Program-made: the position numbers and the translations under genes
Shown: one piece after another, positions 1 through 64,000 of the stretch
Numbering within the stretch: the first letter of the stretch is position 1
Layout of the letters: each line of letters begins with the position of its first letter
DNA from: Amoebophrya sp. A120
Lineage: Eukaryota > Protista > Dinoflagellata
Reading direction: 5' to 3'
NCBI GenBank assembly: GCA_905178155.1
Contig: CAJINV010000011.1
Coordinates: 1,385,216 to 1,449,215, forward strand
DNA: 64,000 bases
Notes under the pieces: generated by a model
The model's database searches: none
Seen by the model: the letters and a program-made list of their open reading frames with translations, nothing else
What the model was told of the DNA's origin: nothing

Positions 1-564
1 GCTTCCATCGGCCTTGACGAGCGCCGAGAAAAGCAAGACCACGACGGATGATGCTGTGGTGGTATCAACATCATCTTCTTCTTCGTCCTCCTCGTTCTCA
101 TCAGCATCAAATAGTAGCCCAGAGAGCTCAACTGGTGCTGAGCAGACCAAGGATCAACTACACAAGGGAAGCACTGTTGTTAGAATTCTCGAAAATAATC
201 GCCCTGGGACACCCACGCCGAGTAATTGCTCTATCGTTGTTCTTCCGCAGATGGGTTCAGGTTGTGACGTTGTGAAGGACGATGAAATAACCCCAAGCTG
301 TAATATTGGAAACCGATTCCGAGCCCCCGAGCAGGTGGACAAGACCCTGCATAATTCGCATTCCCGAGTCCACTCGACCGCGGATAGCGTTAGCATCCTT
401 TCAGTGCGGAGCCGTAGGCCAGATGGGTTTGAAGATCCGGATAGACGGTTGACAAGGACAAGCTGCAACACCCTCAGTGGGACGACCAATGACAGGATGA
501 AGTCCTGAGCAACAGCGCAGAGCAATGTGAGATCCAGCTGGAGGACTCATCCTTTTCACAAGAA

Positions 565-1704
565 GTGGATGAAAACAACACACTTCTCCGGGCAAAGAAG
601 CTACTAACACCAAGGACGACCCGCGGCTGCACAACCTTGTTCACAAAAAGACTCGCTTTGTACAGCGTGCGGGCCGCTTATCTCCTCTGCTTTTTTTCGG
701 CACTGTCGATGCTATTTTGCTGTTACCTCGCAATACGGAAGGGACAGGGCCGGAGTCGTAGACAGTCAGCAAATGACGCCGCTCGGCACGATTCGCCGCC
801 AGGAGTGGCGGACCATGTGGATGCAGACCGAACCAGCTCCATGTTTTTTCATTCCATTTTCAACGGACGCCTGCTGTTGCAGCAGCTGATCCCGATATTA
901 GTCAACCAAGTCGCACAGGACCTGCTTCCATTCCCACTCGGGGGCCACTATCGCACAACCGACCTGGAGCAAGTCACGTATCTCACAGCCGTTTGTGTAG
1001 CCGTCATGTTCGTGTTGCACCTATCGATACATTCGACGATTACAACTAGCACAGCCACTTCTGCGGCGCAGCATCGGAGCCAGCACTTTCTCAAGCGCAT
1101 CATCAGCAAAGCGAGTACGAACTTCACAGCTGACGCTGACCACAGCTGCGATCTCTACTCGTCGAACCAATCAAGAATCTCGCATACACTTCCGCAGGAT
1201 CAAAGTAGCATCAATTTTTCCTCCGACCAGCTATCCGAAATCCATTCTGACCGAGATTATACAACCAGGGGACAGCAGGAGGAAGATCCCAATTCTAGCT
1301 GTGTGCTGACCCCGTCTTCGAATGGAGAGGAAACAGCTCCTGTGAAAATTTTGACACAGAAGACAGGAAACAATGTAAAGGTAAATGGTACCCGCCCATC
1401 AACAACTTCCGGTACTCACGGTGGATTCGCGTCAAATAGAAACAACACAAACCTGCAAAACCAAGTTGCCGCTGCCGAAAACAAATCGCTCCCGTCGCCC
1501 GCCAAGAAGCCGAGTGCCATCGAAGACCATGCAAACCGATGGCAGTGGCACCTTCATAAATCCTCCCCATCGAGGAAAACGCTTGCCCCGCCGCCGCCGG
1601 CCCTCGTGGTTCCTCGGGAACTTTCCGCAACGCGGCGGCAAAGTCAGACCGGACAGGGTACCAGCGTTTTGGTCTCGCCGCGGGTTTTGTGCAAGAACAA
1701 ATGA
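565..1704 (+). CDS. Hypothetical membrane protein; 3' end hit by an insertion
   Basis: 379-aa ORF with two hydrophobic segments (AAYLLCFFSALSMLFCCYLAI; VTYLTAVCVAVMFVLHL) and an S/T/N-rich tail. It ends inside the duplicated 46-bp block. Confidence 0.4.
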   Translation: MDENNTLLRAKKLLTPRTTRGCTTLFTKRLALYSVRAAYLLCFFSALSMLFCCYLAIRKGQGRSRRQSANDAARHDSPPGVADHVDADRTSSMFFHSIFNGRLLLQQLIPILVNQVAQDLLPFPLGGHYRTTDLEQVTYLTAVCVAVMFVLHLSIHSTITTSTATSAAQHRSQHFLKRIISKASTNFTADADHSCDLYSSNQSRISHTLPQDQSSINFSSDQLSEIHSDRDYTTRGQQEEDPNSSCVLTPSSNGEETAPVKILTQKTGNNVKVNGTRPSTTSGTHGGFASNRNNTNLQNQVAAAENKSLPSPAKKPSAIEDHANRWQWHLHKSSPSRKTLAPPPPALVVPRELSATRRQSQTGQGTSVLVSPRVLCKNK

Positions 1705-2446
1705 CGAAAATAGGGGGAAAGAAGGAAATAGTAAATGATGAAGGAATTCCGAACATGTACATCAAGCAACTGACGCCGGACATCATCAGAAGACTGACGA
1801 TGGAACGGATACAAGAAGATGACATGACCAAGTGCAACACCGTCTCCGAGTACATGATGCAAAGAAGACTACAACTAGGACCATTCCGCCCGCCGACCGG
1901 GGTCCTACAAAATCGGGAGAGCGAAACTCTGATGTTCTATCTCTGGCTTGGTGTAGCTCCATCAGGACAAATAGGATGGGGAGAAATTAGATATGGGGAA
2001 GATAAAGTTTTTAAGCAAGAGTGCGCGTTTTGCAAGCGGTATTTCGACTGTGCAGTCGATCATGTGTTGCTTGAGTGCCCCAGCCTTGACACACAGCGCC
2101 GTAGGACTTTAAGCCCAAATAATCTAACTAGAACACTAGGCCGCGACTACTTGCAAAACCCGCAGAAAATTCTCACTTTCATCACAGAAGAAGATGCAAA
2201 TCTTACAACTAAATTCCATCGCGACCGAATACAACCAGTACTAGGGAAGACCGGCACGACGATGGAAAAAAAGCAAAAAACGAAACTACGGGCATCGAAC
2301 GTCTTCGAAAAGTATGCCGAGAGCAGCAATATGGTGCAGGAGACATTCAAACGGAAAGTAGAAAAAAGGCAGTAGACCTCTCTCCAGCTGAAAGGCAGTA
2401 GACAGGGCACCAGCGTTTTGGTCTCGCCGCGGGTTTTGTGCAAGAA
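1652..2446 (+). repeat. 46-bp direct repeat pair (1652-1697 / 2401-2446)
   Basis: gacaggg(t/c)accagcgttttggtctcgccgcgggttttgtgcaagaa, 1 mismatch. Both copies are followed closely by atgacg. Confidence 0.95.
1707..2400 (+). mobile_element. 5'-truncated non-LTR retrotransposon-like fragment (C-terminal CCHC zinc-finger region)
   Basis: ORF 1689-2375 contains CAFC-x7-DHVLLECP, a LINE-type C-terminal zinc motif. No RT core is present. Flanked by a 46-bp direct repeat; the 3' tail repeats aaaggcagtagac. Confidence 0.65.
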
Positions 2447-3207
2447 ATGACGCCGATCATACATGGAAGTAGAAGCAGGACGGTGAGGATCAGTACCTGG
2501 ACACCGGAGAGAATAGCACCAAGTTTCAGATGAAACAGAATGCGTCAGAACTCCGACGTAAAAGCGCACCTGGTAGATTTGAGTTTGAGATCGAGATAGA
2601 CACTGACATAAAAATTTTTTGAGAATATAACTTCGACCATTTTCATGATGATTCTCGTTTTCCATTGCAGCACAAAAGCGCTGGCGGCCGCGCGCTGGGA
2701 ATGTTTTGGTTTTGGAGTTGTCCATGACCACACCGAGGGTCACCTGTTTTGAGGTTCGGGAACGCGGATACAACTACAGTTGGACCGAAGACGTCGTTCG
2801 TGCGTCGAGCTGCAATCACAAGACATGGAAAGCGAGAGTGCCATCCATACAGAGTGAGAATTCGCAAAGTTCTACTTCCGGTGTGTGTGTGAAAGTGAAT
2901 GAAGAGTTGTCGACGTGAGCATGGGCTTGGCATAATTTGCAATTTATTTGTTAATAACACCCTTTCGTTGGGCTTGGGCTCGGGATGTTGTGTCGTTTCA
3001 AAATCGCGATGTTGTGTGTGGTTCTTCTCTTGATCGTTTTGTGTGATGTGTTTGCCCTTGCAGCAGCGGCTTCTCGTTATCCTATTGAGCGCCAGGTCGT
3101 TGCTGCAGCAGGCGATAGAAAAAGAACTTTTTCATTGTTCATGTTGTTTGAACAGGAAAAGAGAATACAGTAAAACTTGTAAATGATTGCTATAGCCTTA
3201 CACCAAA

Positions 3208-5958
3208 ATGGGTTTCCTTTTCGCGACCAAAGTCACGGAGAAGGATTTTCTGGAGCACACCGCGCAAATCAAGGAGGAGCAAGCCAAACGCGACCAGAGT
3301 AACGAGCAGAAATTTCAGGCCTTGCGGGATCAGATCGCGGCGTTGGAAAAAAAATGCGAAAAGCGCGACGACGAAATATCCTCGTTTGTGAGGGGGGAAT
3401 TCAAGAACGGCATCGACAAGAAAATCGACACGGCCCAGCAGCATTTGGAGCAAGCCATCCACTTGCTGCAGGAGAAAACCGAGAATGCAACCGCGGAACT
3501 GGAGAGGGTGCTGCGAGAGGTAGAGTTTTGGAATTATGTATGATCAGAAGAAGAATCAGAAGTTTTAGTTTTTATTGTTGTGTCACGACGATCATTCATT
3601 GTCATTCGCATTCGAAATATAGTACTTCACATCCTTCATTTGTTCAGGCCATCTCGACCCTGCAGAAGTCCACAACGAAGCGGCTGGACACGCATGCCGC
3701 TGATTTGAAGAAGATGCGCAACGCACTGTCCGGGAAGTTGTTCGACTTAGCCAGTTACAAGGTGGAGCGGGAGCGCGACCGCGTGAACATCGTCCTGGAG
3801 GACGATTCCACGCTGAATAACGACGTGGAGGGGGAATCACAGCCCGTCCTTATCGAAGGTACGTTATTGGGTGGAACAAACCTGGTTGCTGGGGCGGACG
3901 CTGATGGTGCACAGCAGGAGTATAATTCCTCGAAGGACACGGCGATACTGGACGACCCCGCTAGTGTTTCAGGAGCGGCTGAGGGACGTGACGGAGCGGG
4001 AGCCGGCGCGCAAGGTACTTCTAGCAACGCTGCTGGCGGCGCCGAGGTGGACGACGGCGCACAGCCAGGTGGACGGGAAATAGGAGCAGCTGTTGAACAA
4101 GCAGATGCACCACACGAGGGTAGTACAACTCAGGAAAAATCAGCATCCCTCGAAATGGCAGCAATAAACCCCCCTCTCCTCTCCCCGTCCAATTCGAAGT
4201 CCACCGCCTCCCGGACCGTGACCCTCCCCCCAATGCCGTCCTCACCGTCCACGTCGATGCGGAAGCTGGAGTCCTACCGGCCGCGGACCAAAAACACGGC
4301 GAAACGGGTCAAGAGGGTGGAGTGGATCGTGCAGGACGTGCAGTACAAACTGCAAGTGTACGAGACCGGACAGCCGCTGTATTCCCCGGAGTTCACGGTG
4401 AACCTGGACCCCTCGAAGAACAAAGTGCTGCACCGCGCCAAACTGATCTTCTACCCGCGAGGGAGCAGCATCGTCGCGAAGCCCGGCTTTTGCTCCGTGT
4501 TTTTGCAGTTTCCCCTGGACGACCTCATGGACGAAGTGGTCGCCGTCGATTCCAAGGGGAACGCGCAAACGATCTTCCCCTCCGCCTTCAACCCACCATC
4601 GGTGCACGAACACTTTTTGAACAACACCAACGAGCCGGCGGAACTCGCAGCGCGAATACAGAAAAACGCCAGCCAGCAGCAGCACTTTGCGAAGCGGACG
4701 CGCCCGCCCTACTTTGCGGAGCAGTTTCTGGCGTCCGGACCGAAGGGCGCGCGAGGGGCCAGCCCCTTGGACGCGCTTCTGTGGAAAAACGCGACGAGAG
4801 GTGGATCGGTGAGTGGCTCCTCCCCGGAGAAAAACCACAGTACTACCGGCGGGCTTTTGCAGCAAGGCTTCATTCCCGGTCCGGATATGGCGCAGCAGGT
4901 GGGCAGGTTTGAATTACACGGAAGGCGAAACAGCTTCTGGTTTCGGTATAGGCTGAAGGTGGGCAATTTCGAATCGTACGAGGTACTGGACACGATCTAC
5001 AAGGGCGTGGATAACTTCTGCGAGGTATTAAATCATTTTTGACGGTTCTTCCGCTTACCAACCAAGTACTTTCTGTTTCTTTACGTTGTTTTGTTACGAG
5101 GAGCACTGGCCTCATCTTAAGTTTAAGAAGTTGGAGTTGCTTGTATATCACAGATTCCGATGCACCACTTTCCACTTCGTGCTCGTCACAGGTAGCTTCC
5201 TTTTTCCAAAACAACAGGTCGCGCCCGAGATCGACAGAGAAACGGATTCCCTTACTATCAGTGTCGAGTTTGTCCCCGAGCCCGAAGTGTTGGACGAGAT
5301 CCGGACTGAGGCCGGGAAATATGTCCACAGCGGCCAGGAGTTACTACATCACGCCGAAAAGGCGTTCTCCTTTCCGGACTCCAAGGAAGCCGTGCCGCCG
5401 TGGGAAAGGAGGCTTGGTAGAGTTCTTCGATTTGTGGAATTATAGCGTCGTGCTCGTGCATGTGCATCTACATGTTTGTTCCCGCTCTCGGGGGGCACAC
5501 TCATTTACCAACGCCCAACTTCTATTCAACGTCAATATCAATTTGTATTGTCAAAAAACACAGGCGCCGCTTCCGGAGTGGACTCCGAGCGCTCGCCGTC
5601 AAAAGTCCGCGTCCTCCTGCCGCCGGACGAGGATGACGATAAGGTTCCGAACCAGTTTTCCCCCAGCGTGAAGCAGTACTACCCCAATGGAAGAAACGGC
5701 CCAACGTTTGCGGACAATGTGAACGACCAGGCAAACATCATTCGGGACCGCGACTACGCGAATCAGATGCTCAGCAGCACCACGGAATTTGTGGACAAGA
5801 AGGCGAACGTGTTTTTTCCGTTCGAGCAGTTAGAGGAGAAGTTGAAGAGTGTTGGGACGCAGGATGTTGACGGTGGTGCTGATGAAGAGAAGCTGCAACT
5901 CGACGAACCACCAGGTGTAATCGATCCTGGCGCGGCCGAAGAGGCTGCGGCAGCATGA
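3208..5958 (+). CDS. Coiled-coil + MATH (TRAF-like) domain protein; 4 exons, canonical GT-AG introns 3520-3647, 5025-5217, 5417-5563
   Basis: MATH-like motifs RVEWIV...LYSPEFTV...LIFYPRG...CSVFL...DNFCE|VAPE...DSLTISVEF. All three GT-AG introns join ORFs 3208/3354/5086/5476 in the correct phase. Confidence 0.8.
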
Positions 5959-6578
5959 TGACACCGAATCCGAATGGCGAGTCTCCGTCTGCAACTACTG
6001 CTGTAGAGAACTAAGAACTCAGCGACGATCGTCGTCGAAAAGTGCTCTAAGAATGTGCCCTTCTTTCATCGAAGGTAGCTGCTACATGATCTGCAGAACT
6101 ATTGTTGAACCTGAAACGCAGCTTCGCTGCCAACACGAGGTCCACCGCCCTGAGTCTGATGAGCAAAAAAAAAGTGAAGAGCTTCTGAAGTGAGATCGAT
6201 CTTCGTACCATCTTTGGTTCTCACTCTCAGCGGAACTCAGAAAACGAAACTAGATCAGCAAAGCAAAAACATCCTTTTCTTCGAACGTAATCCGGTTCCA
6301 GAACCTGATCCTTCAACAAGCTCTCGAATCGGATCTGGATCAGAAATTCTGGCAAGCATATGGAATTATGCTCGTACTACCGTAACAAGACGATGACGAT
6401 CATCGACCCCTCTGCTCCTCCATGCTTCACCTTACAGCGACATCATTTTACCAAAGCCTGTGAGGAGGTGTCTAACTATTTCGATTGCGATTCGGACGGC
6501 ACAGCGGGCCATACGGTTTCCTATAATTTACCCTGATCTTTTATTCACGAGTCTCACATATTTATTTCCAAACCGAAA

Positions 6579-9128
6579 ATGCCCGAAGAGGTGGATGGCT
6601 CAATGCAGTGGTTGGTTTCAAAAACCAGGTTTCGAAACTCAACCTTCCACTGTGTGCATTTCGACGTGTACCAGAGCTGCGATGAGAATGCCGCGAACAA
6701 AGGCAACTGCAACACCAGCGTCTCCGCATCATCAACAAGTAGTCCCCTACGTCGACACCAACCCCTGATTGAGCAAGTGCAAAAATCGCAGATTCTGGAC
6801 GTGAAGAGATTCGCGCATTCTGTCTGCCTCGACCGGCTGAACTACCTCGCACCGTGGCTGGTGTTGAAGGAGTGTGTTTTGTCTTTGGTGCTGTTGATCC
6901 AGGAGCAGAATGCACTGCAAGACGAACTGGAGAACGATGGGATTGTACTAGAGCAATCGCGCAAAGCCGCTGATACCCCAATTACTGGGGCGGAAAAACA
7001 TGCGGTGAAAAAGACGAAAGCGAAGAAGGCTTTGGAGTTGAAGAAACTCAACGAAAAAATCGATGCGATCGCGGCGATTGTGAAAGCGTCGGGGCGGTTT
7101 CAGTACTACACCGACAAAGCAATGGAAATCAGCAAGCACTTGTCCCTTGACGCATTGGAAACCGTACGGGACTACTGTTGCGTAGAGCTGAAAGGGCGCG
7201 ACGAGGACGATTTTCATAATGCAAGTAAAGGTGGTCAGAATTCTCATTCTAGAAAACCCGCCGACAACGACCGTCAAACAAAAGCAGCAATAAAGCGGAA
7301 ACAGGAGTTTGCGAAAGCTTTTGGCGCCTGGCTTTGGAACTCCGAATTTGTTTACGACAATGCGAAGCCAAAACCCAGTGCGAACCACAATCACCTGACG
7401 ATCGAAAATGCCGGGTCATTGATGAAGCGATTGTTTGCGCCGGAGGACGAGCGAAGGAGCTGCGGCCACGGCTACATCTTCGAGGATCCGCAGGCTGTGG
7501 ACGTGGGGAAAAAGGTGGTAAGCACGATTCGTGAAGACGAGGATGATGGTGAATGCCGACCTGAAATGGTGGAAAGTGATTCTGAGGACGAGTGGGACCT
7601 GTTTCAAGAGTTCGACCAGCGAACGCTAAAGCAGCTGGCAAATTATAACGACAGCGCGGCGGCCAGGTCAGGCGATAATCCACCAGAAGTAGAGCAAATA
7701 AAGCAGAAAACAAGCAAAAGTAGCGGTCAGAAAGTCAAAGCGCGGGCGAAGCTGGTAGAAAAAATCAAGCAAAAGAAAGGCGCGACGGGAACCACAGAAG
7801 AAGTAGAACGGCTAAATAAAGCAGACGTGGACAGCACGATCACGACGAAGGAAGCTGCAAATAAATCTCAGGAGTCGCTACCACCAGCCACGACTTCAGG
7901 TGCGGCGGGTTTGCGCGTCTCACAAGCGTCACTTCTGGAAGAACTCTTCCCGCTGCTGTTCGAATGCGAGCTGCAGGAGCAGCAGCAGTGCGAACACGAA
8001 GTAGACGATGACGCAAAGACGGAGAGCACCGCGACACCGTCTGCGACACCTACGAAAATAACGACAACGGCTGGCGTTGACAGCTCCTCTTTAGTGGTCC
8101 CGTCTCAGTCTACTCACCAAGTTCTACATCAAGTAGAAGAAAAGTCTCGAATTTTCGCAACCAAACCTAGTCACGACCTGCTCCCAAACCTCCACCATTC
8201 CCTCACGAAAGCAGAAGACGAAATCGGCGCGGTGCTTTGGCGCGACGGGTGCGACCGCATGTTGAGCTTCCTGTCAACAGTCACGCCGAGTTGGAAGGAC
8301 ATTTCCGTCATCGAACTCGGCGCCGGCTGTGGCTATGTGGGTCTCGCGTTGGCAAGTGAAGGGGCGGAGGTTTGTCTCACCGACCTGCCGGAAATGGTGC
8401 CGCAGATGAAAATTGGCCAGTATTTGAGTCTCAAATCCTGTCCGAATATGTGGGCGGAATGTTTGGTAGCAGCTTCTCATGGTGGCAGAGGCGTAGGCTC
8501 CTCCAATACAGCTCCGTCTTTCGGCTCGGAGATCGAAGCTGCGATCCGGGAAGGCAGCAGGAACAAAGGAGCTGTCGCTGCCACGACAAAAATGCCTGAG
8601 CCAACAACTGCACCACCATCTACCTCGTCCCGCGGCCAGCCGATCATAGAATACCGGCCCAAAGTGCGTGTCGAGGCGTGCGACTGGCGGGAGGAGAAGA
8701 TTCCGACGAACCCGAACGGAAATCAACAAGATGGCTTCCAGTACGTCATCTGCTGCGAGGTGCTCTACGGAGGAACCGAGGGCCGGAAAGCGTGGCCGGG
8801 ACTGAAATCGATTCTCGTGCAACTGGGGCAGAAGAAGGATTTCCGAGCGGTGTTTCTGACCGTGAATTTGCGGGTGGAGAGAGAGGATATCGACTGCTTT
8901 TTGGGAATGATCAAAGAGGAATTCAAAGTGATCAAAAAACTCGATAATTCTTCTGCGGATAATGTTGCCGCAAGAAGTGGTAAAGATAAAGAATGTAGAA
9001 GTACTTCTGACGGTAGGTCCCGCTCCGCTGAGGTAGAGGTTCTTGGCGCAGCTTCTTTGACCGACTTCGGTATCGAAACATACGCTTTTGCACACGACGA
9101 AAAGAAAATTTTCTGCTGCTCGACTTAA
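6579..9128 (+). CDS. SAM-dependent protein-lysine methyltransferase, METTL21/Methyltransf_16-like (single exon, 849 aa)
   Basis: IGAVLW, VIELGAGCGYVGLALA (motif I), VCLTDL, ACDW, YVICCEVLY. Confidence 0.85.
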   Translation: MPEEVDGSMQWLVSKTRFRNSTFHCVHFDVYQSCDENAANKGNCNTSVSASSTSSPLRRHQPLIEQVQKSQILDVKRFAHSVCLDRLNYLAPWLVLKECVLSLVLLIQEQNALQDELENDGIVLEQSRKAADTPITGAEKHAVKKTKAKKALELKKLNEKIDAIAAIVKASGRFQYYTDKAMEISKHLSLDALETVRDYCCVELKGRDEDDFHNASKGGQNSHSRKPADNDRQTKAAIKRKQEFAKAFGAWLWNSEFVYDNAKPKPSANHNHLTIENAGSLMKRLFAPEDERRSCGHGYIFEDPQAVDVGKKVVSTIREDEDDGECRPEMVESDSEDEWDLFQEFDQRTLKQLANYNDSAAARSGDNPPEVEQIKQKTSKSSGQKVKARAKLVEKIKQKKGATGTTEEVERLNKADVDSTITTKEAANKSQESLPPATTSGAAGLRVSQASLLEELFPLLFECELQEQQQCEHEVDDDAKTESTATPSATPTKITTTAGVDSSSLVVPSQSTHQVLHQVEEKSRIFATKPSHDLLPNLHHSLTKAEDEIGAVLWRDGCDRMLSFLSTVTPSWKDISVIELGAGCGYVGLALASEGAEVCLTDLPEMVPQMKIGQYLSLKSCPNMWAECLVAASHGGRGVGSSNTAPSFGSEIEAAIREGSRNKGAVAATTKMPEPTTAPPSTSSRGQPIIEYRPKVRVEACDWREEKIPTNPNGNQQDGFQYVICCEVLYGGTEGRKAWPGLKSILVQLGQKKDFRAVFLTVNLRVEREDIDCFLGMIKEEFKVIKKLDNSSADNVAARSGKDKECRSTSDGRSRSAEVEVLGAASLTDFGIETYAFAHDEKKIFCCST

Positions 9129-9661
9129 AGGACGTTGTTGCGAACGACATCTCGATGCACTCAAACCTTCTAATAGCATCAAACATCACGGGTTTCGATA
9201 CCTGCTTCCGATCTACTTGGAAGGCTTTTGCCAATCCCGCAGCGGCAGCTGTAACAACATCGCCGCTTTTTTGTAAAGATGTTCAGAGCTGCAATTACGG
9301 CAACCCTACGCCTATTCCTTCATGGACTGCATAGGCGGGTCTCTGCATTTTGCTGCCCGCGGACTTCTGATTTACTTCCTCTCGTTTGAGGTGATGTTGA
9401 TGAAACTGAATCCCAAGAATCGGAGACGAAAAGATAATCCTGAGAACCGTCTGAATGTATCCCCTTCGCCATGACAATGTCGAGATCCAGTTTTATCGGT
9501 GGTTTGGTCGGCACGCGTTTTGCGTTTTCTGATTCTGTGCGTTGTCTGGTAGAATGGCCCTGGTTGGGATCCGTAGGTTTGTTCTTGAAATGCATTGAAA
9601 TTGCGCAACATCGGGCTTATTACGTACGGATTTAAAGGTCACTCTCGGAAGGACGAGAGCC

Positions 9662-12600
9662 ATGCCGCCCTCTCCGAGCGGTCCGACGCCCATCATCCGG
9701 GTGGAGGACGACTTGCTGGAAAAACCGGTGTCCAGTTCTCTCTGTTGCCAACTCAAACGACGCACCGCGGAAATCGTGGTGCTTCTGATCGTGTGGTGGG
9801 TCATTGCGGGGGTGATCGTCGTCGAGTACAAGTACATTGACCAGGGAGACGTGGCGTTTTTCCTGACCGGCGTGACTTATGCATTGCGAAAATATCGCAC
9901 TGTGTAGCAATCGCATTACAAAGTTAATGTTAAGTAGCTCAGCATGAGAAATGGAACTTGTAATGCGTATTTACCTCAAGAAGGAGACTTGTCATGCATG
10001 ATTGCGATTACTAAGAATACGATAATTTTTGCAATGCATATGACCAACATGTTCGCCGGATGTTTCCTAATATTGGCCTTCCTCTGGAACAAGATGTTCG
10101 CGCCGCAGTTCGGGTCCATGCTGTCGCTGGCGATCGGCGGCACGAACAGGAACAGAGGTTCTTCAGCACTACAATCTGGACTGGTAGAGGTACCGCCAGA
10201 CGAAGCGGAAACATCACGCACCAGACAGCAAACCAGACCGCTGGCTCGTGCCGGCGAAGATGTTGCAGTCAATATGGACGAGAATTTTAACAACGATTTT
10301 GATGCTGGTGGGATCAACGGCTCCTCAAAGCCGGCATCTACTTCGCGAGGAACGGGAAAAAATAGTAAAGTGGAGCCGGATCTGGAAGTGGGGCACGTTC
10401 GCGGCGGAGTCGTTGACAGTTCTTCCTCAACATCGAGAACTACGAGCAGAAGACGAGGAGAACAAGCATACAACCAGCAGATGAATACCTCCGCCGCCCC
10501 TGAGGTCGAGATCCCCGTTGCCGACGAGACCCTCGCCACGTCAAGAACGCAAGATCTCGACATCACGAATGAAGAAAACAACGACTACTCGCTCGACCAC
10601 CGCACGGTATCCGCGTTGAGCCGCAAGCCCAACACATTCTACCTTCCCATCACCCACGGCGAGTCCCTGCTTCTCGTCCTCCTCGGAATCCTGAACGGCA
10701 TCGAGTACGGAATTCTCAACAAGGCACTCATGATCCTCCCCCTCGCCACACGGCAGATGCTCGGCTCGAGCTCCACGCTGTTCCAAATGGTCTTCGCGTT
10801 CATCTGGCGACTACCCCCGGCGATCACCCCGAAACTGTTGCTGTGTGGTGGCGTGCTCATGTGCGGAGGGGTGTTGCAGGGACTGCAAACGTTTCAACAC
10901 GATTCGCCGGAAATCGCTTCGACAAGTAGTCGGGTCGTACCGGAGGCGAAAGCGTCTTCGCAGGGGGAGGCCGAAGTCCCGGCGATCTTCGGGGATGAAG
11001 ATGGTGAACAACTTGGGACACCGACCGTAGCGTCGGCCGCAGCAGCCGGGACAAGTGGTGGTTTCTCGACGAAGAAGAAGCCAACGAAATCGTCGCCAAC
11101 GGCAAACGCGGTCCGGGACGATGCGACGAAGAGCAGCGGCGGCATTGTGCCGCTAGCGGGAATGATGGTACAACAGCGACATCCTGCGAGTAGCAAGGGT
11201 GCAAGCAAGAAGAAAAAGCGCGACGCAGCAAGTTCATCGTCTACAACTTCAAGCGGTGCAGCTAGAATGGTTGACAGTCTTCATGCTGCTAGCACATCAT
11301 CGTCAGCGACCGCCGCGCAGAGCGCCGCCGCGCAGCATGTTCGCTCGGAGCGACGAATGGCACCGCAAGTTGCGGATAGTAAATCGTCGAGCTTCATTAG
11401 TGGTGGGCATCAGAGTAGTTCCTGGTGGTGGTCGTCGAAGCCGACTGTTGCACCCCGCCCAAGGCTGTTATTAGCGGACGATTCGAAAACCACTGCAGAC
11501 GTTTCTGGCACCGCTTCGGATGAAGATGTTGATGTCGACAACTCCTCTGACGAAGACGATTCTGCTACCGACTCGGGAGGTGGTACTATTTCCGGGATGA
11601 GCGGCTTCCTGTTGCAGATCACCGCGATGCTGCTCAGCAGTAACAAGGGATGCTTGATGCAGCATTCGTTGCAGCGAGCGCCGGGTATCCAAGAAAAAAT
11701 AACCATCACCATCCACTTTGTCATGCAAAACATGCATAAACTAAAAGTCAAACTTCACTACTTGTCATGCAAAAAATGGATGGCGATGCCGATGGTTGTT
11801 TTTTTGTGGATACCGGGCATAGCGGTGCTAGACAAGATCAGTGTCGGGAGCAGAACCATGACCTACAGCGGAATTACCTGTTTGTTGCTGTCCTTCTGCA
11901 CCGAAGCAAGAGAGCAGAACTTGTACCAGGTATTGGATAGCTGATGAAAATAAACTACGTGGGTAATTATAGACGCGAAGCCAAAAAATTCGGCGGCCTA
12001 GTGTAGTCTAGTAGGTCTATATCATTCAAAATGTAGTTCTGATATCGACAGGTGTACTTGATTTTTTGCACTGTGTAAGTGTACAAAATAAATCCTCAGG
12101 TTGTCGACCGTGTTCTCATTTTCAAACTGGCTTCCATCGCTGCCATTTTGTGCGTCATGGTGTGCGCAGAACTCCGGTTGCTCCAGATCACAAGTACCGT
12201 CACCTTCGGCGTGTTCGGCTTGTTGCACAGCATTCCGATCGTCTTGTCCGGCGTGATTCTTTTTGGCGACCAAGTCGGCCTGTACGACGGTCTCGGTTTT
12301 CTCGTGTGCCTCCTTGGCAGTTACTGGTACATGGTCATTGTGAACCAGCAGAAAACGACGTACACCGACGAACAGGATGTTGGTTCCTTTGCTGGTGACG
12401 AGTTGAAACACACTGGAGACATCGAAAGTTTGGACGATGAAGACAGGTCGCCGTTTGCAGCTTCGGGCGGAACAAGGACTGCAAATAAAGGGAGGACGCG
12501 ACATCAAGGGCATCAGCCGAGCCATACTGCAAAAGATCTGGAGGAAGTGATCGAGATTATACCAGACGATGAGGTCAACATGGCAAATTTGGAGGTTGAT

Positions 12601-12738
12601 GACCACAGTGGGGAGATAAAGAACAAGATGAACTCTGCAAAAGGAGGAGCCACGTATAGCAAACTGTCCAAGGCGGAGCAGAAAGTGGTCCAAGGCAGAA
12701 CTACATCAAGCCCCGGAAAAAACATCAAAGTATTTTGA
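9662..12738 (+). CDS. Nucleotide-sugar / triose-phosphate transporter family protein (SLC35-like, DMT superfamily)
   Basis: Many TM helices (LLIVWWVIAGVIV; LGILNGIEYGILNKALMILPLATRQM; ELRLLQITSTVTFGVFG...IVLSGVILFGD). Exons are joined by introners 9878-10040 and 11686-11812 and by GT-AG intron 11930-12099. Confidence 0.8.
9878..10040. mobile_element. Introner (family A)
   Basis: TIR tatgcattgc/gcaatgcata; DR tgact/tgacc. Removing 168 nt gives FFLTGVT-NMFAG. Confidence 0.9.
11686..11812. mobile_element. Introner (in-frame, stop-free)
   Basis: TIR tatccaagaaaaaataaccatc/gatggttgtttttttgtggata; DR ccggg. Removing 132 nt gives RAPG-IAVLDK. Confidence 0.9.
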
Positions 12739-12999
12739 ATAAATACTTGATGTGATCTAATCACTTCTCATGCGAACTACTGCACTTCTTCATCATCATC
12801 TTCTCGTAGTCAACATCTTCTCTCGTTCCTCTTGCTCTTCGATTGATGTTGCGTGCCATTGCTGCAATTATGCTCCGGTCGTGCAGGGCGATCGAAATCT
12901 TCGAATTATGGTCGATCACTACCTTGCATTGCCATCAATTGCTTCATCACAAGGCTGCAACTGCTCCGCTCGAACAGGAGATCGGGCATAGCTTGCGAG

Positions 13000-13139
13000 T
13001 ATGCATTGCAAAAGCAACGTAGTAGTAGTAATTACATTACAAATTACCTCAGCATGACAAATTGCTGTTTTACCTTGGGATGGAGATTTGTAAATGCATG
13101 TTTGGAATTACTACGAGTACGATACTTTTGCACAGGATA
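13000..13139. mobile_element. Introner (family A); host gene unresolved
   Basis: tatgcattgcaaaag...cttttgcacaggata; perfect DR gcgag. Confidence 0.85.
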
Positions 13140-14126
13140 GCGAGGATTGGTGCATGGAGGACCTCCTGGAAGATACTACCAGACTGCTCCGGAGTAGTTG
13201 TGACAGTGTGGCTTTATTTTCGCGTGTCGGTTCTTATTTCCGCCGCTCGAACAATGACAGCACATTGCGAGGATATCGTCCTGTTGATGGAATATCGGAA
13301 TGCTAATGTACTAGCTGCTTCGACGCACAGGCAGAAGTTGCGTTCGATTCACAGCATCTTTTTCGTCGCTTCCAATAGGAGGCACCCCCACGAAAGATTG
13401 ATACGTTGTTCTAGCGGAGCTTTGTTTCGGATATCACAGGAACTCACTTGCGTTGGTCCTGTGATAAACGACGTGACGTCTTGAGAAGATAACTGCTCGT
13501 GCTTCACCTGCTTTGTTTTTCGATAGTCGGGATCACAGATGCTGAAAAAGTTTTTGCAACGTCCTGATTGCTTTATTTGTCCGAGTTTTCACATCGGTAA
13601 AGGTGATTCTTTTCTTGACCGAAGCTAATTTAAGCAACGTGATAAGATGAAGTTCCCACAAGGTGGACCGTAGACGTCAGATGCTAGAAGTGTGGTCGTC
13701 GTGACTGAAAGCGTCCGAGATCATCCTCCTCTTGCAGACAAGCAACCAAGGCTGTCGCAGGCTCGCAAACGGCTACTTCTTCACCACGTTTCCCGCACAC
13801 CATCGGCAAGTCAGTTTGGGGCACGGTTTTTCCGCTCGCGTTGCTGCAATAAGAAACCATAACCAATTTAATTCACCAGCATTTTTACGTCGACCGCGGC
13901 TGCGGTCATCTCACCACTTGAGGAGGTATCACAGCAGAAATTACATTTTTTTTTTCATGAGTTCCCTTCTTCTTGCGTGTAGTGAGCATGACCATGTTTC
14001 AAATGTCTCTTGCACTGCTGTTTTTTCCCCCGCACCCGAGGGCCGAGACAAAGCAAAAATAAAAATTGTCTAAACAGGTAGTTTTTCTCCGTGGATGTCT
14101 TGATCTTAAACCAGCTTAACATCGGT

Positions 14127-17100
14127 ATGCCGGGTCCAGGAGCTAAACGCTTCATCTCTCCTCAGCCGGGAGGGCTGTGTTTCCGACTGTGTAAGTTCTT
14201 GCAACAGATATTTCTTCTACTCCAACTCCACCCGGGCTGCTGTTTCTGCCACCTCTCGCGGTTATTCAAGTTTTCCGCAGTGTTGCAGCCGACCATCCTT
14301 GGCGTCGTGCATGAGCCGAAAGGAGCCGCCACCAGCGCTGCAAAAACCACCCATGATGCCGACGAGGCGAAGCACAGGGAGGGGGACACTGAAGGAGTAG
14401 ATGTGGGAGCTACTACAACGACTGCCGGGCAACTACATCAAGAGGAAATCCTGCAGCAAAATAGTAGAGACGTTGCCGCCTCTCCCCCATCATCTAGCAC
14501 AAGCACCTCCACTTCCTCGACGGCGCTGGTTTTGTACGAGCCTGCTCGTTCGTCTCAAACCCGACGAGGGCGACGCATGGTGGGGCGCGTGGGCGGCGCC
14601 GCGAGGCCCGTCGAGCGGCCCCCCATTGCGCACGCCCTTCAGGCAGTCGCTGACCTCGTTTACTCAGCTGCGGCCACGTTCCTGCAGTGGCCAGCCTCCT
14701 CGACGAAATCGCAAGAGGGCGCGGGTGCTGGTGATGCGGCAGCGGCCAGGGCGGAAATGGTTCCTGTGGGAGAGGTTTCGTCTTTGCCCCCGCAGCCGGA
14801 GGACGGTAAAAAACTGCAGGCCGCGACGAGCCGAAGGGTTAGGGATGACGCCAGCGATCAGGATTTCGCTGCTGCTGCTCCTTCTGCTGCTAGCATACAC
14901 ACTGCCACTGTGCCTGGAACCGCGGCTACTACAGTAATGACATCACGACAGGACGATCTACGTGCCCCTACAAGTGATGAAGTTGGCCGAGGCTCTGGGT
15001 CGCCGCCTCTACAACCACTACCACCCCCACAGCAGCCGAAAGGCCCGGACAAATTAGAAGATCAAGAGGACAGCGCGGTAACCTCCGAGCCCCGGGAGAC
15101 GAAATTGAACGCAGCAGAAGCATCAAGCCAAAGCTCCCGCGGGAAGAATAAAGCTACCGCAAGTCGTGATCGTAGTGAAGTTGATTCTGCTCCAGCAAAT
15201 TTCCCAGATGGTCGTCATGGCGGTAGGGGAACTGACAGCGCCACGTCCCGCCCTTCCTCTTCGAGTCAGAAAGCGGCCTCCATCAACAAGGCTTCGGTCG
15301 CTACAGCCGTGAAGGACGTCGAAGCTCACTCTCTCACTCGTCCATCCTCTGTTTCTACAACTGGCGCAAGTAGTACCAACGAAGGACCCTCAGTACTACA
15401 TCAAGCTGCAACATCAATGCTAGAGACAGGCGAAAACGACGCCTCATACAACCCAGAATGGGAAAAGGAATGGCTGTTTCAACTCATCGAACAGCGAGCA
15501 AAAATCGAAAGCAGACAAACTGAAAGTGCAGCAACAAGCCAGCAAAAAACAGATGACGCGAAGCGGAAGCGTGAAGACGCTCAGAAAACTGTGGATTTGG
15601 AAAATGCTGCCAAGGCGTTTGACGAGGCGGAGAAAGCGTTCTTCAAGATTCGAAAACAAGGTGAGGATGCGTGGGACGAAATGAAAAAGAAAATCAGCGA
15701 GCGGATCAAAGATGAAGGAGAACAAAAAAAGGCCCTCGCCGACTTTCTGAATAGGTGCTGCCGTCCGAAGCTAACCACCAGTGAAGGGTTGAGCGTGTCT
15801 TCCGCGCCTGGACCCGTCGACGTAACAGGTCGAGGAGAACAGGGTCATGAACCCGGTACGGCGTCCTCCGCCTCCCCGTGTGCGAGTCATTCAATGGAGA
15901 TCTGCGTTTCTTTTGCGGCGGGCGAAGACGCGTTAATAGGCAGAGTAATCGAAATAGAAAAGATGAACTCCTCTGCGCCAAAAGATGAGAATCCGTATGC
16001 GGAGAAAATCAAAACGCATGAAACTAATGCGGATCAACAGAACAATGACAAGAAAAAGAACGAGGACTACGATTCATCACTGTTGCACGTCGCGGTGCGC
16101 GCTGCCGGTATCGACGAAACCTACTACCGAATATTTGAGCACCAATACGTGCGTTTCATTTCATTCGTCCGCATGCGTCGGCGCCCGGCCGTGACTGTCG
16201 GAGAAGGCGGTCTCAACGCCCGTTGGGAAGATGTTGATGAAGAGAAGCAACTACAACCTGTAGCGCTATATGCCGTCTACCCCGGAACAAGTACTAAAGG
16301 TGGAGAACCAGCGTGCTGCGAAATGGCGATGCTCGGCCACCACTTGGATTCGCCAGCCGAAGATGATGCTGCTTCGGATGCCTCTTCGGAATATGAGTTG
16401 TATTCTGAATCTGAGCGCAGTAGTGCTGAACAAGAGCAGTCTTCTCCCTCGAACACGCTGGAGTTGGAGAATAAACCCTTGCCGCTAATTTCAGTACCCT
16501 ACTCGTCCTTGTTCCTGCAGAAGGATGCGGCGCAGGTTTTTTGGACCTGTAAGGAACTGTGCCCAAAAAATCGGAAAATGCTTCCCGTGTTTGATCTCGA
16601 GGGGGACGTATTGCTGAAGAAAATCGTGCAAAACAGTTTTTCTTATTACAGCAGTTTCTACAGTGTGGTCGAGATGATTGTACCCGACGGGATGTGGAGA
16701 GACGTGGGCGATGTTCTGAAAACGGTGAAAGACAGCCCTTTTCGACCTTCACCTTACTATAGGTATATCTCCGCCCCAGAACACAAACCCTGGTGGTCCA
16801 CGTCCGTGAAAAAACTGGCGCGCAACTGCCAGTCGTTTGCGTGTTATGTTTCCAACTTTTTTCCAGTCGCTCGAGTATGCGACATCTTGGCACCCCGCGG
16901 CGCTTTTCCGTATCGCGGCCCGTTCTCCCTCTTACCGGTGCCGACGCTTCAACCGGCCCGGCGTTTGCGCGCGCAAACGTTGGGCGGCCACCCGGTAGAT
17001 CTTGTCGACACGCGCCAAAACTACATGAAAGCCTACCCGGAAGTTTTCTGGGCGGGGCCGCCATGGGTCGCCCGGCGCTTTGAGACACATGGGGCCAAAG

Positions 17101-19005
17101 GATTTTTGAATAGTGCCGCTGGAGTGATTATACAAAAAACACAACCCGTGTGCGGTGTGGCCAACTTGGATCGATTGGACAAAGACGAGCGTGATGCTCT
17201 CGAGGAAGCGGTAAAACGAAAGTCGGGGGTGGAAGAAGATCAAGGTGATAGTAACTCGGATAGCTCAGCCAGTCTAGCATCATTCACTAGTCGCAGCAGC
17301 AGCTCGTTCGGAACCGCCACAGCTACTCCTACTGCTGCGTCTGTCGTATCATCAGCAGCTTCGTCCACGGTGCATCTTCAGCAGGCGGGCCTTGAAGTTG
17401 TGGCGACAGGGAGCGTTCCCGCAGCTTCACCTCCAGGAGCAGTCGAAGCGGCAACCTCTGGCACCACTACTGCAGCTGGTGAACAAGACAGCGGCGCCCA
17501 GGACCACAAGCGTCAACAACATCTTCCTGCTGCCGCCTCTAATGAAAAGAAGAATCTGAACGACAATGAGAACGACCCTGGCCGCGGTAGAGAAGATGTA
17601 GAGTTTGACAAAGCCCAAGCCCTCGGTAGGACCACGAGCATATGAGTTGCAAAAGTATCGCACTCGAACTTTTGCAATACAAATTCAATACTATAGCTTA
17701 GCTTTAGCATGACTTGACGTATGGAATTTGTAATGCGTATTTACCACGATTTAACGTAGCCTAACCTTAAGAAAGGGATTGCACAAATGCAATTACTACG
17801 AACGGGCGCGATCCTTTTGCACAGGATGGAGCAGCTCATCTTCCGCTAACTCTGACGTCGTGGTGGCTGCGCCGACGAAACTTCCGCCCCAGGAGGATAA
17901 CAAAAAGAAAGAGACGAACAACATCAACGACATGGTCGTCGAAACGCCATTTCTCGCAGCAGGAGACGTCGACGCAGTACAGCATCAGGAAGACGTACCT
18001 GCTCAGAAAGCCATCAAACAAAAACGACTCCAAGGAGACGAAGGGTTCAGTGAGGGCGCGCCCGCCGCTGGTCCTGCTCTAGAAGTAGGACGACAAGACG
18101 GCAAGTTAATGCCGAAATCACACGAACAAGATCAAGATGAGGACGATCCTTCCTCCACATCAAGAACTACTTCTACTCCTGTGCACGACATTATTTCCGA
18201 GGGAAAAACCCTGAGTGTGCAAGAAGAAGGTGGCGACGTAGTACAACACGCTTCTGCGACTGCGAGCAGCACAGCAGATGCAGAACCGGTTTCGCAGCTC
18301 GCTGTTGTGCCGCAAGAAGACGACGTGGCTAGCATGCCCAGTTCAGCAACAGGACCAGGCACAACTGCTCGGGACACTGCTCCGGCGGCAGCGACTAGTA
18401 CTATTGCCGGTGATGGTACAACGCGAACAACCGAAGGTGATAGAAACGATATTGGCCGCACGGCCCCCACTGAGCCGCTCATCCCAAGCAGCGCAGTGAT
18501 GAGCAGGACTACTTCCGACGGGGCAGCAGGACCTTCCACGCTCCAGAGCAGCATCGCGGGCGTGGAGGCGGAGGAGGAGCGCCAAGCGTTTGCAAATCTC
18601 AACGGGATCCCGGCTGACGGGAAAACCGACGAAGCTACTAGTGGCGGGGGTAATAACAAGAAGGGAGAAAAAAATCAAAAGTCAGCCAGCGGGGACTTCG
18701 CATCGCTGCGTCAGCAACAGGATGATCCAGAACTAGAACATAAGATAGGGCATCTTCATCAGCGTAGACATGAAAGCGGGCAGACAGCTATTGCGAGCAC
18801 AGCTTATTTGGTTGAGCCGGGCGAGAAGAAGAGTACAGCAACTACACCAGGTGGAACCACCACCACCGTCAAAGAATCGCACATAAAAAATGCAGAAGGC
18901 GACGAGCAACAGCTACAGCAGGAGCTGCAAAACGAAAGTGAACGGCAAAGCGCAGGCCAACCCGCTAGCGTAAAAATTTTTTCAGTAGAGAAATCTATAA
19001 ATTGA
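14127..19005 (+). CDS. Large low-complexity protein with a possible permuted papain-like (PPPDE/LRAT-type) domain; a last exon to about 19205 is possible
   Basis: ORFs 14091-17645 and 17779-19005 are joined in frame by introner 17641-17828. The His motif FEHQYV precedes RNCQSFA. Confidence 0.6.
17641..17828. mobile_element. Introner (family A)
   Basis: tatgagttgcaaaag...cttttgcacaggatg; DR gagca. Removing 193 nt gives GRTTS-SSSSANS. Confidence 0.9.
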
Positions 19006-20112
19006 GTTTGAGTATGAGTTAGCACTTTGACTTCAGAAAAGCGACTTAGAAAAAGACGCGGCCTTCCTGTGTGCTCTAAGAGCTGTTTCCTCTTCAACAC
19101 AGAGTAGAGGAGATTCAAGCGGAATCTGAAAAGTTAGATTTGCCAGCGGTGCCAATTGCACGTGCAGCACAACCCCCAGGCATTTTTAGTGGATCGCTGC
19201 AATAAACAATCCTCAGGTTGCAGGACAACAACCACGAGGGGCACAGGAGGGCTCCCGACCGCTGCAGGTGCCCGAGGACAGTGGACCACTGGGGGAAAAC
19301 CACCCAGCGCCGGAAAAATGAGGCCGACTTTGCGCTCGGTTCGGGTTCGGTTTGTACTGTTTGGTGAGCATGGAAAGGACAGCCCTACATCGAGATAGTC
19401 GCAATGTCGCTGCTTCAGAACAAGTAGCAGATGCAGACGAACTAGTACAGCGAGTACATGGACAGTTTCGTAGTCGCTTCCTTAAGACAAAAAAGTGGGC
19501 TTTTCCTGCATGATAGTGGCGTGCTTGGTTTCGTCGCTGGGAACTGCATCTGTTCTTGCTTCGCTGATCTGTACGCGCTTCCAAATCGCAGAAACCGCCA
19601 ACAATAAAAGTTGTATGTTCCGGCGAAGCCCGGCTCAGTAGGACTTGGCGCTGCAACTGTTCGTGGTTTTGCTTTGTATGATGAAGGCTGCGTCGCCGTC
19701 GGCAGCGACGAAGTGTGACGAACATGATTCTATTTCGTTTTCGTATAGAAATTTGTTGGTCGGAACGTTCTTTCCGGTTTTGCACATTTTCATCTCCATC
19801 GGTGCCTTGCCTCCTTCGTAATTGCTAAATGTCATCTAAAGCAAGATGAGCAGAAGTTCCAACAATCATAGATGTCAGATGCTAGCGTGGAGGAGGTCTT
19901 CGCGATTGAAAGAGCCAGAGATCATCCTCTTCTTGCAGATCATGAAATAACAAGGACGTCGCCGCTACAAGCTTGTTCTACTTTTGGACAAGATCAACTG
20001 GTGACGCCGCAAAGATCATTTTTCTCTCCACGAAGGATCCAAGCGAGAAGCGCAAGCTGCGCGGCTGAAGATCACTTTCATCGGCCACCTAAGATACAAG
20101 TACAAACAAAAG

Positions 20113-20517
20113 ATGACATCACCCGAAATGGAACTAGAGCGCGCACCCGGCATCATCACAGAGCCCCAGCATGCTGGCCGACGAGGCTGCAGTCGGCCTC
20201 GAGCTGTCGACGAGGAGGACGAAACGTCCGAGGCCCCCAAGACAAGCACAGGAACTTCTACGCCCGACCCTTTGGCGAGCAGCGGGGGATCTTCACGCGC
20301 CGGCGACCCTTTGGAAGAAGATGCTGCGGCCAAGGAAAACAGGGTCGGGTTCGACATGGTAAAAACTGCGGTCATGACAATGAAGATACCCGACGAAGAA
20401 GCACGGCAACCGCAACAAGAAAGGCGCGAACAAGAAGAGCAGATCCAGAGAGAGTGCCTGGAGGGCGAAGTAGATCTTGCGGCAGATATACATCAAACTC
20501 CGACTCATCCATGTTGA
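20113..20517 (+). CDS. Hypothetical ORF (possibly an upstream exon of the next gene)
   Basis: 134-aa acidic ORF with host-like composition; no motif recognised. Confidence 0.3.
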   Translation: MTSPEMELERAPGIITEPQHAGRRGCSRPRAVDEEDETSEAPKTSTGTSTPDPLASSGGSSRAGDPLEEDAAAKENRVGFDMVKTAVMTMKIPDEEARQPQQERREQEEQIQRECLEGEVDLAADIHQTPTHPC

Positions 20518-23500
20518 CCTTGAAACACATAATGCCGCTTTCTCAGCGGCCAAGAAATCCTCGGGACGAGCGCGTCCTGCGTACTCTCCTCGTACGACTA
20601 GCACGGGTTGGAACTGGTCTCTTCGGTGCGTTTTTCTACTCTTCAACATCGCACACAATGATTTCCTCTGGACCACCACATTTTGTAAAAGCAGAGCCGA
20701 CGACGACCGCTGCATCACAAATGAAATCCTCCTCCGCAGCAGCAGCTGCCCCAACCAAAGCCACCTCCTTCGAACTCCCGACTTTTTTTACCTGCGACCA
20801 CATCCCGGAGTGGCGAAATTTCCGGAAGCTGTGGCTCCATTTCCGTTATCCTGTGCAAAAGCATCGTACTCGTAGTAATCGCAGTCATGCATGACAAATC
20901 TGGTTCCTTAGCTTATTCAGCATTACAAATTCCATTTTTCCTTCTGGGAAAACTTGTAAAAATGCTATTTCTACTAGTACGATACTTTTGCAATGCATAT
21001 CCGTTTCAACACGAAGATGGGGCGGGACTTCGTGGAGAACGGGATTTTCACCGAGCAGATGCGGGACTCCGCGGAATTCTACGACGTGTTCACATCCGCG
21101 AACGATCTCGGCCGCCGCTGGGAACAGCAGTTCACAACTGCCGTCAATAGTTGGGACTGGTTTTCCATCTGCGAAGCCTTCGTTGAGTATGAAACGGTGG
21201 GGCGGCCGCAGAAGATTTTGAAGCTGGACCCGGAAGTCGCGAACTTTTGCCACTACGGGTTCATGACGACGCAGTACATCGGTATGAAGGTCGGGAACAC
21301 GCTTTTGGACACGATCGCCGGGATCAGTAACTGGGGAAGAGTAGCCAGGCAGGGGCTGGTAACTTCCTTGACGTACAATTCCTTGAATTTCGCGGAAGAC
21401 AGCGGGTGGGGCTTGTCGCTGTGGGACTACATAAAAGCCGCGTACAACCTGCAGAAGCAGAGTGGGGGGTTCGTGTCGCTTGCTAAAAATGCGGGTACTA
21501 CAGCATCATCTCAAAGCACTGACGAGACCTCCTCCTCCGAGGATCTACGCATACACATTGAAAAATCCTTAGAAGACGAAATCGCAAAGTGGAGGAAGAA
21601 GCAGAATCAGCGGACCCCTGTTCACAAGCTGGCTCCGCTCCCGGCGAAGAAAATCTGGAGCACAACATCAACATCCGAGGATGGGGATTCACTTCTTGAC
21701 GGTTCTTGGCGGGGCATCATTGATCTGTTGCTGCAAAGCGAGGTCGTGGTTAGCGGGTTGTCAACTACATCTGCGGGAGCAGGTCTTACAGCCGCGAGGA
21801 GGTCCGCTGATCCGCTGACTGCCATTTTCGGCGTTTCTGCACAGGACTTGGCGCCGTCACCCTATTTTCACCCGCCGGGAGACCAAACTTCTCGTCCAGA
21901 AGTTGCTGCAACATCTTTACTTGAGCAAGAACATCTCGTCCCTACACGACCCTCCCTGAAAGTTCTCGCCGTCGGCTACCACGTTTCCCTTGCTCGCGAG
22001 CCGCTCGAGACGTTTGCGCACCTGCTCGATTTGGACAAGTATTTGAAGCGCGCGATTCACGTTCTGGACGCGGGGGCGACTTCGGTAGAAGACTTGAAGA
22101 AAAAATCCCACTGCCGGTTCAACTCTCCCGAGTGGTGCACGAAGAATGAGGAATTCATCGTCGCCATGAATGCGGAGTTGCAGGTCCGAAGGTACGGCTT
22201 CGCGAGTAAACTGCCCATTTTGCAGAGTTTGGAGAACTGGCAGGAGGTGTTTGAACAGTTCAAATGGGATCTGGTCGAACCGTTTGACTTGGATGTAGTT
22301 CCGAGGACGAAAGGTCAGACAACCACGACTCCACCAGCAGGAGATAGAAACACAGCCACAGGTAAGACTGAATCATTGTCTTCACGACGGCGTTCAGCCC
22401 TCTACCCAGACGTGTTGCTTTGCGGTGAGCCTTTGGTTTTGTGCCGTGTGATGCACCTCGCGTTTCCGAGAGCGTCGCTTGTTTCCTACTCCTATGCACT
22501 GCAAGAATGTCTGGGTCTGGGAGGATGAAACTTGTCATGCTGTCTTTGGATTTTAGAAAAATATGTATTGCGTAAGCCGCAAGAGGAGTCCAGTTTTTGT
22601 TACGCGGAGGGGGCATTTGTCATGCGGTATAGGCATCAGGAAGCCTTCATAAAATCTGTGACGCTAGCGCATACAAGACAGACATCATGGATCATGCAAA
22701 ATGTGCATGACAAGTCCTCCAATCTTCCAGACCCAGACATTTTTGCAATTCATAACTCCGCACAGCAGATCACCATGTACGTGGACGAGCCGATATTGTG
22801 AGGAAAAATCCCCCCTCCCCATATCGAAAAGGCATGCTTTTCAAAATTTGTGAAGATGCTTGTGGTTACAAATCGAGTCTGTCTTGCAAGAGAGCAAGGC
22901 CAGGGCTTCCGCTGCATTTCGCAGGCGATTTGTAACGCTGCTACGCTACTAGGGCAGACGTCTGCCATGCTAAGTGCCTACCCCAAGCCACCCCTTTTCG
23001 GGCTTCGTATCTGTCTGCAGCCCTCCACCGCAAGACAAAGCCGATTTGTGTACACAACTCCTGCGTCACAGATTTCCATTTCGATATGGGGCGGGGGGAT
23101 TTTTCATTTTGATAGCCGAAATTGGCGCAACAGGTTCTGCGGGAATATTTGCAACTCGCACAACTTCCCCACTCTCTCTTCGTCACGAGTGGGAGAATTG
23201 TGAGCGAATGGTACAGGTTTCAGGCCGGAATCCCGGCGATTCCGATAACGCCCAACGCGGTGTACTTGAATGGTGCGTTTTACCACGGGATGAAGTCTCG
23301 GAGAATTTTGCTACTCCGCCAAGTGAGCTTGTTCTGGGACCCGGAGTGCATTCTGAACTATTTCCTGCGCCAGGTTGATTGGTGGCAGGCCGAGGAACCC
23401 GATAAAAAATTTGGCGCCGACGAAGCGATCGGCATGGTTCTCGGGCGGGACGCGAGCGGGGAGCAGGTGGCGGACGAGGAAGTGTTATATCGACTCGGGT

Positions 23501-26385
23501 CACTGTTGATCCGAAAAGAGCAAGACATCAACGACGGTGGGAGAATCGTGCTGGACCTACCCGCGATGGGGGTTGCGGATCCGAGCAGTGTCCTTTTAGG
23601 CACAAGTGTAAGTAGTCAAGAAGCTTCTGAACGACAAGATCCTGGCGCGGCGGACCGGTATTTCGCGGAAAAAGTTTTCGAGCGAAAGCCCTACAGCGAC
23701 AGTGAGGATTTCCTGCAAGAGATGTCGGACATGGCCATGCGGTACTGGCGCGTCGTGGACAAAAACGGGCGCCTGATTGGAGAGCCGGATCATGATCGTG
23801 GCCGCGATGAGGCAGAAACACAAGAAAAACACCTGCCACAGGATGGCGAATTTGACGAAGAGGGCGCAAGAACGCGGGAGCGAGAGGCACGAACAGATCT
23901 TCCAGAAACTGCAACACAAACCACGTTTGATCTTCTCAAACTCTCCCACGACGAGTCCAATTCGAACCTCTCTCCCTTCCCCCACGGCCGCAACTACACG
24001 CTGGAAATATTGACGGAGCAGGCCATTCGCATGCTCTCTATTGAAGGACAGATTCCGGACCATGTCGCGGCCTTGGGAAAGGGGTACGATGACATGAGCC
24101 GGGGGCTGGGAGAAAACGACGAGTCGTTTTCGCGAGTCATGTTCCACGGCCGCAAATTGTACGAAAAGTCCGGGTTTCGGGATTTCGTTTATGGTGATGA
24201 AGCGAAAGTTGGCGAACGAAACCAGCGAGGAGCAGCAAGCAAGGTATTAAGCATGACAGAAGGGAATAGTGATGAATGCGACAAAGCATCAGCCGGTGCA
24301 AAAAGAACGGGACCAGCAACAGCATCATGTTCGTGGCGGTCCGGCAGCTCTAGAAGTGTCGCTCCCACTCCTACCAGCAGCGCCCTCTTCTCCCCCTCCT
24401 CCTACCGGAACCCGCCGACTTTTGAGTTCGTGGAATCAACTTCGTTGTCGAAATCCAATTCCGCGGACTACCAGAGTTTCGGCGCTTTCAAGGCGGTCGT
24501 GATGTTTCCCTACGCCTACACGCAGTTTTGGTTTTTCGAACTGTACTATCAAAAGGAAAAATCCCCCCTCCCCATATCGAAATGGAAATCTGTGATGCGG
24601 GATTTGGGTACACAAATCGGCTCTGCCTTGCAGTGAAAGACTGCAACCAGATACAAAGCCGGAGTAGGGGCGCTTTGGTCTAGGCGCGTGGCAAGACAGG
24701 CGTATCCTCCGTAGGCCATCCAGCATTACAAATTGCTTTCAGAACGCGGAGGAGCCTTTGGATTTGCCTTCTTGCAACACAGAGACGATTTGTGGTCTCA
24801 AATCGGCATCATAGGGGGGAACTAAGGCTCATCGGATATCATGGGGAACTAAGGCTCAAATCGGCAACATCACAAATTTTAAGAAGTGTCCCTGTTTAAT
24901 ATGGGGAGGGGAGATTTTTCCTTGCAATATGTACCACATCGGCGTCCCGATTTTTCTGCCGGAGAAACGAACCTTGCCACTCTACGTGGGCCAGGACTTC
25001 ATCCGCTTCCAATTTTACGTGATTTCGGATCAAGTTCCTTGTCGAGGAGCAGCAGATCAGGAAAATAACGACGACGTCCCGCCAGCACCAGCAGCCGCGT
25101 CCCACGAGTACCACCCGTTTTTAGAACACGCCAACCTCCGCGCCTTCCTCTACTGGGTGCAGTTCTGCGAATGGGTCTCTTGGCCGTTCATCACGGAATT
25201 TGACAGTTTGCGAGGCTTGGTGGAGCACTTCAACCCGAACAGTGACTCCGCGGGGAAGCTAGCGCAAATTTCCCGCAAAATGCGGCAGTTTTCGCAGAAA
25301 GTCACCATGGACAACGCGGCGAAGTGGCGGACGGGACTGGCCGCGGTGCTATCGGTCCCGGTCGCAGAGCGGAAACCGATAACTCTTGCAAGAAAACCTA
25401 GTACAACCGAGATTTCAACGTCTGGTCCTGTCGCTGAAGGTTCCTACTTTTTCGGCGACCTTTCGACGCACCAGCCCTGCGGGGGCAGCCCGGGACGGGA
25501 CGACAGTCCCACACAGAAAGCGAACGACGGGAAAATTCTGCAAGACCACCCGAATGAATACCACATATGCATTACAAATTTCAACCTACCGCGCAGCTAC
25601 ACCGACAAAACGCATCGCAAACTTTGTAAAAATACAAATATCCACTTCAGAGCATTATATCAATCTACAACTTGGCAATCGCAATCTACTGAGTAATAGG
25701 GTAGTTCATGATGCAACTAGAGAAAAAAATCTCACTCTCAGATGAAACTGCGTTTGTTTGTGTGCGTTGTGTCCGAGAAATTTTTTACTGTGCATACGCC
25801 ACGAACGAAAACTACATGCAGCCCGGCGAGGACGCGTTTTGGTGGGTGCAGTTGCGCGAGCACCGGAAAGTGGTCAATGTCACGATTTGGGCACGGGATT
25901 GCTGCTCCGAGCAGATGATGCAAGCAGCAGAGGAACTACGTGTTGAGACCTCCACACCAGAAGTGCCAGAAAAAGCGCAGCATCCAACCCTCGATCTGTA
26001 CCTGTCCGTCGACAGCAACAGTTTAGAGGATGCAATTTTCTGTGGCCAAGTGAAAAACATCGAAGACGGGTCGATTCGGAGCGGGTTATGCGACGTGAGG
26101 GAAGTCGTCACGAGCGAAACCGAAACCGAAAGTCAAAGTGACCACGATCACGAAAGGAAGCACACTGGAGGTCGTGTTCCAGATTCCTATGATGACTACA
26201 AGAAGCAGTTGCTCGACGAGGTCGGGGGCAACGTGTTGTTCGTGGTGAACCGAGCGAAGAAACGGGACGGAATAGTTCCACCTCCGGAGCCCGCAAGTTT
26301 GATGCTTCCCGAGGTGTTGGTGTCGGATGTTGGATGGGTGCCGGACCGATACCAGATGGAGGCAGGGGAATTGGTGGTTCCCTGA
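20511..26385 (+). CDS. Large protein with a putative glycosyltransferase-like region and a C-terminal F-type-lectin/discoidin domain; 6 exons split by 5 introners
   Basis: ORFs 19872/20993/22532/23122/24929/25708 join in frame after removing five introners. KANDG...YHT...FWWVQL...VVNVTIWARDCC fits an F-type lectin fold. The GT-like call (FKAVVMFPY...ELYHIGVPIFLP) is weaker, and the start codon is uncertain. Confidence 0.7.
20847..20999. mobile_element. Introner (family A, reverse orientation)
   Basis: tatcctgtgcaaaag...cttttgcaatgcata; DR tccgt. Removing 158 nt gives WLHFR-FNTKMG. Confidence 0.92.
22493..22754. mobile_element. Introner (family B, tgtctgggtctgg TIR)
   Basis: tatgcactgcaagaatgtctgggtctgg...ccagacccagacatttttgcaattcata; DR actcc. 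Removing 267 nt gives VSYS-AQQIT. Confidence 0.92.
22794..23114. mobile_element. Introner (family C)
   Basis: tattgtgaggaaaaatcccc...ggggatttttcattttgata; DR gccga. Removing 326 nt gives VDEP-KLAQQ. Confidence 0.92.
24547..24929. mobile_element. Introner (family C, opposite orientation to 22794-23114)
   Basis: tatcaaaaggaaaaatcccc...gatttttccttgcaata; DR tgtac. Removing 388 nt gives FELY-HIGVP. Contains an internal duplication of ggggaactaaggctca. Confidence 0.92.
25566..25796. mobile_element. Introner (degenerate)
   Basis: tatgcattacaaatttc...gaaattttttactgtgcata; DR ccaca/cgcca. Removing 236 nt joins ORFs 24929 and 25708. Confidence 0.75.
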
Positions 26386-27202
26386 AAGGAAGTCTATGCA
26401 TATTGATTTTATTTCGCAGTGCCAGTACTCATACTCAATGCCGAGGAAGACCAGTAGTTAAGTACATGATAGATTTAGATAGTAGAATAGAATGAAGGTC
26501 ATACAAGAAGCAGAAGAAAAGACTACGAACCGAAAGAATAAGAAAACCGCATTAATACTCACATTACCACGGGAACTACAAAAATGGAAACCACCCTTTT
26601 TTGAGATTAGATAATTCGAAAACTTTCGAGTTTTCATCGTGCTTGGCAACCTGCTGTTGTCGTTGAAGATGCTGTCGGACATAGTACCTAAAAAAACAAA
26701 ATATATCTTCCGTCAAGTCGTCACATAAGGGTCGTAAGTGTGGGGTATAATTAGGAGTCGTCATCGTCGCAGGGGGAGGAGTCGTCATCGTCGCAGTGGT
26801 CATCATTTGAATTTTTCACGCGTATGTCTACGATTCCGTCTACGTTCGGTTTTGGTGTCGTCCTTTACATACGTATTTGTTTTGCATTTATGGGCGTGGG
26901 CGTGCACCAGGGAAATGTATATGACAACCGCTAAAAAAATAGCTCGTTGCAGAATGCCACACTTGTAAGCAGGAAGCGGAAGATGAACAGCTCCTACACT
27001 TGTACGTCGTGGATCTTTCAAGAAGTAGAGCGCGATCTTCTCGGAGTACTAGATGAACCAGCGACTGCAGCGAACTCAGGATCTCTTTTTTTTCTGCCAC
27101 TCGGCCACTTCTACGTCTCAGTCGTGCCCACTCGGGCACTAGGTTCGTGGCAGCTGCATTCAAGTATTGTGCAAAACAGGGACCACGTTGCCCTTGAACG
27201 AA

Positions 27203-28177
27203 ATGTTTTCGAAACGTCAACTCTGCCCAGCGCGACTGGATGTGCTGGCTCCTACCCCTACAGCGCGATCAAGGAAGATCTTCCTGACCATAATTCTCGC
27301 ATGGGTCTACATTCTGAGCCAGCATCAGGTCTCCATTGTTGACGCGCTAGATCCGCAGAAGATACAACAAGGTGACCAAGATGAAAAGCAAGCACAAAGT
27401 CCAAGACGAGAACCTGGTGGTCGTTCATCCGCACCAGAGAACAACGAGGTAGAAGGAGCTCAGTACCACGTGCCTTCGACCGAGCGCCAGTCGTCCACCG
27501 CGAGTACATCAACCACGGCGAGTGGAGGGGCAGTTTTGAAGAAGCAAGAGAAAAAAGAGGAAAAACAAGGCACACATGATCGACTCAACAGTCCGCTGGA
27601 CCACCACCAGCTTCAGGGCAAAGCCAAAGACCGCGGTGAGGAAGAGCATAAGGGAGATCACCAAACTTCTTCTGCCGGTGAAGATCGTCATCAAGCCGAC
27701 AGCACGACAGCGGCAGATGGTGATCGTGCTCTGAAGCAGAAGCTGCGCCATGGTAAGAACAACAAAATGCGGGAAGGTCCTCGCGGAAATGAAAAGACAA
27801 GGAGAAACAATAAGACGGGAGACATTTCATCCCGTGCTGAACGCGCTTCCTCATCTCGGCAAGAGCAAGATGTTGACCACGAAGCTCATCGTGCATACGT
27901 TCAGCAGGGTCACGTGTTTCTGTGCGGTGGGTTCGGGGTTCTTCTGTTTCTCCTCTCGCTTGTGCTCTTGTATTTTTGCGCTTGTCATGTACAAGAGAAT
28001 CAGGTGCACGGCTCGTGGGTGGCGATGTTCAGCAGGTACAGCACTAGCGGCCCCTACACGGAACAAGTTGTTCAAGTTTCTGAGCATGACCATTATCCGA
28101 CAGCACAACCAGAAGATTCAACATCGCACCACGACCACGAACGACGAACAAAGAACAAAAGGCCGCGGCACAAGTGA
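27203..28177 (+). CDS. Hypothetical type-I membrane protein
   Basis: N-terminal hydrophobic segment (IFLTIILAWVYIL), a charged low-complexity middle and a TM helix (FGVLLFLLSLVLLYFCAC). Confidence 0.6.
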   Translation: MFSKRQLCPARLDVLAPTPTARSRKIFLTIILAWVYILSQHQVSIVDALDPQKIQQGDQDEKQAQSPRREPGGRSSAPENNEVEGAQYHVPSTERQSSTASTSTTASGGAVLKKQEKKEEKQGTHDRLNSPLDHHQLQGKAKDRGEEEHKGDHQTSSAGEDRHQADSTTAADGDRALKQKLRHGKNNKMREGPRGNEKTRRNNKTGDISSRAERASSSRQEQDVDHEAHRAYVQQGHVFLCGGFGVLLFLLSLVLLYFCACHVQENQVHGSWVAMFSRYSTSGPYTEQVVQVSEHDHYPTAQPEDSTSHHDHERRTKNKRPRHK

Positions 28178-28429
28178 CCGGCGACGTGTTCTGAAAGAAG
28201 AACGACGGCCACGAGGAAAAAGCGTGCTAGGCGCAGCTCCGGAGTACACGGCAAGCGTTGGGCTCGACCCGAAGTCTTGGTGTTGTAGATGAAACGTTGG
28301 CTGGTTCTTTCTATTGAAAGTTGCGATCAAATTTCGCATGGTCGAACAAGAGCAAAAGAAAACTAAATGTTTTTCTCTGTCGTAGTTCACAAGCACGAGC
28401 GACGTCGTGGATAGAAATTGTCGACAGTC

Positions 28430-29330
28430 CTATCTATGGAGGCGGGTCGTTCTCTACGACAAAAAAAACAATAGAGCGCAGCAGCAGCTTGCTTGCGCCC
28501 CTGGCCAATTGCTGTTGGCTTCTTTGACATTGCGTGGCGGGGCTTTAGTATTCAGATTTTTTCGCGCCCATTCCTTTTGTGGCGCGCTTGCGGATCGCAG
28601 TTTTTCACTTATGACTCCGCTCTCTTTCGGTGGTGCTTGATGTATTTCCTCCTGATGTGGTTTCTAAAAAGTCATCTTGGTGCTAACCACACCAAGAAAA
28701 GCTTCTGCTCCACTAAGAAGAGAAAAATACGATGGCACTACAACGCGGAAGGGGGGATCCAGCGAGTTAGTATCAGTCGAAAATCGACTTACACGCGAAT
28801 TTCGACCTTCCTGGTGTCAGTGACACGCGACTGAACCTAAAAGAAAATCCATCTGCCGAGTTCAGTTTCACGTCGAAAACCGACGGCGCGCTGGATCGCC
28901 GAAAACTCCCTTCCGCAACACAAATTTTCGAACCTTTCTGGGAGCTAAAACAAATTCCCTCTGCTACGGCCCTGTTTCTTCAGGGTGTCATGGAAAAATT
29001 TTCACGCGCTGCGCGCACGGAAATGCCCTCAGCGCCGTGCGCCCCCACGCGTCAAAAGAAAAAACTCGCTCGCGCGCCGCGCGCGAACCACTTCAAACCA
29101 TACCAGACTTCGCCGTGCAAGAATTACGTCTGTCACGGTCAAAAAAGTAAGAGACTAAGAAGCCGCGCTTAAAATCAAATTTGGCCAGTCGAAGCATTTT
29201 GGATTTTTGAAATCCGATTTTGGATCGGAGTAAATCGCTGAGGTTTTGCGACGACCGGATGACCGACCGCACCTACCCCCCCCTTCTCGATACCGAGAAG
29301 GGGGTCGATTAATCGTACGGGCTCCTAAAA
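28430..29330. mobile_element. Non-coding insert ending in a 26-nt GC hairpin plus a 26-nt tail (..ctcctaaaa)
   Basis: Bounded by 61-bp units; hairpin cccccttctcg-atac-cgagaaggggg at 29279-29304. The same end architecture recurs at 30687-30738. Confidence 0.6.
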
Positions 29331-29391
29331 GTTTTTCTCTGTCGTAGTTCACAAGCACAAGCGACGTCGTGGATAGAAATTGTCCACAGTC

Positions 29392-30358
29392 TTGCCCTGC
29401 GGTTTCGTGTTGTAAAATATTTCCTCGCCGAAGCGAAGAAGTTTGGCCGTGTCGAAGTCCTCACCGTAGGCTTCCCGGTGGGAGTTGCTGCCATTCAGGC
29501 ACTTTCGCGGCATTATCGACAAACAGAAAACGTAGTGCTTTATCGCATAGCACCACAATTTTTTCGGCAGTCCGGAGTCAGCGATGAGTGTTCTTGTGCC
29601 CGCGAGGGCCAGCTTGTTCAACACCTCCGCGCCGCCATTCATCGGCGAGGAGTAGTAGGAGGTGAAGACTTGGACTATTCTGTTAGCCCGGCACTCGGCC
29701 CGGAACCGCTCCGAAATAAATTCGCCACCATTGTCCGACTTCAGCCGGCGCGGGGCGGTGTGCTTCGCGATCCAGAGTCGCAGGCCATTGACGCTGTCAG
29801 CCTTGCGGCGCAACGGCGCCACCTCCGGCAGCCGCGTCTTCTTGTCCGCTATGGTCATCGCAAATTTGTGTCCGTGTATGGACTCCGGTAGAATTGGGCC
29901 GCAGAGGTCCGTGCTGATTTCGTCATTGAATGTCAGTCGGCCCTCGTACTGGTCATCCCGCGGCCCCGCCCGGTGTGGAGCCTTTGCTGCTCTGGAGATC
30001 GTGCAACTCTGGCAGAACCCGCGGTATGGCAGTATGTGTGCGCTGCGGCAGTGGTCTTCGTAGCTGTAAGTTAGACACGTGTGCTCCTCCTTGGAGGTAT
30101 TTTTGTGGAAAACTACATAAAACAAACCATTTTGGAATCTATGAATGCTAACGCTCTTCTTCTCCTGGCCGGGGAGGAAGAGCTTTGTCAGGTCCGTGCT
30201 AAAGCGAAATCCTTTCTGCAGCAAAATGCTGACAGAAAGAATGTTGAAAGGGATACTTTCGTTGAAAATCGCCCTGCTGATTACGATCAGCAGGTTGTTG
30301 TTAGCCAGCGGCTTGGGTTTGCATATTGGTGCCTTGACTGGCTCACCGAATATGCCCG
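29392..30358 (-). mobile_element. Ty1/copia pol fragment (end of protease region, HHCC zinc finger, complete DDE integrase core); no LTRs, gag or RT
   Basis: NILSVSILLQKG, NGLFYV, HCRSAH...CQSC, ISTDLCGP, LKSDNGGEF, MNGGAEVLNK, SGLPKKLWCYA; reading frame uninterrupted. Confidence 0.92.
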
Positions 30359-30408
30359 AGTTCACAAGCACGAGCGACGTCGTGGATAGAAATTGTCGAC
30401 AGTAGGCC

Positions 30409-30657
30409 ATCCTCCGTAGGCCATCCAGCATTACAAATTGCCTTCAGAACAACGCGGAGGAGTTTTCGGATTTGCCTTCTTGCAACACAGAGACGATGTG
30501 TGGTGTCAAATCGGCATCACAAATTTTAAGAAGTGTCCCTGTTTAATATGGGGAGGGGAGATTTTTCCTTGCAATATGTACCACATCGGCGTCCCGATTT
30601 TTTTGCCGGAGAAACGAACCTTGCCACTCTACGTGGGCCAGGATTTCATCCGCTTCC
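30409..30657 (+). repeat. Displaced copy of 24704-25010 (3' half of a family C introner plus about 80 nt of the following exon)
   Basis: Near-identical sequence including the ..ttgcaata|tgtac junction and YHIGVPIFLPEKRTLPLYVGQDFIRF. It lacks the ~60-bp internal duplication of the source. Confidence 0.95.
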
Positions 30658-31441
30658 GGGAGGTTGGTCTCCAGCGGGCCGCTACCCCCCCTTTCGCCAT
30701 GGCGAAAGGGGGTCCAATTGTTGCACAGCCTCCTAAAAGTTTTTCTCTGTCGTAGTTCACAAGCACGAGCGACGTCGTGGATAGAAATTGTCGACAGTCT
30801 GCCAGCACGTCTATGCTTCCATCTTTGGCAGATGCTGCGGACTGTTGTTTCACTCAGATGCACCCTACTTCGTTTCCGCATGGTGCTGAGGATCATGGAG
30901 TCTTGTATTTGAAAAAAAGCGATCATGCAGCATGGTACCTGCACTAGGACACAACATCATGCTGGAGGAACGCCATTTATTCATGTTCTTCGTCAGAATA
31001 TTTTGAATGGCGGCTGTTCACGACCTCCGGGAATAGCAACTTCTTTCATTTCTGATGTTGGATTTGGATCTACTGCATAGGCGCAACTACACCGTAAAGA
31101 TCAGACTCACTAACTACGCGTTCAGCTGCAGCAGAACCCATAGAAAACCGTAGAGGGAGGTGGTTGAAACTTTCATTTTTACTTGACAAGTTTTGATGGT
31201 CTCGAGGAGTGCCTGCACAGTAAAAAATACAAACGCAACCTTCTTTCCATTGATCCTGTTCTTGTTCCAAAATGAGAACGTAACCACAATCCAGCTGCGC
31301 CACCGGCTTTCCTTTGTTTTGTACTTCGGCCTAATTTCATTTTTGAGCACTACTGCACTTTCTTGGGCTTCTAGTACTGGTTCACCACTTTGACGAACGT
31401 ACTTTTTCCAAGAAAAAAAAAGCAGAAATAGAGAACCGATC

Positions 31442-34400
31442 ATGCTGCGCAAAAAGATGTTGGCAAACACCACGACGGCGCTCGTCGCTGTTGCGGCGGG
31501 CCACGGGGAGTTTCGTTCCGTTTTCGGAAAAATGCGACTCCACAAGGCCCAGCCCATGGGTCCAATACCTCCGAGCGGCGATAGCTTCCACCTCGAGAAG
31601 ATGAACGACGAAGAAGATGGCTTCAATGCGATCGATTTTGCCGACCTCGCCCGCGATGAGCCCGCGGGCAGGACGCCGGCCGCTCCGTCCATGCAGATGT
31701 GGGAGCAGCTGCCTCCGAGTGACGCTTTTCAAAGCGCAAAGGAGCGCCTGGACGGGGCGATTCGCGAGGATGAAGAGGAGGAGAATTCTTCACTCGTCGG
31801 GGGAGATGAAGAAGACCACGAGCAAATGGATGTCGATGAGGAGGTGGAACAAAATACGGTTGATGATAAACTGTCGCCGAGAACCACGGGTACTAGTAGC
31901 ACGCCATCAACATCAGCGCCGACTCCAACACCTGCCACAGTTCATCTTCCTGCGGGCTTCGTGTTGTCAAAATCTTCCGGAGGAGGTGTTGGCGCACCAA
32001 GAGCTGCTGCGACTGGTGGCGCAGGTTCCTCTCCTACTGCGTCTTCCTCCACAACTTCTGTAGTTTCCTCGGGAGGTCCGCGCGTGCTCGGCACGCTTTC
32101 GATGGAAGACGCCCTGCTGGCGGGCACCGAGAAGCTCCGCGCGGCGCGGTTGCGGTACTACTCGCGCGAACGTAAGATGGAGGGCGCGCGGCAGCGGGAA
32201 ACTAGCACGGCGCGCCTGGAGCGGCAGCACGGCGGCGCGGGGACCGCGGAAGAATTTGTGCGGAACGTCAAGAGGGAGCCGGAGTTCTCGGCCGGAGTGA
32301 CCCGCGAAATGCAGTTTGTGCTGCGGAACCGGTTGGAGCACGCCGGAGTGGTGGTGCCACAGTCTACTTCCTCTGGTATGAACTGCAAAAGTATCGTATT
32401 AGTAGCTTCTAGTAGTAATTGCAATACAAATTAGCCCAGCATGACAAATGGAATTTGTCATCTTGTTTTGCCTTGGGATGGAGATTTGTAATGCATGACT
32501 GCGATTACAACTACGAGTGCGATACTTTTGCACAGGATATCTGGAACGGCGCGGAAACGGGCCGCGAATCTGAGTGTCGGGGTAGCGCAGCTGCGAGGAG
32601 CTTATGTTGGAAGGGGTCAACAACATGATCATCCGCGCATGGCTTCAACGTGTTCCTCGGAGAAAGAGGAGGAAGACGAGCTGTGTGGCCTGTTTGGGAC
32701 AAAGTGCGCAGTAAATAAAATAGTACACACTGATAATGAAACGAGGAAACCATTAACATTATCCGCTGATGATGTGACCACGGGAACCGATGGTAATGAA
32801 CCGATGGGGGAACACGAACAAGACCAGGCGGTCTTTCGTGTTGAACAAAGTGTTGACCAAGGAGAAGGACCACTTTTTCAAAATACACAAGAAATCCGAG
32901 GTGGACAACGATCACGGGAGAACAGCAACATTAAAGCCGACCTGCGCCGCGCGTCTTCCGCAACACGGCGAAGCAAAAACAAGGGCCTGCTTGTTGATGT
33001 TCAAGGAGGAAAGAGTCCCAAGCTGCCAAGTACGGTTGGGGAACAAGAACGGGAAAACAATAAGTCCGCAGCCTCTACTAATCCCACTTCTCCTGCTCCG
33101 GGTTCCCACGGCAGCACATCAAGTAGTACCACAGAGCTCTTCGCACGACTGCAGGCACAGCGGGAGCGGATCGCAAGCCAGGAAGCTGCGGGAGGGGTCG
33201 TCGGTGTAGAACAAACCGGTATCACAGCAAGGACTGGTGGTCATCGAGGTGGCTATCTGGCAGCAGATGAAGAAAACGCAGGCGTCAGCGGCCGCGAGTG
33301 CGCCGAGCTGTCCACGATGCTGTCCGCCCGGCGAAGAACGATGCAGGCCGGAGATCTTCATGGAGGTGAACAGCCTGGTGTGGACTATGGTGCTGACGAA
33401 CCAGCATTCAGTGCCGACGTGGAGGAGCTGGCGCGATCGCGTATGAATCGCATCGGTTGCAGCAAAAAAACGGCTCGGAGGGCAGGTGCTCCGGAGCATG
33501 ATGTGAGGAGCCGCACTGCAACGTCCCAGGGCCCGGCCAGTCGCGAGCTCGCGATGAAGCTCGAGCATCGGTTGGCAATCGAGCGAAACTGGAATCCGCT
33601 GGTTACTGTGGTACGTGTTGTAGTAGTACTTTACGCCCAGATACTTAAATGATAATAAAGAGTGCTTCAACAGTAAAAGAGAGAGACCACAACATTTCAG
33701 ATTTTCAATTTGATTTTGTTCCCGTTTGTGGTAGTTGTGATCAACAATAAAACCCCCGCTGGCCTTTTCTGCAGTTATTTGAAGAAGATCTACTTCCCCG
33801 CGGCCAACGATTTTCTTCAAATGACCCAGAACAACATCGATCTTCAACTTCCATCACACCACAGGGCTTTCGCAAACAGCAAGAGGCCGACCCGGACATT
33901 GTGAAGTTTGTGAAGCTATCAAATGCAAAAATGTCTGGGTCTGGAAGAATGCAGACTTGTCATGCATATTTTCCATGCCCCATGACTATGACATCTGGAA
34001 TGCAGGACCTAGCATGACAGATTCTGCGAAGTCTCTATCATGCCTCTCCTGAATGAGAAACTCCCGCTCATGTTGGTCAAAAAAGGACAACTTTCGGTAA
34101 TCACGCAACACAGACTTTTGTGTGACCCACAGGACGCATCACAAGTTCCATCCTTCCAGACCCAGACACTTTTGCATTTGATAGAAGCAGTTGACTGAGG
34201 AGCTCGACCCGGCCACGCGGCGCGAACGCTTCGACGAGCGCATAAAGCTGGAGCGAGGGAAGATGGAACGTGACCTGCAACAGGTGAACAAGTTTCTGGA
34301 AAAGAAATTGGTGAAATCGCGCGAGACGTTGGACAAACTGCTCGCGGACCGGAAGTATCATCTGCAAAAGTATCGTACTCGTACTAAAACTAATCGCAGC

Positions 34401-34862
34401 ACAGCATGACAGATCTGGCTTTCTACCTAATTCCCCATGACAGGTTTCGTTCTTCCTTCGTTCTGAAAAAATTTGTGATGCAGCTTATTCCACTAGTACG
34501 ATATTTTTGCAATGCATAAGAAGCAGTTGGGCACCCTGCGGATCAAGTACCTACAGGACGCTCTTGACAAACTCCCGGGTGGAAAAGGCGGGTTTTACGA
34601 GAAGCTCCGTCCCTGGTTTTTGGCCTCCACCAACACGGACAAGGCGGATGCCCTGATCGCCCAGCAGAGTGCGCCCCTGCTCTCGGCCAGTCAGAAGAGA
34701 GCCAAAGAAGCAGAGCTGGCGAGGAGCAGTGGTTCTTCGGCTTCCACCTCCACCTCGGGCTCCGCTTCTGATCCGAGCGTCGGGCAAGGACAAGAGCCAA
34801 GAAAAGTGCTCGCGGAAAAGACGAAGGATGTAGCTGCTCCGGGAGCCAAACCTTTGCCGTAG
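31442..34862 (+). CDS. Hypothetical protein; 5 exons (introners 32377, 33917, 34356; GT-AG intron 33611-33774)
   Basis: Frames join as STSSG-TARK, PLVTV-LFEEDLL, KFVK-QLTEE and ADRK-QLGTL; stop at 34862. Confidence 0.75.
32377..32539. mobile_element. Introner (family A)
   Basis: tatgaactgcaaaagtatcg...cgatacttttgcacaggata; DR tctgg; 168-nt removal is in frame. Confidence 0.92.
33917..34183. mobile_element. Introner (family B)
   Basis: tatcaaatgcaaaaatgtctgggtctggaag...cttccagacccagacacttttgcatttgata; DR gaagc; 272-nt removal is in frame. Confidence 0.93.
34356..34518. mobile_element. Introner (family A, reverse orientation)
   Basis: tatcatctgcaaaagtatcgtact...agtacgatatttttgcaatgcata; DR ggaag/agaag; 168-nt removal is in frame. 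Confidence 0.9.
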
Positions 34863-37238
34863 GAGGCACGAAACGCCTCCGAAAATTTCTGGTGGCGGCG
34901 TGGTGTGAACAGAACATCATCAGCGGGAGGTGGATGAACGATGGTGCTGCTAAAAAACAACAGCGAGCGGTGGGTGCTGAACCTGCGGAGTTGCTCACTT
35001 CTCTTCTTTTTGAGAGAATCTTTTTGTCAACGACAATTGAAAAAATAATGAAGCAAACAACATGTACGTCTTTGTCTTTCAAGTAGATCAAACGTCACTA
35101 CGGTTATGGGTAAGTAGCCATCGATTGGCGAATCGGGCAACTCTGTGATACGAAACGCCACAGGTGGCGCCCCTGCTTCTATTCTCCGAAATTGCGCTAG
35201 TACAATATGTAAACCAACGACATTTTGCTTTCTTCTTGAGCGCCAGTACGCTCGTAGTAATACATGAACAAAATTTTGCTACTAAGGTGAAAATAATGCG
35301 AGACATCGTGAAAAATATGTTGCAAGAATGTATCAGCCAGAACCGTTCTGATTTTTCACTGACACGCCAATCCTTTGCGAGTTGCCTGCGGGTGCAGAAG
35401 CGTCGGAGTTAAAAAAACGAAAATCTTGCTGTAGCGGCAGGTTGTATAAGGAAAAACTAGTACTAGCACACTTGTAGGTCATGTTGAGAATATTCTGACG
35501 TGATGAAGCTATACCAACACTTTTTTGCAAACTGCTATCCAACTGTAATGTAACCATACACTCAAATGAATATTCGCATTAGAAGTCGTGGGCTGGGAAA
35601 GAAATATAAATCAGACAGTAGCAGGCCACCCTTGTAGCGTCTTTGCGGTGCTGCTGCCTCACCACGAGCACGGTTCTCAGCGATCCTCGCGCAGCTGCAA
35701 AATGCCACTTCAATAATGCCCTTTTGTGCGATATCGAAACACACGACAGATGAATTTCGGGACATGTGGTTGTCTTTCGTTCCTTTGCTCGTTTTGTTGG
35801 ATGATAAACATAAAGCCGCTGGAGCAAGAAATAACGCCCTGCTGCTCGTCGGGCGACCAGAACCAGAAGATGTGTGAGGGAACCGCGTTTGATAATTTTT
35901 TAGGCGATATTGTTCTTTTTCACAGCAACGGGTCCTTAACGGCTAGACAGGGCTTTGCTTTCGAAAAGTCGCAACAACTGTTGCGACATCGGTCCCGAGT
36001 GTGAAGATTTTCAGCTTGTCGGTAGTTGTCTCGTTTCGTCGTGCGACGTAAACGTATATCGCGGTCGGTTTTGTCGTGGTTCGATTGTAAGAGGAGCTAA
36101 GTCTTCGGTTTTGTGTCGTCCGCCCTGAATGCAAATACAGCTGATCGTGTATATTTTGGTCGCGTATGAAATCCAACCTGATGCGCCGCTTATGAATTTC
36201 GTTTAATTGCGAAGCATCCTTTTATCTCTCGGTACAACTACAGTAACCGCGCTACGAAAATCGGCGCCCGACGTCGTGCTACAGCAAGTGCAGTCGTTGT
36301 TAAGTATGATGTTTAGGTGTACTTCAATGAGGTGGCTTCTTTTTTTTCACTGCTATCGGTCGACGTGCAAGCAAAAGCGTAAAGTATTTATCAAGCGAAT
36401 GCAAAATTTCGGTATTTTTTGCCTGTTCGCGGCGATGTAGCAAGTGTGGTCGTGGTCGTGCTTCTTGTCCTGCAACGAACCTGCTACTCGGTAACTACAT
36501 ACCGTATGTTGCATGGTTTGTAAACATGTAAAAGTAAATCTCCGACGCAAACGTAATATTAACGTTTCTCCTGATTGTTCTTTCACCCACACAGAACCTC
36601 TCCTGATGTGTCGTGAGTGAGGTTGTTACGTAATGGGTACAATATTATCAATCTTCATATAACAGAAAGAATGCATTCGTTTTCTCATCTTGTTGACGTA
36701 GAGGAGTAGAATCATTTTCATCATGCGTTTCTAGTTTGTCTCTGTCTCATTAACCCGGTTTATTTTTTCTCGAAGGACATCAGCGAAAAATCGCGTAGTT
36801 CTCGTGGACTCTGCTTCCGCTACTTAACTCACTCCACGCTTCTCTTCACCAGGCAAAATGACACTACCGAGAAACGGACGAGCCGTCGTGGGAGCGCTGA
36901 CCGCATTTTTTTCTTCAAGTTCTTCCCTTGACGGTATCGGAAGGAAAAGTCTGAGTGATGTTTTGCGGACGAAACTACTGCTAGGTATATAGAAAAAAAT
37001 ACACCAATGGTCGTGGGTTTCCGTAGAGGACGACGCTCACGTGATTTATAATGGTGCGATGCTCATGCAATCGCAAACAGCAACAGGACGCCACAAAAGA
37101 TAGAAGCGGGTCAGTCCAGATTCAGATAGAAAGAGAATAGAGGTGATTGCCTAAGCCTATGTATACTGTCTCTAAACATGGTTATGGCGAGGTGGGCAGC
37201 TGCATCCATAACCATATTCATTCGAAATTTTTGTTCTG

Positions 37239-38803
37239 ATGTTACATAGGCCTGCAACCACAAGCAGCGCCAGTCCTCAAGAGGTCACTCAGTTCCCTTC
37301 CATAGAACGGAAAGGCCCTGGATCTTCTGCAAGCGGCGCGCACCATTTCCAGCTTTTCGTTGTGGCCGTAGAAGAAACGAAGATGAAGACCACGAAGACC
37401 AAGTGCAGCGACGACAAAGATGAGAAAAACAAAAAATCCAAGAAGAAAAGCAAAAAAGACGAAAAGGATGACGAGGACGAAAAAAACAAAAAACACGACA
37501 AAAGCCTCGGATGCATCGACTGTGAGAACGAAGACGACGAGGAGGGAAGTGGATCGAGCCCATGGAGGTATTGCAATAATTTCGGTCCTATGCATTTTTG
37601 CAAAAGTATCTATCGTACTAGTAGTGATTGCATCTTCACAAATTCTGGCAAGAAGAACACGTAAGATTTGTAAATGTAATGCTGATGTATAGATAGGAGA
37701 TCTTTCTTGCATGAGTGACTGCAAGATTAACAATAAGTACGAATCCGACACTTTTGCAAAGCATATGCCCTCCCGGCTGGTCCGAAAACGAGTGGCGCGG
37801 CGATGGCACTCAAGACGCCAAGAACGAATGGTGCGCACAGGAGCTATGTCTAGTGCAAACATGTGGTTTGGGTCCGGAACGTTTTTGCGGACGTTTAGAC
37901 TTATAATCTATGCAGCTTAAGCGTTTGCATGAGCATGACTCAGGAGGCTTGCAAGGCCGCCTCAGCATCTTCACCAGGAAGAAGTTTTCAGGACACGACT
38001 CGTCCATGCCTACTATCCTGCATGCGAAATCGGCCATTGTAGTTCCGGCGACCAGCAAAACTGGGTACAACTAGCTTTTGGTGCTCTTGCACCACAGAAG
38101 ATTTCTCTGTCCTAGAGATCAGCTAGCATCCGATTCCGAGATTCGCACTCTACTACTTTCAGACCCAGACACTGTATTTGCAATGGATATGAGGTGAATG
38201 GAAGCAAAGACGCTAATGTGAGATGGCGGAAAAATTCACCCACGAAACTGAAAGTCGAGGAGACGCTTCTCGACTCGAAAGTCAAAAACGCTTGCTGTCA
38301 AGAGGGTGGGCGCTGGAGCTCGAAGAATAAAAATAACAATAGCATTGATCCGCAAAGATCTTCGACTTCGACGAAGGTGCTGGCAATCGAAGATCGGAAA
38401 ACCTCGGAAGCCTTCCTGTATGTTACAGAAAAGTACTTACACCCATATCGGAAAAAATTGAGTCTGTTGTGCGGATTTTTGTTTCACACACATGGTCTTT
38501 GTCTTTCTGGCTGTTCAACATGACAAACTTTTTCTAAACTGCATAATCCAAGCTTTTTCTGAACTGCATGACAATCTCTTTCTGTAAGTAATTACTGAAC
38601 TGCATAAAAGAAACTTCATCCAGCTGCAGCTGCATGAGAGAAATAGTAGACTTCCATGTTTCTCGTGGTCTCCCCATGACAGAGTTTTCCGTTTCTATGG
38701 GTGTACTTTTCTGTAGAGTATCCTCGAAAAAGCAAAAGCCAGTGAAGATGACTCGGCCTTTCTGGAAGTGAAAGGAGGACGCTGGGCAGTATCTCTCCCG
38801 TGA
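37239..38803 (+). CDS. Cys-rich protein (secreted-family paralog 1); 4 exons split by 3 introners; start uncertain
   Basis: K/D-rich tract, then GCIDC...YCNNF-PPGW...WCAQE-NGSK...KNACCQ...EAFL-EKAKASEDDSAFLEVKGGRWAVSLP*. Confidence 0.65.
37589..37765. mobile_element. Introner (family A, older)
   Basis: tatgcatttttgcaaaagt...acttttgcaaagcata; DR ggtcc/tgccc; 182-nt removal is in frame. Confidence 0.8.
37845..38189. mobile_element. Introner (family B, degenerate)
   Basis: tatgtctagtgcaaacatgtggtttgggtccggaa...ttcagacccagacactgtatttgcaatggata; DR ggagc/tgagg; 350-nt removal is in frame. Confidence 0.75.
38419..38720. mobile_element. Introner
   Basis: tatgttacagaaaagtac...acccata / tatgggtgtacttttctgtagagta; DR tcctg/tcctc; 307-nt removal is in frame. 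Confidence 0.85.
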
Positions 38804-40390
38804 AGAAACTGAAGATGATTTTTGATTCTTTTCATGAATTTGATTTTGCCTATTGTCTCAAATTCTCTTTTTTATATTTGCAACGCATTTCTATTTCTGT
38901 TGTATTCTTGTCTTCTTCACGCTTGTCTTCACTTCAATTTTCAGTTTGCACACACTGAGGACGAGGAAAGTCATCAAATTGAAATTCGTCCTGTGCAGAA
39001 AAGAAGAATCGCAAAGAAGAAATTCTCCAACATCATCAGTGAGTGAAGGGCCGATTCACCGCGTCACTATGAAATTTTTTATCTGAGTTAATTCATCTCC
39101 GTAGCTTCACGATACCTCCACAACTTCAGTATTGCATTTATTTTGCATTTCCGTTTTGATTTTTCATTTTCGTAGAGTATTGATTTGATTTCAACGTAAT
39201 AAAATGACTCTGCTTGTTATTGTTGTAACCTTACCACGCATGCCAATTATATCATTTCATTTGACAAAGGTCGCTTTATTGCATTCTGATTCTTTCACCT
39301 TCACACAGAGGTAGCACAAGAGATGCCGCGTGCTACATGATGAACCATCATCCTTACGACCGACCCCTGATTCGTCTGTAGTATAAAATAGGTCTAACTC
39401 TAAATACCTCGGTAGTAAAATAAGCTACGCATCGTTGACCTCGCTGAGCAGGCGGTTTGTTAACGCGTGTCGATAGTACCCGGCGGAAGATTGAGATGCA
39501 TTCGGTAGATTCTTTCTGCGCATCGGTTTTCGGTTTATTTTGCCGCGTGCAATGTAAATGCTCCTCGGTCCATCGTTTTACAGCTCTGTCTCCTCTTCAA
39601 CTGGAAGTAGGAGAGGTAGAACTGTCGATAATTAATTTTGAAGTTGTCGGTTCAGATTGGTTCGGCATAACCCGTCCAGCGCCGTCTAATCGGTTATTTT
39701 GCAAATAATTGTCGTCGGTAAATTGTCGTCGGTGGTCGTGGTCGATAGACAAAATATTCTGATAATTTCTTCCTCGACTTCTAATAATAATCCATCGGTT
39801 CTTCGTTGGGTTGCATTCGGTTTAATTTCCAGTCGTTTTTCCTCCTTGACCTTTATCATTTTCTGTTCGTCTTCGCATCATCTATCAAAGTCTGTACTTC
39901 ATCCGCATCAAGATCCGTTTCCCTTCCCTTGCAGGACCCATCATCTCGCACTACATCACAAAATTACACAAGGACCCGTCGTGATGTTGGCTCCACAACT
40001 TCCATCTCAAACTCAATCACTTATTATTTCCTCGTTTTGTTCATTTTTTTTGCATCATATTGCACCCGATGACTTACTTTTTCAAGTTGTTAGAGTATGC
40101 CTAAGCATGTCTTAAATTTCATCAAAATATGCCTGCGCAAGAACCTGTTCTAAATTACATCTCATCCCTTCGTTCAAGTCGGAGTAGTGGCAGGGTCGTG
40201 GTTCATCTCCTCCAGAGAGTCCAACCCCTCTTCCCCGTGAGAACTGAGAAGAGAGAAGAAATAGAGTAGTCGTATTAAGAGCATCAGCATCTTCAAAACC
40301 AGGTCCAGGCACCGAGGAAGTACGGACGCGCCGGCCGGACAACAGCGCAATCAGCAGCAGGTAGAACAATACCCCACTGCAGTACAACAG

Positions 40391-41571
40391 ATGGTTCTGA
40401 CAACGCGGCACTGTAGAGGACTCTCCACTTGTACTTTCGACATGAGCGGCGCCCATGATGGAGGGATATCAAGAATCGCCGGCGCAAGAAATAAGATGCT
40501 GATGCTTCTGGTTGTGAGGTTGTTCCTGCAGTGTACAACAATTTTGCTCCTGCTCGAGCATGGTACCGTATTGGCGCTGAAACACACGGAGAAAAACATG
40601 CACGAAAGGACCGGCTTAGCCACTGCGACTGCTACTACGAAAACATCCGAATCGGAAGCCACCTCCACCGCGGAATCAGAATCCCACTCCGAATCTGCCA
40701 AAACCACAGAGGCTGAGGCTGAATCGGAATCCCACTCCGAATCTGCCAAAACCACGGAGGCTGAGGCTGAGGCGGCCAAGAAGGTGGGTTTATCCCAGAA
40801 CCAAGCTACACACCAGACGGGTGCCCACACCGGCGTCTCTGACTCGGTCCTCTCCTGCGGGGCTTGCTTGGGGCGTAAGGCCTCGTGCGCCGAAATTTCC
40901 GAGCAAGGCGGGAGCGATTTGTCGGAGGAGCACCGGAACCTGCTCTGTAGCAAAAATTACGGCGACAATGCCGTCTGGAATGACAAAAAGACGGTCGAGT
41001 TGACCGAACTGGACGACTTGATCGGGACAATATCCGAGTGCACAAGAACTGCTCTCCCCCTCGTCCCCCTCATTTTTTGCAATGCAAAATAGATACCAAT
41101 GCGTCCAAATCTGGTCGTGCCTCTAAGCGCAGTCTGCATGGCGACAAATTTTGGAGCCTCTGCCCCTTCAAACAGTTCTACAGAATTCGCGTGTAGTAGA
41201 TAAGATTTGTCATACGAGAGCCACCTAGTTTCTGGTGTCGCTGGTTGTGTTGCTACTCATCGGCCATTCAAATGAGGGGGAGCAGGCGGGGGCGGACTTG
41301 TGCACTGTCATAGAGAGTGAAAAAGAAAGACTATCGAGCACTCGCGAAGGCTTGCTGCTCGGCCACGGCGGCGGCCTCTTCTTCATCCTCGTCGTTTATG
41401 CATTGTAGAAAAGGATTAGGATTGTCACGCACAGTCACAGGGTCGAAATTGTACTTGTACCGTAGGGAAAAACTAGAGGTTGTTGACCAACAGACCTCCG
41501 AAAAATGCAGAAGCAGTCAAGAAGTAGTACTCAATGTTCTCTACTTTCACCGGCCAGGGAGTATGATATGA
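40391..41571 (+). CDS. Cys-rich secreted protein (paralog 2); ends uncertain
   Basis: Signal-like MLLVVRLFLQCTTILLLLEHGTVLA, a T/E/S-rich repeat, then SCGAC...SCAE...LLCS...-KKKDYRALAKACCS...SSSF. Joined by introner 41031-41312. Confidence 0.65.
40673..40768 (+). repeat. 2 x 48-bp coding tandem repeat (ESESHSESAKTTEAEA)
   Basis: Two near-identical adjacent copies. Confidence 0.9.
41031..41312. mobile_element. Introner (family D, agtgcacaa TIR)
   Basis: tatccgagtgcacaag...ccccctcattt / aaatgaggggg...cttgtgcactgtcata; DR gacaa/gagag; 287-nt removal is in frame. Confidence 0.8.
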
Positions 41572-42230
41572 AAGCACCCACGTGGACGGGTTGGGAGATA
41601 ATCACGATGAAACTTCTATAAATCTAGCATGTAAAAGTTGATGTCTTCTACTTCCTTATCCTTGTAGTTGCGAGGTTGATATGGCTACCTGAATTGATTT
41701 TTTTCTCTCGTGACAGCGACCCTGGTGATATGATGACAATGCGTTGATTTTCGTGGTGCATAGATTCCTCCAGCAGTTCGTCGTTTCTCGAGAACCAGCA
41801 GGCGGTCACGAAGCAGGAGGTGAACAGGAAGCTATGAGAATGAAAAGCGTGTCCCATCTACGTCCCATACAGCGAAATGAAATTGTTTGTGATGCAAATG
41901 AGTCTCCACGACGTTTTGAAGATGCATGAAGACTTTGCTCTCGTCGCCTTACATAGAAGGAAAAATGCGTCGAGGACGCGTTTTTTCTATTTTCTCGTGG
42001 TCGTGAAGATGCCGTTGCCGTTCGGGCGTACTTAGGCATACTAGGTTCTACCAGCTCATCCCACATCAATGACAAATGTTCTTGCCTTTACAAGTGTGAA
42101 GCGGGAGCCCACCAACGAACAACACGGTAAATTCTTCCTCTACATTTGAAAAAAGGGATTTGCATTTGTGCTGAGCATTTTGAATTTCGATTCCGGGGAA
42201 GGTGGGGCGCTTTTGTTCCTTTCGATACTA

Positions 42231-42492
42231 TATCAGATGCAAAAATGTCTGGGTCTGGAAGAGTGCGCCACTTGTCATGCAGCTTTTCCATGACCCATGA
42301 GGCTTGGAATGCAGGACCCAGCATGACAGATTCTGTGCGATCTCTCTCATGCCTGTCCTGCATGAGAAACTCCCTCCCGACTTGGTCAAAACTGGACGAC
42401 TCTTGGTAATCATGCAACACAGATTTTTGCATGCTTCAGATTTTGCATGACAAGTTGCATTCTTCCAGACCCAGACACTTTTACATTTGATA
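42231..42492. mobile_element. Introner (family B); host gene unresolved
   Basis: tatcagatgcaaaaatgtctgggtctggaag...cttccagacccagacacttttacatttgata; perfect DR tacta. Confidence 0.9.
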
Positions 42493-42557
42493 TACTACCA
42501 GCAGGAGAGTTACAACCACGAGAAGCCGGCGGAGTTTCTGCATTGCTGCTAGGACTA

Positions 42558-43332
42558 TACAAGTGCACAACTCCCCCTCCCCCTCGAAATATTAGTATTT
42601 GAATATTTATTTGGTTACCAAATAGCGCGCTTCTATGTCACCAAATAATGCGCTTGTATGTCATCAAATCGCGCACATTTCGACCCCAAATGCGGAGCGT
42701 TTGCGTTGCTTTTTGTGCGACCAAAAGCGTCGCAAAAGTTTGCACTCTCTCGCTATGCTGTGAAAGCTAATCGCGATGGTTTAGGCTCGCTCTCCCTCAC
42801 CAAAGCTGTCCACTTCCCCTCATGAGGGGGAGTGGGCCCATAGCATCGCGATTAGCGATCAAAGAGTAATATTTTTTGAGCTCATTTCCGAGGTCCCTAA
42901 AAAGTCCCTGATTTGACGACGCAAAGCCTCATGATTTGGCGAGCATTTGCCAGATGAAGTTTGGCAACTTATCAAGTTACACGCAGAAGAACGCCCGGCC
43001 TTCTCTTTTGGTTGCTGCCGTTTCCTTGTTCATTCCTGACGCAGTCATCTGGCCCCGATTTCTGCGCCAGATGTGCGGAGATCACAGGCCTCGTCCTCGA
43101 CTCGACCGGTCAAAGGCGTGAAGGCGCTCCGGAAGCGCGGGCTTTTGCTTCGCGTTTGCTGCCACCAAACGCAACATAATCGCTGCGAGCTTGGAGGCGA
43201 AATGTGCGCGATTTGATGACACAAAAGCGCATCACTTGGCAACATACAAACGCATTATTTGGTAACCAAAAAAAATTTGATATATTATGAAATAGTAATA
43301 TTTTGAGGGGGAGGGGGAGTTGTGCACTGTTA
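42558..43332. mobile_element. 775-bp non-autonomous TIR element (family D-like ends) flanked by a 65-bp duplication
   Basis: TIR agtgcacaactccccctccccctcgaaatatta / taatattttgagggggagggggagttgtgcact, with further inverted blocks (tcatcaaatcgcgcacatttcg). Flanks 42493-42557 and 43333-43397 match at 61/65. Confidence 0.9.
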
Positions 43333-44890
43333 TACTACCAGACGGAGAGTTACAACCACGAGAAGCCGGCGGAGTTTCTGCATTGCTGCTAGTACGACGA
43401 CGGTGTCCGAAGAATGTGGAGTCTGGGGGGTGAGCACGAAAATAAGAAGACCAATATCGAAGCTGCGCGATACTACCACCAGCACCACTTCCACAGATTA
43501 TTTGTACCTGTCTTGAGACGTCGGCCTCATCCACATTATTTACTTTTTTGTTTTCTTTTTACCTTTAATTTTGTTTTCATAGCATGTTTACATAACCACC
43601 TTAACCAGTCCTTTAACTTGAATATTTTGCACCATTTCAACATTCACATTTCAAACTAGAAGTACCGCAATTCTTAAACGTTTTGGCATCAAAGAAAAGA
43701 AATACTGAGAACTGTAGTAGAATGCCGATAAAATTAAAATACACCGACCACGTAAGTAAAGAACAACCAGAACAGAAGCACTAGTAAAGAGTTTCGTGAA
43801 CAAGTTGTGCAGACGAGGGGTAACAATTTCTTTCTGCACGCAGGAGCGCGACAACAAGAAGTACTACACTATTTTATTCGCCCAGAGAAGAACGAGAGGG
43901 CTTCTTTTCTGCAAAAGGAAATGCGTGCCCGTGCGAGCCTCTTGCGGGTGCGGCGTCGCGCGGTGGTGCTCGTGTCGGTTGCATTTGATACTGTAACTTT
44001 CGGAAGTGCAGCACCTGTTCCACCACACCCTCTGAAAGTAAGACGTTTTCCGAAAAACGACCTCAGATCGCGGCGGGCGAACGAGAAGATGAAAAGATTA
44101 CATCGTTGGCACATGATAGAATTGCAAAATAAAACGTTTGATGTGCTGTCGTCCATTCGGTTTCGCTGTATGAGCATATTCTTACCACCTGGTAGGGTTT
44201 TTCGGTTTGCTTTTTTTTGTTTTTTGTTTTTCGGTTGTCAGTATTTCGTTCAAGAAGTGCACCTGGATTCGGTTACGCCTCATAAGTCGTGATAGAGATG
44301 AATAAATCGGGACCGGCCTGCGATCGTCTAGACGACGTGGAAGACGACCACGTAAAAATACGGAGCCGCCGCGTTTGTGTAGCTCTATCAAAACACTAAA
44401 ACACACATCAACAAAGCATCACATGAATACACACATCAAAACACACAAAAGGACCCTTCTCGCCCGATTGCTTTTTGATGAAGCTTTAACTTGTAATATT
44501 ATCTTTCAAAGAACAAGCCATGCATTTTTTACGCCTAATATAGATGGGAAGACCCAAGAAATTGAAAAAAGAACCTGCATCTTCTCAAAGTAATTGCAAG
44601 AACCTACAGATGAACAAGAAGTGTCTGGATAGTCTACAACTATAATTAACGGTAATTATCTGGTCGTGCTCCTTATTCTCGTCGTCATTGCATCTCCGAA
44701 GAAAAGACTAAAATTTTCCTGATAACACGTCCCTTCACTGTACTGCCTGGCTCAGCCAGCACGAAGAAGGCAAAGCTTTTGCCGAAAACGCCGCAAGTAT
44801 CAGCCCCATGCTGCGACGAAAGGCAGGAGCTGCGCAGTGGTTGTTGCTGGGATCATGGTCCGGTTCTGTTTTCGGGGTGGGTGGCATCGG

Positions 44891-45209
44891 TATGAAAAGT
44901 AGAGTGCACAACTTCATCCCCACGTCGTGCCCTCAGTTGCATATTACTAATGGCTCTTTTCACAGCAAAAACAAAAGTGCCAGTAATGGTAAAGATGCAG
45001 GAGCTCCAGATGTGGTCGTGCGACAAAAAATTGCGACAAGAAGTACTTATTCTGTTATTTCGGAATTATTTTCCGGATCGCCCCCCTGCTCCTGTCAAGC
45101 GAGCAGAGCCAAGAGCAGCGAGAAGAAAAAGTGTGACAATTTGATATTTATGTGCATGACGAAGGTTGAGGGGAAGTACAAGTAGAGGGAATTTTTGTGC
45201 ACTCCGATA
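44891..45209. mobile_element. Introner (family D), DR lost; could splice as GT-AG
   Basis: gagtgcacaa...ttgtgcactccgata ends; 324-nt removal is in frame. GT at 44890 and AGs ending at 45210/45213/45216 are also in frame. Confidence 0.65.
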
Positions 45210-45339
45210 GAAGAAGCGGTGGACCACAGCACCAACTCGAACAAGGCACCTCGTCTCGTTCTTTATGATCCAAATAGGAAGGGTCGTGATTCTATGGGTG
45301 GCGATTCCTGTCCTGTAAGGCGCTCTCAAACTCGTTAAG

Positions 45340-46932
45340 TACTACACTCGTCTCAACTGTTGTTACACGAATTTGCGATGCAAAACGAGCAAAAGTCGTG
45401 CAGCGAGGGAGCCTGATGCGTCGTCGTGTCCCGCATTTTCAAAAAAAATTCGGCACAGCTTATTTCCATGGCATGCCGTTTAGCGCTTCAAGAATATGTC
45501 ATGCCAAGTTGGCCCGCCGTGGAAGGTCGGCAACGGCCGCTGTTCCGCCGTGGCTGGTCTGCCACATCTGTTGGTCTGCCGCTGCTGGTCCGCCGGGCGT
45601 GGCAGGTTGTCCGCAGCTGTTGATCCGCCGTGGCTGGTCTGCCATACATTGCTGGCCCCCCGTGCCCGTTGCAGGTCTGGTCGATGCCACCGTTGGCCCG
45701 CCATGGCACTTTTGCCGCAGCTGCTGTTCCGCCGTGGCTGGTCCGCCCTGGAAGGTCTTCAATCCCGCGCGCTTTTCTTTGGGAGTTGGCCCCGAGCCCT
45801 TTCCGAGCTGGGTCGCTTCCGTTGTGTTTGCCTTGGGAAATGCGCGGAAGCCTTCCCCCGATTTTCGCAAAGCCCTTCGCCACATGCACATGGAGGCTGG
45901 GCTGCCGCGGCTGGTCTGCCACTGCTGGGTGGCCCGCCGTGGCAAGTCTGCCGCTGCTGGTCCACCGGGCGTGGCAAGTTGCCCACCGCTGCTGATCCGC
46001 CGTGGCTGGTCTGCTATTGCTGGCCCGCCGTGTTTGTGGCAGATCTGGCGCCACCGCTGGTCCGCCATGGCACTTCTGCTGCAGCTGCTGGTCCGCCCTG
46101 GAAGGTTTGCCAAGGCTGCTGTGGCAGATGCCACCCACAGATGGTCTGTTGTGGCCAGAGCTGCTCCGCCATGGTACATGGTAGGTCGGCCACAGGAGTC
46201 GCTGAGCCGCAAAATGGAAGGTCTGCCAGGACTGGTCTGCCATGGGTTGCCTGCCGTGGCTGGTTTGCCACGCACTGCTGGTCGGACCAGCCATGCATGG
46301 CAGGCCTGGGGGCCCGCCATGGTAGGTGTGCCGCAGCTGGTCCGCAATGGCAGGTCTGCCGCAGCTGCTGGTCCGCGCGCCATGGCTGGGCTGCCATGGC
46401 TGGTGGGTCTTCCATGGCTGGTCTGCCGTGGCAGGTCTTCTCCTTACTGCTGGTTCGCCATGCATGGCAGGCTGGTTTGCCATGGCAGGTCTGCCACAGC
46501 TGCTGGCCGGCCTTGGCCGGTCTGCTACAATTGCTTGGCCCGCCATGGCTGGTCTACCACAGCTGCTCCGCCATGGCAGGTCTGCCGCAGGAGCTGCCTG
46601 TCCGCAAAATTACAGGTCTGCCACATCTGCTGGCCCGCCATGGCTGGTCTGCCATGGCTTGTCTGCCGTTGCTGGTCTGCCAGGCACTGCGGGTCCGCCA
46701 TGCGTGGCAGGTCTGCCAGTGCCATAGCTGGCCCGAAGTTGGAAAAATGTTTGTCGGAGTTGGAGAAGTTTTTTGATTTTTTTTTTTTCCTTAGTTAACA
46801 TTTCTATGGCATGCCGTTTAGCGCTTCAAGAATTTGTCATGCCAAGTGGAGTCTTGATTGTGCGGAGGCTGATAGGTTTTTTGCACCACGACAAATCCCG
46901 ATGTATTAACAGTTGTTGAGAGCAGTGTAGTA
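45340..46932. mobile_element. Introner carrying a nested 1.3-kb insertion
   Basis: TIR tactacactcgtctcaactgttgtta / taacagttgttgagagcagtgtagta; cgtt repeated on both flanks. Confidence 0.75.
45510..46799. repeat. GC-rich degenerate minisatellite insert (gccatggctggtctgcc / gctgctggtccgcc units) flanked by a 48-bp duplication
   Basis: Dozens of related short units and a T-rich right end. Flanks 45462-45509 and 46800-46847 match at 46/48. Confidence 0.9.
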
Positions 46933-47223
46933 ACGTTTGAGACCACTGTCATATCCTGGTTGCTGGAATTGTAAGTAGGATTCTGGATGCGGACCGGAAA
47001 CGACGTGCAAGGAACTCTCTCTGCACATGAAGGAATCGGGATTGGCGGACACGCGGATGACCCATGACCTGTGGGCAGAAGTACTGTGTGAAAGGGCGGG
47101 CGGAGGCTTAGAATATTTGCACGACTCCGACACGAAGGTTCTCATTAACGAGGACGACCCGCGTTGGGCGTCTAATGACAAGACCCTTGCGGAAAAATGC
47201 TGCGCGAAGCCCGCTATGGTGCT

Positions 47224-47393
47224 TATGCATTGCAAAAGCTATGTATCCAATACAACGATTAGTGATCGCATCTTCTTCATCACAAATTTCCCCAGAAGGG
47301 GAAATGAAAGTTATCATGCATGAACTATGCAAAAGGGATTTGTCGTGCATAATTGCGATGAGTACGAATACGATATTGCTTTTGCAGTGGATA
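47224..47393. mobile_element. Introner (family A)
   Basis: tatgcattgcaaaagc...gcttttgcagtggata; DR gtgct/gtacc; 175-nt removal is in frame. Confidence 0.85.
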
Positions 47394-49003
47394 GTACCCG
47401 GACCACCCGCCGCCCGATCCACCTCGTCGTCCAGTGCCTCCTTTTTGCAAGCATAAATGAGTATATGCATTGCAAAGAATAAAAGTGAAAGTATGTCTGG
47501 GCGGTCTGGAACGCGATGAATGCGACTTGTGATGATGAGTCTGGAGGAGTAAACAAAAATACGTCGTGCATACGTATTTAATTCGCAGTAAAAGCAAGCG
47601 CGCGCTTTGTGCTTGTGTTTCTCGAAATATTTTCAGCTTGCACAGTTTATTTACCGTTCTATTTTTGAAAAGCTACGTAAAAATCAATGTCGATTTGATG
47701 CTCCGTTGTATCGAAATTAAATATCAGAGCAGCTTTAGCAGACCATGACACCGACACTCTTTACCTTGTGAAACTTTGTTTTGATGCAGAATAAGGAAAT
47801 TAATTTCATCACGAAAATACATTTAAGTAACGAAGTACCTACCGTATTAGCTGTCGCTTGTTGCAGATGAAGTCTTTCGATTTTTGTCGCGTTGGTCCTC
47901 TCAATGTGGTTGTCTGTTTTCTACGCCGCATCATCATCTTAATGGGACTGGGGGCTTCAAAAATGTTGAAGCATGTGAATCTACTCTAGGACTACACGTG
48001 ACGAGGGAGGTCAGCCGTCATCGACAACAAACAAGGCAGCTGATTGCTATAATCTTTGCTATGTGCTCCTGCTGCTCACGAGTTTTTACTATAATGTAGA
48101 GCCTTTTTCTTTTGGGTTGTGTTAAAATTGGAACAAGCACAACTACTTTTCGAGCCGAAGTGCAAGCACTCAGTCATCGGAGAAAGTAAGCTACAAATGA
48201 AGATCTGCGAATGGTAATTGTACTTTTTTCAGGCACAGGCACAACAAAGATTAGAATACATGATTTTTTTCGGGCGCCGAACTGTTTAAACTTTTGCATC
48301 CGAAATTTTTCAAATCGGTTTACTCCAGGAAGTGGGCTGCTGGCGTCAAGCACCGTGCATGAGCATGACGCCAGCCCACTTCCTGGGCCGCTTTTTATGG
48401 TAAAAATGGCTCGGTTGAATGCAATGCGTGACTAAGTAACTACAGTTTTTCATCGGTTGACGAAGTGAGTTTCTTTGTAGTTCGGTGACTCGCCGCGTCG
48501 TCCTTTCTCTCAGCCTTTCGTTCACCTTTCGTTCGTCCTTCGCGGTACTGACGGTGCGCTCGTCTCTGCTGCTTTCAAAGACCAACAAGAAAAACTACTA
48601 CGATGCAACAATGTTGTAGAGAACGCAACTAAAAAATCAGGACCCGAAGACTCTTTGGTTTCTACTAATATCCTCTAATTGCTCATCAATTTGCTCAAAG
48701 TCACAAACAAGAAGAATTAACGAAGAAGATATAAATCTTCAACTTGCGCTAGTATTTCAAGAATTTCAGCACATTACTATACTACTTTGTTCGATTGCTG
48801 GCTTTTGAAGACAGCATCTCATCTCTTTTTTAGAAGCAAACGAATACCATTGTACAAGAAGAACAACTTACGTCAGCCTCAGAGTTCTTGTACAGCCTGC
48901 TACAACAACATCCAGGGTAGAAGAAGTACTGAAGGAACACAACCACTCTCCTGTCGACATCAAGAGCGAAGGTCTTGGGAACAAGTAAGCCACCGACGTC
49001 ATC

Positions 49004-50932
49004 ATGATGCTGCGAACCAAAACGGCCGCGCAGTTACTGCTGTTGGGATCATCGGCCGGTGGTCCCAATTTCAGCTTGGTGGGAGCGGTGGACACGGCGA
49101 AGGAGCAGTATGAATTGCAAAAATGTCTGGGTCTGGAAGATTGGAGCTTGTCATGCTAAAACCAAATCATGCAAAAATCAAAATCTGTGTTGCATGACTG
49201 CCAAAAGCTGTCCTCTTTCGACCAAGTTGGGAGGGAGTTTCTCATGCAGGATAGGCATGACATAGTCATAGATCTCACAGACTCTGTCATGCTAGGTCCT
49301 GCATTCCAAACCTCATGGGGCATGGAAAATATGCATGAGAAGTTTGCATTCTTCCAGACCCAGACATATTTGCATTTGATAAGCAGAACCGCGAATCCAT
49401 GTTGAACAAGCAGAAGGAAGGCTGCACCCCCGAAGCGAAGAACGAAGCAAAAACTGCCCCTGCTGCTGCTGCTGGTCCCTACGCTGATTTGACGTGCGAG
49501 GAATATGACAAGCTTCCGGTGCTGGCCAAAGTGAGCGTGCAGTGCGACAGCGGGGCTGCGTTTTATCGAGACGCATCGAAAATTGCGAAGCTTATCCTGC
49601 CGAAATGAAGTCTTGACGCTAAATAACAAGCCTTGACGTGGTGGTCGACCAGGGTGGTCGCAGCTACGCTGTGCGGTGCATGATTATAAAACAAAAAACA
49701 TAAAACTACAGCAGCAGCAAATAAGCGCAAGAACTGGTACCCCATTTTTACAGCATGATGACTATTTCATGTGAACAAGATAGAATAGTACATAGACAAC
49801 ATGCAAATCATGTATGTAGTCTGTCTCTTTCTGTTTGTTTGTAGTGCTCGCATCAGAAGACCAACATCATCGTCCGGAGCAGAATGGGCGCTCAAGGCTT
49901 AGCAGCGTTATTTCTTTATTTTCGGATAAGGTCGGGTCGAGTCGAAGAGGTCAAGAAGGCATGCTGCAAGATCGCCGAAGGTCCAGGCGGGGGTGCCTCC
50001 TTTCTCCAGCTATTCGAAGAAAAAGTTCCCCAACCCCTCAGGATTAGATAATCTGCGACGCTGGAATTATGTTGGTGTTGCACGCAAAAGAACTTGTCGT
50101 TGTTTCACGACCACGGCGGTGAAGTATTGGGATTTGCGTACTACACAAATTAGCTTTGTCTTGCAGCATTAAAGGACTGCAAGTAGATCATCTCAAGGTC
50201 AAGCCTGGGCACGGATGTTCTATGTATCCGGTGTAGGTTCTTAGCATGAAGACAGTTTGAGCCTATGCTGTGCAAACCGCGTGCATGATTATGCGGCGGA
50301 CTCTCTACTGTCTCTGAAAAATGTCGCGCTGCCCTCTTGGAAGACAGGCGCGGCCACAAATCAGCATCGAAAATCCTCAGAAGCATACGCACCTTTCCAA
50401 AATGGGGATGTCGGGGGATTTTTCCCCACGATAGGACACGGCGAAGAAGGGCCCAGAAGATGACAACAAGAAGGACGGCGGGGACGGCAAGGGCTGCTGT
50501 GGTGGGGGAAAGGATGACGACAAGAAGACTGGCGCGGCCTCGTTTCTTTTGACGGCGAAGAAGGGCCCAGAAGATGACAACAAGAAGGACGGCGGGGACG
50601 GCAAGGGCTGCTGTGGTGGGGGAAAGGATGACGACAAGAAGACTGGCGCGGCCTCGTTTCTCCTGACGGCGAAGAAGGGTTCAGGAGAAGACGAGGAGAA
50701 CAAGAAGGGCGAGGACGGCAAGGGCTGCTGTGGTGCTGCTGCTGGGGATGAAAAGAAAAACGGTGGCAAGACTGGTGCGGCCTCGTTTCTCCTGACGGCG
50801 AAGAAGGGTTCAGGAGAAGACGAGGAGAACAAGAAGGACGGCGGTTGCTGTGGGGAGAAAGCGGACGGTGGGAAGACGGGGGCCCCCAAGGCTCGGGCCT
50901 CGTCCAGCAGCACTTCCTTTGTACAAGTCTGA
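49004..50932 (+). CDS. Cys-rich secreted protein (paralog 4) with C-terminal KGCCG / ASFLL repeats; 4 exons split by 3 introners
   Basis: MMLRTKTAAQLLLLGS...GAVDTAKEQ-NRES...GC...LTC...VQC...IAKL-GRVEEVKKACCK...ASFLQ-AKKGPEDD...SSTSFVQV*. Confidence 0.7.
49109..49381. mobile_element. Introner (family B)
   Basis: tatgaattgcaaaaatgtctgggtctggaag...cttccagacccagacatatttgcatttgata; DR agcag; 278-nt removal is in frame. Confidence 0.92.
49593..49928. mobile_element. Introner (degenerate)
   Basis: tatcc..ccgaaatgaag / ctttattttcggata plus aaataac..gccttga / tcaaggc..gttattt; DR aagct/aggtc; 341-nt removal is in frame. Confidence 0.7.
50011..50433. mobile_element. Introner (family C, degenerate)
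   Basis: tattcgaagaaaaagttcccc / ggggatttttccccacgata; DR decayed; 428-nt removal is in frame. Confidence 0.7.
50437..50885 (+). repeat. About four coding tandem repeats (first two 114 bp)
   Basis: TAKKG(P/S)...NKK...GCCG...KTGAASFLL repeated. Confidence 0.92.
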
Positions 50933-52847
50933 ACTGGGAAGAACCTGATGAACCGTGCTTACAAACGCGGCAAGCTTCTTTTCGAAGTGCTTCGAACGTT
51001 CTGTTTTCCCGGCGAGGTGAACGGGACTCTCTGGGAGGAGGAGGTCTTCCTGACGCATGATCCTGACTGGCAGGATTGTACGGTAGAGGAGTTTACAACT
51101 TTTCAAGTGTAAGAAAATTGTTATGTTGATTGCAGCGAAAATGAAAATCAAAATTTTACGTAAGTGAAGAGTACCAGTAGCGTATTTGTGGTTCTTTCTA
51201 TGAAATGTGAGAGTGTTCGAGCCAACAAGAACATTTTTACCTGCGTATAAATATTTATTCGTTTTCTTCTTTCAAAAAGTGCTGATCTTGTGAAACTTTG
51301 TTTTCCACACATAAAATTAATCGATCTTTTGCTTTTCTTTTTGGATTTTGCACCTAATTAAGTAACTCAGTACATTCCTCCTCTGTTATGTTTGCCGTAC
51401 AATACGAATAACATTAACAATTCTATGTTACATGAACTGAAAATGATTTACACATTTGCTGTTGCATGGGAATTTTTAGATTCTCATGGTATAATTTTGC
51501 GTCTGTTTCGAGGAGCAAACAGAAACAGACGAGGTAGTGCCCTAAATAAAAACCCATCGACGACAAGATCAAGAAACAGTGAAGTGCTAGCACTTCGTAG
51601 AAGTACCAAAAAATGGTACAAAGGCAACCACGATGAGCACCACATGTTATCTTCTTCGCAAACAAAAAAAATCCTCTATCTTCATCTTTCTGCGGCAGGA
51701 GCGATTTCGAATTCCCGTTATGATGAGGCTCTCGTCGATGTGTTCACCCGAATGAAAATAAACTTGACATTGATCAGCGTGATAGTTTCTTGTTAATGTT
51801 GGTAGCTCGCAGGAGCAGCCAGGGACGAGATGAAAGCTATGGCGCTGTAGTTTTCTTGGGTCGAGAAGTTAGAGTTATGTCATCCAGCACTGTGTGTTGT
51901 TCGAAATGAATATATGGAAGATTTCTGACAAGGACGCTCGAGCAGTGCTAGATCAGCAAAATGCAAATCATAGTACCAAAAAATGATCTTCATCAAAAAT
52001 GCGTCAGGACTTACTTCCTACTTCAACTGCGAAATCGGAATCTTTTGAAATTCCGGATCGATTAAATGCACTACTAGTTATTTTGGGCTCCTCCTCCTTG
52101 GTTCACCGGTCGTGGGAAGCAAAATATCAGTTCGTGCCCTTACCTTATCATCTACATAAACACCTTCGCAACTCATGGAAGAACAAAAACAACTTCTTGT
52201 TTGCTGTGGCAAGCAGAAGCACCGCATGGAAAAAATGCACTTCTCCCATGGGAGGACCACATTGAACACCAGGGTAACAGCTATTGGACCACTACTTCCT
52301 GCGAAACTTAGTAGAGGCTTTCGTGTCGGAAGATGAAGATCATCTGGGACAACTACTACAGACTTCGTCTTGTATTTCAATTTATTCAACTCTACTACTT
52401 CAAAATACGGCCAGTTCGTATTTTCTTACAACAACAACGACTTTTTTATCGCAAAAACTTACAAGGGTATCGCTATCGACTTTGTCGTTTGCTTTTACTT
52501 TTTCGCTACTTTTTATCTTCGTCTTCGACTTGTTCGTCGTCGTTGGAAATAATCACGCAAGCCATTTCCTTTTACAACTTGACCAACTATTCACTTCCAG
52601 GAGGCGGGAGTGTATATCGTCGTCCGTCTTCACCGACTAACTCATCGCCAACATCATCCGGTGTAATTCTACTAGTGTGAGACTTAGCATAAGCAACAGC
52701 ATTCGCGGGGACGAGGGTGGTGCTAAAGTATCAACGTAAACTATCAACATTGGAACTCTACAACTTCGTGGTCGAAAGAACTTTACTTCGTTATCGTTCT
52801 TTCCGAAAAACTTCTAAAACTTCTATAGGCCTGTAAGCAAAATCAAA

Positions 52848-55800
52848 ATGGAGACCACGCAGAACCTGTTGAAGCCGTGCGGTAGTTCTCGAGAACTAGA
52901 AGGAGACAACATCGAGAACATGTTGGGATCTTCGAAATTTGATGTTCCCGGCGACGTTTATTGGGGCGCTGCTCGTGGTCACCTCCGGGGCGCGGCATTT
53001 TTTACCCTGCTCGGACTGCAAGTACTAGCTTTATCTCTCGGCCAGTCCGCTCAACTTGCCGCGGCAATGGAGTCGCGGAACCAGCAGAAGCCTCCGCCGA
53101 GCACAAGTAGACGCCGACGCGGACGCCCCACGACAACTGCAACTTCGGGGCGGGATGATGATGCCGTGCCTCTACTGCCCGGACCTGTGGTCAGAGGGTC
53201 CGCTTACTGTCCGGATCTTCAGATGCGTACTAGAAGCTGCGCGACTTCTAGTGAGGTCCATGTTGGGACGAGCCCTATGAGTGCTAGTGCAGCTGCGGCT
53301 GCTCCAGCTCCCGAGGGAGGCGGTGGACATCCACAAGAACAACCAGCGCCGTACTACGTTCCGTACGGAGGAGATTGTTCTCCTTCTAGCCAGACCGACG
53401 GCCCGCTGATGCCCCCATTTTCCGGGAGTGGTCCTTTTGCGCAGCTATGCCTTGCAAATATCCCTGGATATTGTCTGGAAGAATGCGCCTTTTCATGCGA
53501 AGTCTCGAACCCAAAAAGATCTGTGTTGCATGAACCCCAAGAGCAGCTGCCCTTTTCTTCCTAGGTAAAAGGTGGATCATTTTTCATGCGGAGTACTTAG
53601 TTAGACATGATCAAGAGGGTCCTTGGGTCGCGCAAAATCTGTGATGCTTCTGTGCATTGCAAATCTTGCATTCCTCCAGGCCCAGATGAAGACATATTTG
53701 CAATGCATAGCAGCAGCAGCAGTACACCTACTGTGGAGGTTCCGGCTTCGCTTGCGGTTCATCCCCTTCTTCGACCTCGGGAGCCGCGTCGCCGACTCCC
53801 ATCACGGTTTATTGTCCCATGATAGCCGTCCCCGTCCCCGTCTACGTCCCGAACCCGATGGGCCAGCAGGGGCAGACCCAGCAGCAGCATCAACATCATG
53901 TTCCAGTAGGCTCCTACGCTTCTGCTTCACCTTTATCTTGGTCGTCTTACGGTCCGGCAGCCGGCGCAGGAGGAGGAGTCGTGCTGTCACCGAATAGTGG
54001 TGCGATGTCTCTTCCTGCTGTGGACGAGGTTCAAGAACTACCGCAGGGAAACAATAGTACAACCCATCAGTACGATCAAAACCTGTTTACAAGAACTCCT
54101 TATGCATTGCAAAAGTAACGTAAACGTACCAGTATAAATAGCATCACAAAAAATTTCCGCAAGAACAGAAATGGAATTTGTAATTCTGTTGTAGGATTAG
54201 GTTTAGAAAGAGATTTGTCGCGCATGACTGCAATTTGATAGACGAATGCGGTGCTTTTGCAATGCATACACCTGGGGGAGGAGAAAGAACGCAGGGGCAT
54301 CAAGTACCAGCAGGCACGGCCGGCGGCCAGTCGTACGTTTGGCGCCCAACCGGACGAACACGCCCGAACCCCTGGCTCTGCGAGCAGGAACAACAACCAG
54401 ATATCTGCTCTGCTGCACAAAACGTGGGCTGCGCTTCGGGTGGAGGTCTACTTGGAGCTGCTCATTGTGATTCGAAATTTTATAGGCACCCTTGGAGCGC
54501 TTTGCGGCGTGCCTCGCAACAAGGACGAACGATCTTCCCTGGCACAGCAGCTCGTGGAGGTCCACCAGGAGGTCGTGGGGACACGACAACTCCTCAAACT
54601 GAACCTCCTTCGGGTTCGGGCGGCAAAAACCACGACAGGGAGCACGACCAGAAGTCCGGGTTTCATCAAGAAAGCGGGGGGCCGAGTTCGTCTCTATGTC
54701 TTCAACGGTCGTTAGCGTACAGAAGTGTGAATTTGCAGTGAATTTGTATTGCATGACTTGCATTTACTTAAAAGAGAAGAGCGCTACGTATTAGACACAC
54801 GAGCCCAAGCATACCACATAGCCTGAAGGGCTGCTCGTCGCGTGGTGGCGCTTGCAGCACCAAAAGAGGTGGTCTTGCGGGGGCTCGCCGGGCTGTGTAG
54901 TGCGTATCTAGCGACCAGAGAAGGTGGGTCGGGGGGCTCTTAGTCTTCTGCGCGTCTGCCTCAGAAGTTCCTCTCCGAAATGGTCGAAAGGGAGGGCGAC
55001 GCCTGAACACAGGGGCACTAGTTCAACATGTATGCTCTCACGAGTTGTGGTTGGCTCGGCTTGGACTTGGATATCTGGGAGCAGCCTCGGGTGGAAGGGG
55101 AGGCACGATTCGGCCGCGGGCGCTAGCTTGCTTCGCCTGCTGTGCTCTGCTCACAACGGCCGGAGAGTTCACGCGCCTGCCGGATAGACGCGTCAAAGCT
55201 CTCGGCCGGGTCCTTTCGCCCTTGCCTTCGCGCCTTCTTGCCTAATTGCATTTGCTTCGCAGCGCTTTCTTTTTGGCGTCTCTGCCCCGGCTGCTGGCAG
55301 CAGCTGCAGTGCTCTTATGCGAGCACAGGGAGACGAATAGACATGGCCAAAGAACGGCACCCAGGCCATGTCTAGAAGCTGCCCGCCGCATAAGCCTTGA
55401 ATTCTGCGGTGTGCAGATCGCACTTCCCAGAAGGGCAAGAGGGACAATGTACCGGCGGACCCACCTGCAATTTGTCATGCAAAATTCACTACAAATGCGC
55501 AACTTCTCACGCTAACGGATGTTAAAGCTCTAGACCAGAAGTCCGGGTTTCGTCAAGAAAGCGGGGGGCCGAGTTCGTCTTCTTGTTCTTGGAACCAGGG
55601 CGGTCGTCCTGGTCGTCGAAGCAGAGGGGATGCGAAGAAGTTCTGTGCGCAGATTCTGCGGGACGAGGTGGACGAACTCGTCGACAGTGCTTACAGCCTG
55701 GCAACATGTGCGGGCAGACACGAGGACGAGGACCAAAGCGGGAACATGATTACGACCCCGGGCAACCTGGACAGCGACCGACTCGGGGTTGTGGTGGCAC

Positions 55801-58800
55801 AGATATTGTTCCGTCTGGATCGTGGCGTCCGGCGGGTTGATGAGGAAGCTGCAAGAACGTCGGCAAGTGCGAGTGAACGGAGGGGCAATATTAAACGCGG
55901 CCCCACATACGTGGGGAAACCAGTGGGGGACGTCCAGATTGGTCGCCTGCAATCACGGCAGACCTTGGCCAGGCTTGCGCTCGTACTCGCAACCATGCAG
56001 CGGGTCAATCCGCAGGCGGAGGCTCGGTATTTGCCAATCCTGGAAGACATTGCAAGGTGGGCTCCCTCGGACAACAAGTTCCCCCCAAAAGACCAAGCCG
56101 CAAACTGGACTCCGGACAATCTGACGCTTTTCGCTCGCGCCTTCGGGATAGCGGTAGCGCGTCCCCCTAGTCGGTTCACGCCGCTCCTGCTGCAGCTTGA
56201 GCGCGTTGCGCGCTACTCTGACTGGGCCGGGTTTGAGCCCAGGCACTTCTCCGAGCTCATAGCGGCGCTCCGGGCGCTGGCTCCTTCTGAATTCTATCCA
56301 TCGCAAAAATGTAATTATCGGCCGCAGTAGTATCTATAAATCGCATACGCATAGGCAATTTCAATTTGTTTTGCAGACGAACTAGAGTGAAACTTGTCAT
56401 GCAGATTCAAGCAAGAGAGCAGATCTACTATCATGCTGAATTGCGATCAGTGCGACGAGTTGTGCGTCGATATAATTTTGGCACTCGATACCCGTGGAGC
56501 GACCAAACGCGCCTTAGCAACAATCGCCGCGGCGGCTCGAGATAGAACCCAGACGGGACGACGCGGCCGGGCAGGTGGTGACTCTCGCGCCACGGGACAA
56601 GAACGGGAAAAACGCGCGGCCTACGCGACCGCGTCACCGCCCACCCCGCAGGAGGAAGACGTTGGTGCTGCTGGTGCCCTATCAAATGCAAATTATGTGT
56701 CTGGGTCTGGAAGAGCCCCAGCCCGCTTGTTTCTCATGCATCTTTCGGACCATCCAAGTGGTGTTTGATGCACGCAAAAGCATCAATACAGGTTTTGCGG
56801 ACCACGCCGGTTGATGCCTGTCCCGCATAAGAACCTGCCGACTTGCGTAGCAAAAAAATGGGCAGCTTCAGCTTCTGGCGCTCATGCAAAACAAATTTTT
56901 TGTGTGTTGTTCCAGAGTTATTTGCACCATCACAAGTTTTGCAAGTCTTCCAGATCCAGACCCAGATATATTTGCAATGCATATAATACCCGTAGGGTAT
57001 GTGGAACTCGTGAGCAGGAGCGGCGTCGCTGTCGAGCGCCGTCCCAGGAGCGGCGTCGCCTTTCTGTCGATTCGGCAGCGACACCGCCAGCTGGTGGTGT
57101 CGCGGTGTCCTCGTTTCCCCCGGGCCGGCCCTCTAGTTTTGCAGCCTCTACTAGTGCAGACGACCGCGGCGACCACTTCTGGTTCTGGGCGTTGATGGAA
57201 GATGGTGGCCTGTTGGACCGCACGATGGCAGCGCTGCGCGAGGAGGACTCGAGGAAGAACGAGTGCAGCGAGGAGGACGCCGACAAGGTTCTGCGTCAGA
57301 GTGTGCTGGTACAGGTGAGAAAGTCTGTGGCCCTTGTAACGGGACGCGTCGTTCCTGATCCTGGTTCCGAGACGTGGCCTGAAGCCGTGGTCGCGGCGAT
57401 GATCGGCTTAATATCCAGTGCAAAAAGGTCTCGGTCTGGCAGAAAATATACAAATCTGCATTGCGCATTTCGAACGAAGCCATAATCTCTGATGCGTGGT
57501 GAGACGTATGAGTCGCGCCGGCGCCAGTAGTCCGTCATACAAAAGCTGGATTTCTCATGCTAGTTGCGCACGCTGCACGACCCTTCATGTCATGCTAGAC
57601 TAGGAGGTACGGAAGTTCCTAATCGTGTCGCATGGAGCGATCAGCATTGCAAATTGCCAAACCCAGACTTGTTTGCATTTCATACGGGCCCAAGCTGAGT
57701 CTGAGCGCGTTCGCGTTTGCAGTCGCGGTACTTACCAAAGTCTGGCCCTGGATCAAGCCGAAGGGTGTGCCCTTTCTCGATGAGCTCGCGAAGCAAGGGC
57801 TCGCGCAGCTGGCGACGGATCGCGATCCCAAGCGGAGCAGTCCCTGGCTCCCCCGTGACCTGGTGTTGTTTGCGCGCGCATTTTGTCGGGCTGCGCACAA
57901 AGACTGCTATGCCATCTTGGAAAGCGTTTTTGCGGTGGCGCAGGCACGGCATTGGCTAGGCTTCGAGGCGAAACACAATAGCTACTTTTACGAGACCTTT
58001 CGAAGTTTTGCTCCCGATCATGGGTTGCGGTTGCAGATCCCCGACATCGAGGCGCGCGGATGGAAGACCAAGAAGAGCAACAGTGGAAAGGGAAACTGGT
58101 GCGATATTACAGCGGCTGAGCAGCAAATAGAAAAAGACGAAAAAGTTGGAAAACATTGCGAGTACCCAGTTAGCGCACCCCCGACGGACGAGGAGCCGGA
58201 AAAGGGCCAGGAAGGAAGTAACAAAAGTTGCAGGAGCAGGCGCGATGACGATGAGCCCGAACCGGAAAGCGAGGCGACTTCCGTACTGGTATCCTGTGCT
58301 AAAACGAGCTCACGACCACACTCGGGCAATTCCTCTGATGTAGAAGCAGAGGAGCCTGTCTCTGTTGTGTCTTCAGGAACCGGAGGTGGCAGCGCAGCTC
58401 CGCCTTCCGAGGAAAATCGTGTCGACCCGTTGCAGCAAGAAGCCACGGCTATCAAACAGTATATATGTTTGCGTCTGGAAAGAACTTGTCATGCTGAACT
58501 GTGCTTATAAAATCTAATCATTCAGACACGAGCATGACTTTTCTGGAGAAGTGCGCCTCGGCTTGCCGAGTCTGGTTTTTATGTTGGACGTTGTCTACAA
58601 CACATGCGTAGCGCGCATCACAAATTGCGCTCTTGTTGCATAAGAAAGAGCAACGTCCTGCCGGCTTAATATGATCTGTCTGTCATGCAAGATGGAGGAC
58701 TCACACGTAGCGTTGCTCTACAGGAGTTGTAAATGCGTGACACGCAACAAGCTCCACCTGTTTGTCTTTTTTTGCAGGCCCAGACATATTTGAATTTGAT

Positions 58801-59137
58801 AGCCACCTCTTCGCGTCAATTCGGGCAGCAATTGCCGGACCCCATTTTATTTCTTCGGGAAGAAGACCTGCACCCGACTCCACAAGTGGCAGTGCGCCGA
58901 GCCGTCACAGCACTGGCGCGAAAGGGGGCCGCCCAAGAAGCTGCGGAGGAGCAAACGTGGGGACCCGTCACGGAAGTAAGCACTCGGGGCGAACAGTATT
59001 TGAGGAGGCTTGATGATGGACGACAGAACGAAGCCTCTGCAGCAGCTTCCCTGCGCGATTTGCCGCAGACCTGGGTCGACGCAATGCTGGGTACAACCCG
59101 CGAACGTAATCGGCCAGCACTAACGAGATTTCAGTGA
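52848..59137 (+). CDS. Large protein with two helical-repeat (OPR/HPR/FASTK-like) modules; 8 exons split by 7 TIR elements
   Basis: ORFs 52848/53819/54235/55668/56394/56811/57632/58733 join in frame. Duplicated module WTPDNLTLFARAF...WAGFEPRHFSEL / WLPRDLVLFARAF...WLGFEAKHNSYF. The family call is tentative. Confidence 0.65.
53446..53709. mobile_element. Introner (family B)
   Basis: tatgccttgcaaatat...atatttgcaatgcata; DR gcagc; 269-nt removal is in frame. Confidence 0.88.
54101..54268. mobile_element. Introner (family A)
   Basis: tatgcattgcaaaag...cttttgcaatgcata; DR ctcct/cacct; 173-nt removal is in frame. Confidence 0.9.
54695..55532. mobile_element. 838-bp TIR element inside a CDS, flanked by a 49-bp duplication
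   Basis: tatgtcttcaacggtcgttagcgt..agaagt..tttgcagtgaattt / aaattcactacaaat..acttctcacgctaacggatgttaaagctcta. Flanks 54646-54694 and 55533-55581 match at 47/49. Confidence 0.88.
56295..56490. mobile_element. Introner (family A-like, degenerate)
   Basis: tatccatcgcaaaaat / aattttggcactcgata; internal cttgtcatgc; no DR; 201-nt removal is in frame. Confidence 0.6.
56680..56983. mobile_element. Introner (family B)
   Basis: tatcaaatgcaaattatgtgtctgggtctggaag / ccagacccagatatatttgcaatgcata; tgccc/taccc DR offset by 3 nt; in frame. Confidence 0.85.
57412..57684. mobile_element. Introner (family B, degenerate)
   Basis: tatccagtgcaaaaaggtctcggtctggca / tgccaaacccagacttgtttgcatttcata; DR decayed; 278-nt removal is in frame. 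Confidence 0.78.
58450..58801. mobile_element. Introner (family B, degenerate)
   Basis: tatcaaacagtatatatgtttgcgtctggaaa / tttgcaggcccagacatatttgaatttgata; gccac on both flanks; in frame. Confidence 0.8.
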
Positions 59138-59859
59138 AAGAGCGAAGCTCTACTGCTTACCCGTCGACTTCTAGATGAAACTACTACTACACGCCGCCGA
59201 GATAAAGACTAGACAGACTTGTTCGCAGCTCAGCACCTCCTGGGATCAGAAAACAACAGCGCCGCCATTGCGCAACGGGCAGGGCACGTGAAGTAGTGCT
59301 GGCTTTTTTGCATTTTGCTGTGCTCATTTCTACTTCAAATTATATCTACTCAGTGCCAGTTGTATCTACTTACACAGGTTGCACGTAGTAGCTTCGGCGG
59401 ACCGTAATTACACATAGACATTTATCGGCCTGTCGTACTTGTTATTGCGCTGCATAGCCGTGCAGATTTTCTTGAAATTCGATTTCGATGGTGGAGTTCT
59501 AGCGTGCCTAAAAAAGAAGCACTGGAACTGGCAATCTTTATTAGCGATTGACTATCCGGCACATGGAATAATGAATCATCTATCTTGCCAATGGAGGATG
59601 ATGAAGCAGCTAGCTGGCCTCTAGAAAAGAGCTCAAGCCGCTGCAGAACGTCGCACAGTGAAGCGATTTTTCCTCTTGGTTGTCTATTTATTACTACTTT
59701 TTTTTAAACATTATGATTATCTCGTCCAAGCTTCATACGATTCTGATTCAAAGAGCCCTGCCCTTGGCGTAGGGATAGGGTCTCGTCCGCAGGTCAGCTT
59801 TGTCGTGATGAAGAAACAAATGATCTTGGTGGCCCTAACTTTTTCTATTTGCTTTAGCC

Positions 59860-61059
59860 CGGATTTCGGTTACATGTCCGTGGTTACTGCTCTCGTCAAC
59901 GCTCCTGATGCAAGGCAGCTGCTATAGCTGCTTTGTTTTTGTTAATACTACTAGGTCCCTACAAGAAGAAGAACGAAAATTGACACAACGAGAACTCTAC
60001 TATTGACGGGCACTAACTTTTATCGTGGTCTATGAAATTAATTGTAGTGCCACCCACGCTCTGCCAAAGTGTGTGGCACTCTCTTGTAAGATTTTTAGAC
60101 AGTAGTAGAAGATGTAGTAGTCCGCATTCAAGAGAGCCTTGCCTTTGGCGTAGGGATAAGGTCTCTCCGTGGGAAAAAGAATCTTCCTGCGTAACTGTTT
60201 TTACTTCCAGTGGCTGCCATTTACGGGAATGAGAAAGTGAAGCTAAAAGCAGGAGCCGTAGATACACAAGTTGTAGCGCTGTTTGTAACGAAGAACGACC
60301 ACGATAGAAGATGTTGTAATTTCAGAGCCTCTATCATCATGCTGCGCAACGTTGGAAAGACGCTGCCTACAGGAGCTGCATTGGTGAGCAGCAAACTGTA
60401 GCACTGGTCGTCGGAGTAGGCTTTAGTACTATATATTTCTTCTTGAACAAGATACAACGCGTTGTTATAAACACGCTGTCTACTTCAGTTCTAGTTTCTA
60501 ACATGCACAGATGAAACTAGTTCTGCGTCAGCAGCACGATGGGGAGGCCTTTTCGGATCCACATGCTGACGACCTCGAACTCGATTCATCATATCGCTTT
60601 CATCCTGCTGCTGTTTTTACGGATACAGTCTTCATCTCTACTAGATATAATGCGGAGCTTATTCTCCGTATTCACTTCACCGTCCTGCTTGTGGATGTTG
60701 GTAGGTCATCTGGTGTATTGTTTAGTAACCGGAAAGCCGGTCATGAAGGAATCGAAACGATCTGAGTGGTTTCGTAACTTTTTCTATTTGCTGTACCACG
60801 GATTTTGGTCATTACATGTCCGCGGTTACTGCTCTCGCGCTGGTTAACGCTCCTGACGCAAGGCAGCTATTGTAGCTGTTTTGCTTTTGTTAGTTCCCTA
60901 CAACGAAGATTGATTGAGACAAAAAGAACTCTATCGAGGAAGGGCACTATTTTTATTTGATAGTGTCTATGAAGAAATGAATTGTTGTAATGCCACCCAC
61001 GCTCTGTGCACTCTCGTGTAAGATTTTTAGACAGTAGTGGAAGACGTAGTAGTCCGCAT
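59860..61059 (+). repeat. Diverged ~260-bp non-coding duplication (59860-60128 vs 60799-61059)
   Basis: Shared blocks ttacatgtccg(t/c)ggttactgctctcg, aacgctcctga(t/c)gcaaggcagct, tgccacccacgctctg and tgtaagatttttagacagtagt. Confidence 0.85.
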
Positions 61060-63175
61060 GAAGTAGATTCTCATCCTTCGATGTAAAAGTGCTGATGCGC
61101 GTTCTGTTTTTACATCGTCGGAGATTATACGAAGGCGCACTACATCATCCTGACAAGATAGACATGAAAAACACACAGACGCTTCACTGTTGAAAGAGAC
61201 GAGACGCGAAGCCTGAGCGGAATGCGAAGGAATAGCGGGGACAGTGCTGCAAGTACCACTTACACTTAGAACATTAAACAGTGACGATGGAGGAAGCTTT
61301 TGTTCTGGTACTCGAAGTCAAGAACTATTTTTCAAGCCACCTCCGAGTCAATAGCCTTCAACTTTATCATCATCTTGTCAATACATTTTTATCGCATAAA
61401 GAAGCAACAAACTACACTTGAAAAATGGTACTATGGTACTCCTACAAAGACAGCCACGAAGATGAGCACCACGATCTGTCTTCTTCGCAGAAAAAAAAAA
61501 GTTTACTTGTCTTCATCTTTTAACTGCTGGTGCTGCAGGAGCAAAAGCACCTGGGCAAGCCGAATTCGAATTCCCGCTATTAATGTGAGGCTTTCGTCGA
61601 TGATGTGTTCTTACCCCGAATGAAAATAGACGCGACACACATGATTTCAGTCTTAGTCAGTGTAATTCTAATTTAAAAATACCCAGATAAACACCCAGGT
61701 GGCTGATCAAGATCATCAGCTCAGATAGGCCAGTCGTGGCTGCCCAGATCATTATAATCGACAAGTAACGGTTTCGAGGAAGGAGGCGATGAAGATCATT
61801 CACCATCAGGGGGAGAAAGATCACAAAGCAGATCGTAAAAAATGCCAAGATAGCTCCAGACTATTGCGACGAGCTGGTCTTGAGTAGTAGTAAAGTAGAA
61901 AAAGTAGAATCACTTGTTTTGCGGCTGCACTTTTCATTTGAGAATGCGGACGAAAGGAAACGACAAAGGTGAACCAACATGTCAAGAAGGACGATTTATT
62001 CCAGCAAGGACCTCACTCGTCTCGTTTCTTCATCTTCGCCATATTTGCGTATTTCTTCGTGTCCGTCGTGGTACTATCGGTATGAGAACAAACCTTCTAC
62101 CTGCCACCTGCTCCACAACCGAAAGAGCCGCGGCCTGGCGTTCCTAGATGTTCTAGCTGTCTCGTCGTCCACGACGTGCTTGCTCTCCACCCTACAGAAG
62201 CCGGCGCACGCGGTACAGAACCGGCAGAGCAGCAGGAGAAGCAGCAGTAGTAACTAAAAGAAGGATACTTTTTTAGAGGCAAGCGCACTAAATTGGCGAG
62301 AAGATTTTCTTTTGGCTTTTCGCAGTTCAAGCCTGCGAAAGATTGGCGCTCCGCAGTCGAAGACACAGGCACCAAAGTTGTACGATGAAGATCAAGATGC
62401 CAGAGTCAAGACCCCGTCTCGCCCATAGTTGTGCTTGCAGCACCGGTAGGAGATGAAGAAGATGGATTTTCGTTTTTGGGTCGCAGTTCAAGATGAGAAG
62501 ATGAGACGATGAAGAAGTTCCAGTCAGGGGGCGTGTAGTCGTCTGTGCGACTTTGCTGGTGACTGCAACTTCTTCCTCCGATGGTGTTCCCTTCCCGATT
62601 CAATATTTTTCCGATGTAGTGCCCTTCGCGGATTCGCTTTGCAGTAGCAGTACTTGACCTATCGGGATTCAAGATTGATGATTAGCTTCACTATTTGAAA
62701 TTAGTGTTCGTAGTGACAGCTCCGGGCGGCCGCTGGGGGATTTCGGTGTGACTAGCTGCTGGCGACTAGTCTCCATTTATGTTCGGGGAAGAAGCACGAC
62801 TACAAGATGTTGCTGATGACTTCATATCGGGTTTCGAGATTTTAGGCACTAGTAGACTTTGGCGAAAAGCAGCCAAGCTAACGTAGAACACACGTGCAGA
62901 GGTGCGGAAACGCCGGGAGAACAAAAAGAAAAACCCCGGACAGCAGAAAGCACAACAGCAGTCAGGACGAACGAAACAAGGAACAGTACGCAGCGGAAGA
63001 GACCACCGACACGAACGCGAGACATCACGAAGCAAGAACATGGAGCAGTATGGGGGCGTAGAACGATTTCGATTTCGACAACAAGCTGCAGCACGGAGCA
63101 CTGACTACGATTTTTAGACGCAGGAACGAAAAGGGAAAATGGAATACAGTTATAGTAGCGCGAACAGCAGCAGCA

Positions 63176-63986
63176 GTGATGACAACAGGCGCTGCGGTCT
63201 TTCGGATGCAAGATTTTGGAACACAGCAATGGGGGCGCGGAACGACCTTGACTTCAGCTTTCAAATGCAGGGACCAGGAGACGCGGAAATTTGAACGCAG
63301 GACCAGCAGCAGCAGTGACGATAGAAAGACGCGCAGTTTTTTGGATGCAGGGTTTTCAGAATTCGCAGTGCAGCATGCGAGCAGCTTTTGTTTTCGGATA
63401 GACGGTGGAGAACTTCGTATGGCGTTAGGGGGCAGTGCCGCCTGCCGATGCTGGAGAGATTTGTTTTCGATCGACCTCAACCTGATTCCCGTTTTCCATC
63501 CGACACGCCGATGCTACCAACAGCCGGTCGATAAGCTTTTGCACAACTTCGCCATTCTTCCAGTGGGAATGAAATTGCTTCTGTACCACGACCGCCTTGG
63601 AAGAGTTGTTGATGACCCCGCGGGATTTCGAATCGAAGACAACATGACGACCACAGGCGATGCCAGTACTGTTTGCGGAGCAAGTATCCCTCGCGACGAC
63701 TTTGTGTACACTGATCGGCGTGAGCTTGCTTTTCAGGCTTGAAAACGAACCGACTCCGGATTCGAGATTTGTCATGCAGGTTTACGCGGGGGGCGAAGGA
63801 TTTGTCTCTGTTGTGAACCGACGAAAGATTACGCCCGCGACCACCGCACGCAGACTTTCCGATGCCGATCTCGATCAAGACGCCGATGCTGATTATTTTC
63901 TGACGCAAGATATCCGAGCAAGGACTCGCTTCTCGAGAACGCGACGGAGAGTTATCCTGTCGACGAGAGGAGATCGGAATTTGTGA
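63176..63986 (+). CDS. Hypothetical protein (probably two exons)
   Basis: ORFs 63176-63742 and 63660-63986 look coding, and a ttttcag acceptor lies near 63736; no motif recognised. Confidence 0.35.
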
Positions 63987-64000
63987 TGCTGGATTTCGAT

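Follow-up and report, generated by a model that had tools for sequence, protein, structure and literature searches.

What places direct repeats of about 50 bp around unrelated inserts in the genome of Amoebophrya sp. A120? Introner insertion and splicing in Amoebophrya are treated as an open question (PMC7789003; here, as for all sources cited, in the parts consulted), and the 64-kb window analysed here (a single stretch of 64,000 nucleotides) contains ordinary introners with 5-bp duplications next to inserts whose flanking duplications are about ten times as long.

Long duplications around unlike inserts

The long duplications measure 44, 48, 49, 52-55 and 61 bp (Table 1), a narrow range given that the DNA between the copies is unrelated, with and without TIRs: a LINE tail, two TIR elements and two non-TIR pieces, plus an array. 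All five repeat pairs listed in the first-pass annotation are present, and their lengths far exceed chance expectation: in 20 third-order Markov simulations, the longest direct repeats spaced by 100-3000 bp measured 13-17 bp. The annotation had read the pair at 28369/30739 as flanking a single insertion; it belongs to a four-copy array. It had also proposed that inserts of about 700 bp or more are those with a long duplication, a rule contradicted by a sixth case, a 336-bp insert with a 44-bp duplication. The paired copies differ by 2 mismatches at the 838-bp element, 3 at the 779-bp element and 2 at the minisatellite insert, and by 1 substitution and a 3-nt indel at the LINE site (55 versus 52 bp). 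These 44-61-bp repeats probably represent target-site duplications (TSDs) left by a second insertion route. No common target consensus was evident by eye among six sites compared, none of eight inserts has a poly(A) end, and Rfam gave no match at the gathering threshold. No published report of the same pattern was found.

Table 1. Positions of the duplications, inserts and related features in the window
Feature	Position	Strand	Length	Remarks
LINE site, left copy	1652..1706	+	55 bp	includes stop codon of ORF 493-1704
LINE tail	1707..2400	+	694 bp	5'-truncated non-LTR retrotransposon ORF tail; C-terminal zinc knuckle
LINE site, right copy	2401..2452	+	52 bp	
Look-alike of segment C	24704..25010	+		introner 3' part and 81 bp of exon
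Array repeat copy 1	28369..28429		61 bp	
Array segment A	28430..29324		895 bp	hairpin at right end common to segment C; no TIR found
Array repeat copy 2	29331..29391			in frame with Copia fragment; 2 positions differ from copies 1 and 4
Array segment B	29392..30358	-		Copia-type integrase fragment
Array repeat copy 3	30359..30403		45 bp	left-truncated
Array segment C	30404..30732			apparent copy of 24704-25010, with 75-bp hairpin end
Array repeat copy 4	30739..30799			identical to copy 1 over 61 bp
Insert-free tandem duplication	40673..40768	+	48 bp	within ORF
Ordinary introner	42231..42492		262 bp	5-bp duplication; adjoins 61-bp long duplication
779-bp site, left copy	42495..42555		61 bp	
TIR element	42556..43334		779 bp	TAT...ATA
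779-bp site, right copy	43335..43395		61 bp	
Host introner	45316..46953			about 300 bp of own sequence; 5-bp duplication; contains minisatellite insert
Minisatellite site, left copy	45462..45509		48 bp	
Degenerate minisatellite insert	45510..46799		1290 bp	without TIR
Minisatellite site, right copy	46800..46847		48 bp	
838-bp site, left copy	54646..54694	+	49 bp	in predicted exon
TIR element	54695..55532		838 bp	TAT...CTA; multi-copy family
838-bp site, right copy	55533..55581	+	49 bp	
Sixth site, left copy	59746..59789		44 bp	
Non-TIR insert	59790..60125		336 bp	
Sixth site, right copy	60126..60169		44 bp	
Look-alike of 336-bp insert	60740..61059			268 matches, 54 mismatches, 50 gap columns

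Such a set could be of mixed origin, with rare aberrant transposition, local rearrangement and ordinary LINE insertion as unrelated causes, the similar lengths being due to coincidence and detection. The array is indeed built unlike the simple sites, and the repeat search, which reported only pairs of at least 22 bp, would miss shorter duplications of the same origin. However, apart from known element ends, tandem repeats and copied segments, no insert-flanking pair of 22-43 bp or of more than 67 bp was found with copies up to 8 kb apart, and a mixture of causes is quite improbable.

Ordinary introners of the window provide a comparison. None of 20 other hand-picked TA-ended elements has a long duplication (the count excludes four further starts that could not be paired); their 5-bp duplication is perfect in 12, matches at 4/5 in 3 and at 3/5 in 2, and reaches at most 2/5 in 3. 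The short elements fit the inverted-repeat motif TAT, 7 nt and at least AAA, whereas the A run is absent from the 779-bp and 838-bp elements. The TIR patterns had no match in a genome contig collection and none in a viral contig collection.

Read support for the duplications

The first-pass annotation had raised the concern that the repeats are k-mer artefacts. The published A25/A120 assemblies were made with ALLPATHS-LG and GapCloser (PMC7789003), and gaps form at repeats; the window itself is free of N. At the 838-bp element, read contigs of single-copy depth cover the left junction (53691-54722, depth 42.8) and the right junction (55504-56983, depth 43.8) with 0 differences, each copy carrying its own variant bases. 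Listed interior pieces of the element have depths of 229-537, versus about 43 for unique DNA, the summed depth not being a copy number. The left minisatellite junction is likewise matched by a read contig with 0 differences, which reaches 16 nt into the insert. At the 779-bp element, both 61-bp copies stand side by side in one likely-RNA contig, from another study code; a contig of the likely-RNA run crosses the right end of the left copy into the element, and a read contig starts at 43363, 30 nt ahead of the first difference between the copies, as expected if the reads hold both. Among the joints listed (15 of 26 at the 838-bp site, 15 of 16 in the 779-bp/minisatellite region), none corresponds to an empty allele.

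Artefacts of gap filling or k-mer overlap are thus unlikely at these three sites, where the duplications are read-supported, and this reading is largely refuted there. Read support covers these sites only (the 838-bp element at its two junctions, the 779-bp element, and the minisatellite insert at its left junction), with junction contigs entering the inserts by 16-29 nt, less than the 31-nt guide length; for the set as a whole, an artefact is highly implausible.

Two TIR elements, one of them skipped in likely RNA

The termini of the 779-bp element match at 18/20 positions, and those of the 838-bp element, which has one unmatched base at its left end, at 13/20. The usual 3-5-nt border direct repeat is missing from the former (1/5 match), with the 61-bp duplication in its place; the latter matches at 2/5 border positions and has the 49-bp duplication instead. 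Both are repeated in the genome, variant contigs covering both interiors. TA-ended TIRs and multiple copies liken them to described A120 introners (PMC7789003; PMC12130899), and the 779-bp element also resembles these in its apparent removal from RNA without GT-AG. The published direct repeats of those introners are 3-5 nt (Farhat 2021, PMC7789003), and the 58 A120 rows of a later supplement give 2-11 nt where a repeat is given, as the last columns are read here (Gozashti 2025, PMC12130899), in contrast to 49 and 61 bp here; the automated method of the latter study may miss long TSDs. The TIR of the 779-bp element is also found in a 282-bp relative that lacks a long duplication, and duplication length is therefore not fixed by TIR family.

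One likely-RNA contig joins position 42554 to 43339 (depth 344.6, side 32), skipping 784 nt that comprise the 779-bp element and 5 flanking nucleotides. The skip is non-GT-AG, with ends CT..AC in that one contig. The RNA nature of the run is a guess; the same run also skips a GT-AG intron at 44890-45213. In this contig the element is removed at the ordinary introner register and both 61-bp copies are kept, a new finding. Measured from the TIR ends, the cut takes in 1 nt on the left side and 4 nt on the right (or 0 and 5, respectively), at a place with no 5-bp repeat. Register is thus kept without the repeat, and the splice position is set by the element ends. A long-duplication introner in this way separates splice position from repeat, two things masked by a 5-bp duplication.

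With duplications of 49 and 61 bp, a tandem copy would stay behind in the RNA after splicing. After removal of the 779-bp element and 5 nt, 56 extra nucleotides remain in the likely-RNA contig, an immediate means of extending the end of a gene or shifting its frame. The introner hosting the minisatellite is wholly missing from the likely-RNA contigs, the loose end of a contig at 45315 corresponding to 46959-46988. For the 838-bp element, none of the likely-RNA contigs listed crosses the site, no annotated splice form was seen, and a search among longer proteins with the gene downstream was empty. In the gene model used here, removal at the ordinary register would shift the frame and bring a stop at residue 549, whereas a GT-AG cut at 54698-55533 would add 17 in-frame residues.

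The LINE tail and possible target-primed insertion in trans

The LINE tail is homologous to a reverse transcriptase-bearing non-LTR ORF and is 5' truncated; it shows 42% identity to residues 808-997 of P0003 (Atlas 0.95, with a low recognition value), and its relatives have RVT_1, RNase H or APE domains. It ends 25 nt past the stop codon, within a 13-nt repeat, and this 25-nt end may be a junction repeat rather than the true end; the 3' junction has a possible 3-nt microhomology. A search among longer proteins gave no match, and a continuation of LINE homology through the left duplication was rejected, only a weak low-identity extension being found.

An APE-type LINE that nicks the strands about 50 nt apart could account for all sites if it reverse-transcribed its own transcript and also acted in trans on further nuclear RNAs such as excised introner introns and unspliced transcripts. 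The only insert of known enzyme is the LINE tail with its 52-55-bp duplication, near-exact ends are expected of excised introner RNA, and the unmatched base of the 838-bp element also fits. LINEs with long TSDs exist: those of Dualen exceed 50 bp in over half of new insertions, and R9 is cited there with 126 bp (PMC9977147). The likeness of Dualen-4b (Chlamydomonas) and R9 (rotifers) to this locus is a LINE tail with a duplication above 50 bp; the median length of Dualen duplications, however, is 900 bp, and they surround the element's own copies, whereas those here are 44-61 bp with mostly non-LINE cargo. L1 mobilises DNA-transposon sequence in primates (PMC11195612), and these retro-DNAs resemble the present elements in having a TSD longer than their transposase makes. 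They are described as lacking TIRs and often having poly(A), with a TSD peak at 8 bp, in contrast to the retained TIRs, absent poly(A) and 49-61 bp seen here.

The four donor-flank bases of an excised intron are absent from both elements, unless masked by microhomology. The doubt over the LINE tail's 3' end, and one related LINE locus with no TSD pair inside its contig, also weigh against this account, and look-alike donors nearby are unexpected from a diffusing RNA pool. Target-primed reverse transcription in trans, suggested in the first-pass annotation, is not favoured: poly(A) ends are absent, neither TIR element has lost an end, and similar DNA lies 0.6 and 5.6 kb from two of the inserts. 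It is the less likely explanation, although one to be taken seriously.

The array and local look-alikes

Four repeat copies separate three segments in the array (28369-30799), which is partly built on a Copia fragment. Segment B gives an rve match at E 1.3e-4, below the curated cut-off, and 47% identity to P0015. Within segment C, 30409-30657 matches 24704-25010 at 92% over 108 bp and at 141/143 positions, and the latter is the likely donor; because segment C includes intron sequence, its template would be DNA or unspliced RNA. Its left junction repeats a local 10-mer. Some 30 nt of repeat copy 2 are still covered by the Copia alignment; together with the two differing positions of that copy, this would fit copying from a homologous template. 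A continuation of Copia homology to the left of the array was rejected, as was a TIR in segment A (248/300 shuffles scored as well); a Replitron or Helitron origin was considered for the hairpin of segments A and C (PMC10288648), and no such enzyme was seen.

Look-alikes within 6 kb exist for 2/8 inserts, at 0.6 kb for the 336-bp insert and 5.6 kb for segment C. The 336-bp insert and its neighbour are 83% identical outside gaps, and the neighbour may be a relative rather than a donor.

Proposed staggered nicks and capture by repair

The best reading of this sample of six sites and one array, with a probability of roughly 45%, is that nicks about 45-60 nt apart were repaired by fill-in and sealed around DNA that was to hand. 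The site would be opened by one nick in each strand, and fill-in of both single-stranded ends would create the duplication. Host repair would then incorporate any DNA present, which at the sites seen comprises complete introners with TA ends, the tail of a LINE, a piece of minisatellite and what are likely copies of neighbouring sequence. Nicks, capture and donors are all inferred here, and the APE endonuclease of a resident LINE is a candidate nicking enzyme. The narrow length range across cargo, the absence of poly(A), the nearby look-alikes and an insert-free 48-bp tandem count for repair capture. In mouse cells, paired nicks 43 bp apart yield tandem duplications by fill-in and end joining (PMC8355091). 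Such staggered-break duplications are likewise below 100 bp and arise by overhang fill-in from nearby nicks, with the 43-bp stagger tested experimentally; they were obtained with engineered nicks and lack kilobase cargo, whereas here the two copies enclose entire transposons and other pieces.

Several observations count against repair capture. Neither an empty site nor a confirmed donor turned up in the window or the contigs compared with it. The LINE tail, 5' truncated and with possible 3' microhomology, is what ordinary target-primed insertion leaves; the neighbour of the 336-bp insert is possibly not its donor; the window has just one insert-free duplication, which may be slippage; and a stagger near 50 nt is without explanation in these data. 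The boundaries of both TIR elements, moreover, coincide exactly with their termini, a sign of a transposase or an excised intron rather than of template copying. An introner transposase might at times join its ends about 50 bp apart, or join just one, the second being left to host repair; the non-TIR cases would then have causes of their own. Both termini are complete in both elements, and one A120 family with TA/TA ends and a 5-bp TSD has integrase-like homology (PMC12130899). Repeats far above normal are known from DDE-type elements: the bacterial IS1549 and IS1634 make repeats of 8-514 bp by a mechanism given as unknown (PMC2266710), and long duplications result from one-ended retroviral integration (PMC5041404). 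These cases are prokaryotic or viral, have a much wider length range and concern the element itself only. One-ended retroviral events are, furthermore, often truncated at the second end, and their duplications could reach hundreds to thousands of bp (PMC5041404), in contrast to the complete ends and the 49 and 61 bp here. No transposase was found among 15 ORFs scanned, and the LINE tail, minisatellite, 336-bp piece and array would be left uncovered despite their same length range. A wide-stagger transposase is therefore improbable.

Repair capture at staggered nicks retains part of an earlier proposal, a shared cargo-independent route, in that a single 44-61-bp geometry fits unlike cargo. The link of that route to insert length fails with the long-duplicated 336-bp insert, and a published A120 TIR family of about 808 bp with a listed 5-bp TSD (PMC12130899) also counts against it. 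More tentatively, capture may be genome-wide and cargo-independent with an inherent stagger of about 50 nt, the introner being spliced at its ordinary register and about 40-56 nt of duplication kept in the mRNA. If so, a single event would bring both intron gain and a short internal gene duplication and would contribute to the rapid protein divergence of the lineage, and a stagger common to unrelated cargo would imply a nuclease or chromatin ruler that is mappable from the genome alone. The insert-free duplication at 40673-40768, the sole tandem of 25-89 bp at 90% identity or more in the window, is possibly the no-cargo outcome of this process or the product of ordinary slippage.

Long direct duplications and their inserts

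The window is eukaryotic (GC 50%, N = 0) and dense in TAT...ATA inverted-repeat elements of 127-423 bp, the short ones matching the A120 introner motif described in the main article of Farhat et al. 2021 (PMC7789003). All five long repeat pairs reported in the first-pass annotation were found, together with a sixth site that it had overlooked. Across 20 Markov simulations, comparable repeats reached at most 17 bp. Duplication length is 44-61 bp throughout, with unrelated cargo. The TIR (terminal inverted repeat) ends are complete; the TIR of the 779-bp element recurs on a 282-bp element, which has no long duplication, and a 48-bp tandem without any insert occurs once. Two inserts have look-alike sequence 0.6 kb and 5.6 kb away.

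Positions of duplications, inserts and neighboring features in the window
Feature	Position	Duplication	Insert or content
LINE site	1652/2401	55/52 bp	694-bp LINE tail
Four-copy array	28369-30799		Segments A (895 bp), B (Copia integrase fragment) and C between copies
779-bp site	42495/43335	61 bp	779-bp TIR element
Minisatellite site	45462/46800	48 bp	1290-bp minisatellite piece
838-bp site	54646/55533	49 bp	838-bp TIR element
Sixth site	59790-60125 (insert)	44-bp pair	336-bp non-TIR piece
G/C hairpin	29273-29327, 30682-30735		Common to ends of segments A and C, ~20 nt before array repeat
ORF	6537-9128 (+)		Lysine methyltransferase domain PF10294, E 1.9e-11
Coding tandem repeat	50438-50735		114 bp, 2.6 copies, directly after an introner

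The proposed size rule, in which large inserts carry long duplications and small ones 5 bp, fails because a 44-bp pair flanks a 336-bp insert. It also conflicts with print: supplement file 8 of PMC12130899 gives A120 family 38 (~808 bp) a target-site duplication (TSD) of 5 bp. Among 20 other hand-picked TA-ended elements (four unpaired starts excluded), none has a long duplication, and 4 or 5 of the 5 flanking bases match in 15; a recognisable 5-bp duplication is absent at 50011-50433, 57412-57684 and 58450-58801. In 42229-42555, the 61-bp duplication starts within the 5-bp duplication of the adjacent 262-bp introner: two insertion events at one point, to within 3 bp.

Read support

The published A25/A120 assemblies were made with the help of GapCloser (PMC7789003), and gap filling is therefore a genuine risk. 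Contigs from separately assembled sequencing runs were compared with the window. In run X1, possibly the source sample of the assembly, contigs 53691-54722 (depth 42.8) and 55504-56983 (depth 43.8) match the 838-bp site with 0 differences each. Both hold one repeat copy with its own variant bases plus 28-29 nt of the element, below the 31-nt guide for junction contigs because the element ends turn repetitive. Record 8 of X1 covers the left copy at the minisatellite site and reaches 16 nt into the insert. In run X6, a single contig (depth 344.6, short side 32 letters, likeness threshold 90) joins 42554 to 43339, so that the two copies of the 61-bp repeat adjoin; a low-depth contig, 42530-42684, runs unspliced from the left flank into the 779-bp element. 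That X6 is RNA is a guess; the GT-AG intron 44890-45213 is also skipped in it. The long duplications are real at the sites checked with reads (838-bp, 779-bp and left minisatellite junction), and an assembly artefact is very improbable.

Consequences for splicing

In X6, the presumed RNA, 784 nt are missing at the 779-bp element: the element itself and 5 flanking nt, of which 1 precedes and 4 follow it, or else 0 and 5. In run X3, record 15 skips the 58450-58801 element as element plus 5 nt, in the same register (distance of the RNA cut from the element ends), though it has no recognisable 5-bp duplication. The 5-bp repeat is absent around the 779-bp element, and the cut therefore follows the element's ends; in X6, its removal keeps 56 extra nt in the transcript.

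The minisatellite insert is nested in a ~300-bp introner bearing a 5-bp duplication. From 45315, two X6 contigs, one possibly originating in a ~92% paralog, run on into sequence at 46959, and thus both lack the 1.6-kb composite. Region 44265-45320 has a second copy ~92% alike in X1, with both versions at similar depth in X6; the two are an expressed paralog pair. With the host introner removed, 46959-47223 has an in-frame TAG within a few codons, after which the frame is open and cysteine-rich for ~80 more codons.

The 838-bp element lies inside a predicted exon (54646-55581), and no likely-RNA contig among those listed covers it. For the gene model, the ordinary register predicts a frameshift; excision at the GT-AG borders 54698-55533 instead predicts an in-frame product longer by 17 residues.

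Insertion mechanism

We infer, with a probability of about 0.45, that the duplications come from two nicks 45-60 nt apart, followed by fill-in and by host repair that captures DNA as cargo. In mouse cells, tandem duplications arise from paired nicks 43 bp apart (PMC8355091). Against repair capture, the TIR ends are exact, as a transposase or an excised intron would leave them, and the LINE tail resembles what ordinary target-primed insertion yields. A LINE acting in trans is an unlikely source of the duplications; it has precedents in the long-TSD Dualen and, as cited there, R9 elements (PMC9977147), and in primate retro-DNAs (PMC11195612). A poly(A) end was found at none of eight inserts. A wide-stagger or one-ended transposase is improbable: IS1549/IS1634 (PMC2266710) and aberrant retroviral integration (PMC5041404) are precedents, but non-TIR cargo is left without explanation. 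Mixed causes are about equally improbable.

Relation to published elements

Introners are known, as are the non-canonical way in which they are spliced and the long TSDs of some LINEs. Direct repeats at A120 introners are 3-5 nt in the main article of Farhat et al. (PMC7789003). The 58 A120 rows of the Gozashti supplement give TSDs of 2-11 nt where a value is present, as its unlabelled columns are read, and that method may overlook long ones (PMC12130899). The literature searched, mainly open-access and including the main article of Farhat et al., gave no description of 45-60-bp duplications around introners. In the same Gozashti supplement, fam86 (4 copies, containing simple repeats) and fam99 (listed TSD of 11) have lengths, 1619 and 784 bp, close to those of 45316-46953 and 42555-43338, respectively. 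The firm gains are read support for the duplications and a splice junction retaining the duplication in X6, the presumed RNA.

The array and the LINE tail

The pair 28369/30739, annotated as bounding one insertion, is the outermost two of four copies. The Copia alignment extends in frame ~30 nt into copy 2 (29331-29391), to which the 2 differing positions among the repeat copies are confined. From sequence, the array repeat is probably Copia-derived and segment B may have been copied from a homologous template. Segment C combines a copy of 24704-25010, where introner and exon sequence meet, with a hairpin end that A has as well.

Named relatives of the LINE fragment come from Amoebophrya A120 and AT5.2; together with the introner motif, they make an A120-type Amoebophrya the likely source of the window. 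Public protein sets list the tail, 1701-2375 (+), as a protein of 224 aa, with its start codon inside the left duplication. At a related locus outside the window (L001, 100-340), a LINE ORF is fused to the left two-thirds of a 262-bp-family introner at the GCATGACAA motif. At 24807-24867, an introner carries a 61-bp insertion of short locally repeated pieces, which the introner's copy at 30506 lacks.

What the first reader, a model, noticed from the sequence alone, without database searches (positions are those of the whole stretch)
17641..34518. The same introner family appears to work as an intron in both orientations
Seen: family A ends in ...gcacaggat(a/g) at 17641 and 32377 but starts with the reverse complement tatcctgtgc at 20847 (similarly 34356); all are in + strand genes. 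Family C copies 22794-23114 and 24547-24929 are reverse complements of each other within one gene. All restore the frame. Known: spliceosomal signals (donor, branch point, acceptor) are strand-specific. Inference: removal depends on a symmetric feature, such as the TIR hairpin or palindromic motifs, pointing to structure-guided RNA excision or DNA-level excision.
Basis: partly seen in the sequence, partly recalled or inferred. Interest (0 to 1): 0.78.

Follow-up and report, generated by a model that had tools for sequence, protein, structure and literature searches.

The report
Transposon introns spliced in either direction
In the marine parasite Amoebophrya, already-known transposon-like introns sit in genes facing either way and are missing from assembled transcripts in both directions without normal splice signals, likely because their mirror-image ends give the RNA-cutting machinery the same signal whichever way they face.

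Summary
Observation confirmed. The window encodes an Amoebophrya sp. A120 protein, and the inserts are its published introner elements (TAT...ATA inverted ends, 5-nt duplication; Farhat 2021). RNA-type contigs skip exactly element+5 nt at 9 of 9 elements in 15500-35400, including families A, B and C in both orientations; none has GT-AG in any register. In a second assembly without RNA data, 298 exonic copies show no orientation bias (A 26:31, B 72:55, C 11:12), both orientations interrupt RPB1, and the two ends are indistinguishable in transcript orientation. A DNA run keeps six other elements with no empty sites, so DNA excision is unlikely. The symmetry inference holds, but it does not by itself point to a structure-guided or non-spliceosomal route: two-way introners are known in Polarella and Aureococcus, and G-U versus A-C mismatches (69:68) show no selection on RNA pairing. 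I found no statement of orientation neutrality for these elements in print. Best reading: a relaxed spliceosome likely reads the symmetric ends in a fixed register. The scan noted this element class and a 1+4 cut before on other pieces of this genome.

The parts
17641..17828 (+). Family A introner, forward sense, duplication GAGCA; 193 nt skipped in RNA-type contigs
20847..20999 (-). Family A introner, reverse sense, in + strand gene P0001; duplication TCCGT; 158 nt skipped
22493..22754 (+). Family B introner, duplication ACTCC; 267 nt skipped
22794..23114 (+). Family C introner, duplication GCCGA; 326 nt skipped
24547..24929 (-). Family C introner, reverse complement of 22794-23114, same gene; duplication TGTAC; 388 nt skipped
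25566..25796 (.). Diverged unassigned element with decayed duplication (CCACA/CGCCA); 236 nt skipped, which puts the 5' cut 0-2 nt before TAT
32377..32539 (+). Family A introner, forward sense, duplication TCTGG; 168 nt skipped; a canonical-looking GTATGA...GCACAG pair is present and not used in the contigs
33917..34183 (-). Family B introner, opposite sense to 22493; duplication GAAGC; 272 nt skipped
34356..34518 (-). Family A introner, reverse sense, same gene as 32377; duplication GGAAG/AGAAG; 168 nt skipped
18970..19216 (+). Canonical GT-AG intron skipped on the same contig as 17641 (shows that the contigs are spliced RNA)
33611..33864 (+). Canonical GT-AG intron skipped on the same contig as 32377, 33917 and 34356
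14082..19320 (+). Host gene 1 (open frame from 14082; start not fixed; no Pfam match)
20511..26385 (+). Host gene 2 = P0001, unnamed Amoebophrya sp. A120 protein of 1499 aa, five elements, A reverse and C in both senses
31442..34862 (+). Host gene 3, with family A in both senses
9878..10040 (+). Further family A copy, forward (also 13000-13139, 37589-37765, 47224-47393, 54101-54268); no RNA junction seen for these
49109..49381 (+). Further family B copy, sense of 22493 (also 53446-53709, 57412-57684; opposite sense 42231-42492, 56680-56983); no RNA junction seen for these

Best explanation
These are Amoebophrya A120 introner elements, short transposon-like inserts with inverted ends and a 5-nt duplication, that occur in both orientations in genes and are absent from RNA-type contigs in both, likely because a relaxed spliceosome reads the mirror-image ends in a fixed register. 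Shown: both orientations of three families are skipped with the same length rule (element+5 nt) and without GT-AG. Shown in a second assembly: no orientation bias, no base preference in the duplication, and no difference between the two ends on the transcript strand. Inferred: a transposase inserts the element in random orientation and makes the 5-nt duplication; because the ends are inverted repeats, the transcript always begins TAT(C/G)...AAAA and ends TTTT...(C/G)ATA, with the same subterminal motifs. Inferred: the 5' cut falls 1-2 nt before TAT and the 3' cut 3-4 nt after ATA; with the cut one base before, the intron starts N-TAT, which matches the host's canonical GTA donors at +2 and +3. 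Inferred and untested: the catalyst is the spliceosome, with the demand for G at +1 and for the terminal AG lost, and the 3' cut measured from the element end or from the paired ends.
For: 9 of 9 elements skipped as element+5 in X3 and X4, on contigs that also skip two GT-AG introns. X3 covers little of 51000-64000 (9 of 30 bins) where X1 covers all 30, so X3 behaves as RNA and X1 as DNA. Host protein is 100% identical to an A120 protein whose model skips the same five elements (not independent of RNA data). Second assembly: exonic orientation counts A 26:31, B 72:55, C 11:12, both orientations in 9 of 9 families of five or more members, nearest exonic relative same:opposite 141:142. Strand calls checked by Pfam: 10 of 128 frames on the called strand hit, 0 of 128 on the other. 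RPB1 in L050 carries B and C in both senses, and removal gives gap-free alignment to P0002 at 4 of 4 junctions. Ends symmetric at 20 of 20 positions, GT-AG or GC-AG in any register in 12 of 298. Register bounds: 25566 and an L072 copy where keeping the whole 5' duplication gives TGA. Canonical donors are GTA in 2 of 2 RNA-supported window introns and at 6 of 8 homology gaps in RPB1. A120 keeps U2, U4, U5, U6 and 83 of 89 spliceosomal proteins, with U1 not detected (PMC7789003).
Against: No call tests the catalyst: no lariat, branch point or intermediate was seen. No G at the base before TAT (31%, like its neighbours) and no AG enrichment, so both near-universal spliceosomal signals would have to be lost. 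At 32377 a canonical-looking donor and acceptor pair is bypassed, which a spliceosome that also handles GT-AG introns must somehow ignore. No polar branch-point motif was found (14 of 16 k-mer tests null; CGT p 0.010 and ATCGT p 0.045 in the first 40 nt do not survive correction for 16 tests). One family is skewed 4:16 (p 0.012 uncorrected). RNA evidence is assembled contigs of one sample, so efficiency and minor forms are unseen. The register rests on one RNA case and one frame case from different assemblies. The second assembly has no RNA data.
Confidence: 0.55

Rival explanations
1. The elements are cut from RNA by a separate, non-spliceosomal activity that recognises the paired inverted ends (an endonuclease-ligase route, as suspected for euglenid nonconventional introns).
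For: Hairpins are predicted on both strands (nine spliced elements: sense z -2.4 to -8.5, antisense -1.2 to -12.0, 20 shuffles each). No splice-site or branch-point polarity. Arms that both changed stay paired in 50 of 72 cases. A canonical pair at 32377 is bypassed. Euglenid precedent in the review PMC11282704.
Against: Copy-specific G-U and A-C mismatches are equal (69:68; 271:273 overall), so no selection for RNA pairing is visible. The poorly paired element 25566 is still skipped precisely. Arm covariation can come from subfamily descent or DNA repair. The likely 5' end resembles canonical GTA donors.
Confidence: 0.3
2. The elements are excised from DNA (as ciliate IESs are) in the cells that transcribe the gene.
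For: Transposon anatomy and orientation neutrality are what a transposase-type excisase would give. The DNA test did not cover the named elements by a lay, and contigs drop rare forms.
Against: DNA run X1 holds 0.96 of the sampled words of 17000-26500. Its contigs run through 6 of 6 elements in 53446-58801, and none of the 12 joints listed is an empty site. The window and the second assembly both hold the elements, also inside RPB1.
Confidence: 0.05
3. The skips are reverse-transcriptase template switches across a hairpin between short direct repeats, so the elements are not really removed in the cell.
For: Hairpins flanked by short direct repeats are the classic setting of this artefact (own knowledge), and it would be blind to orientation. 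All RNA evidence here is from sequencing-library contigs.
Against: Genes cannot be translated otherwise: six of the nine skips are not multiples of three, and four inserts interrupt RPB1, one inside the conserved DTAVK-TSETGYIQRR stretch. The skip at 25566 is exact with only 2 nt of repeat. Element+5 is the best frame-restoring length in 155 of 238 perfect-duplication copies.
Confidence: 0.06
4. Each orientation uses its own cryptic canonical splice sites.
For: Forward family A carries TTTTGCACAG near its 3' end, and a G before TAT makes GTAT in 93 of 298 copies.
Against: 0 of 9 RNA junctions can be read as GT-AG or GC-AG in any register, and no canonical pair within 15 nt of the ends gives the observed length. 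12 of 298 in the second assembly. The skip is element+5 in both senses.
Confidence: 0.02

Closest known systems
Introner elements among the non-canonical introns of Amoebophrya sp. A120 (Farhat et al. 2021, PMC7789003; outline, sections 10, 11, 12, 16, term passages and supplement text passages read)
   Same: Same strain, inverted ends starting TAT then seven variable bases then an A run, 5-bp direct repeats, hairpin, no GT-AG, repeated families, RNA support.
   Different: The text I read does not address element orientation relative to the gene (4 main-text and 3 supplement hits for 'orientation'; those shown concern genes). Supplement figures could not be seen. Added here: equal use of both orientations, symmetric ends, one length rule.
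Two-way introners of Polarella glacialis and Aureococcus anophagefferens (Roy et al., bioRxiv 10.1101/2020.10.14.339549, passages read; Huff et al. 2016 not held, known here only through that preprint and the review PMC11282704)
   Same: Transposon-derived introns with target duplications; several classes form introns in either orientation.
   Different: Those use GT/GC/GA donors and AG acceptors carried by the element or taken from a constrained duplication, and the passage read reports a bias to one orientation. Here no dinucleotide constraint and no bias in A, B or C.
Euglenid nonconventional introns (review PMC11282704, section 6 read)
   Same: Non-canonical junctions, inverted ends that can pair, duplication-like repeats, unknown mechanism.
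   Different: Euglenid junctions follow a pyrimidine|purine consensus and are released as circles; here the duplication has no base preference and the released product is unknown.
Non-canonical introns of Fritillaria borealis (review PMC11282704; PMC13326754 abstract and one term passage)
   Same: Transposon-derived introns escaping GT-AG, removed by a changed spliceosome; the precedent for the best explanation.
   Different: They keep preferred ends (AG-AC, AG-AT) and the lineage keeps U1; in Amoebophrya U1 snRNA was not detected and the ends are free.

Membership tests
Amoebophrya A120 introner elements | Host is Amoebophrya sp. A120 | tested here: met
   Exon 23116-24540 is 100% identical to P0001 named for A120
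Amoebophrya A120 introner elements | Inverted repeats at the two ends, starting TAT, seven variable bases, then at least three A | tested here: met
Amoebophrya A120 introner elements | 3-5 nt direct repeat at the boundary | tested here: met
   5-nt repeat perfect in 7 of 9 RNA-supported elements, 4 of 5 in one, decayed in one
Amoebophrya A120 introner elements | Removed from transcripts without GT-AG | tested here: met
   9 of 9 skipped in RNA-type contigs, 0 of 9 canonical
Amoebophrya A120 introner elements | Repeated families | tested here: met
Two-way spliceosomal introners (Polarella/Aureococcus type) | Intron formed in either orientation | tested here: met
Two-way spliceosomal introners (Polarella/Aureococcus type) | GT/GC/GA donor and AG acceptor from the element or the duplication | tested here: not met
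   0 of 9 with GT-AG, GC-AG or GA-AG in any register; 12 of 298 GT-AG or GC-AG
Two-way spliceosomal introners (Polarella/Aureococcus type) | Removal by the spliceosome through a lariat | not testable with these tools
   no raw RNA reads of this strain covered the region
MITE (non-autonomous TIR DNA transposon) | Short, terminal inverted repeats, fixed-length target duplication, many copies | tested here: met
   312 of 396 with a perfect 5-nt duplication, partly by the search rule; frame test favours +5
MITE (non-autonomous TIR DNA transposon) | A cognate autonomous element with the same ends and a transposase | not tested
   no genome held; Farhat et al. report no putative transposase in A120
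Euglenid nonconventional introns | Pyrimidine|purine junction consensus | tested here: not met
   no base preference at any duplication position
Euglenid nonconventional introns | Released as circular RNA without lariat | not testable with these tools
   needs RNA experiments
Ciliate-type internally eliminated sequences | Absent from the DNA that is transcribed | tested here: inconclusive
   DNA contigs keep 6 of 6 elements, but those lie in a gene without RNA cover and contigs drop rare forms; word share 0.96 for the named region

The most novel reading that the evidence does not exclude
Amoebophrya removes tens of thousands of transposon introns from mRNA by a second, non-spliceosomal pathway that recognises only the paired inverted ends, is blind to strand and to junction sequence, and restores the pre-insertion message exactly, so that any insertion of the element in any exon in either direction is harmless.
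Probability: 0.3. Interest if true: 0.85.

Novelty: new variant of a known kind. Interest (0 to 1): 0.45.

Why it matters
How Amoebophrya removes its non-canonical introns has been open since 2021. Orientation neutrality says that everything the machinery needs is present on both strands of the element, which excludes a one-way internal signal and confines the search to the inverted ends and their paired subterminal motifs. Opposite-facing copies of one family in one gene (A at 32377 and 34356, C at 22794 and 24547) are ready-made matched pairs for lariat or circle mapping and for efficiency tests. It also explains how such elements can spread so far: neither orientation nor target sequence appears to be filtered. 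Introner catalogues that demand same-orientation similarity (methods passage of PMC12130899) would split or miss such families.

Tried and rejected
No whole genome is held, so no genome-wide count for A120; a second assembly stood in. The second lay (51000-64000) was meant to map junctions at decayed duplications, but X3, X5 and X6 gave no joint and no bridging cover in the gene at 52818-59137. In one search two of the 13 joint rows (22814-23093 with a 22-nt side; 22830/24868 on opposite strands) and two rows of table 5c were set aside as cross-matches from other copies. The TIR pattern found nothing in viral contigs. Pfam found nothing in the 11 exon pieces of the three host genes; Rfam found nothing in the window. 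Polarising 36 single-mismatch duplications by codon score gave one informative case; mutation direction at mismatches was unclear. G-U versus A-C test null. Huff et al. 2016 is not held. Paper searches; two searches returned 0 papers; none of the passages read states orientation neutrality for Amoebophrya elements. Subscription papers (Roy 2023 Current Biology, Henriet 2019), bioRxiv supplements and supplement figures were not visible and could bear on this.

Full report
Observation. The named coordinates are starts of inserts that begin TAT and end AT(A/G) between 5-nt direct repeats. Aligning 23 window elements with 35 nt trimmed from each end assigns orientation from the core, not from the near-symmetric ends. 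Family A is forward at 9878, 13000, 17641, 32377, 37589, 47224 and 54101 and reverse at 20847 and 34356. Family B has 22493, 49109, 53446 and 57412 against 33917, 42231 and 56680. Family C has 22794 against 24547.

Removal. Contigs of runs X3 and X4 (one sample, RNA by the tool's guess) laid on 15500-35400 give 13 joint rows. Nine are the nine elements of that stretch, each skipped as element+5 nt; two are GT-AG introns; two are cross-matches that I set aside. One X3 contig skips forward A (32377), a GT-AG intron, reverse B (33917) and reverse A (34356); one X4 contig skips B and both C copies. A contig is a path, not one molecule. The joins restore + strand frames, and the annotated protein P0001, 100% identical and named for Amoebophrya sp. 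A120, has the same five joins (that annotation is not independent of RNA data). None of the nine can be read as GT-AG or GC-AG in any placement within the repeat, and no canonical pair within 15 nt of the ends gives the observed length. At 32377 the contigs pass over GTATGA...GCACAG, which would leave 8 extra bases. Raw RNA runs X9 and X10 did not cover the region, so efficiency by orientation is unmeasured.

DNA or RNA. On 51000-64000 run X1 covers 30 of 30 bins at about 43-fold outside repeats, while X3 covers 9 of 30: X1 behaves as DNA and X3 as RNA. X1 contigs run through the six elements between 53446 and 58801, and none of its 12 joints is an empty site. Limits: that gene had no RNA cover, contigs drop rare forms, and for the named elements I have only the word share of 0.96.

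What it is. Farhat et al. 2021 (PMC7789003; sections 10-12 and 16) describe introner elements in A120 with inverted repeats starting TAT and ending in an A run, 3-5 nt direct repeats, hairpins and free splice dinucleotides; they found most of the spliceosome but no U1 snRNA and left the mechanism open. The window's elements meet each feature that I could test. Their text and supplement text mention orientation only for genes in the passages shown.

Orientation at scale. In 127 merged sequences (500 kb) a scan found 396 elements against 2 in one shuffle. A codon model trained on window exons gave a strand and an open frame across the join for 298; 61 had only a locus strand and 37 none, and these 98 are left out of the counts. 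Pfam hit 10 of 128 long frames on the called strand (9 loci) and 0 of 128 on the other. Orientation counts are B 72:55 (p 0.16), A 26 forward:31 reverse (p 0.60), C 11:12; nine of nine families with five or more members occur both ways; one is skewed 4:16 (p 0.012 before correction); the nearest exonic relative is in the same sense 141 times and opposite 142 times. Of 130 same-family pairs in one locus, 49 lie in one stop-free frame, 28 of them opposite and 21 alike. Element+5 is the best of three lengths equally in both senses (B 40 of 50 and 32 of 40; A 20 of 26 and 15 of 20; C 6 of 9 and 7 of 9, among copies with a scoring frame). The RPB1 gene in L050 has B and C each in both senses, and removal gives gap-free alignment to P0002 at 4 of 4 junctions tested. 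This assembly has no RNA data, so splicing there is inferred.

Where the signal lies. On the transcript strand the 5' arm and the reverse complement of the 3' arm have the same base composition at 20 of 20 positions (the first three fixed by the search rule); the duplication has no base preference; GT-AG or GC-AG occurs in any register in 12 of 298. Elements lack the A over T skew of the flanks. Sixteen k-mer tests for polarity gave 14 nulls and two nominal hits in the first 40 nt (CGT p 0.010, ATCGT p 0.045) that do not survive correction. A subterminal motif CAT(G/C/T)AC and its reverse complement sit in mirror positions, peaking 40-50 nt from the 3' and the 5' end; it could be a transposase site or supply a branch point either way, which is untested. 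Hairpins are predicted on both strands, yet copy-specific G-U and A-C mismatches are 69 and 68, so selection on RNA pairing is not visible; both arms changed and still paired in 50 of 72 cases, which descent or DNA repair can also explain.

Register. At 25566 the decayed repeat puts the 5' cut 0-2 nt before TAT. In L072 a reverse-sense C copy gives TGA if the whole 5' duplication is kept, so its last base must come from the 3' copy. Together the cut lies 1-2 nt before TAT, in line with the 'one before, four after' rule that earlier unreviewed notes of this scan proposed and that I took from them. In that register the intron starts N-TAT, and the host's canonical donors are GTA.

Mechanism. Orientation neutrality follows from inverted ends: the transcript shows the same terminal sequence either way. 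It therefore locates the signal but does not name the enzyme. I favour a relaxed spliceosome (0.55) for the donor-like start, the retained core machinery and the Fritillaria precedent; a pairing-guided non-spliceosomal route remains open (0.30); DNA excision, template-switch artefact and cryptic sites are unlikely.

Novelty. The elements are published. Two-way introners are described for Polarella and, by that preprint's account, Aureococcus, with canonical-type sites and a bias to one orientation. What I did not find in print in nine searches is that the non-canonical Amoebophrya elements work equally both ways under one length rule. That is a useful constraint on an open question, not a new system.

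Noticed in passing
window 54646-55580; also 1652-2475, 42488-43395, 45462-46847, 59746-60169: A second kind of insert flanked by long direct repeats of 44-73 nt. The one at 54694-55532 has partly inverted ends, is high-copy in DNA run X1, and removal with one repeat leaves an open frame. 42556-43334 has introner-like TAT...ATA ends inside a 68-nt repeat.
   Followed up: partly
window 28363-30804: Nested units bounded by a 45-67 nt repeat (28363, 29325, 30359, 30733); a - strand frame 29352-30443 has a weak integrase core match (Pfam rve E 1e-4, below cut-off); 30409-30657 is a copy of the 3' half of the C element at 24704-24929 plus the exon behind it, which looks like captured host DNA.
   Followed up: partly
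window 56295-56490 and 57412-57684: Elements with no recognisable duplication where only removal of element+5 (modulo 3) opens a frame, which hints that the cut is measured from the element; no RNA cover.
   Followed up: partly
L050 about 6025-6995 and 7540-7779: In RPB1, a family B element enlarged to about 970 nt, and another element sitting inside a canonical GT-AG intron.
   Followed up: no
L001-L136: Another assembly shares families A, B and C with A120 although the elements were described as strain-specific; one of its families is skewed 4:16 in orientation.
   Followed up: partly
window 6537-9128: Long + strand frame with a lysine methyltransferase domain (PF10294, E 2e-11).
   Followed up: no
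window 50438-50844 and 45500-46750: A 114-nt tandem repeat coding Gly/Lys/Asp/Cys-rich units, and a GC-rich low-complexity repeat open in several frames.
   Followed up: no

Follow-up and report, generated by a model that had tools for sequence, protein, structure and literature searches.

A probable scar of iterated sequence capture behind a gene of Amoebophrya sp. A120

The array X-A-X-B-x-C-X, located behind a gene of the dinoflagellate Amoebophrya sp. A120, is most readily understood as a non-adaptive scar, left when a template-jumping polymerase copied foreign pieces into a single staggered break. We assign this reading a probability of roughly 0.68. In the window, by which we mean the whole 64-kb stretch of DNA analyzed, five further unrelated inserts lie between long direct repeats, compared with none in 10 block shuffles. 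The repeated unit X probably represents ordinary host sequence in the form of a long target-site duplication, and on the best reading of the sequence the array may consist of three captures of this kind with a common right breakpoint (within 1 bp).

Layout of the array and its support in public contigs

Self-comparison of the 64-kb window established the order X-A-X-B-x-C-X and reproduced the layout previously proposed from the letters alone, including its coordinates, its lengths and the 45-bp partial copy. The unit occurs as X1 (28369..28429; 61 bp, the inferred original target copy), X2 (29331..29391; 61 bp), x (30359..30403; a 45-bp part of X with the same letters as X1) and X4 (30739..30799; 61 bp), with no strand assigned to any of them. 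Units X1, x and X4 show no differences over their common part, and X2 alone has diverged, by two substitutions. The right end is common to all four copies (within 1 bp) and the left ends vary, giving lengths of 61, 61, 45 and 61 bp; a leftward extension of 6 bp with one mismatch, corresponding to a microhomology at 28363-28368, brings X to 67 bp. The inserts between these copies measure 901 bp (A), 967 bp (B) and 335 bp (C). The stop of the upstream host gene lies about 190 bp before X, and the last open frame of this gene (27143..28177, plus strand) has no Pfam match; in run X1 as well as run X3 the cover continues to 28398.

X appears to be local host sequence lying behind the gene, neither an LTR nor a CRISPR-type repeat. 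Its summed depth is low (178 in run X1 contigs), and among the 6 of 23 loose ends listed the sole one at X, behind 28429, is the window's own right flank. A search of the whole window against Rfam gave no match at gathering score and, over X, nothing even at E<=1; X therefore does not correspond to any known multicopy RNA-gene target, and an RNA-gene-targeting element of the R2/CRE/R9 type was rejected on the same results. One weak U6-like Rfam match is present in the window, outside the array. The unit begins with GT and ends with TC; an inner stretch of 49 bp has TG...CA ends, but no breakpoint falls there. X also contains an inverted repeat of 6 bp.

Public contigs from runs X1, X3 and X7 were compared with positions 27900-31200, and those of run X1 also with 28300-29480. 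Runs X1 and X7 derive from one sample, maybe the assembly's own source, and run X3 from a second study. Copy numbers rest on these public contigs only, with summed depth taken as a rough guide to copy number. Counting a junction as bridged when a contig holds 31 letters on either side of it, five of the nine junctions are bridged: X1 to A in run X7, X2 to B and X4 to the right flank in run X1, and x to C and the gene copy of C to its hairpin piece in run X3. Three more (left flank to X1, B to x and C to X4) show a 30-letter overlap only, as would be anticipated when a repeat interrupts the contig graph, and the left-flank contig indeed stops 30 letters inside X1. The junction of A with X2 is absent among the contig pieces listed (8 of 62), and no listed piece spans the whole array. 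X4 directly abuts the unique right flank (contig 30769-31200), and the private substitutions of X2 are confirmed by a contig of run X1 covering 29329-29450 with 0 differences at a depth of 37.

The array might in principle be an assembly artefact, a gap-filling chimera, which the sequence-only reading had itself named as the outcome that would undo its case. Such a chimera could leave the array unspanned and one junction unseen, and the assembly may itself derive from the best DNA run. The bridging of five of nine junctions, two of them in the second study, the contig-confirmed substitutions private to X2 and the mutual differences between other long-repeat copies in the window make this explanation very improbable, and no chimera was found in the public contigs.

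Contents and donors of the three pieces

Piece A (28430..29330, plus strand) is a low-copy repeat with at least two other copies, and no Pfam match was obtained in the two frames tested. One listed A contig has a different left flank (loose end 28427), sharing only 3 letters with the end of X; this flank is like the end of X over about 11 letters, with one gap. The terminus of A (29255..29330, plus strand; fold z -2.4), with a 26-bp hairpin at 29279-29304 and an A-rich end, belongs to a dispersed family with differing upstream bodies, as seen in loose ends before 29251, 29255 and 29258. In run X1 the summed depth of the family is about 1050-1290 vs 29 in the unique flank, with 15 contigs at 29290, and drops to 70 at 29340-29379; the family ends before X, and another of its copies runs on with other letters after 29320. 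C closes with a second hairpin-ended piece of 81 bp (30658..30738, plus strand; fold z -2.7), whose hairpin, a perfect palindrome at 30687-30712, differs from that of A, yet is again 26 bp long. In both bodies the hairpin is GC-rich and lies about 25 bp short of the end, a pattern with two occurrences in the window against 0 expected (100 shuffles). A metagenome scan with the hairpin end found 0 matches.

A and the 81-bp piece share the same right end, possibly the 3' end of the element, where the depth of the family stops. The family tail consists of four A followed by G, and a long poly(A) is absent; in the available portion of PMC2488372 a short dinoflagellate poly(A)-site motif AAAAG/C is described, which the A-rich end of the family resembles. 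Terminal inverted repeats (TIRs) within A alone were rejected, with 256 of 300 shuffles scoring equally high (8 of 300 when X2 is included). The first 40 bp of A are similar to X in reverse, a post hoc observation in which 7 of about 2000 random segments reach an equal score and which a reading of multiple captures leaves unaccounted for.

Piece B (29392..30358, minus strand) is a fragment of a Ty1/copia pol gene, comprising the pre-integrase region and the integrase core in an open frame. Its identity to two full copia polyproteins is 46% and 43%, and it spans about residues 19-348 of a 1079-aa homolog, with both ends mid-ORF; the rve match in Pfam is weak (E 1.2e-4, below the Pfam cut-off). 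The full copia homologs, which align over 99% of the query, carry PF00665, PF07727 and PF25597 and have the integrase upstream of RVT_2. Other, diverged copia copies in run X1 differ from B at between 10/479 and 32/233 letters. No PBS or PPT was seen by eye at the junctions of B, and a viral-contig scan with B returned 14 matches, none of them confirmed. Because both ends of B fall within the ORF and B directly abuts X, X cannot be the LTR of B; an identity of X with a copia LTR was rejected on this incompleteness and on the low depth of X. The possibility that X is a dispersed LTR of complete copia elements, which the sequence-only reading had put forward against itself, was likewise not found among the 6 of 23 loose ends listed. 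X as a continuation of the copia coding sequence was also rejected: it supplies six residues vs two in both homologs, and then a stop. Read in reverse, X specifies the four residues that both copia homologs have after the breakpoint region, a coincidence noticed post hoc and matched by 42 of 17,524 random 61-mers.

Piece C begins with a gene copy (30404..30657, plus strand), in which a 5-bp slip is followed by introner (172 bp) and exon (77 bp) sequence matching 24704-25010. Its donor (24547..25010, plus strand) comprises a TIR introner at 24547-24933, with a short direct repeat, and the next exon of the neighboring gene; in silico excision of this introner leaves the host frame open. The copied part amounts to 249 bp, and a 61-bp stretch of the source is absent from it. 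The left 106 bp are less alike to the source (97/106) than the remainder (66/66 and 75/77), and to judge from these letters they may come from another introner copy. In the DNA run the introner part reaches a depth of about 10,900, and the depth of 36 at 30603 marks the exon part as low-copy, which identifies the donor as the neighboring gene in unspliced form.

These results largely agree with what had been claimed from the sequence. A was correctly described as 901 bp with a hairpin end; B was rightly recognized, as the polyprotein alignments confirm in spite of the weak rve match, as a 967-bp minus-strand copia integrase fragment without LTRs. For C, described as about 250 bp copied from 24704-25010 plus an 81-bp hairpin end, both the copy and the hairpin stand, and the description needs correction in that the copy is mostly introner, with the exon contributing the smaller share.

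Long duplications, junctions and competing explanations

The five further inserts with long duplications, located by self-comparison at 1652-2452, 42488-43395, 45462-46847, 54646-55580 and 59746-60169, have repeats with ungapped cores of 46, 62, 48, 48 and 33 bp (52-55, 68, 48, 48 and 44-45 bp when gapped). One carries a likely LINE 3' piece, a C-terminal fragment at 1707-2400; two hold TIR elements of introner-like type, and the other two consist of minisatellite-like sequence and of nearby DNA in a diverged copy. The LINE-like unit, with a repeat of 46-55 bp, contains a CCHC-like motif and appears 5'-truncated. Its first Atlas match, 'RT zinc-binding domain' (score 0.95), has a recognition value of 2212, under the 2300 mark, and is a lead only; Pfam was negative, no long or full-length relative and no solved structure were found, and Pfam, homolog and structure searches with this piece identified no autonomous LINE. 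The TIRs of the two introner-like elements resemble local introner ends (0/300 shuffles each), and these elements carry repeats of 48 and 62-68 bp; in 15 of the 16 inverted-repeat-bounded stretches listed in the window the border repeats measure 4-6 bp, and the remaining one has the long repeat. Insertion sites with a 44-68 bp duplication occur at a density of about one per 10 kb of window, and the six targets (the array and the five units) have no common motif by eye. Since the five other inserts carry such varied cargo, duplications of this length appear to be a general signature of insertion here.

Junctions with a known donor show microhomology of 2-6 nt. Three letters are shared between X1 and A (relative to the other A contig), two between x and C, four at the internal slip and four where the gene copy of C jumps into the 81-bp piece of the hairpin family. 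Both hairpin ends meet X where the original flank fits their last letters at 6 of 7 positions, a pattern found 14 times per 128,000 positions. Divergence from the donors is near 1-2% (2/77 for the exon, 2/232 and 1/151 for A, 10/479 for B), and this similarity throughout is consistent with the capture of all pieces in one period. Two of the routes suggested earlier, template jumping and templated break repair, fit these junctions, and a third, rolling-circle capture, fails on the target duplications of 45-67 bp. A likely target-site duplication is present on both sides, as in TPRT insertion. No empty site emerged from two metagenome scans, one with the hairpin end and one with the host protein; the latter matched 593 stretches, none of which was confirmed.

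In the mechanism that we propose, a staggered break with complementary 3' overhangs of about 45-65 nt would have formed at the 3' end of the gene, and a polymerase would have primed on any template pairing with the end of an overhang. Candidate templates are repeat RNA, with entry at the A-rich end, unspliced pre-mRNA or DNA from the vicinity, and copia RNA or cDNA. Through a template jump the polymerase would then have returned to the target upstream and recopied X. Three such cycles, within a single event or following each other quickly at a fragile gene end, would have left the array, most likely as a by-product rather than a selected device. One iterative event, or quick succession, is favored because independent hits within 1 bp are unlikely where no target motif is present. 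The sequence-only proposal that one site was opened repeatedly, with the target doubled and unrelated DNA added each time, is thus supported, with a single iterated repair event as the variant.

Within this reading, our own judgement gives a LINE reverse transcriptase an even chance of being the enzyme involved, regards a host repair polymerase as a tentative second candidate, at about a third of the weight, and considers any other enzyme unlikely. In favor of a LINE reverse transcriptase are the presence of this signature around the LINE-like unit and the fixed, A-rich terminus of the hairpin family. A host repair polymerase is kept in play by the reversed orientation of B, by the copying of C from an unspliced donor and by the cargoes that are whole TIR elements, and a single RNA-only route needs extra steps because B is opposite to A and C and because C holds an unspliced introner. 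Whole TIR elements, present in two units, would be an unusual LINE cargo and speak against a reading of multiple captures. The two coincidences with reversed X, at the start of A and in the copia residues, hint, post hoc, at a choice of donors through patchy complementarity to X. A bolder version, which we consider a long shot, would make this a capture pathway of the genome's own, with overhangs of 45-65 nt choosing donors by patchy complementarity and pasting any free nucleic acid, including whole introners, which would thereby gain a second route of spread independent of a transposase. Here the pathway would have iterated until it had built a repeat-spacer locus, with a transcript that stops in X and silences copia in antisense.

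The array could alternatively have arisen by separate site-preferring insertions, with an endonuclease or the hairpin family recognizing X, the duplication regenerating the target and the site being hit again over time. This would agree with the identical left breakpoint of A and C and the common right breakpoint, with the X-like flank of the other A contig and with the target duplications known for CRE, R4, R8 and R9 (PMC3636483, in the portion available). It is nevertheless unlikely, as the six long-duplication targets in the window have no common motif by eye, the window contains no Rfam family at gathering score, copia and part of a local gene are among the cargo, and the like divergence of all pieces points to one period. 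We hold it improbable that X, or its left part, is the terminus of a hairpin-ended element and the array a series of tandem element ends, of rolling-circle, Helentron-like or TRIM-like type. The GC-rich palindrome at the same distance from the end of two heterogeneous bodies, the similarity of the start of A to reversed X and the inverted repeat inside X would agree with such a terminus; the depth of the family, however, drops ahead of X (from about 1050 to 70), another copy diverges after 29320, no hairpin lies upstream of X1, and B and x have no element end.

Transcription of the locus, which bears on a possible role as a trap, may be visible in run X3; this run is RNA by guess, and its contigs give neither strand, ends nor level. 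Relative to the DNA run, its depth is 163 vs 10,900 for the introner and 10 vs 605 for the hairpin family. Its cover takes in the host gene as far as X1, then 29059-29261 and 29433-30768 with the letters of the array copy, at depths of 15, 22, 53, 72 and 77 that climb towards X4, and is absent from the unique right flank. The first half of A has no cover in run X3, an observation that carries no weight, and the same holds for the raw RNA run X9, which gave 0 reads over 27900-31200. In the bin of X4 the unexplained depth is 110, vs 109 for the sum of two incoming contigs. These figures hint that the transcripts of the host gene and of the array both end inside X, near the shared breakpoint, and an array transcript, if on the plus strand, could possibly be antisense to copia. 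A selected TE-trap or memory locus at the 3' end of the gene, whose antisense or small RNA silences copia and introners, would be compatible with this cover and its rise to X4, with the depth arithmetic and with the position of B on the strand opposite to the host gene. It is quite as improbable as an element terminus, given that run X3 is RNA by guess with strandless contigs, that the antisense coding fragment is a single case, that the identical insertion signature appears at five unrelated sites and that no processing genes were found among 35 distinct ORFs scanned against Pfam (a subset of the window's ORFs). With five long-duplication inserts of other cargo in the same window, the memory-like repeat-spacer device suggested from the sequence is unsupported; the accompanying remark that no cas-like genes are visible agrees with the scan of these 35 ORFs.

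Relation to known systems and significance

TE traps such as piRNA clusters, like CRISPR arrays, gather foreign pieces at one locus, and a CRISPR array has a constant repeat, short spacers of even length and cas genes nearby. The present array resembles them in holding foreign pieces at one locus, one of them antisense, with a repeat between them, and differs in its spacers of 335-967 bp, its host-derived and length-variable repeat and the absence of acquisition or processing genes among the ORFs scanned. A CRISPR-like array was rejected on these spacers, on a repeat of 45-61 bp and on the lack of any cas family in the 35 distinct ORFs. Helitrons and Helentrons make no target-site duplication, insert between A and T and carry a 3' hairpin followed by a CTRR end; they were rejected on the duplications of 45-67 bp and because the hairpin is present, but no T follows the CTRR-like word, which another copy lacks. 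Among site-specific non-LTR elements, duplications measure 49 bp for SLACS and 126 bp for R9. Target duplications are made by some of these elements, such as CRE, R4 and R9, and the array is like them in its long duplication and in the repeated use of one site (PMC3636483). It is unlike them in having no multicopy RNA-gene target, no target motif and a cargo that is not the element itself.

U6-L1 chimeras are reportedly another example of template jumping by LINEs. LINE-made chimeric retrocopies arise by a double template jump, as in the tripartite chimeras of Magnaporthe, and share with the array the fusion of unrelated templates, an element end on the right and a flanking target duplication (PMC2104539). 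Their duplication is 14 bp vs 45-67 bp in the array, which, unlike those chimeras, has the target recopied between pieces, one piece reversed and no long poly(A) (PMC2104539). Multi-fragment capture of Ty1 cDNA at double-strand breaks in yeast (PMC11372161) and tandem duplication from breaks with 3' overhangs (PMC8355091) match the array in a mid-element copia fragment, inserts from several donors, microhomology at junctions and a duplicated break region. For Ty1 capture, the available portion of PMC11372161 describes no long duplications separating the captured pieces, and in the array, unlike in break capture, the target brackets each piece and duplication lengths cluster at 44-68 bp across six sites.

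The intron architecture of the window is like that published for Amoebophrya, with many TIR introns bearing short direct repeats, half of one such intron being held in C (PMC7789003, PMC12130899). For introners, direct repeats of 3-8 nt are given, and for MITEs in general 10-15 bp (PMC7789003, PMC12130899, bioRxiv 10.1101/2020.10.14.339549), whereas two introner-like elements here carry 48 and 62-68 bp. In the portions available of the literature on this lineage, supplements apart, no report of duplications of 44-68 bp was found.

The array is probably a repair or retrotransposition scar, and the main weight lies on the long-duplication signature, whatever the cargo. A role in defence, weakly suggested by strandless contigs, would matter far more if true. 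The signature includes complete introner-like TIR elements, which otherwise have repeats of 4-6 bp, and the mode of introner movement has been described as unresolved in the accessible part of PMC7789003. Should the signature hold genome-wide, it would provide a countable test of a second, transposase-independent introner route, as well as a way for short stretches of exon to be duplicated.

Inserts flanked by direct repeats

Five inserts in the window, other than those of the array (28369-30799), lie between direct repeats of 44-68 bp. At 59746-60169, 336 bp between 44-bp repeats form a diverged copy (73%) of DNA roughly 0.9 kb away (60740-61059), and this insert is an older local capture of the same type as piece C, the array's copy from a neighbouring gene. 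Two stretches of ~105 bp (13632-13738 and 19839-19939), 6.2 kb apart, are 73% alike.

The 694-bp insert at 1652-2452, between repeats of 46-55 bp, probably derives from a non-LTR retrotransposon, whose C-terminal end it would represent, judging from a CCHC-like motif and a sub-threshold Atlas match (a lead); a short motif is repeated at the insert's right end.

Two elements bear terminal inverted repeats (TIRs) similar to those of introners, the TIR-bounded introns common in the window. The first (42488-43395; ~780 bp) has 183-bp TIRs similar to the local introner family, and its flanking direct repeat of 62-68 bp begins where another introner (42231-42492) ends. The second (54646-55580; 839 bp) has diverged TIRs of ~65 bp similar to another introner family, and its 48-bp direct repeat overlaps open frames on both sides.

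The GC-rich, minisatellite-like insert at 45462-46847 (1290 bp between 48-bp repeats) keeps several frames open on both strands. Several frames are also open at 50438-50844, where units of ~114 bp are tandemly repeated.

Coding and RNA-like features

A long ORF at 6537-9128 encodes a lysine methyltransferase domain (PF10294), its nearest other proteins, all unnamed, sharing 32-36% identity. The weak U6 snRNA-like match at 30880-30982, 80 bp right of the array's rightmost 61-bp repeat X, scores 17.5 bits (E 0.48) against a gathering value of 44 and has no ACAGAGA box; it probably reflects chance.

Composition of piece A

The first 40 bp (28430-28470) of A, the array's 901-bp repeat, resemble reversed X, to which the other A contig is one letter nearer at 28462, and a long-range inverted repeat spans 28745-28916. 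Because contigs join onward at ~28930 to introner-like sequence, A may contain an introner remnant.
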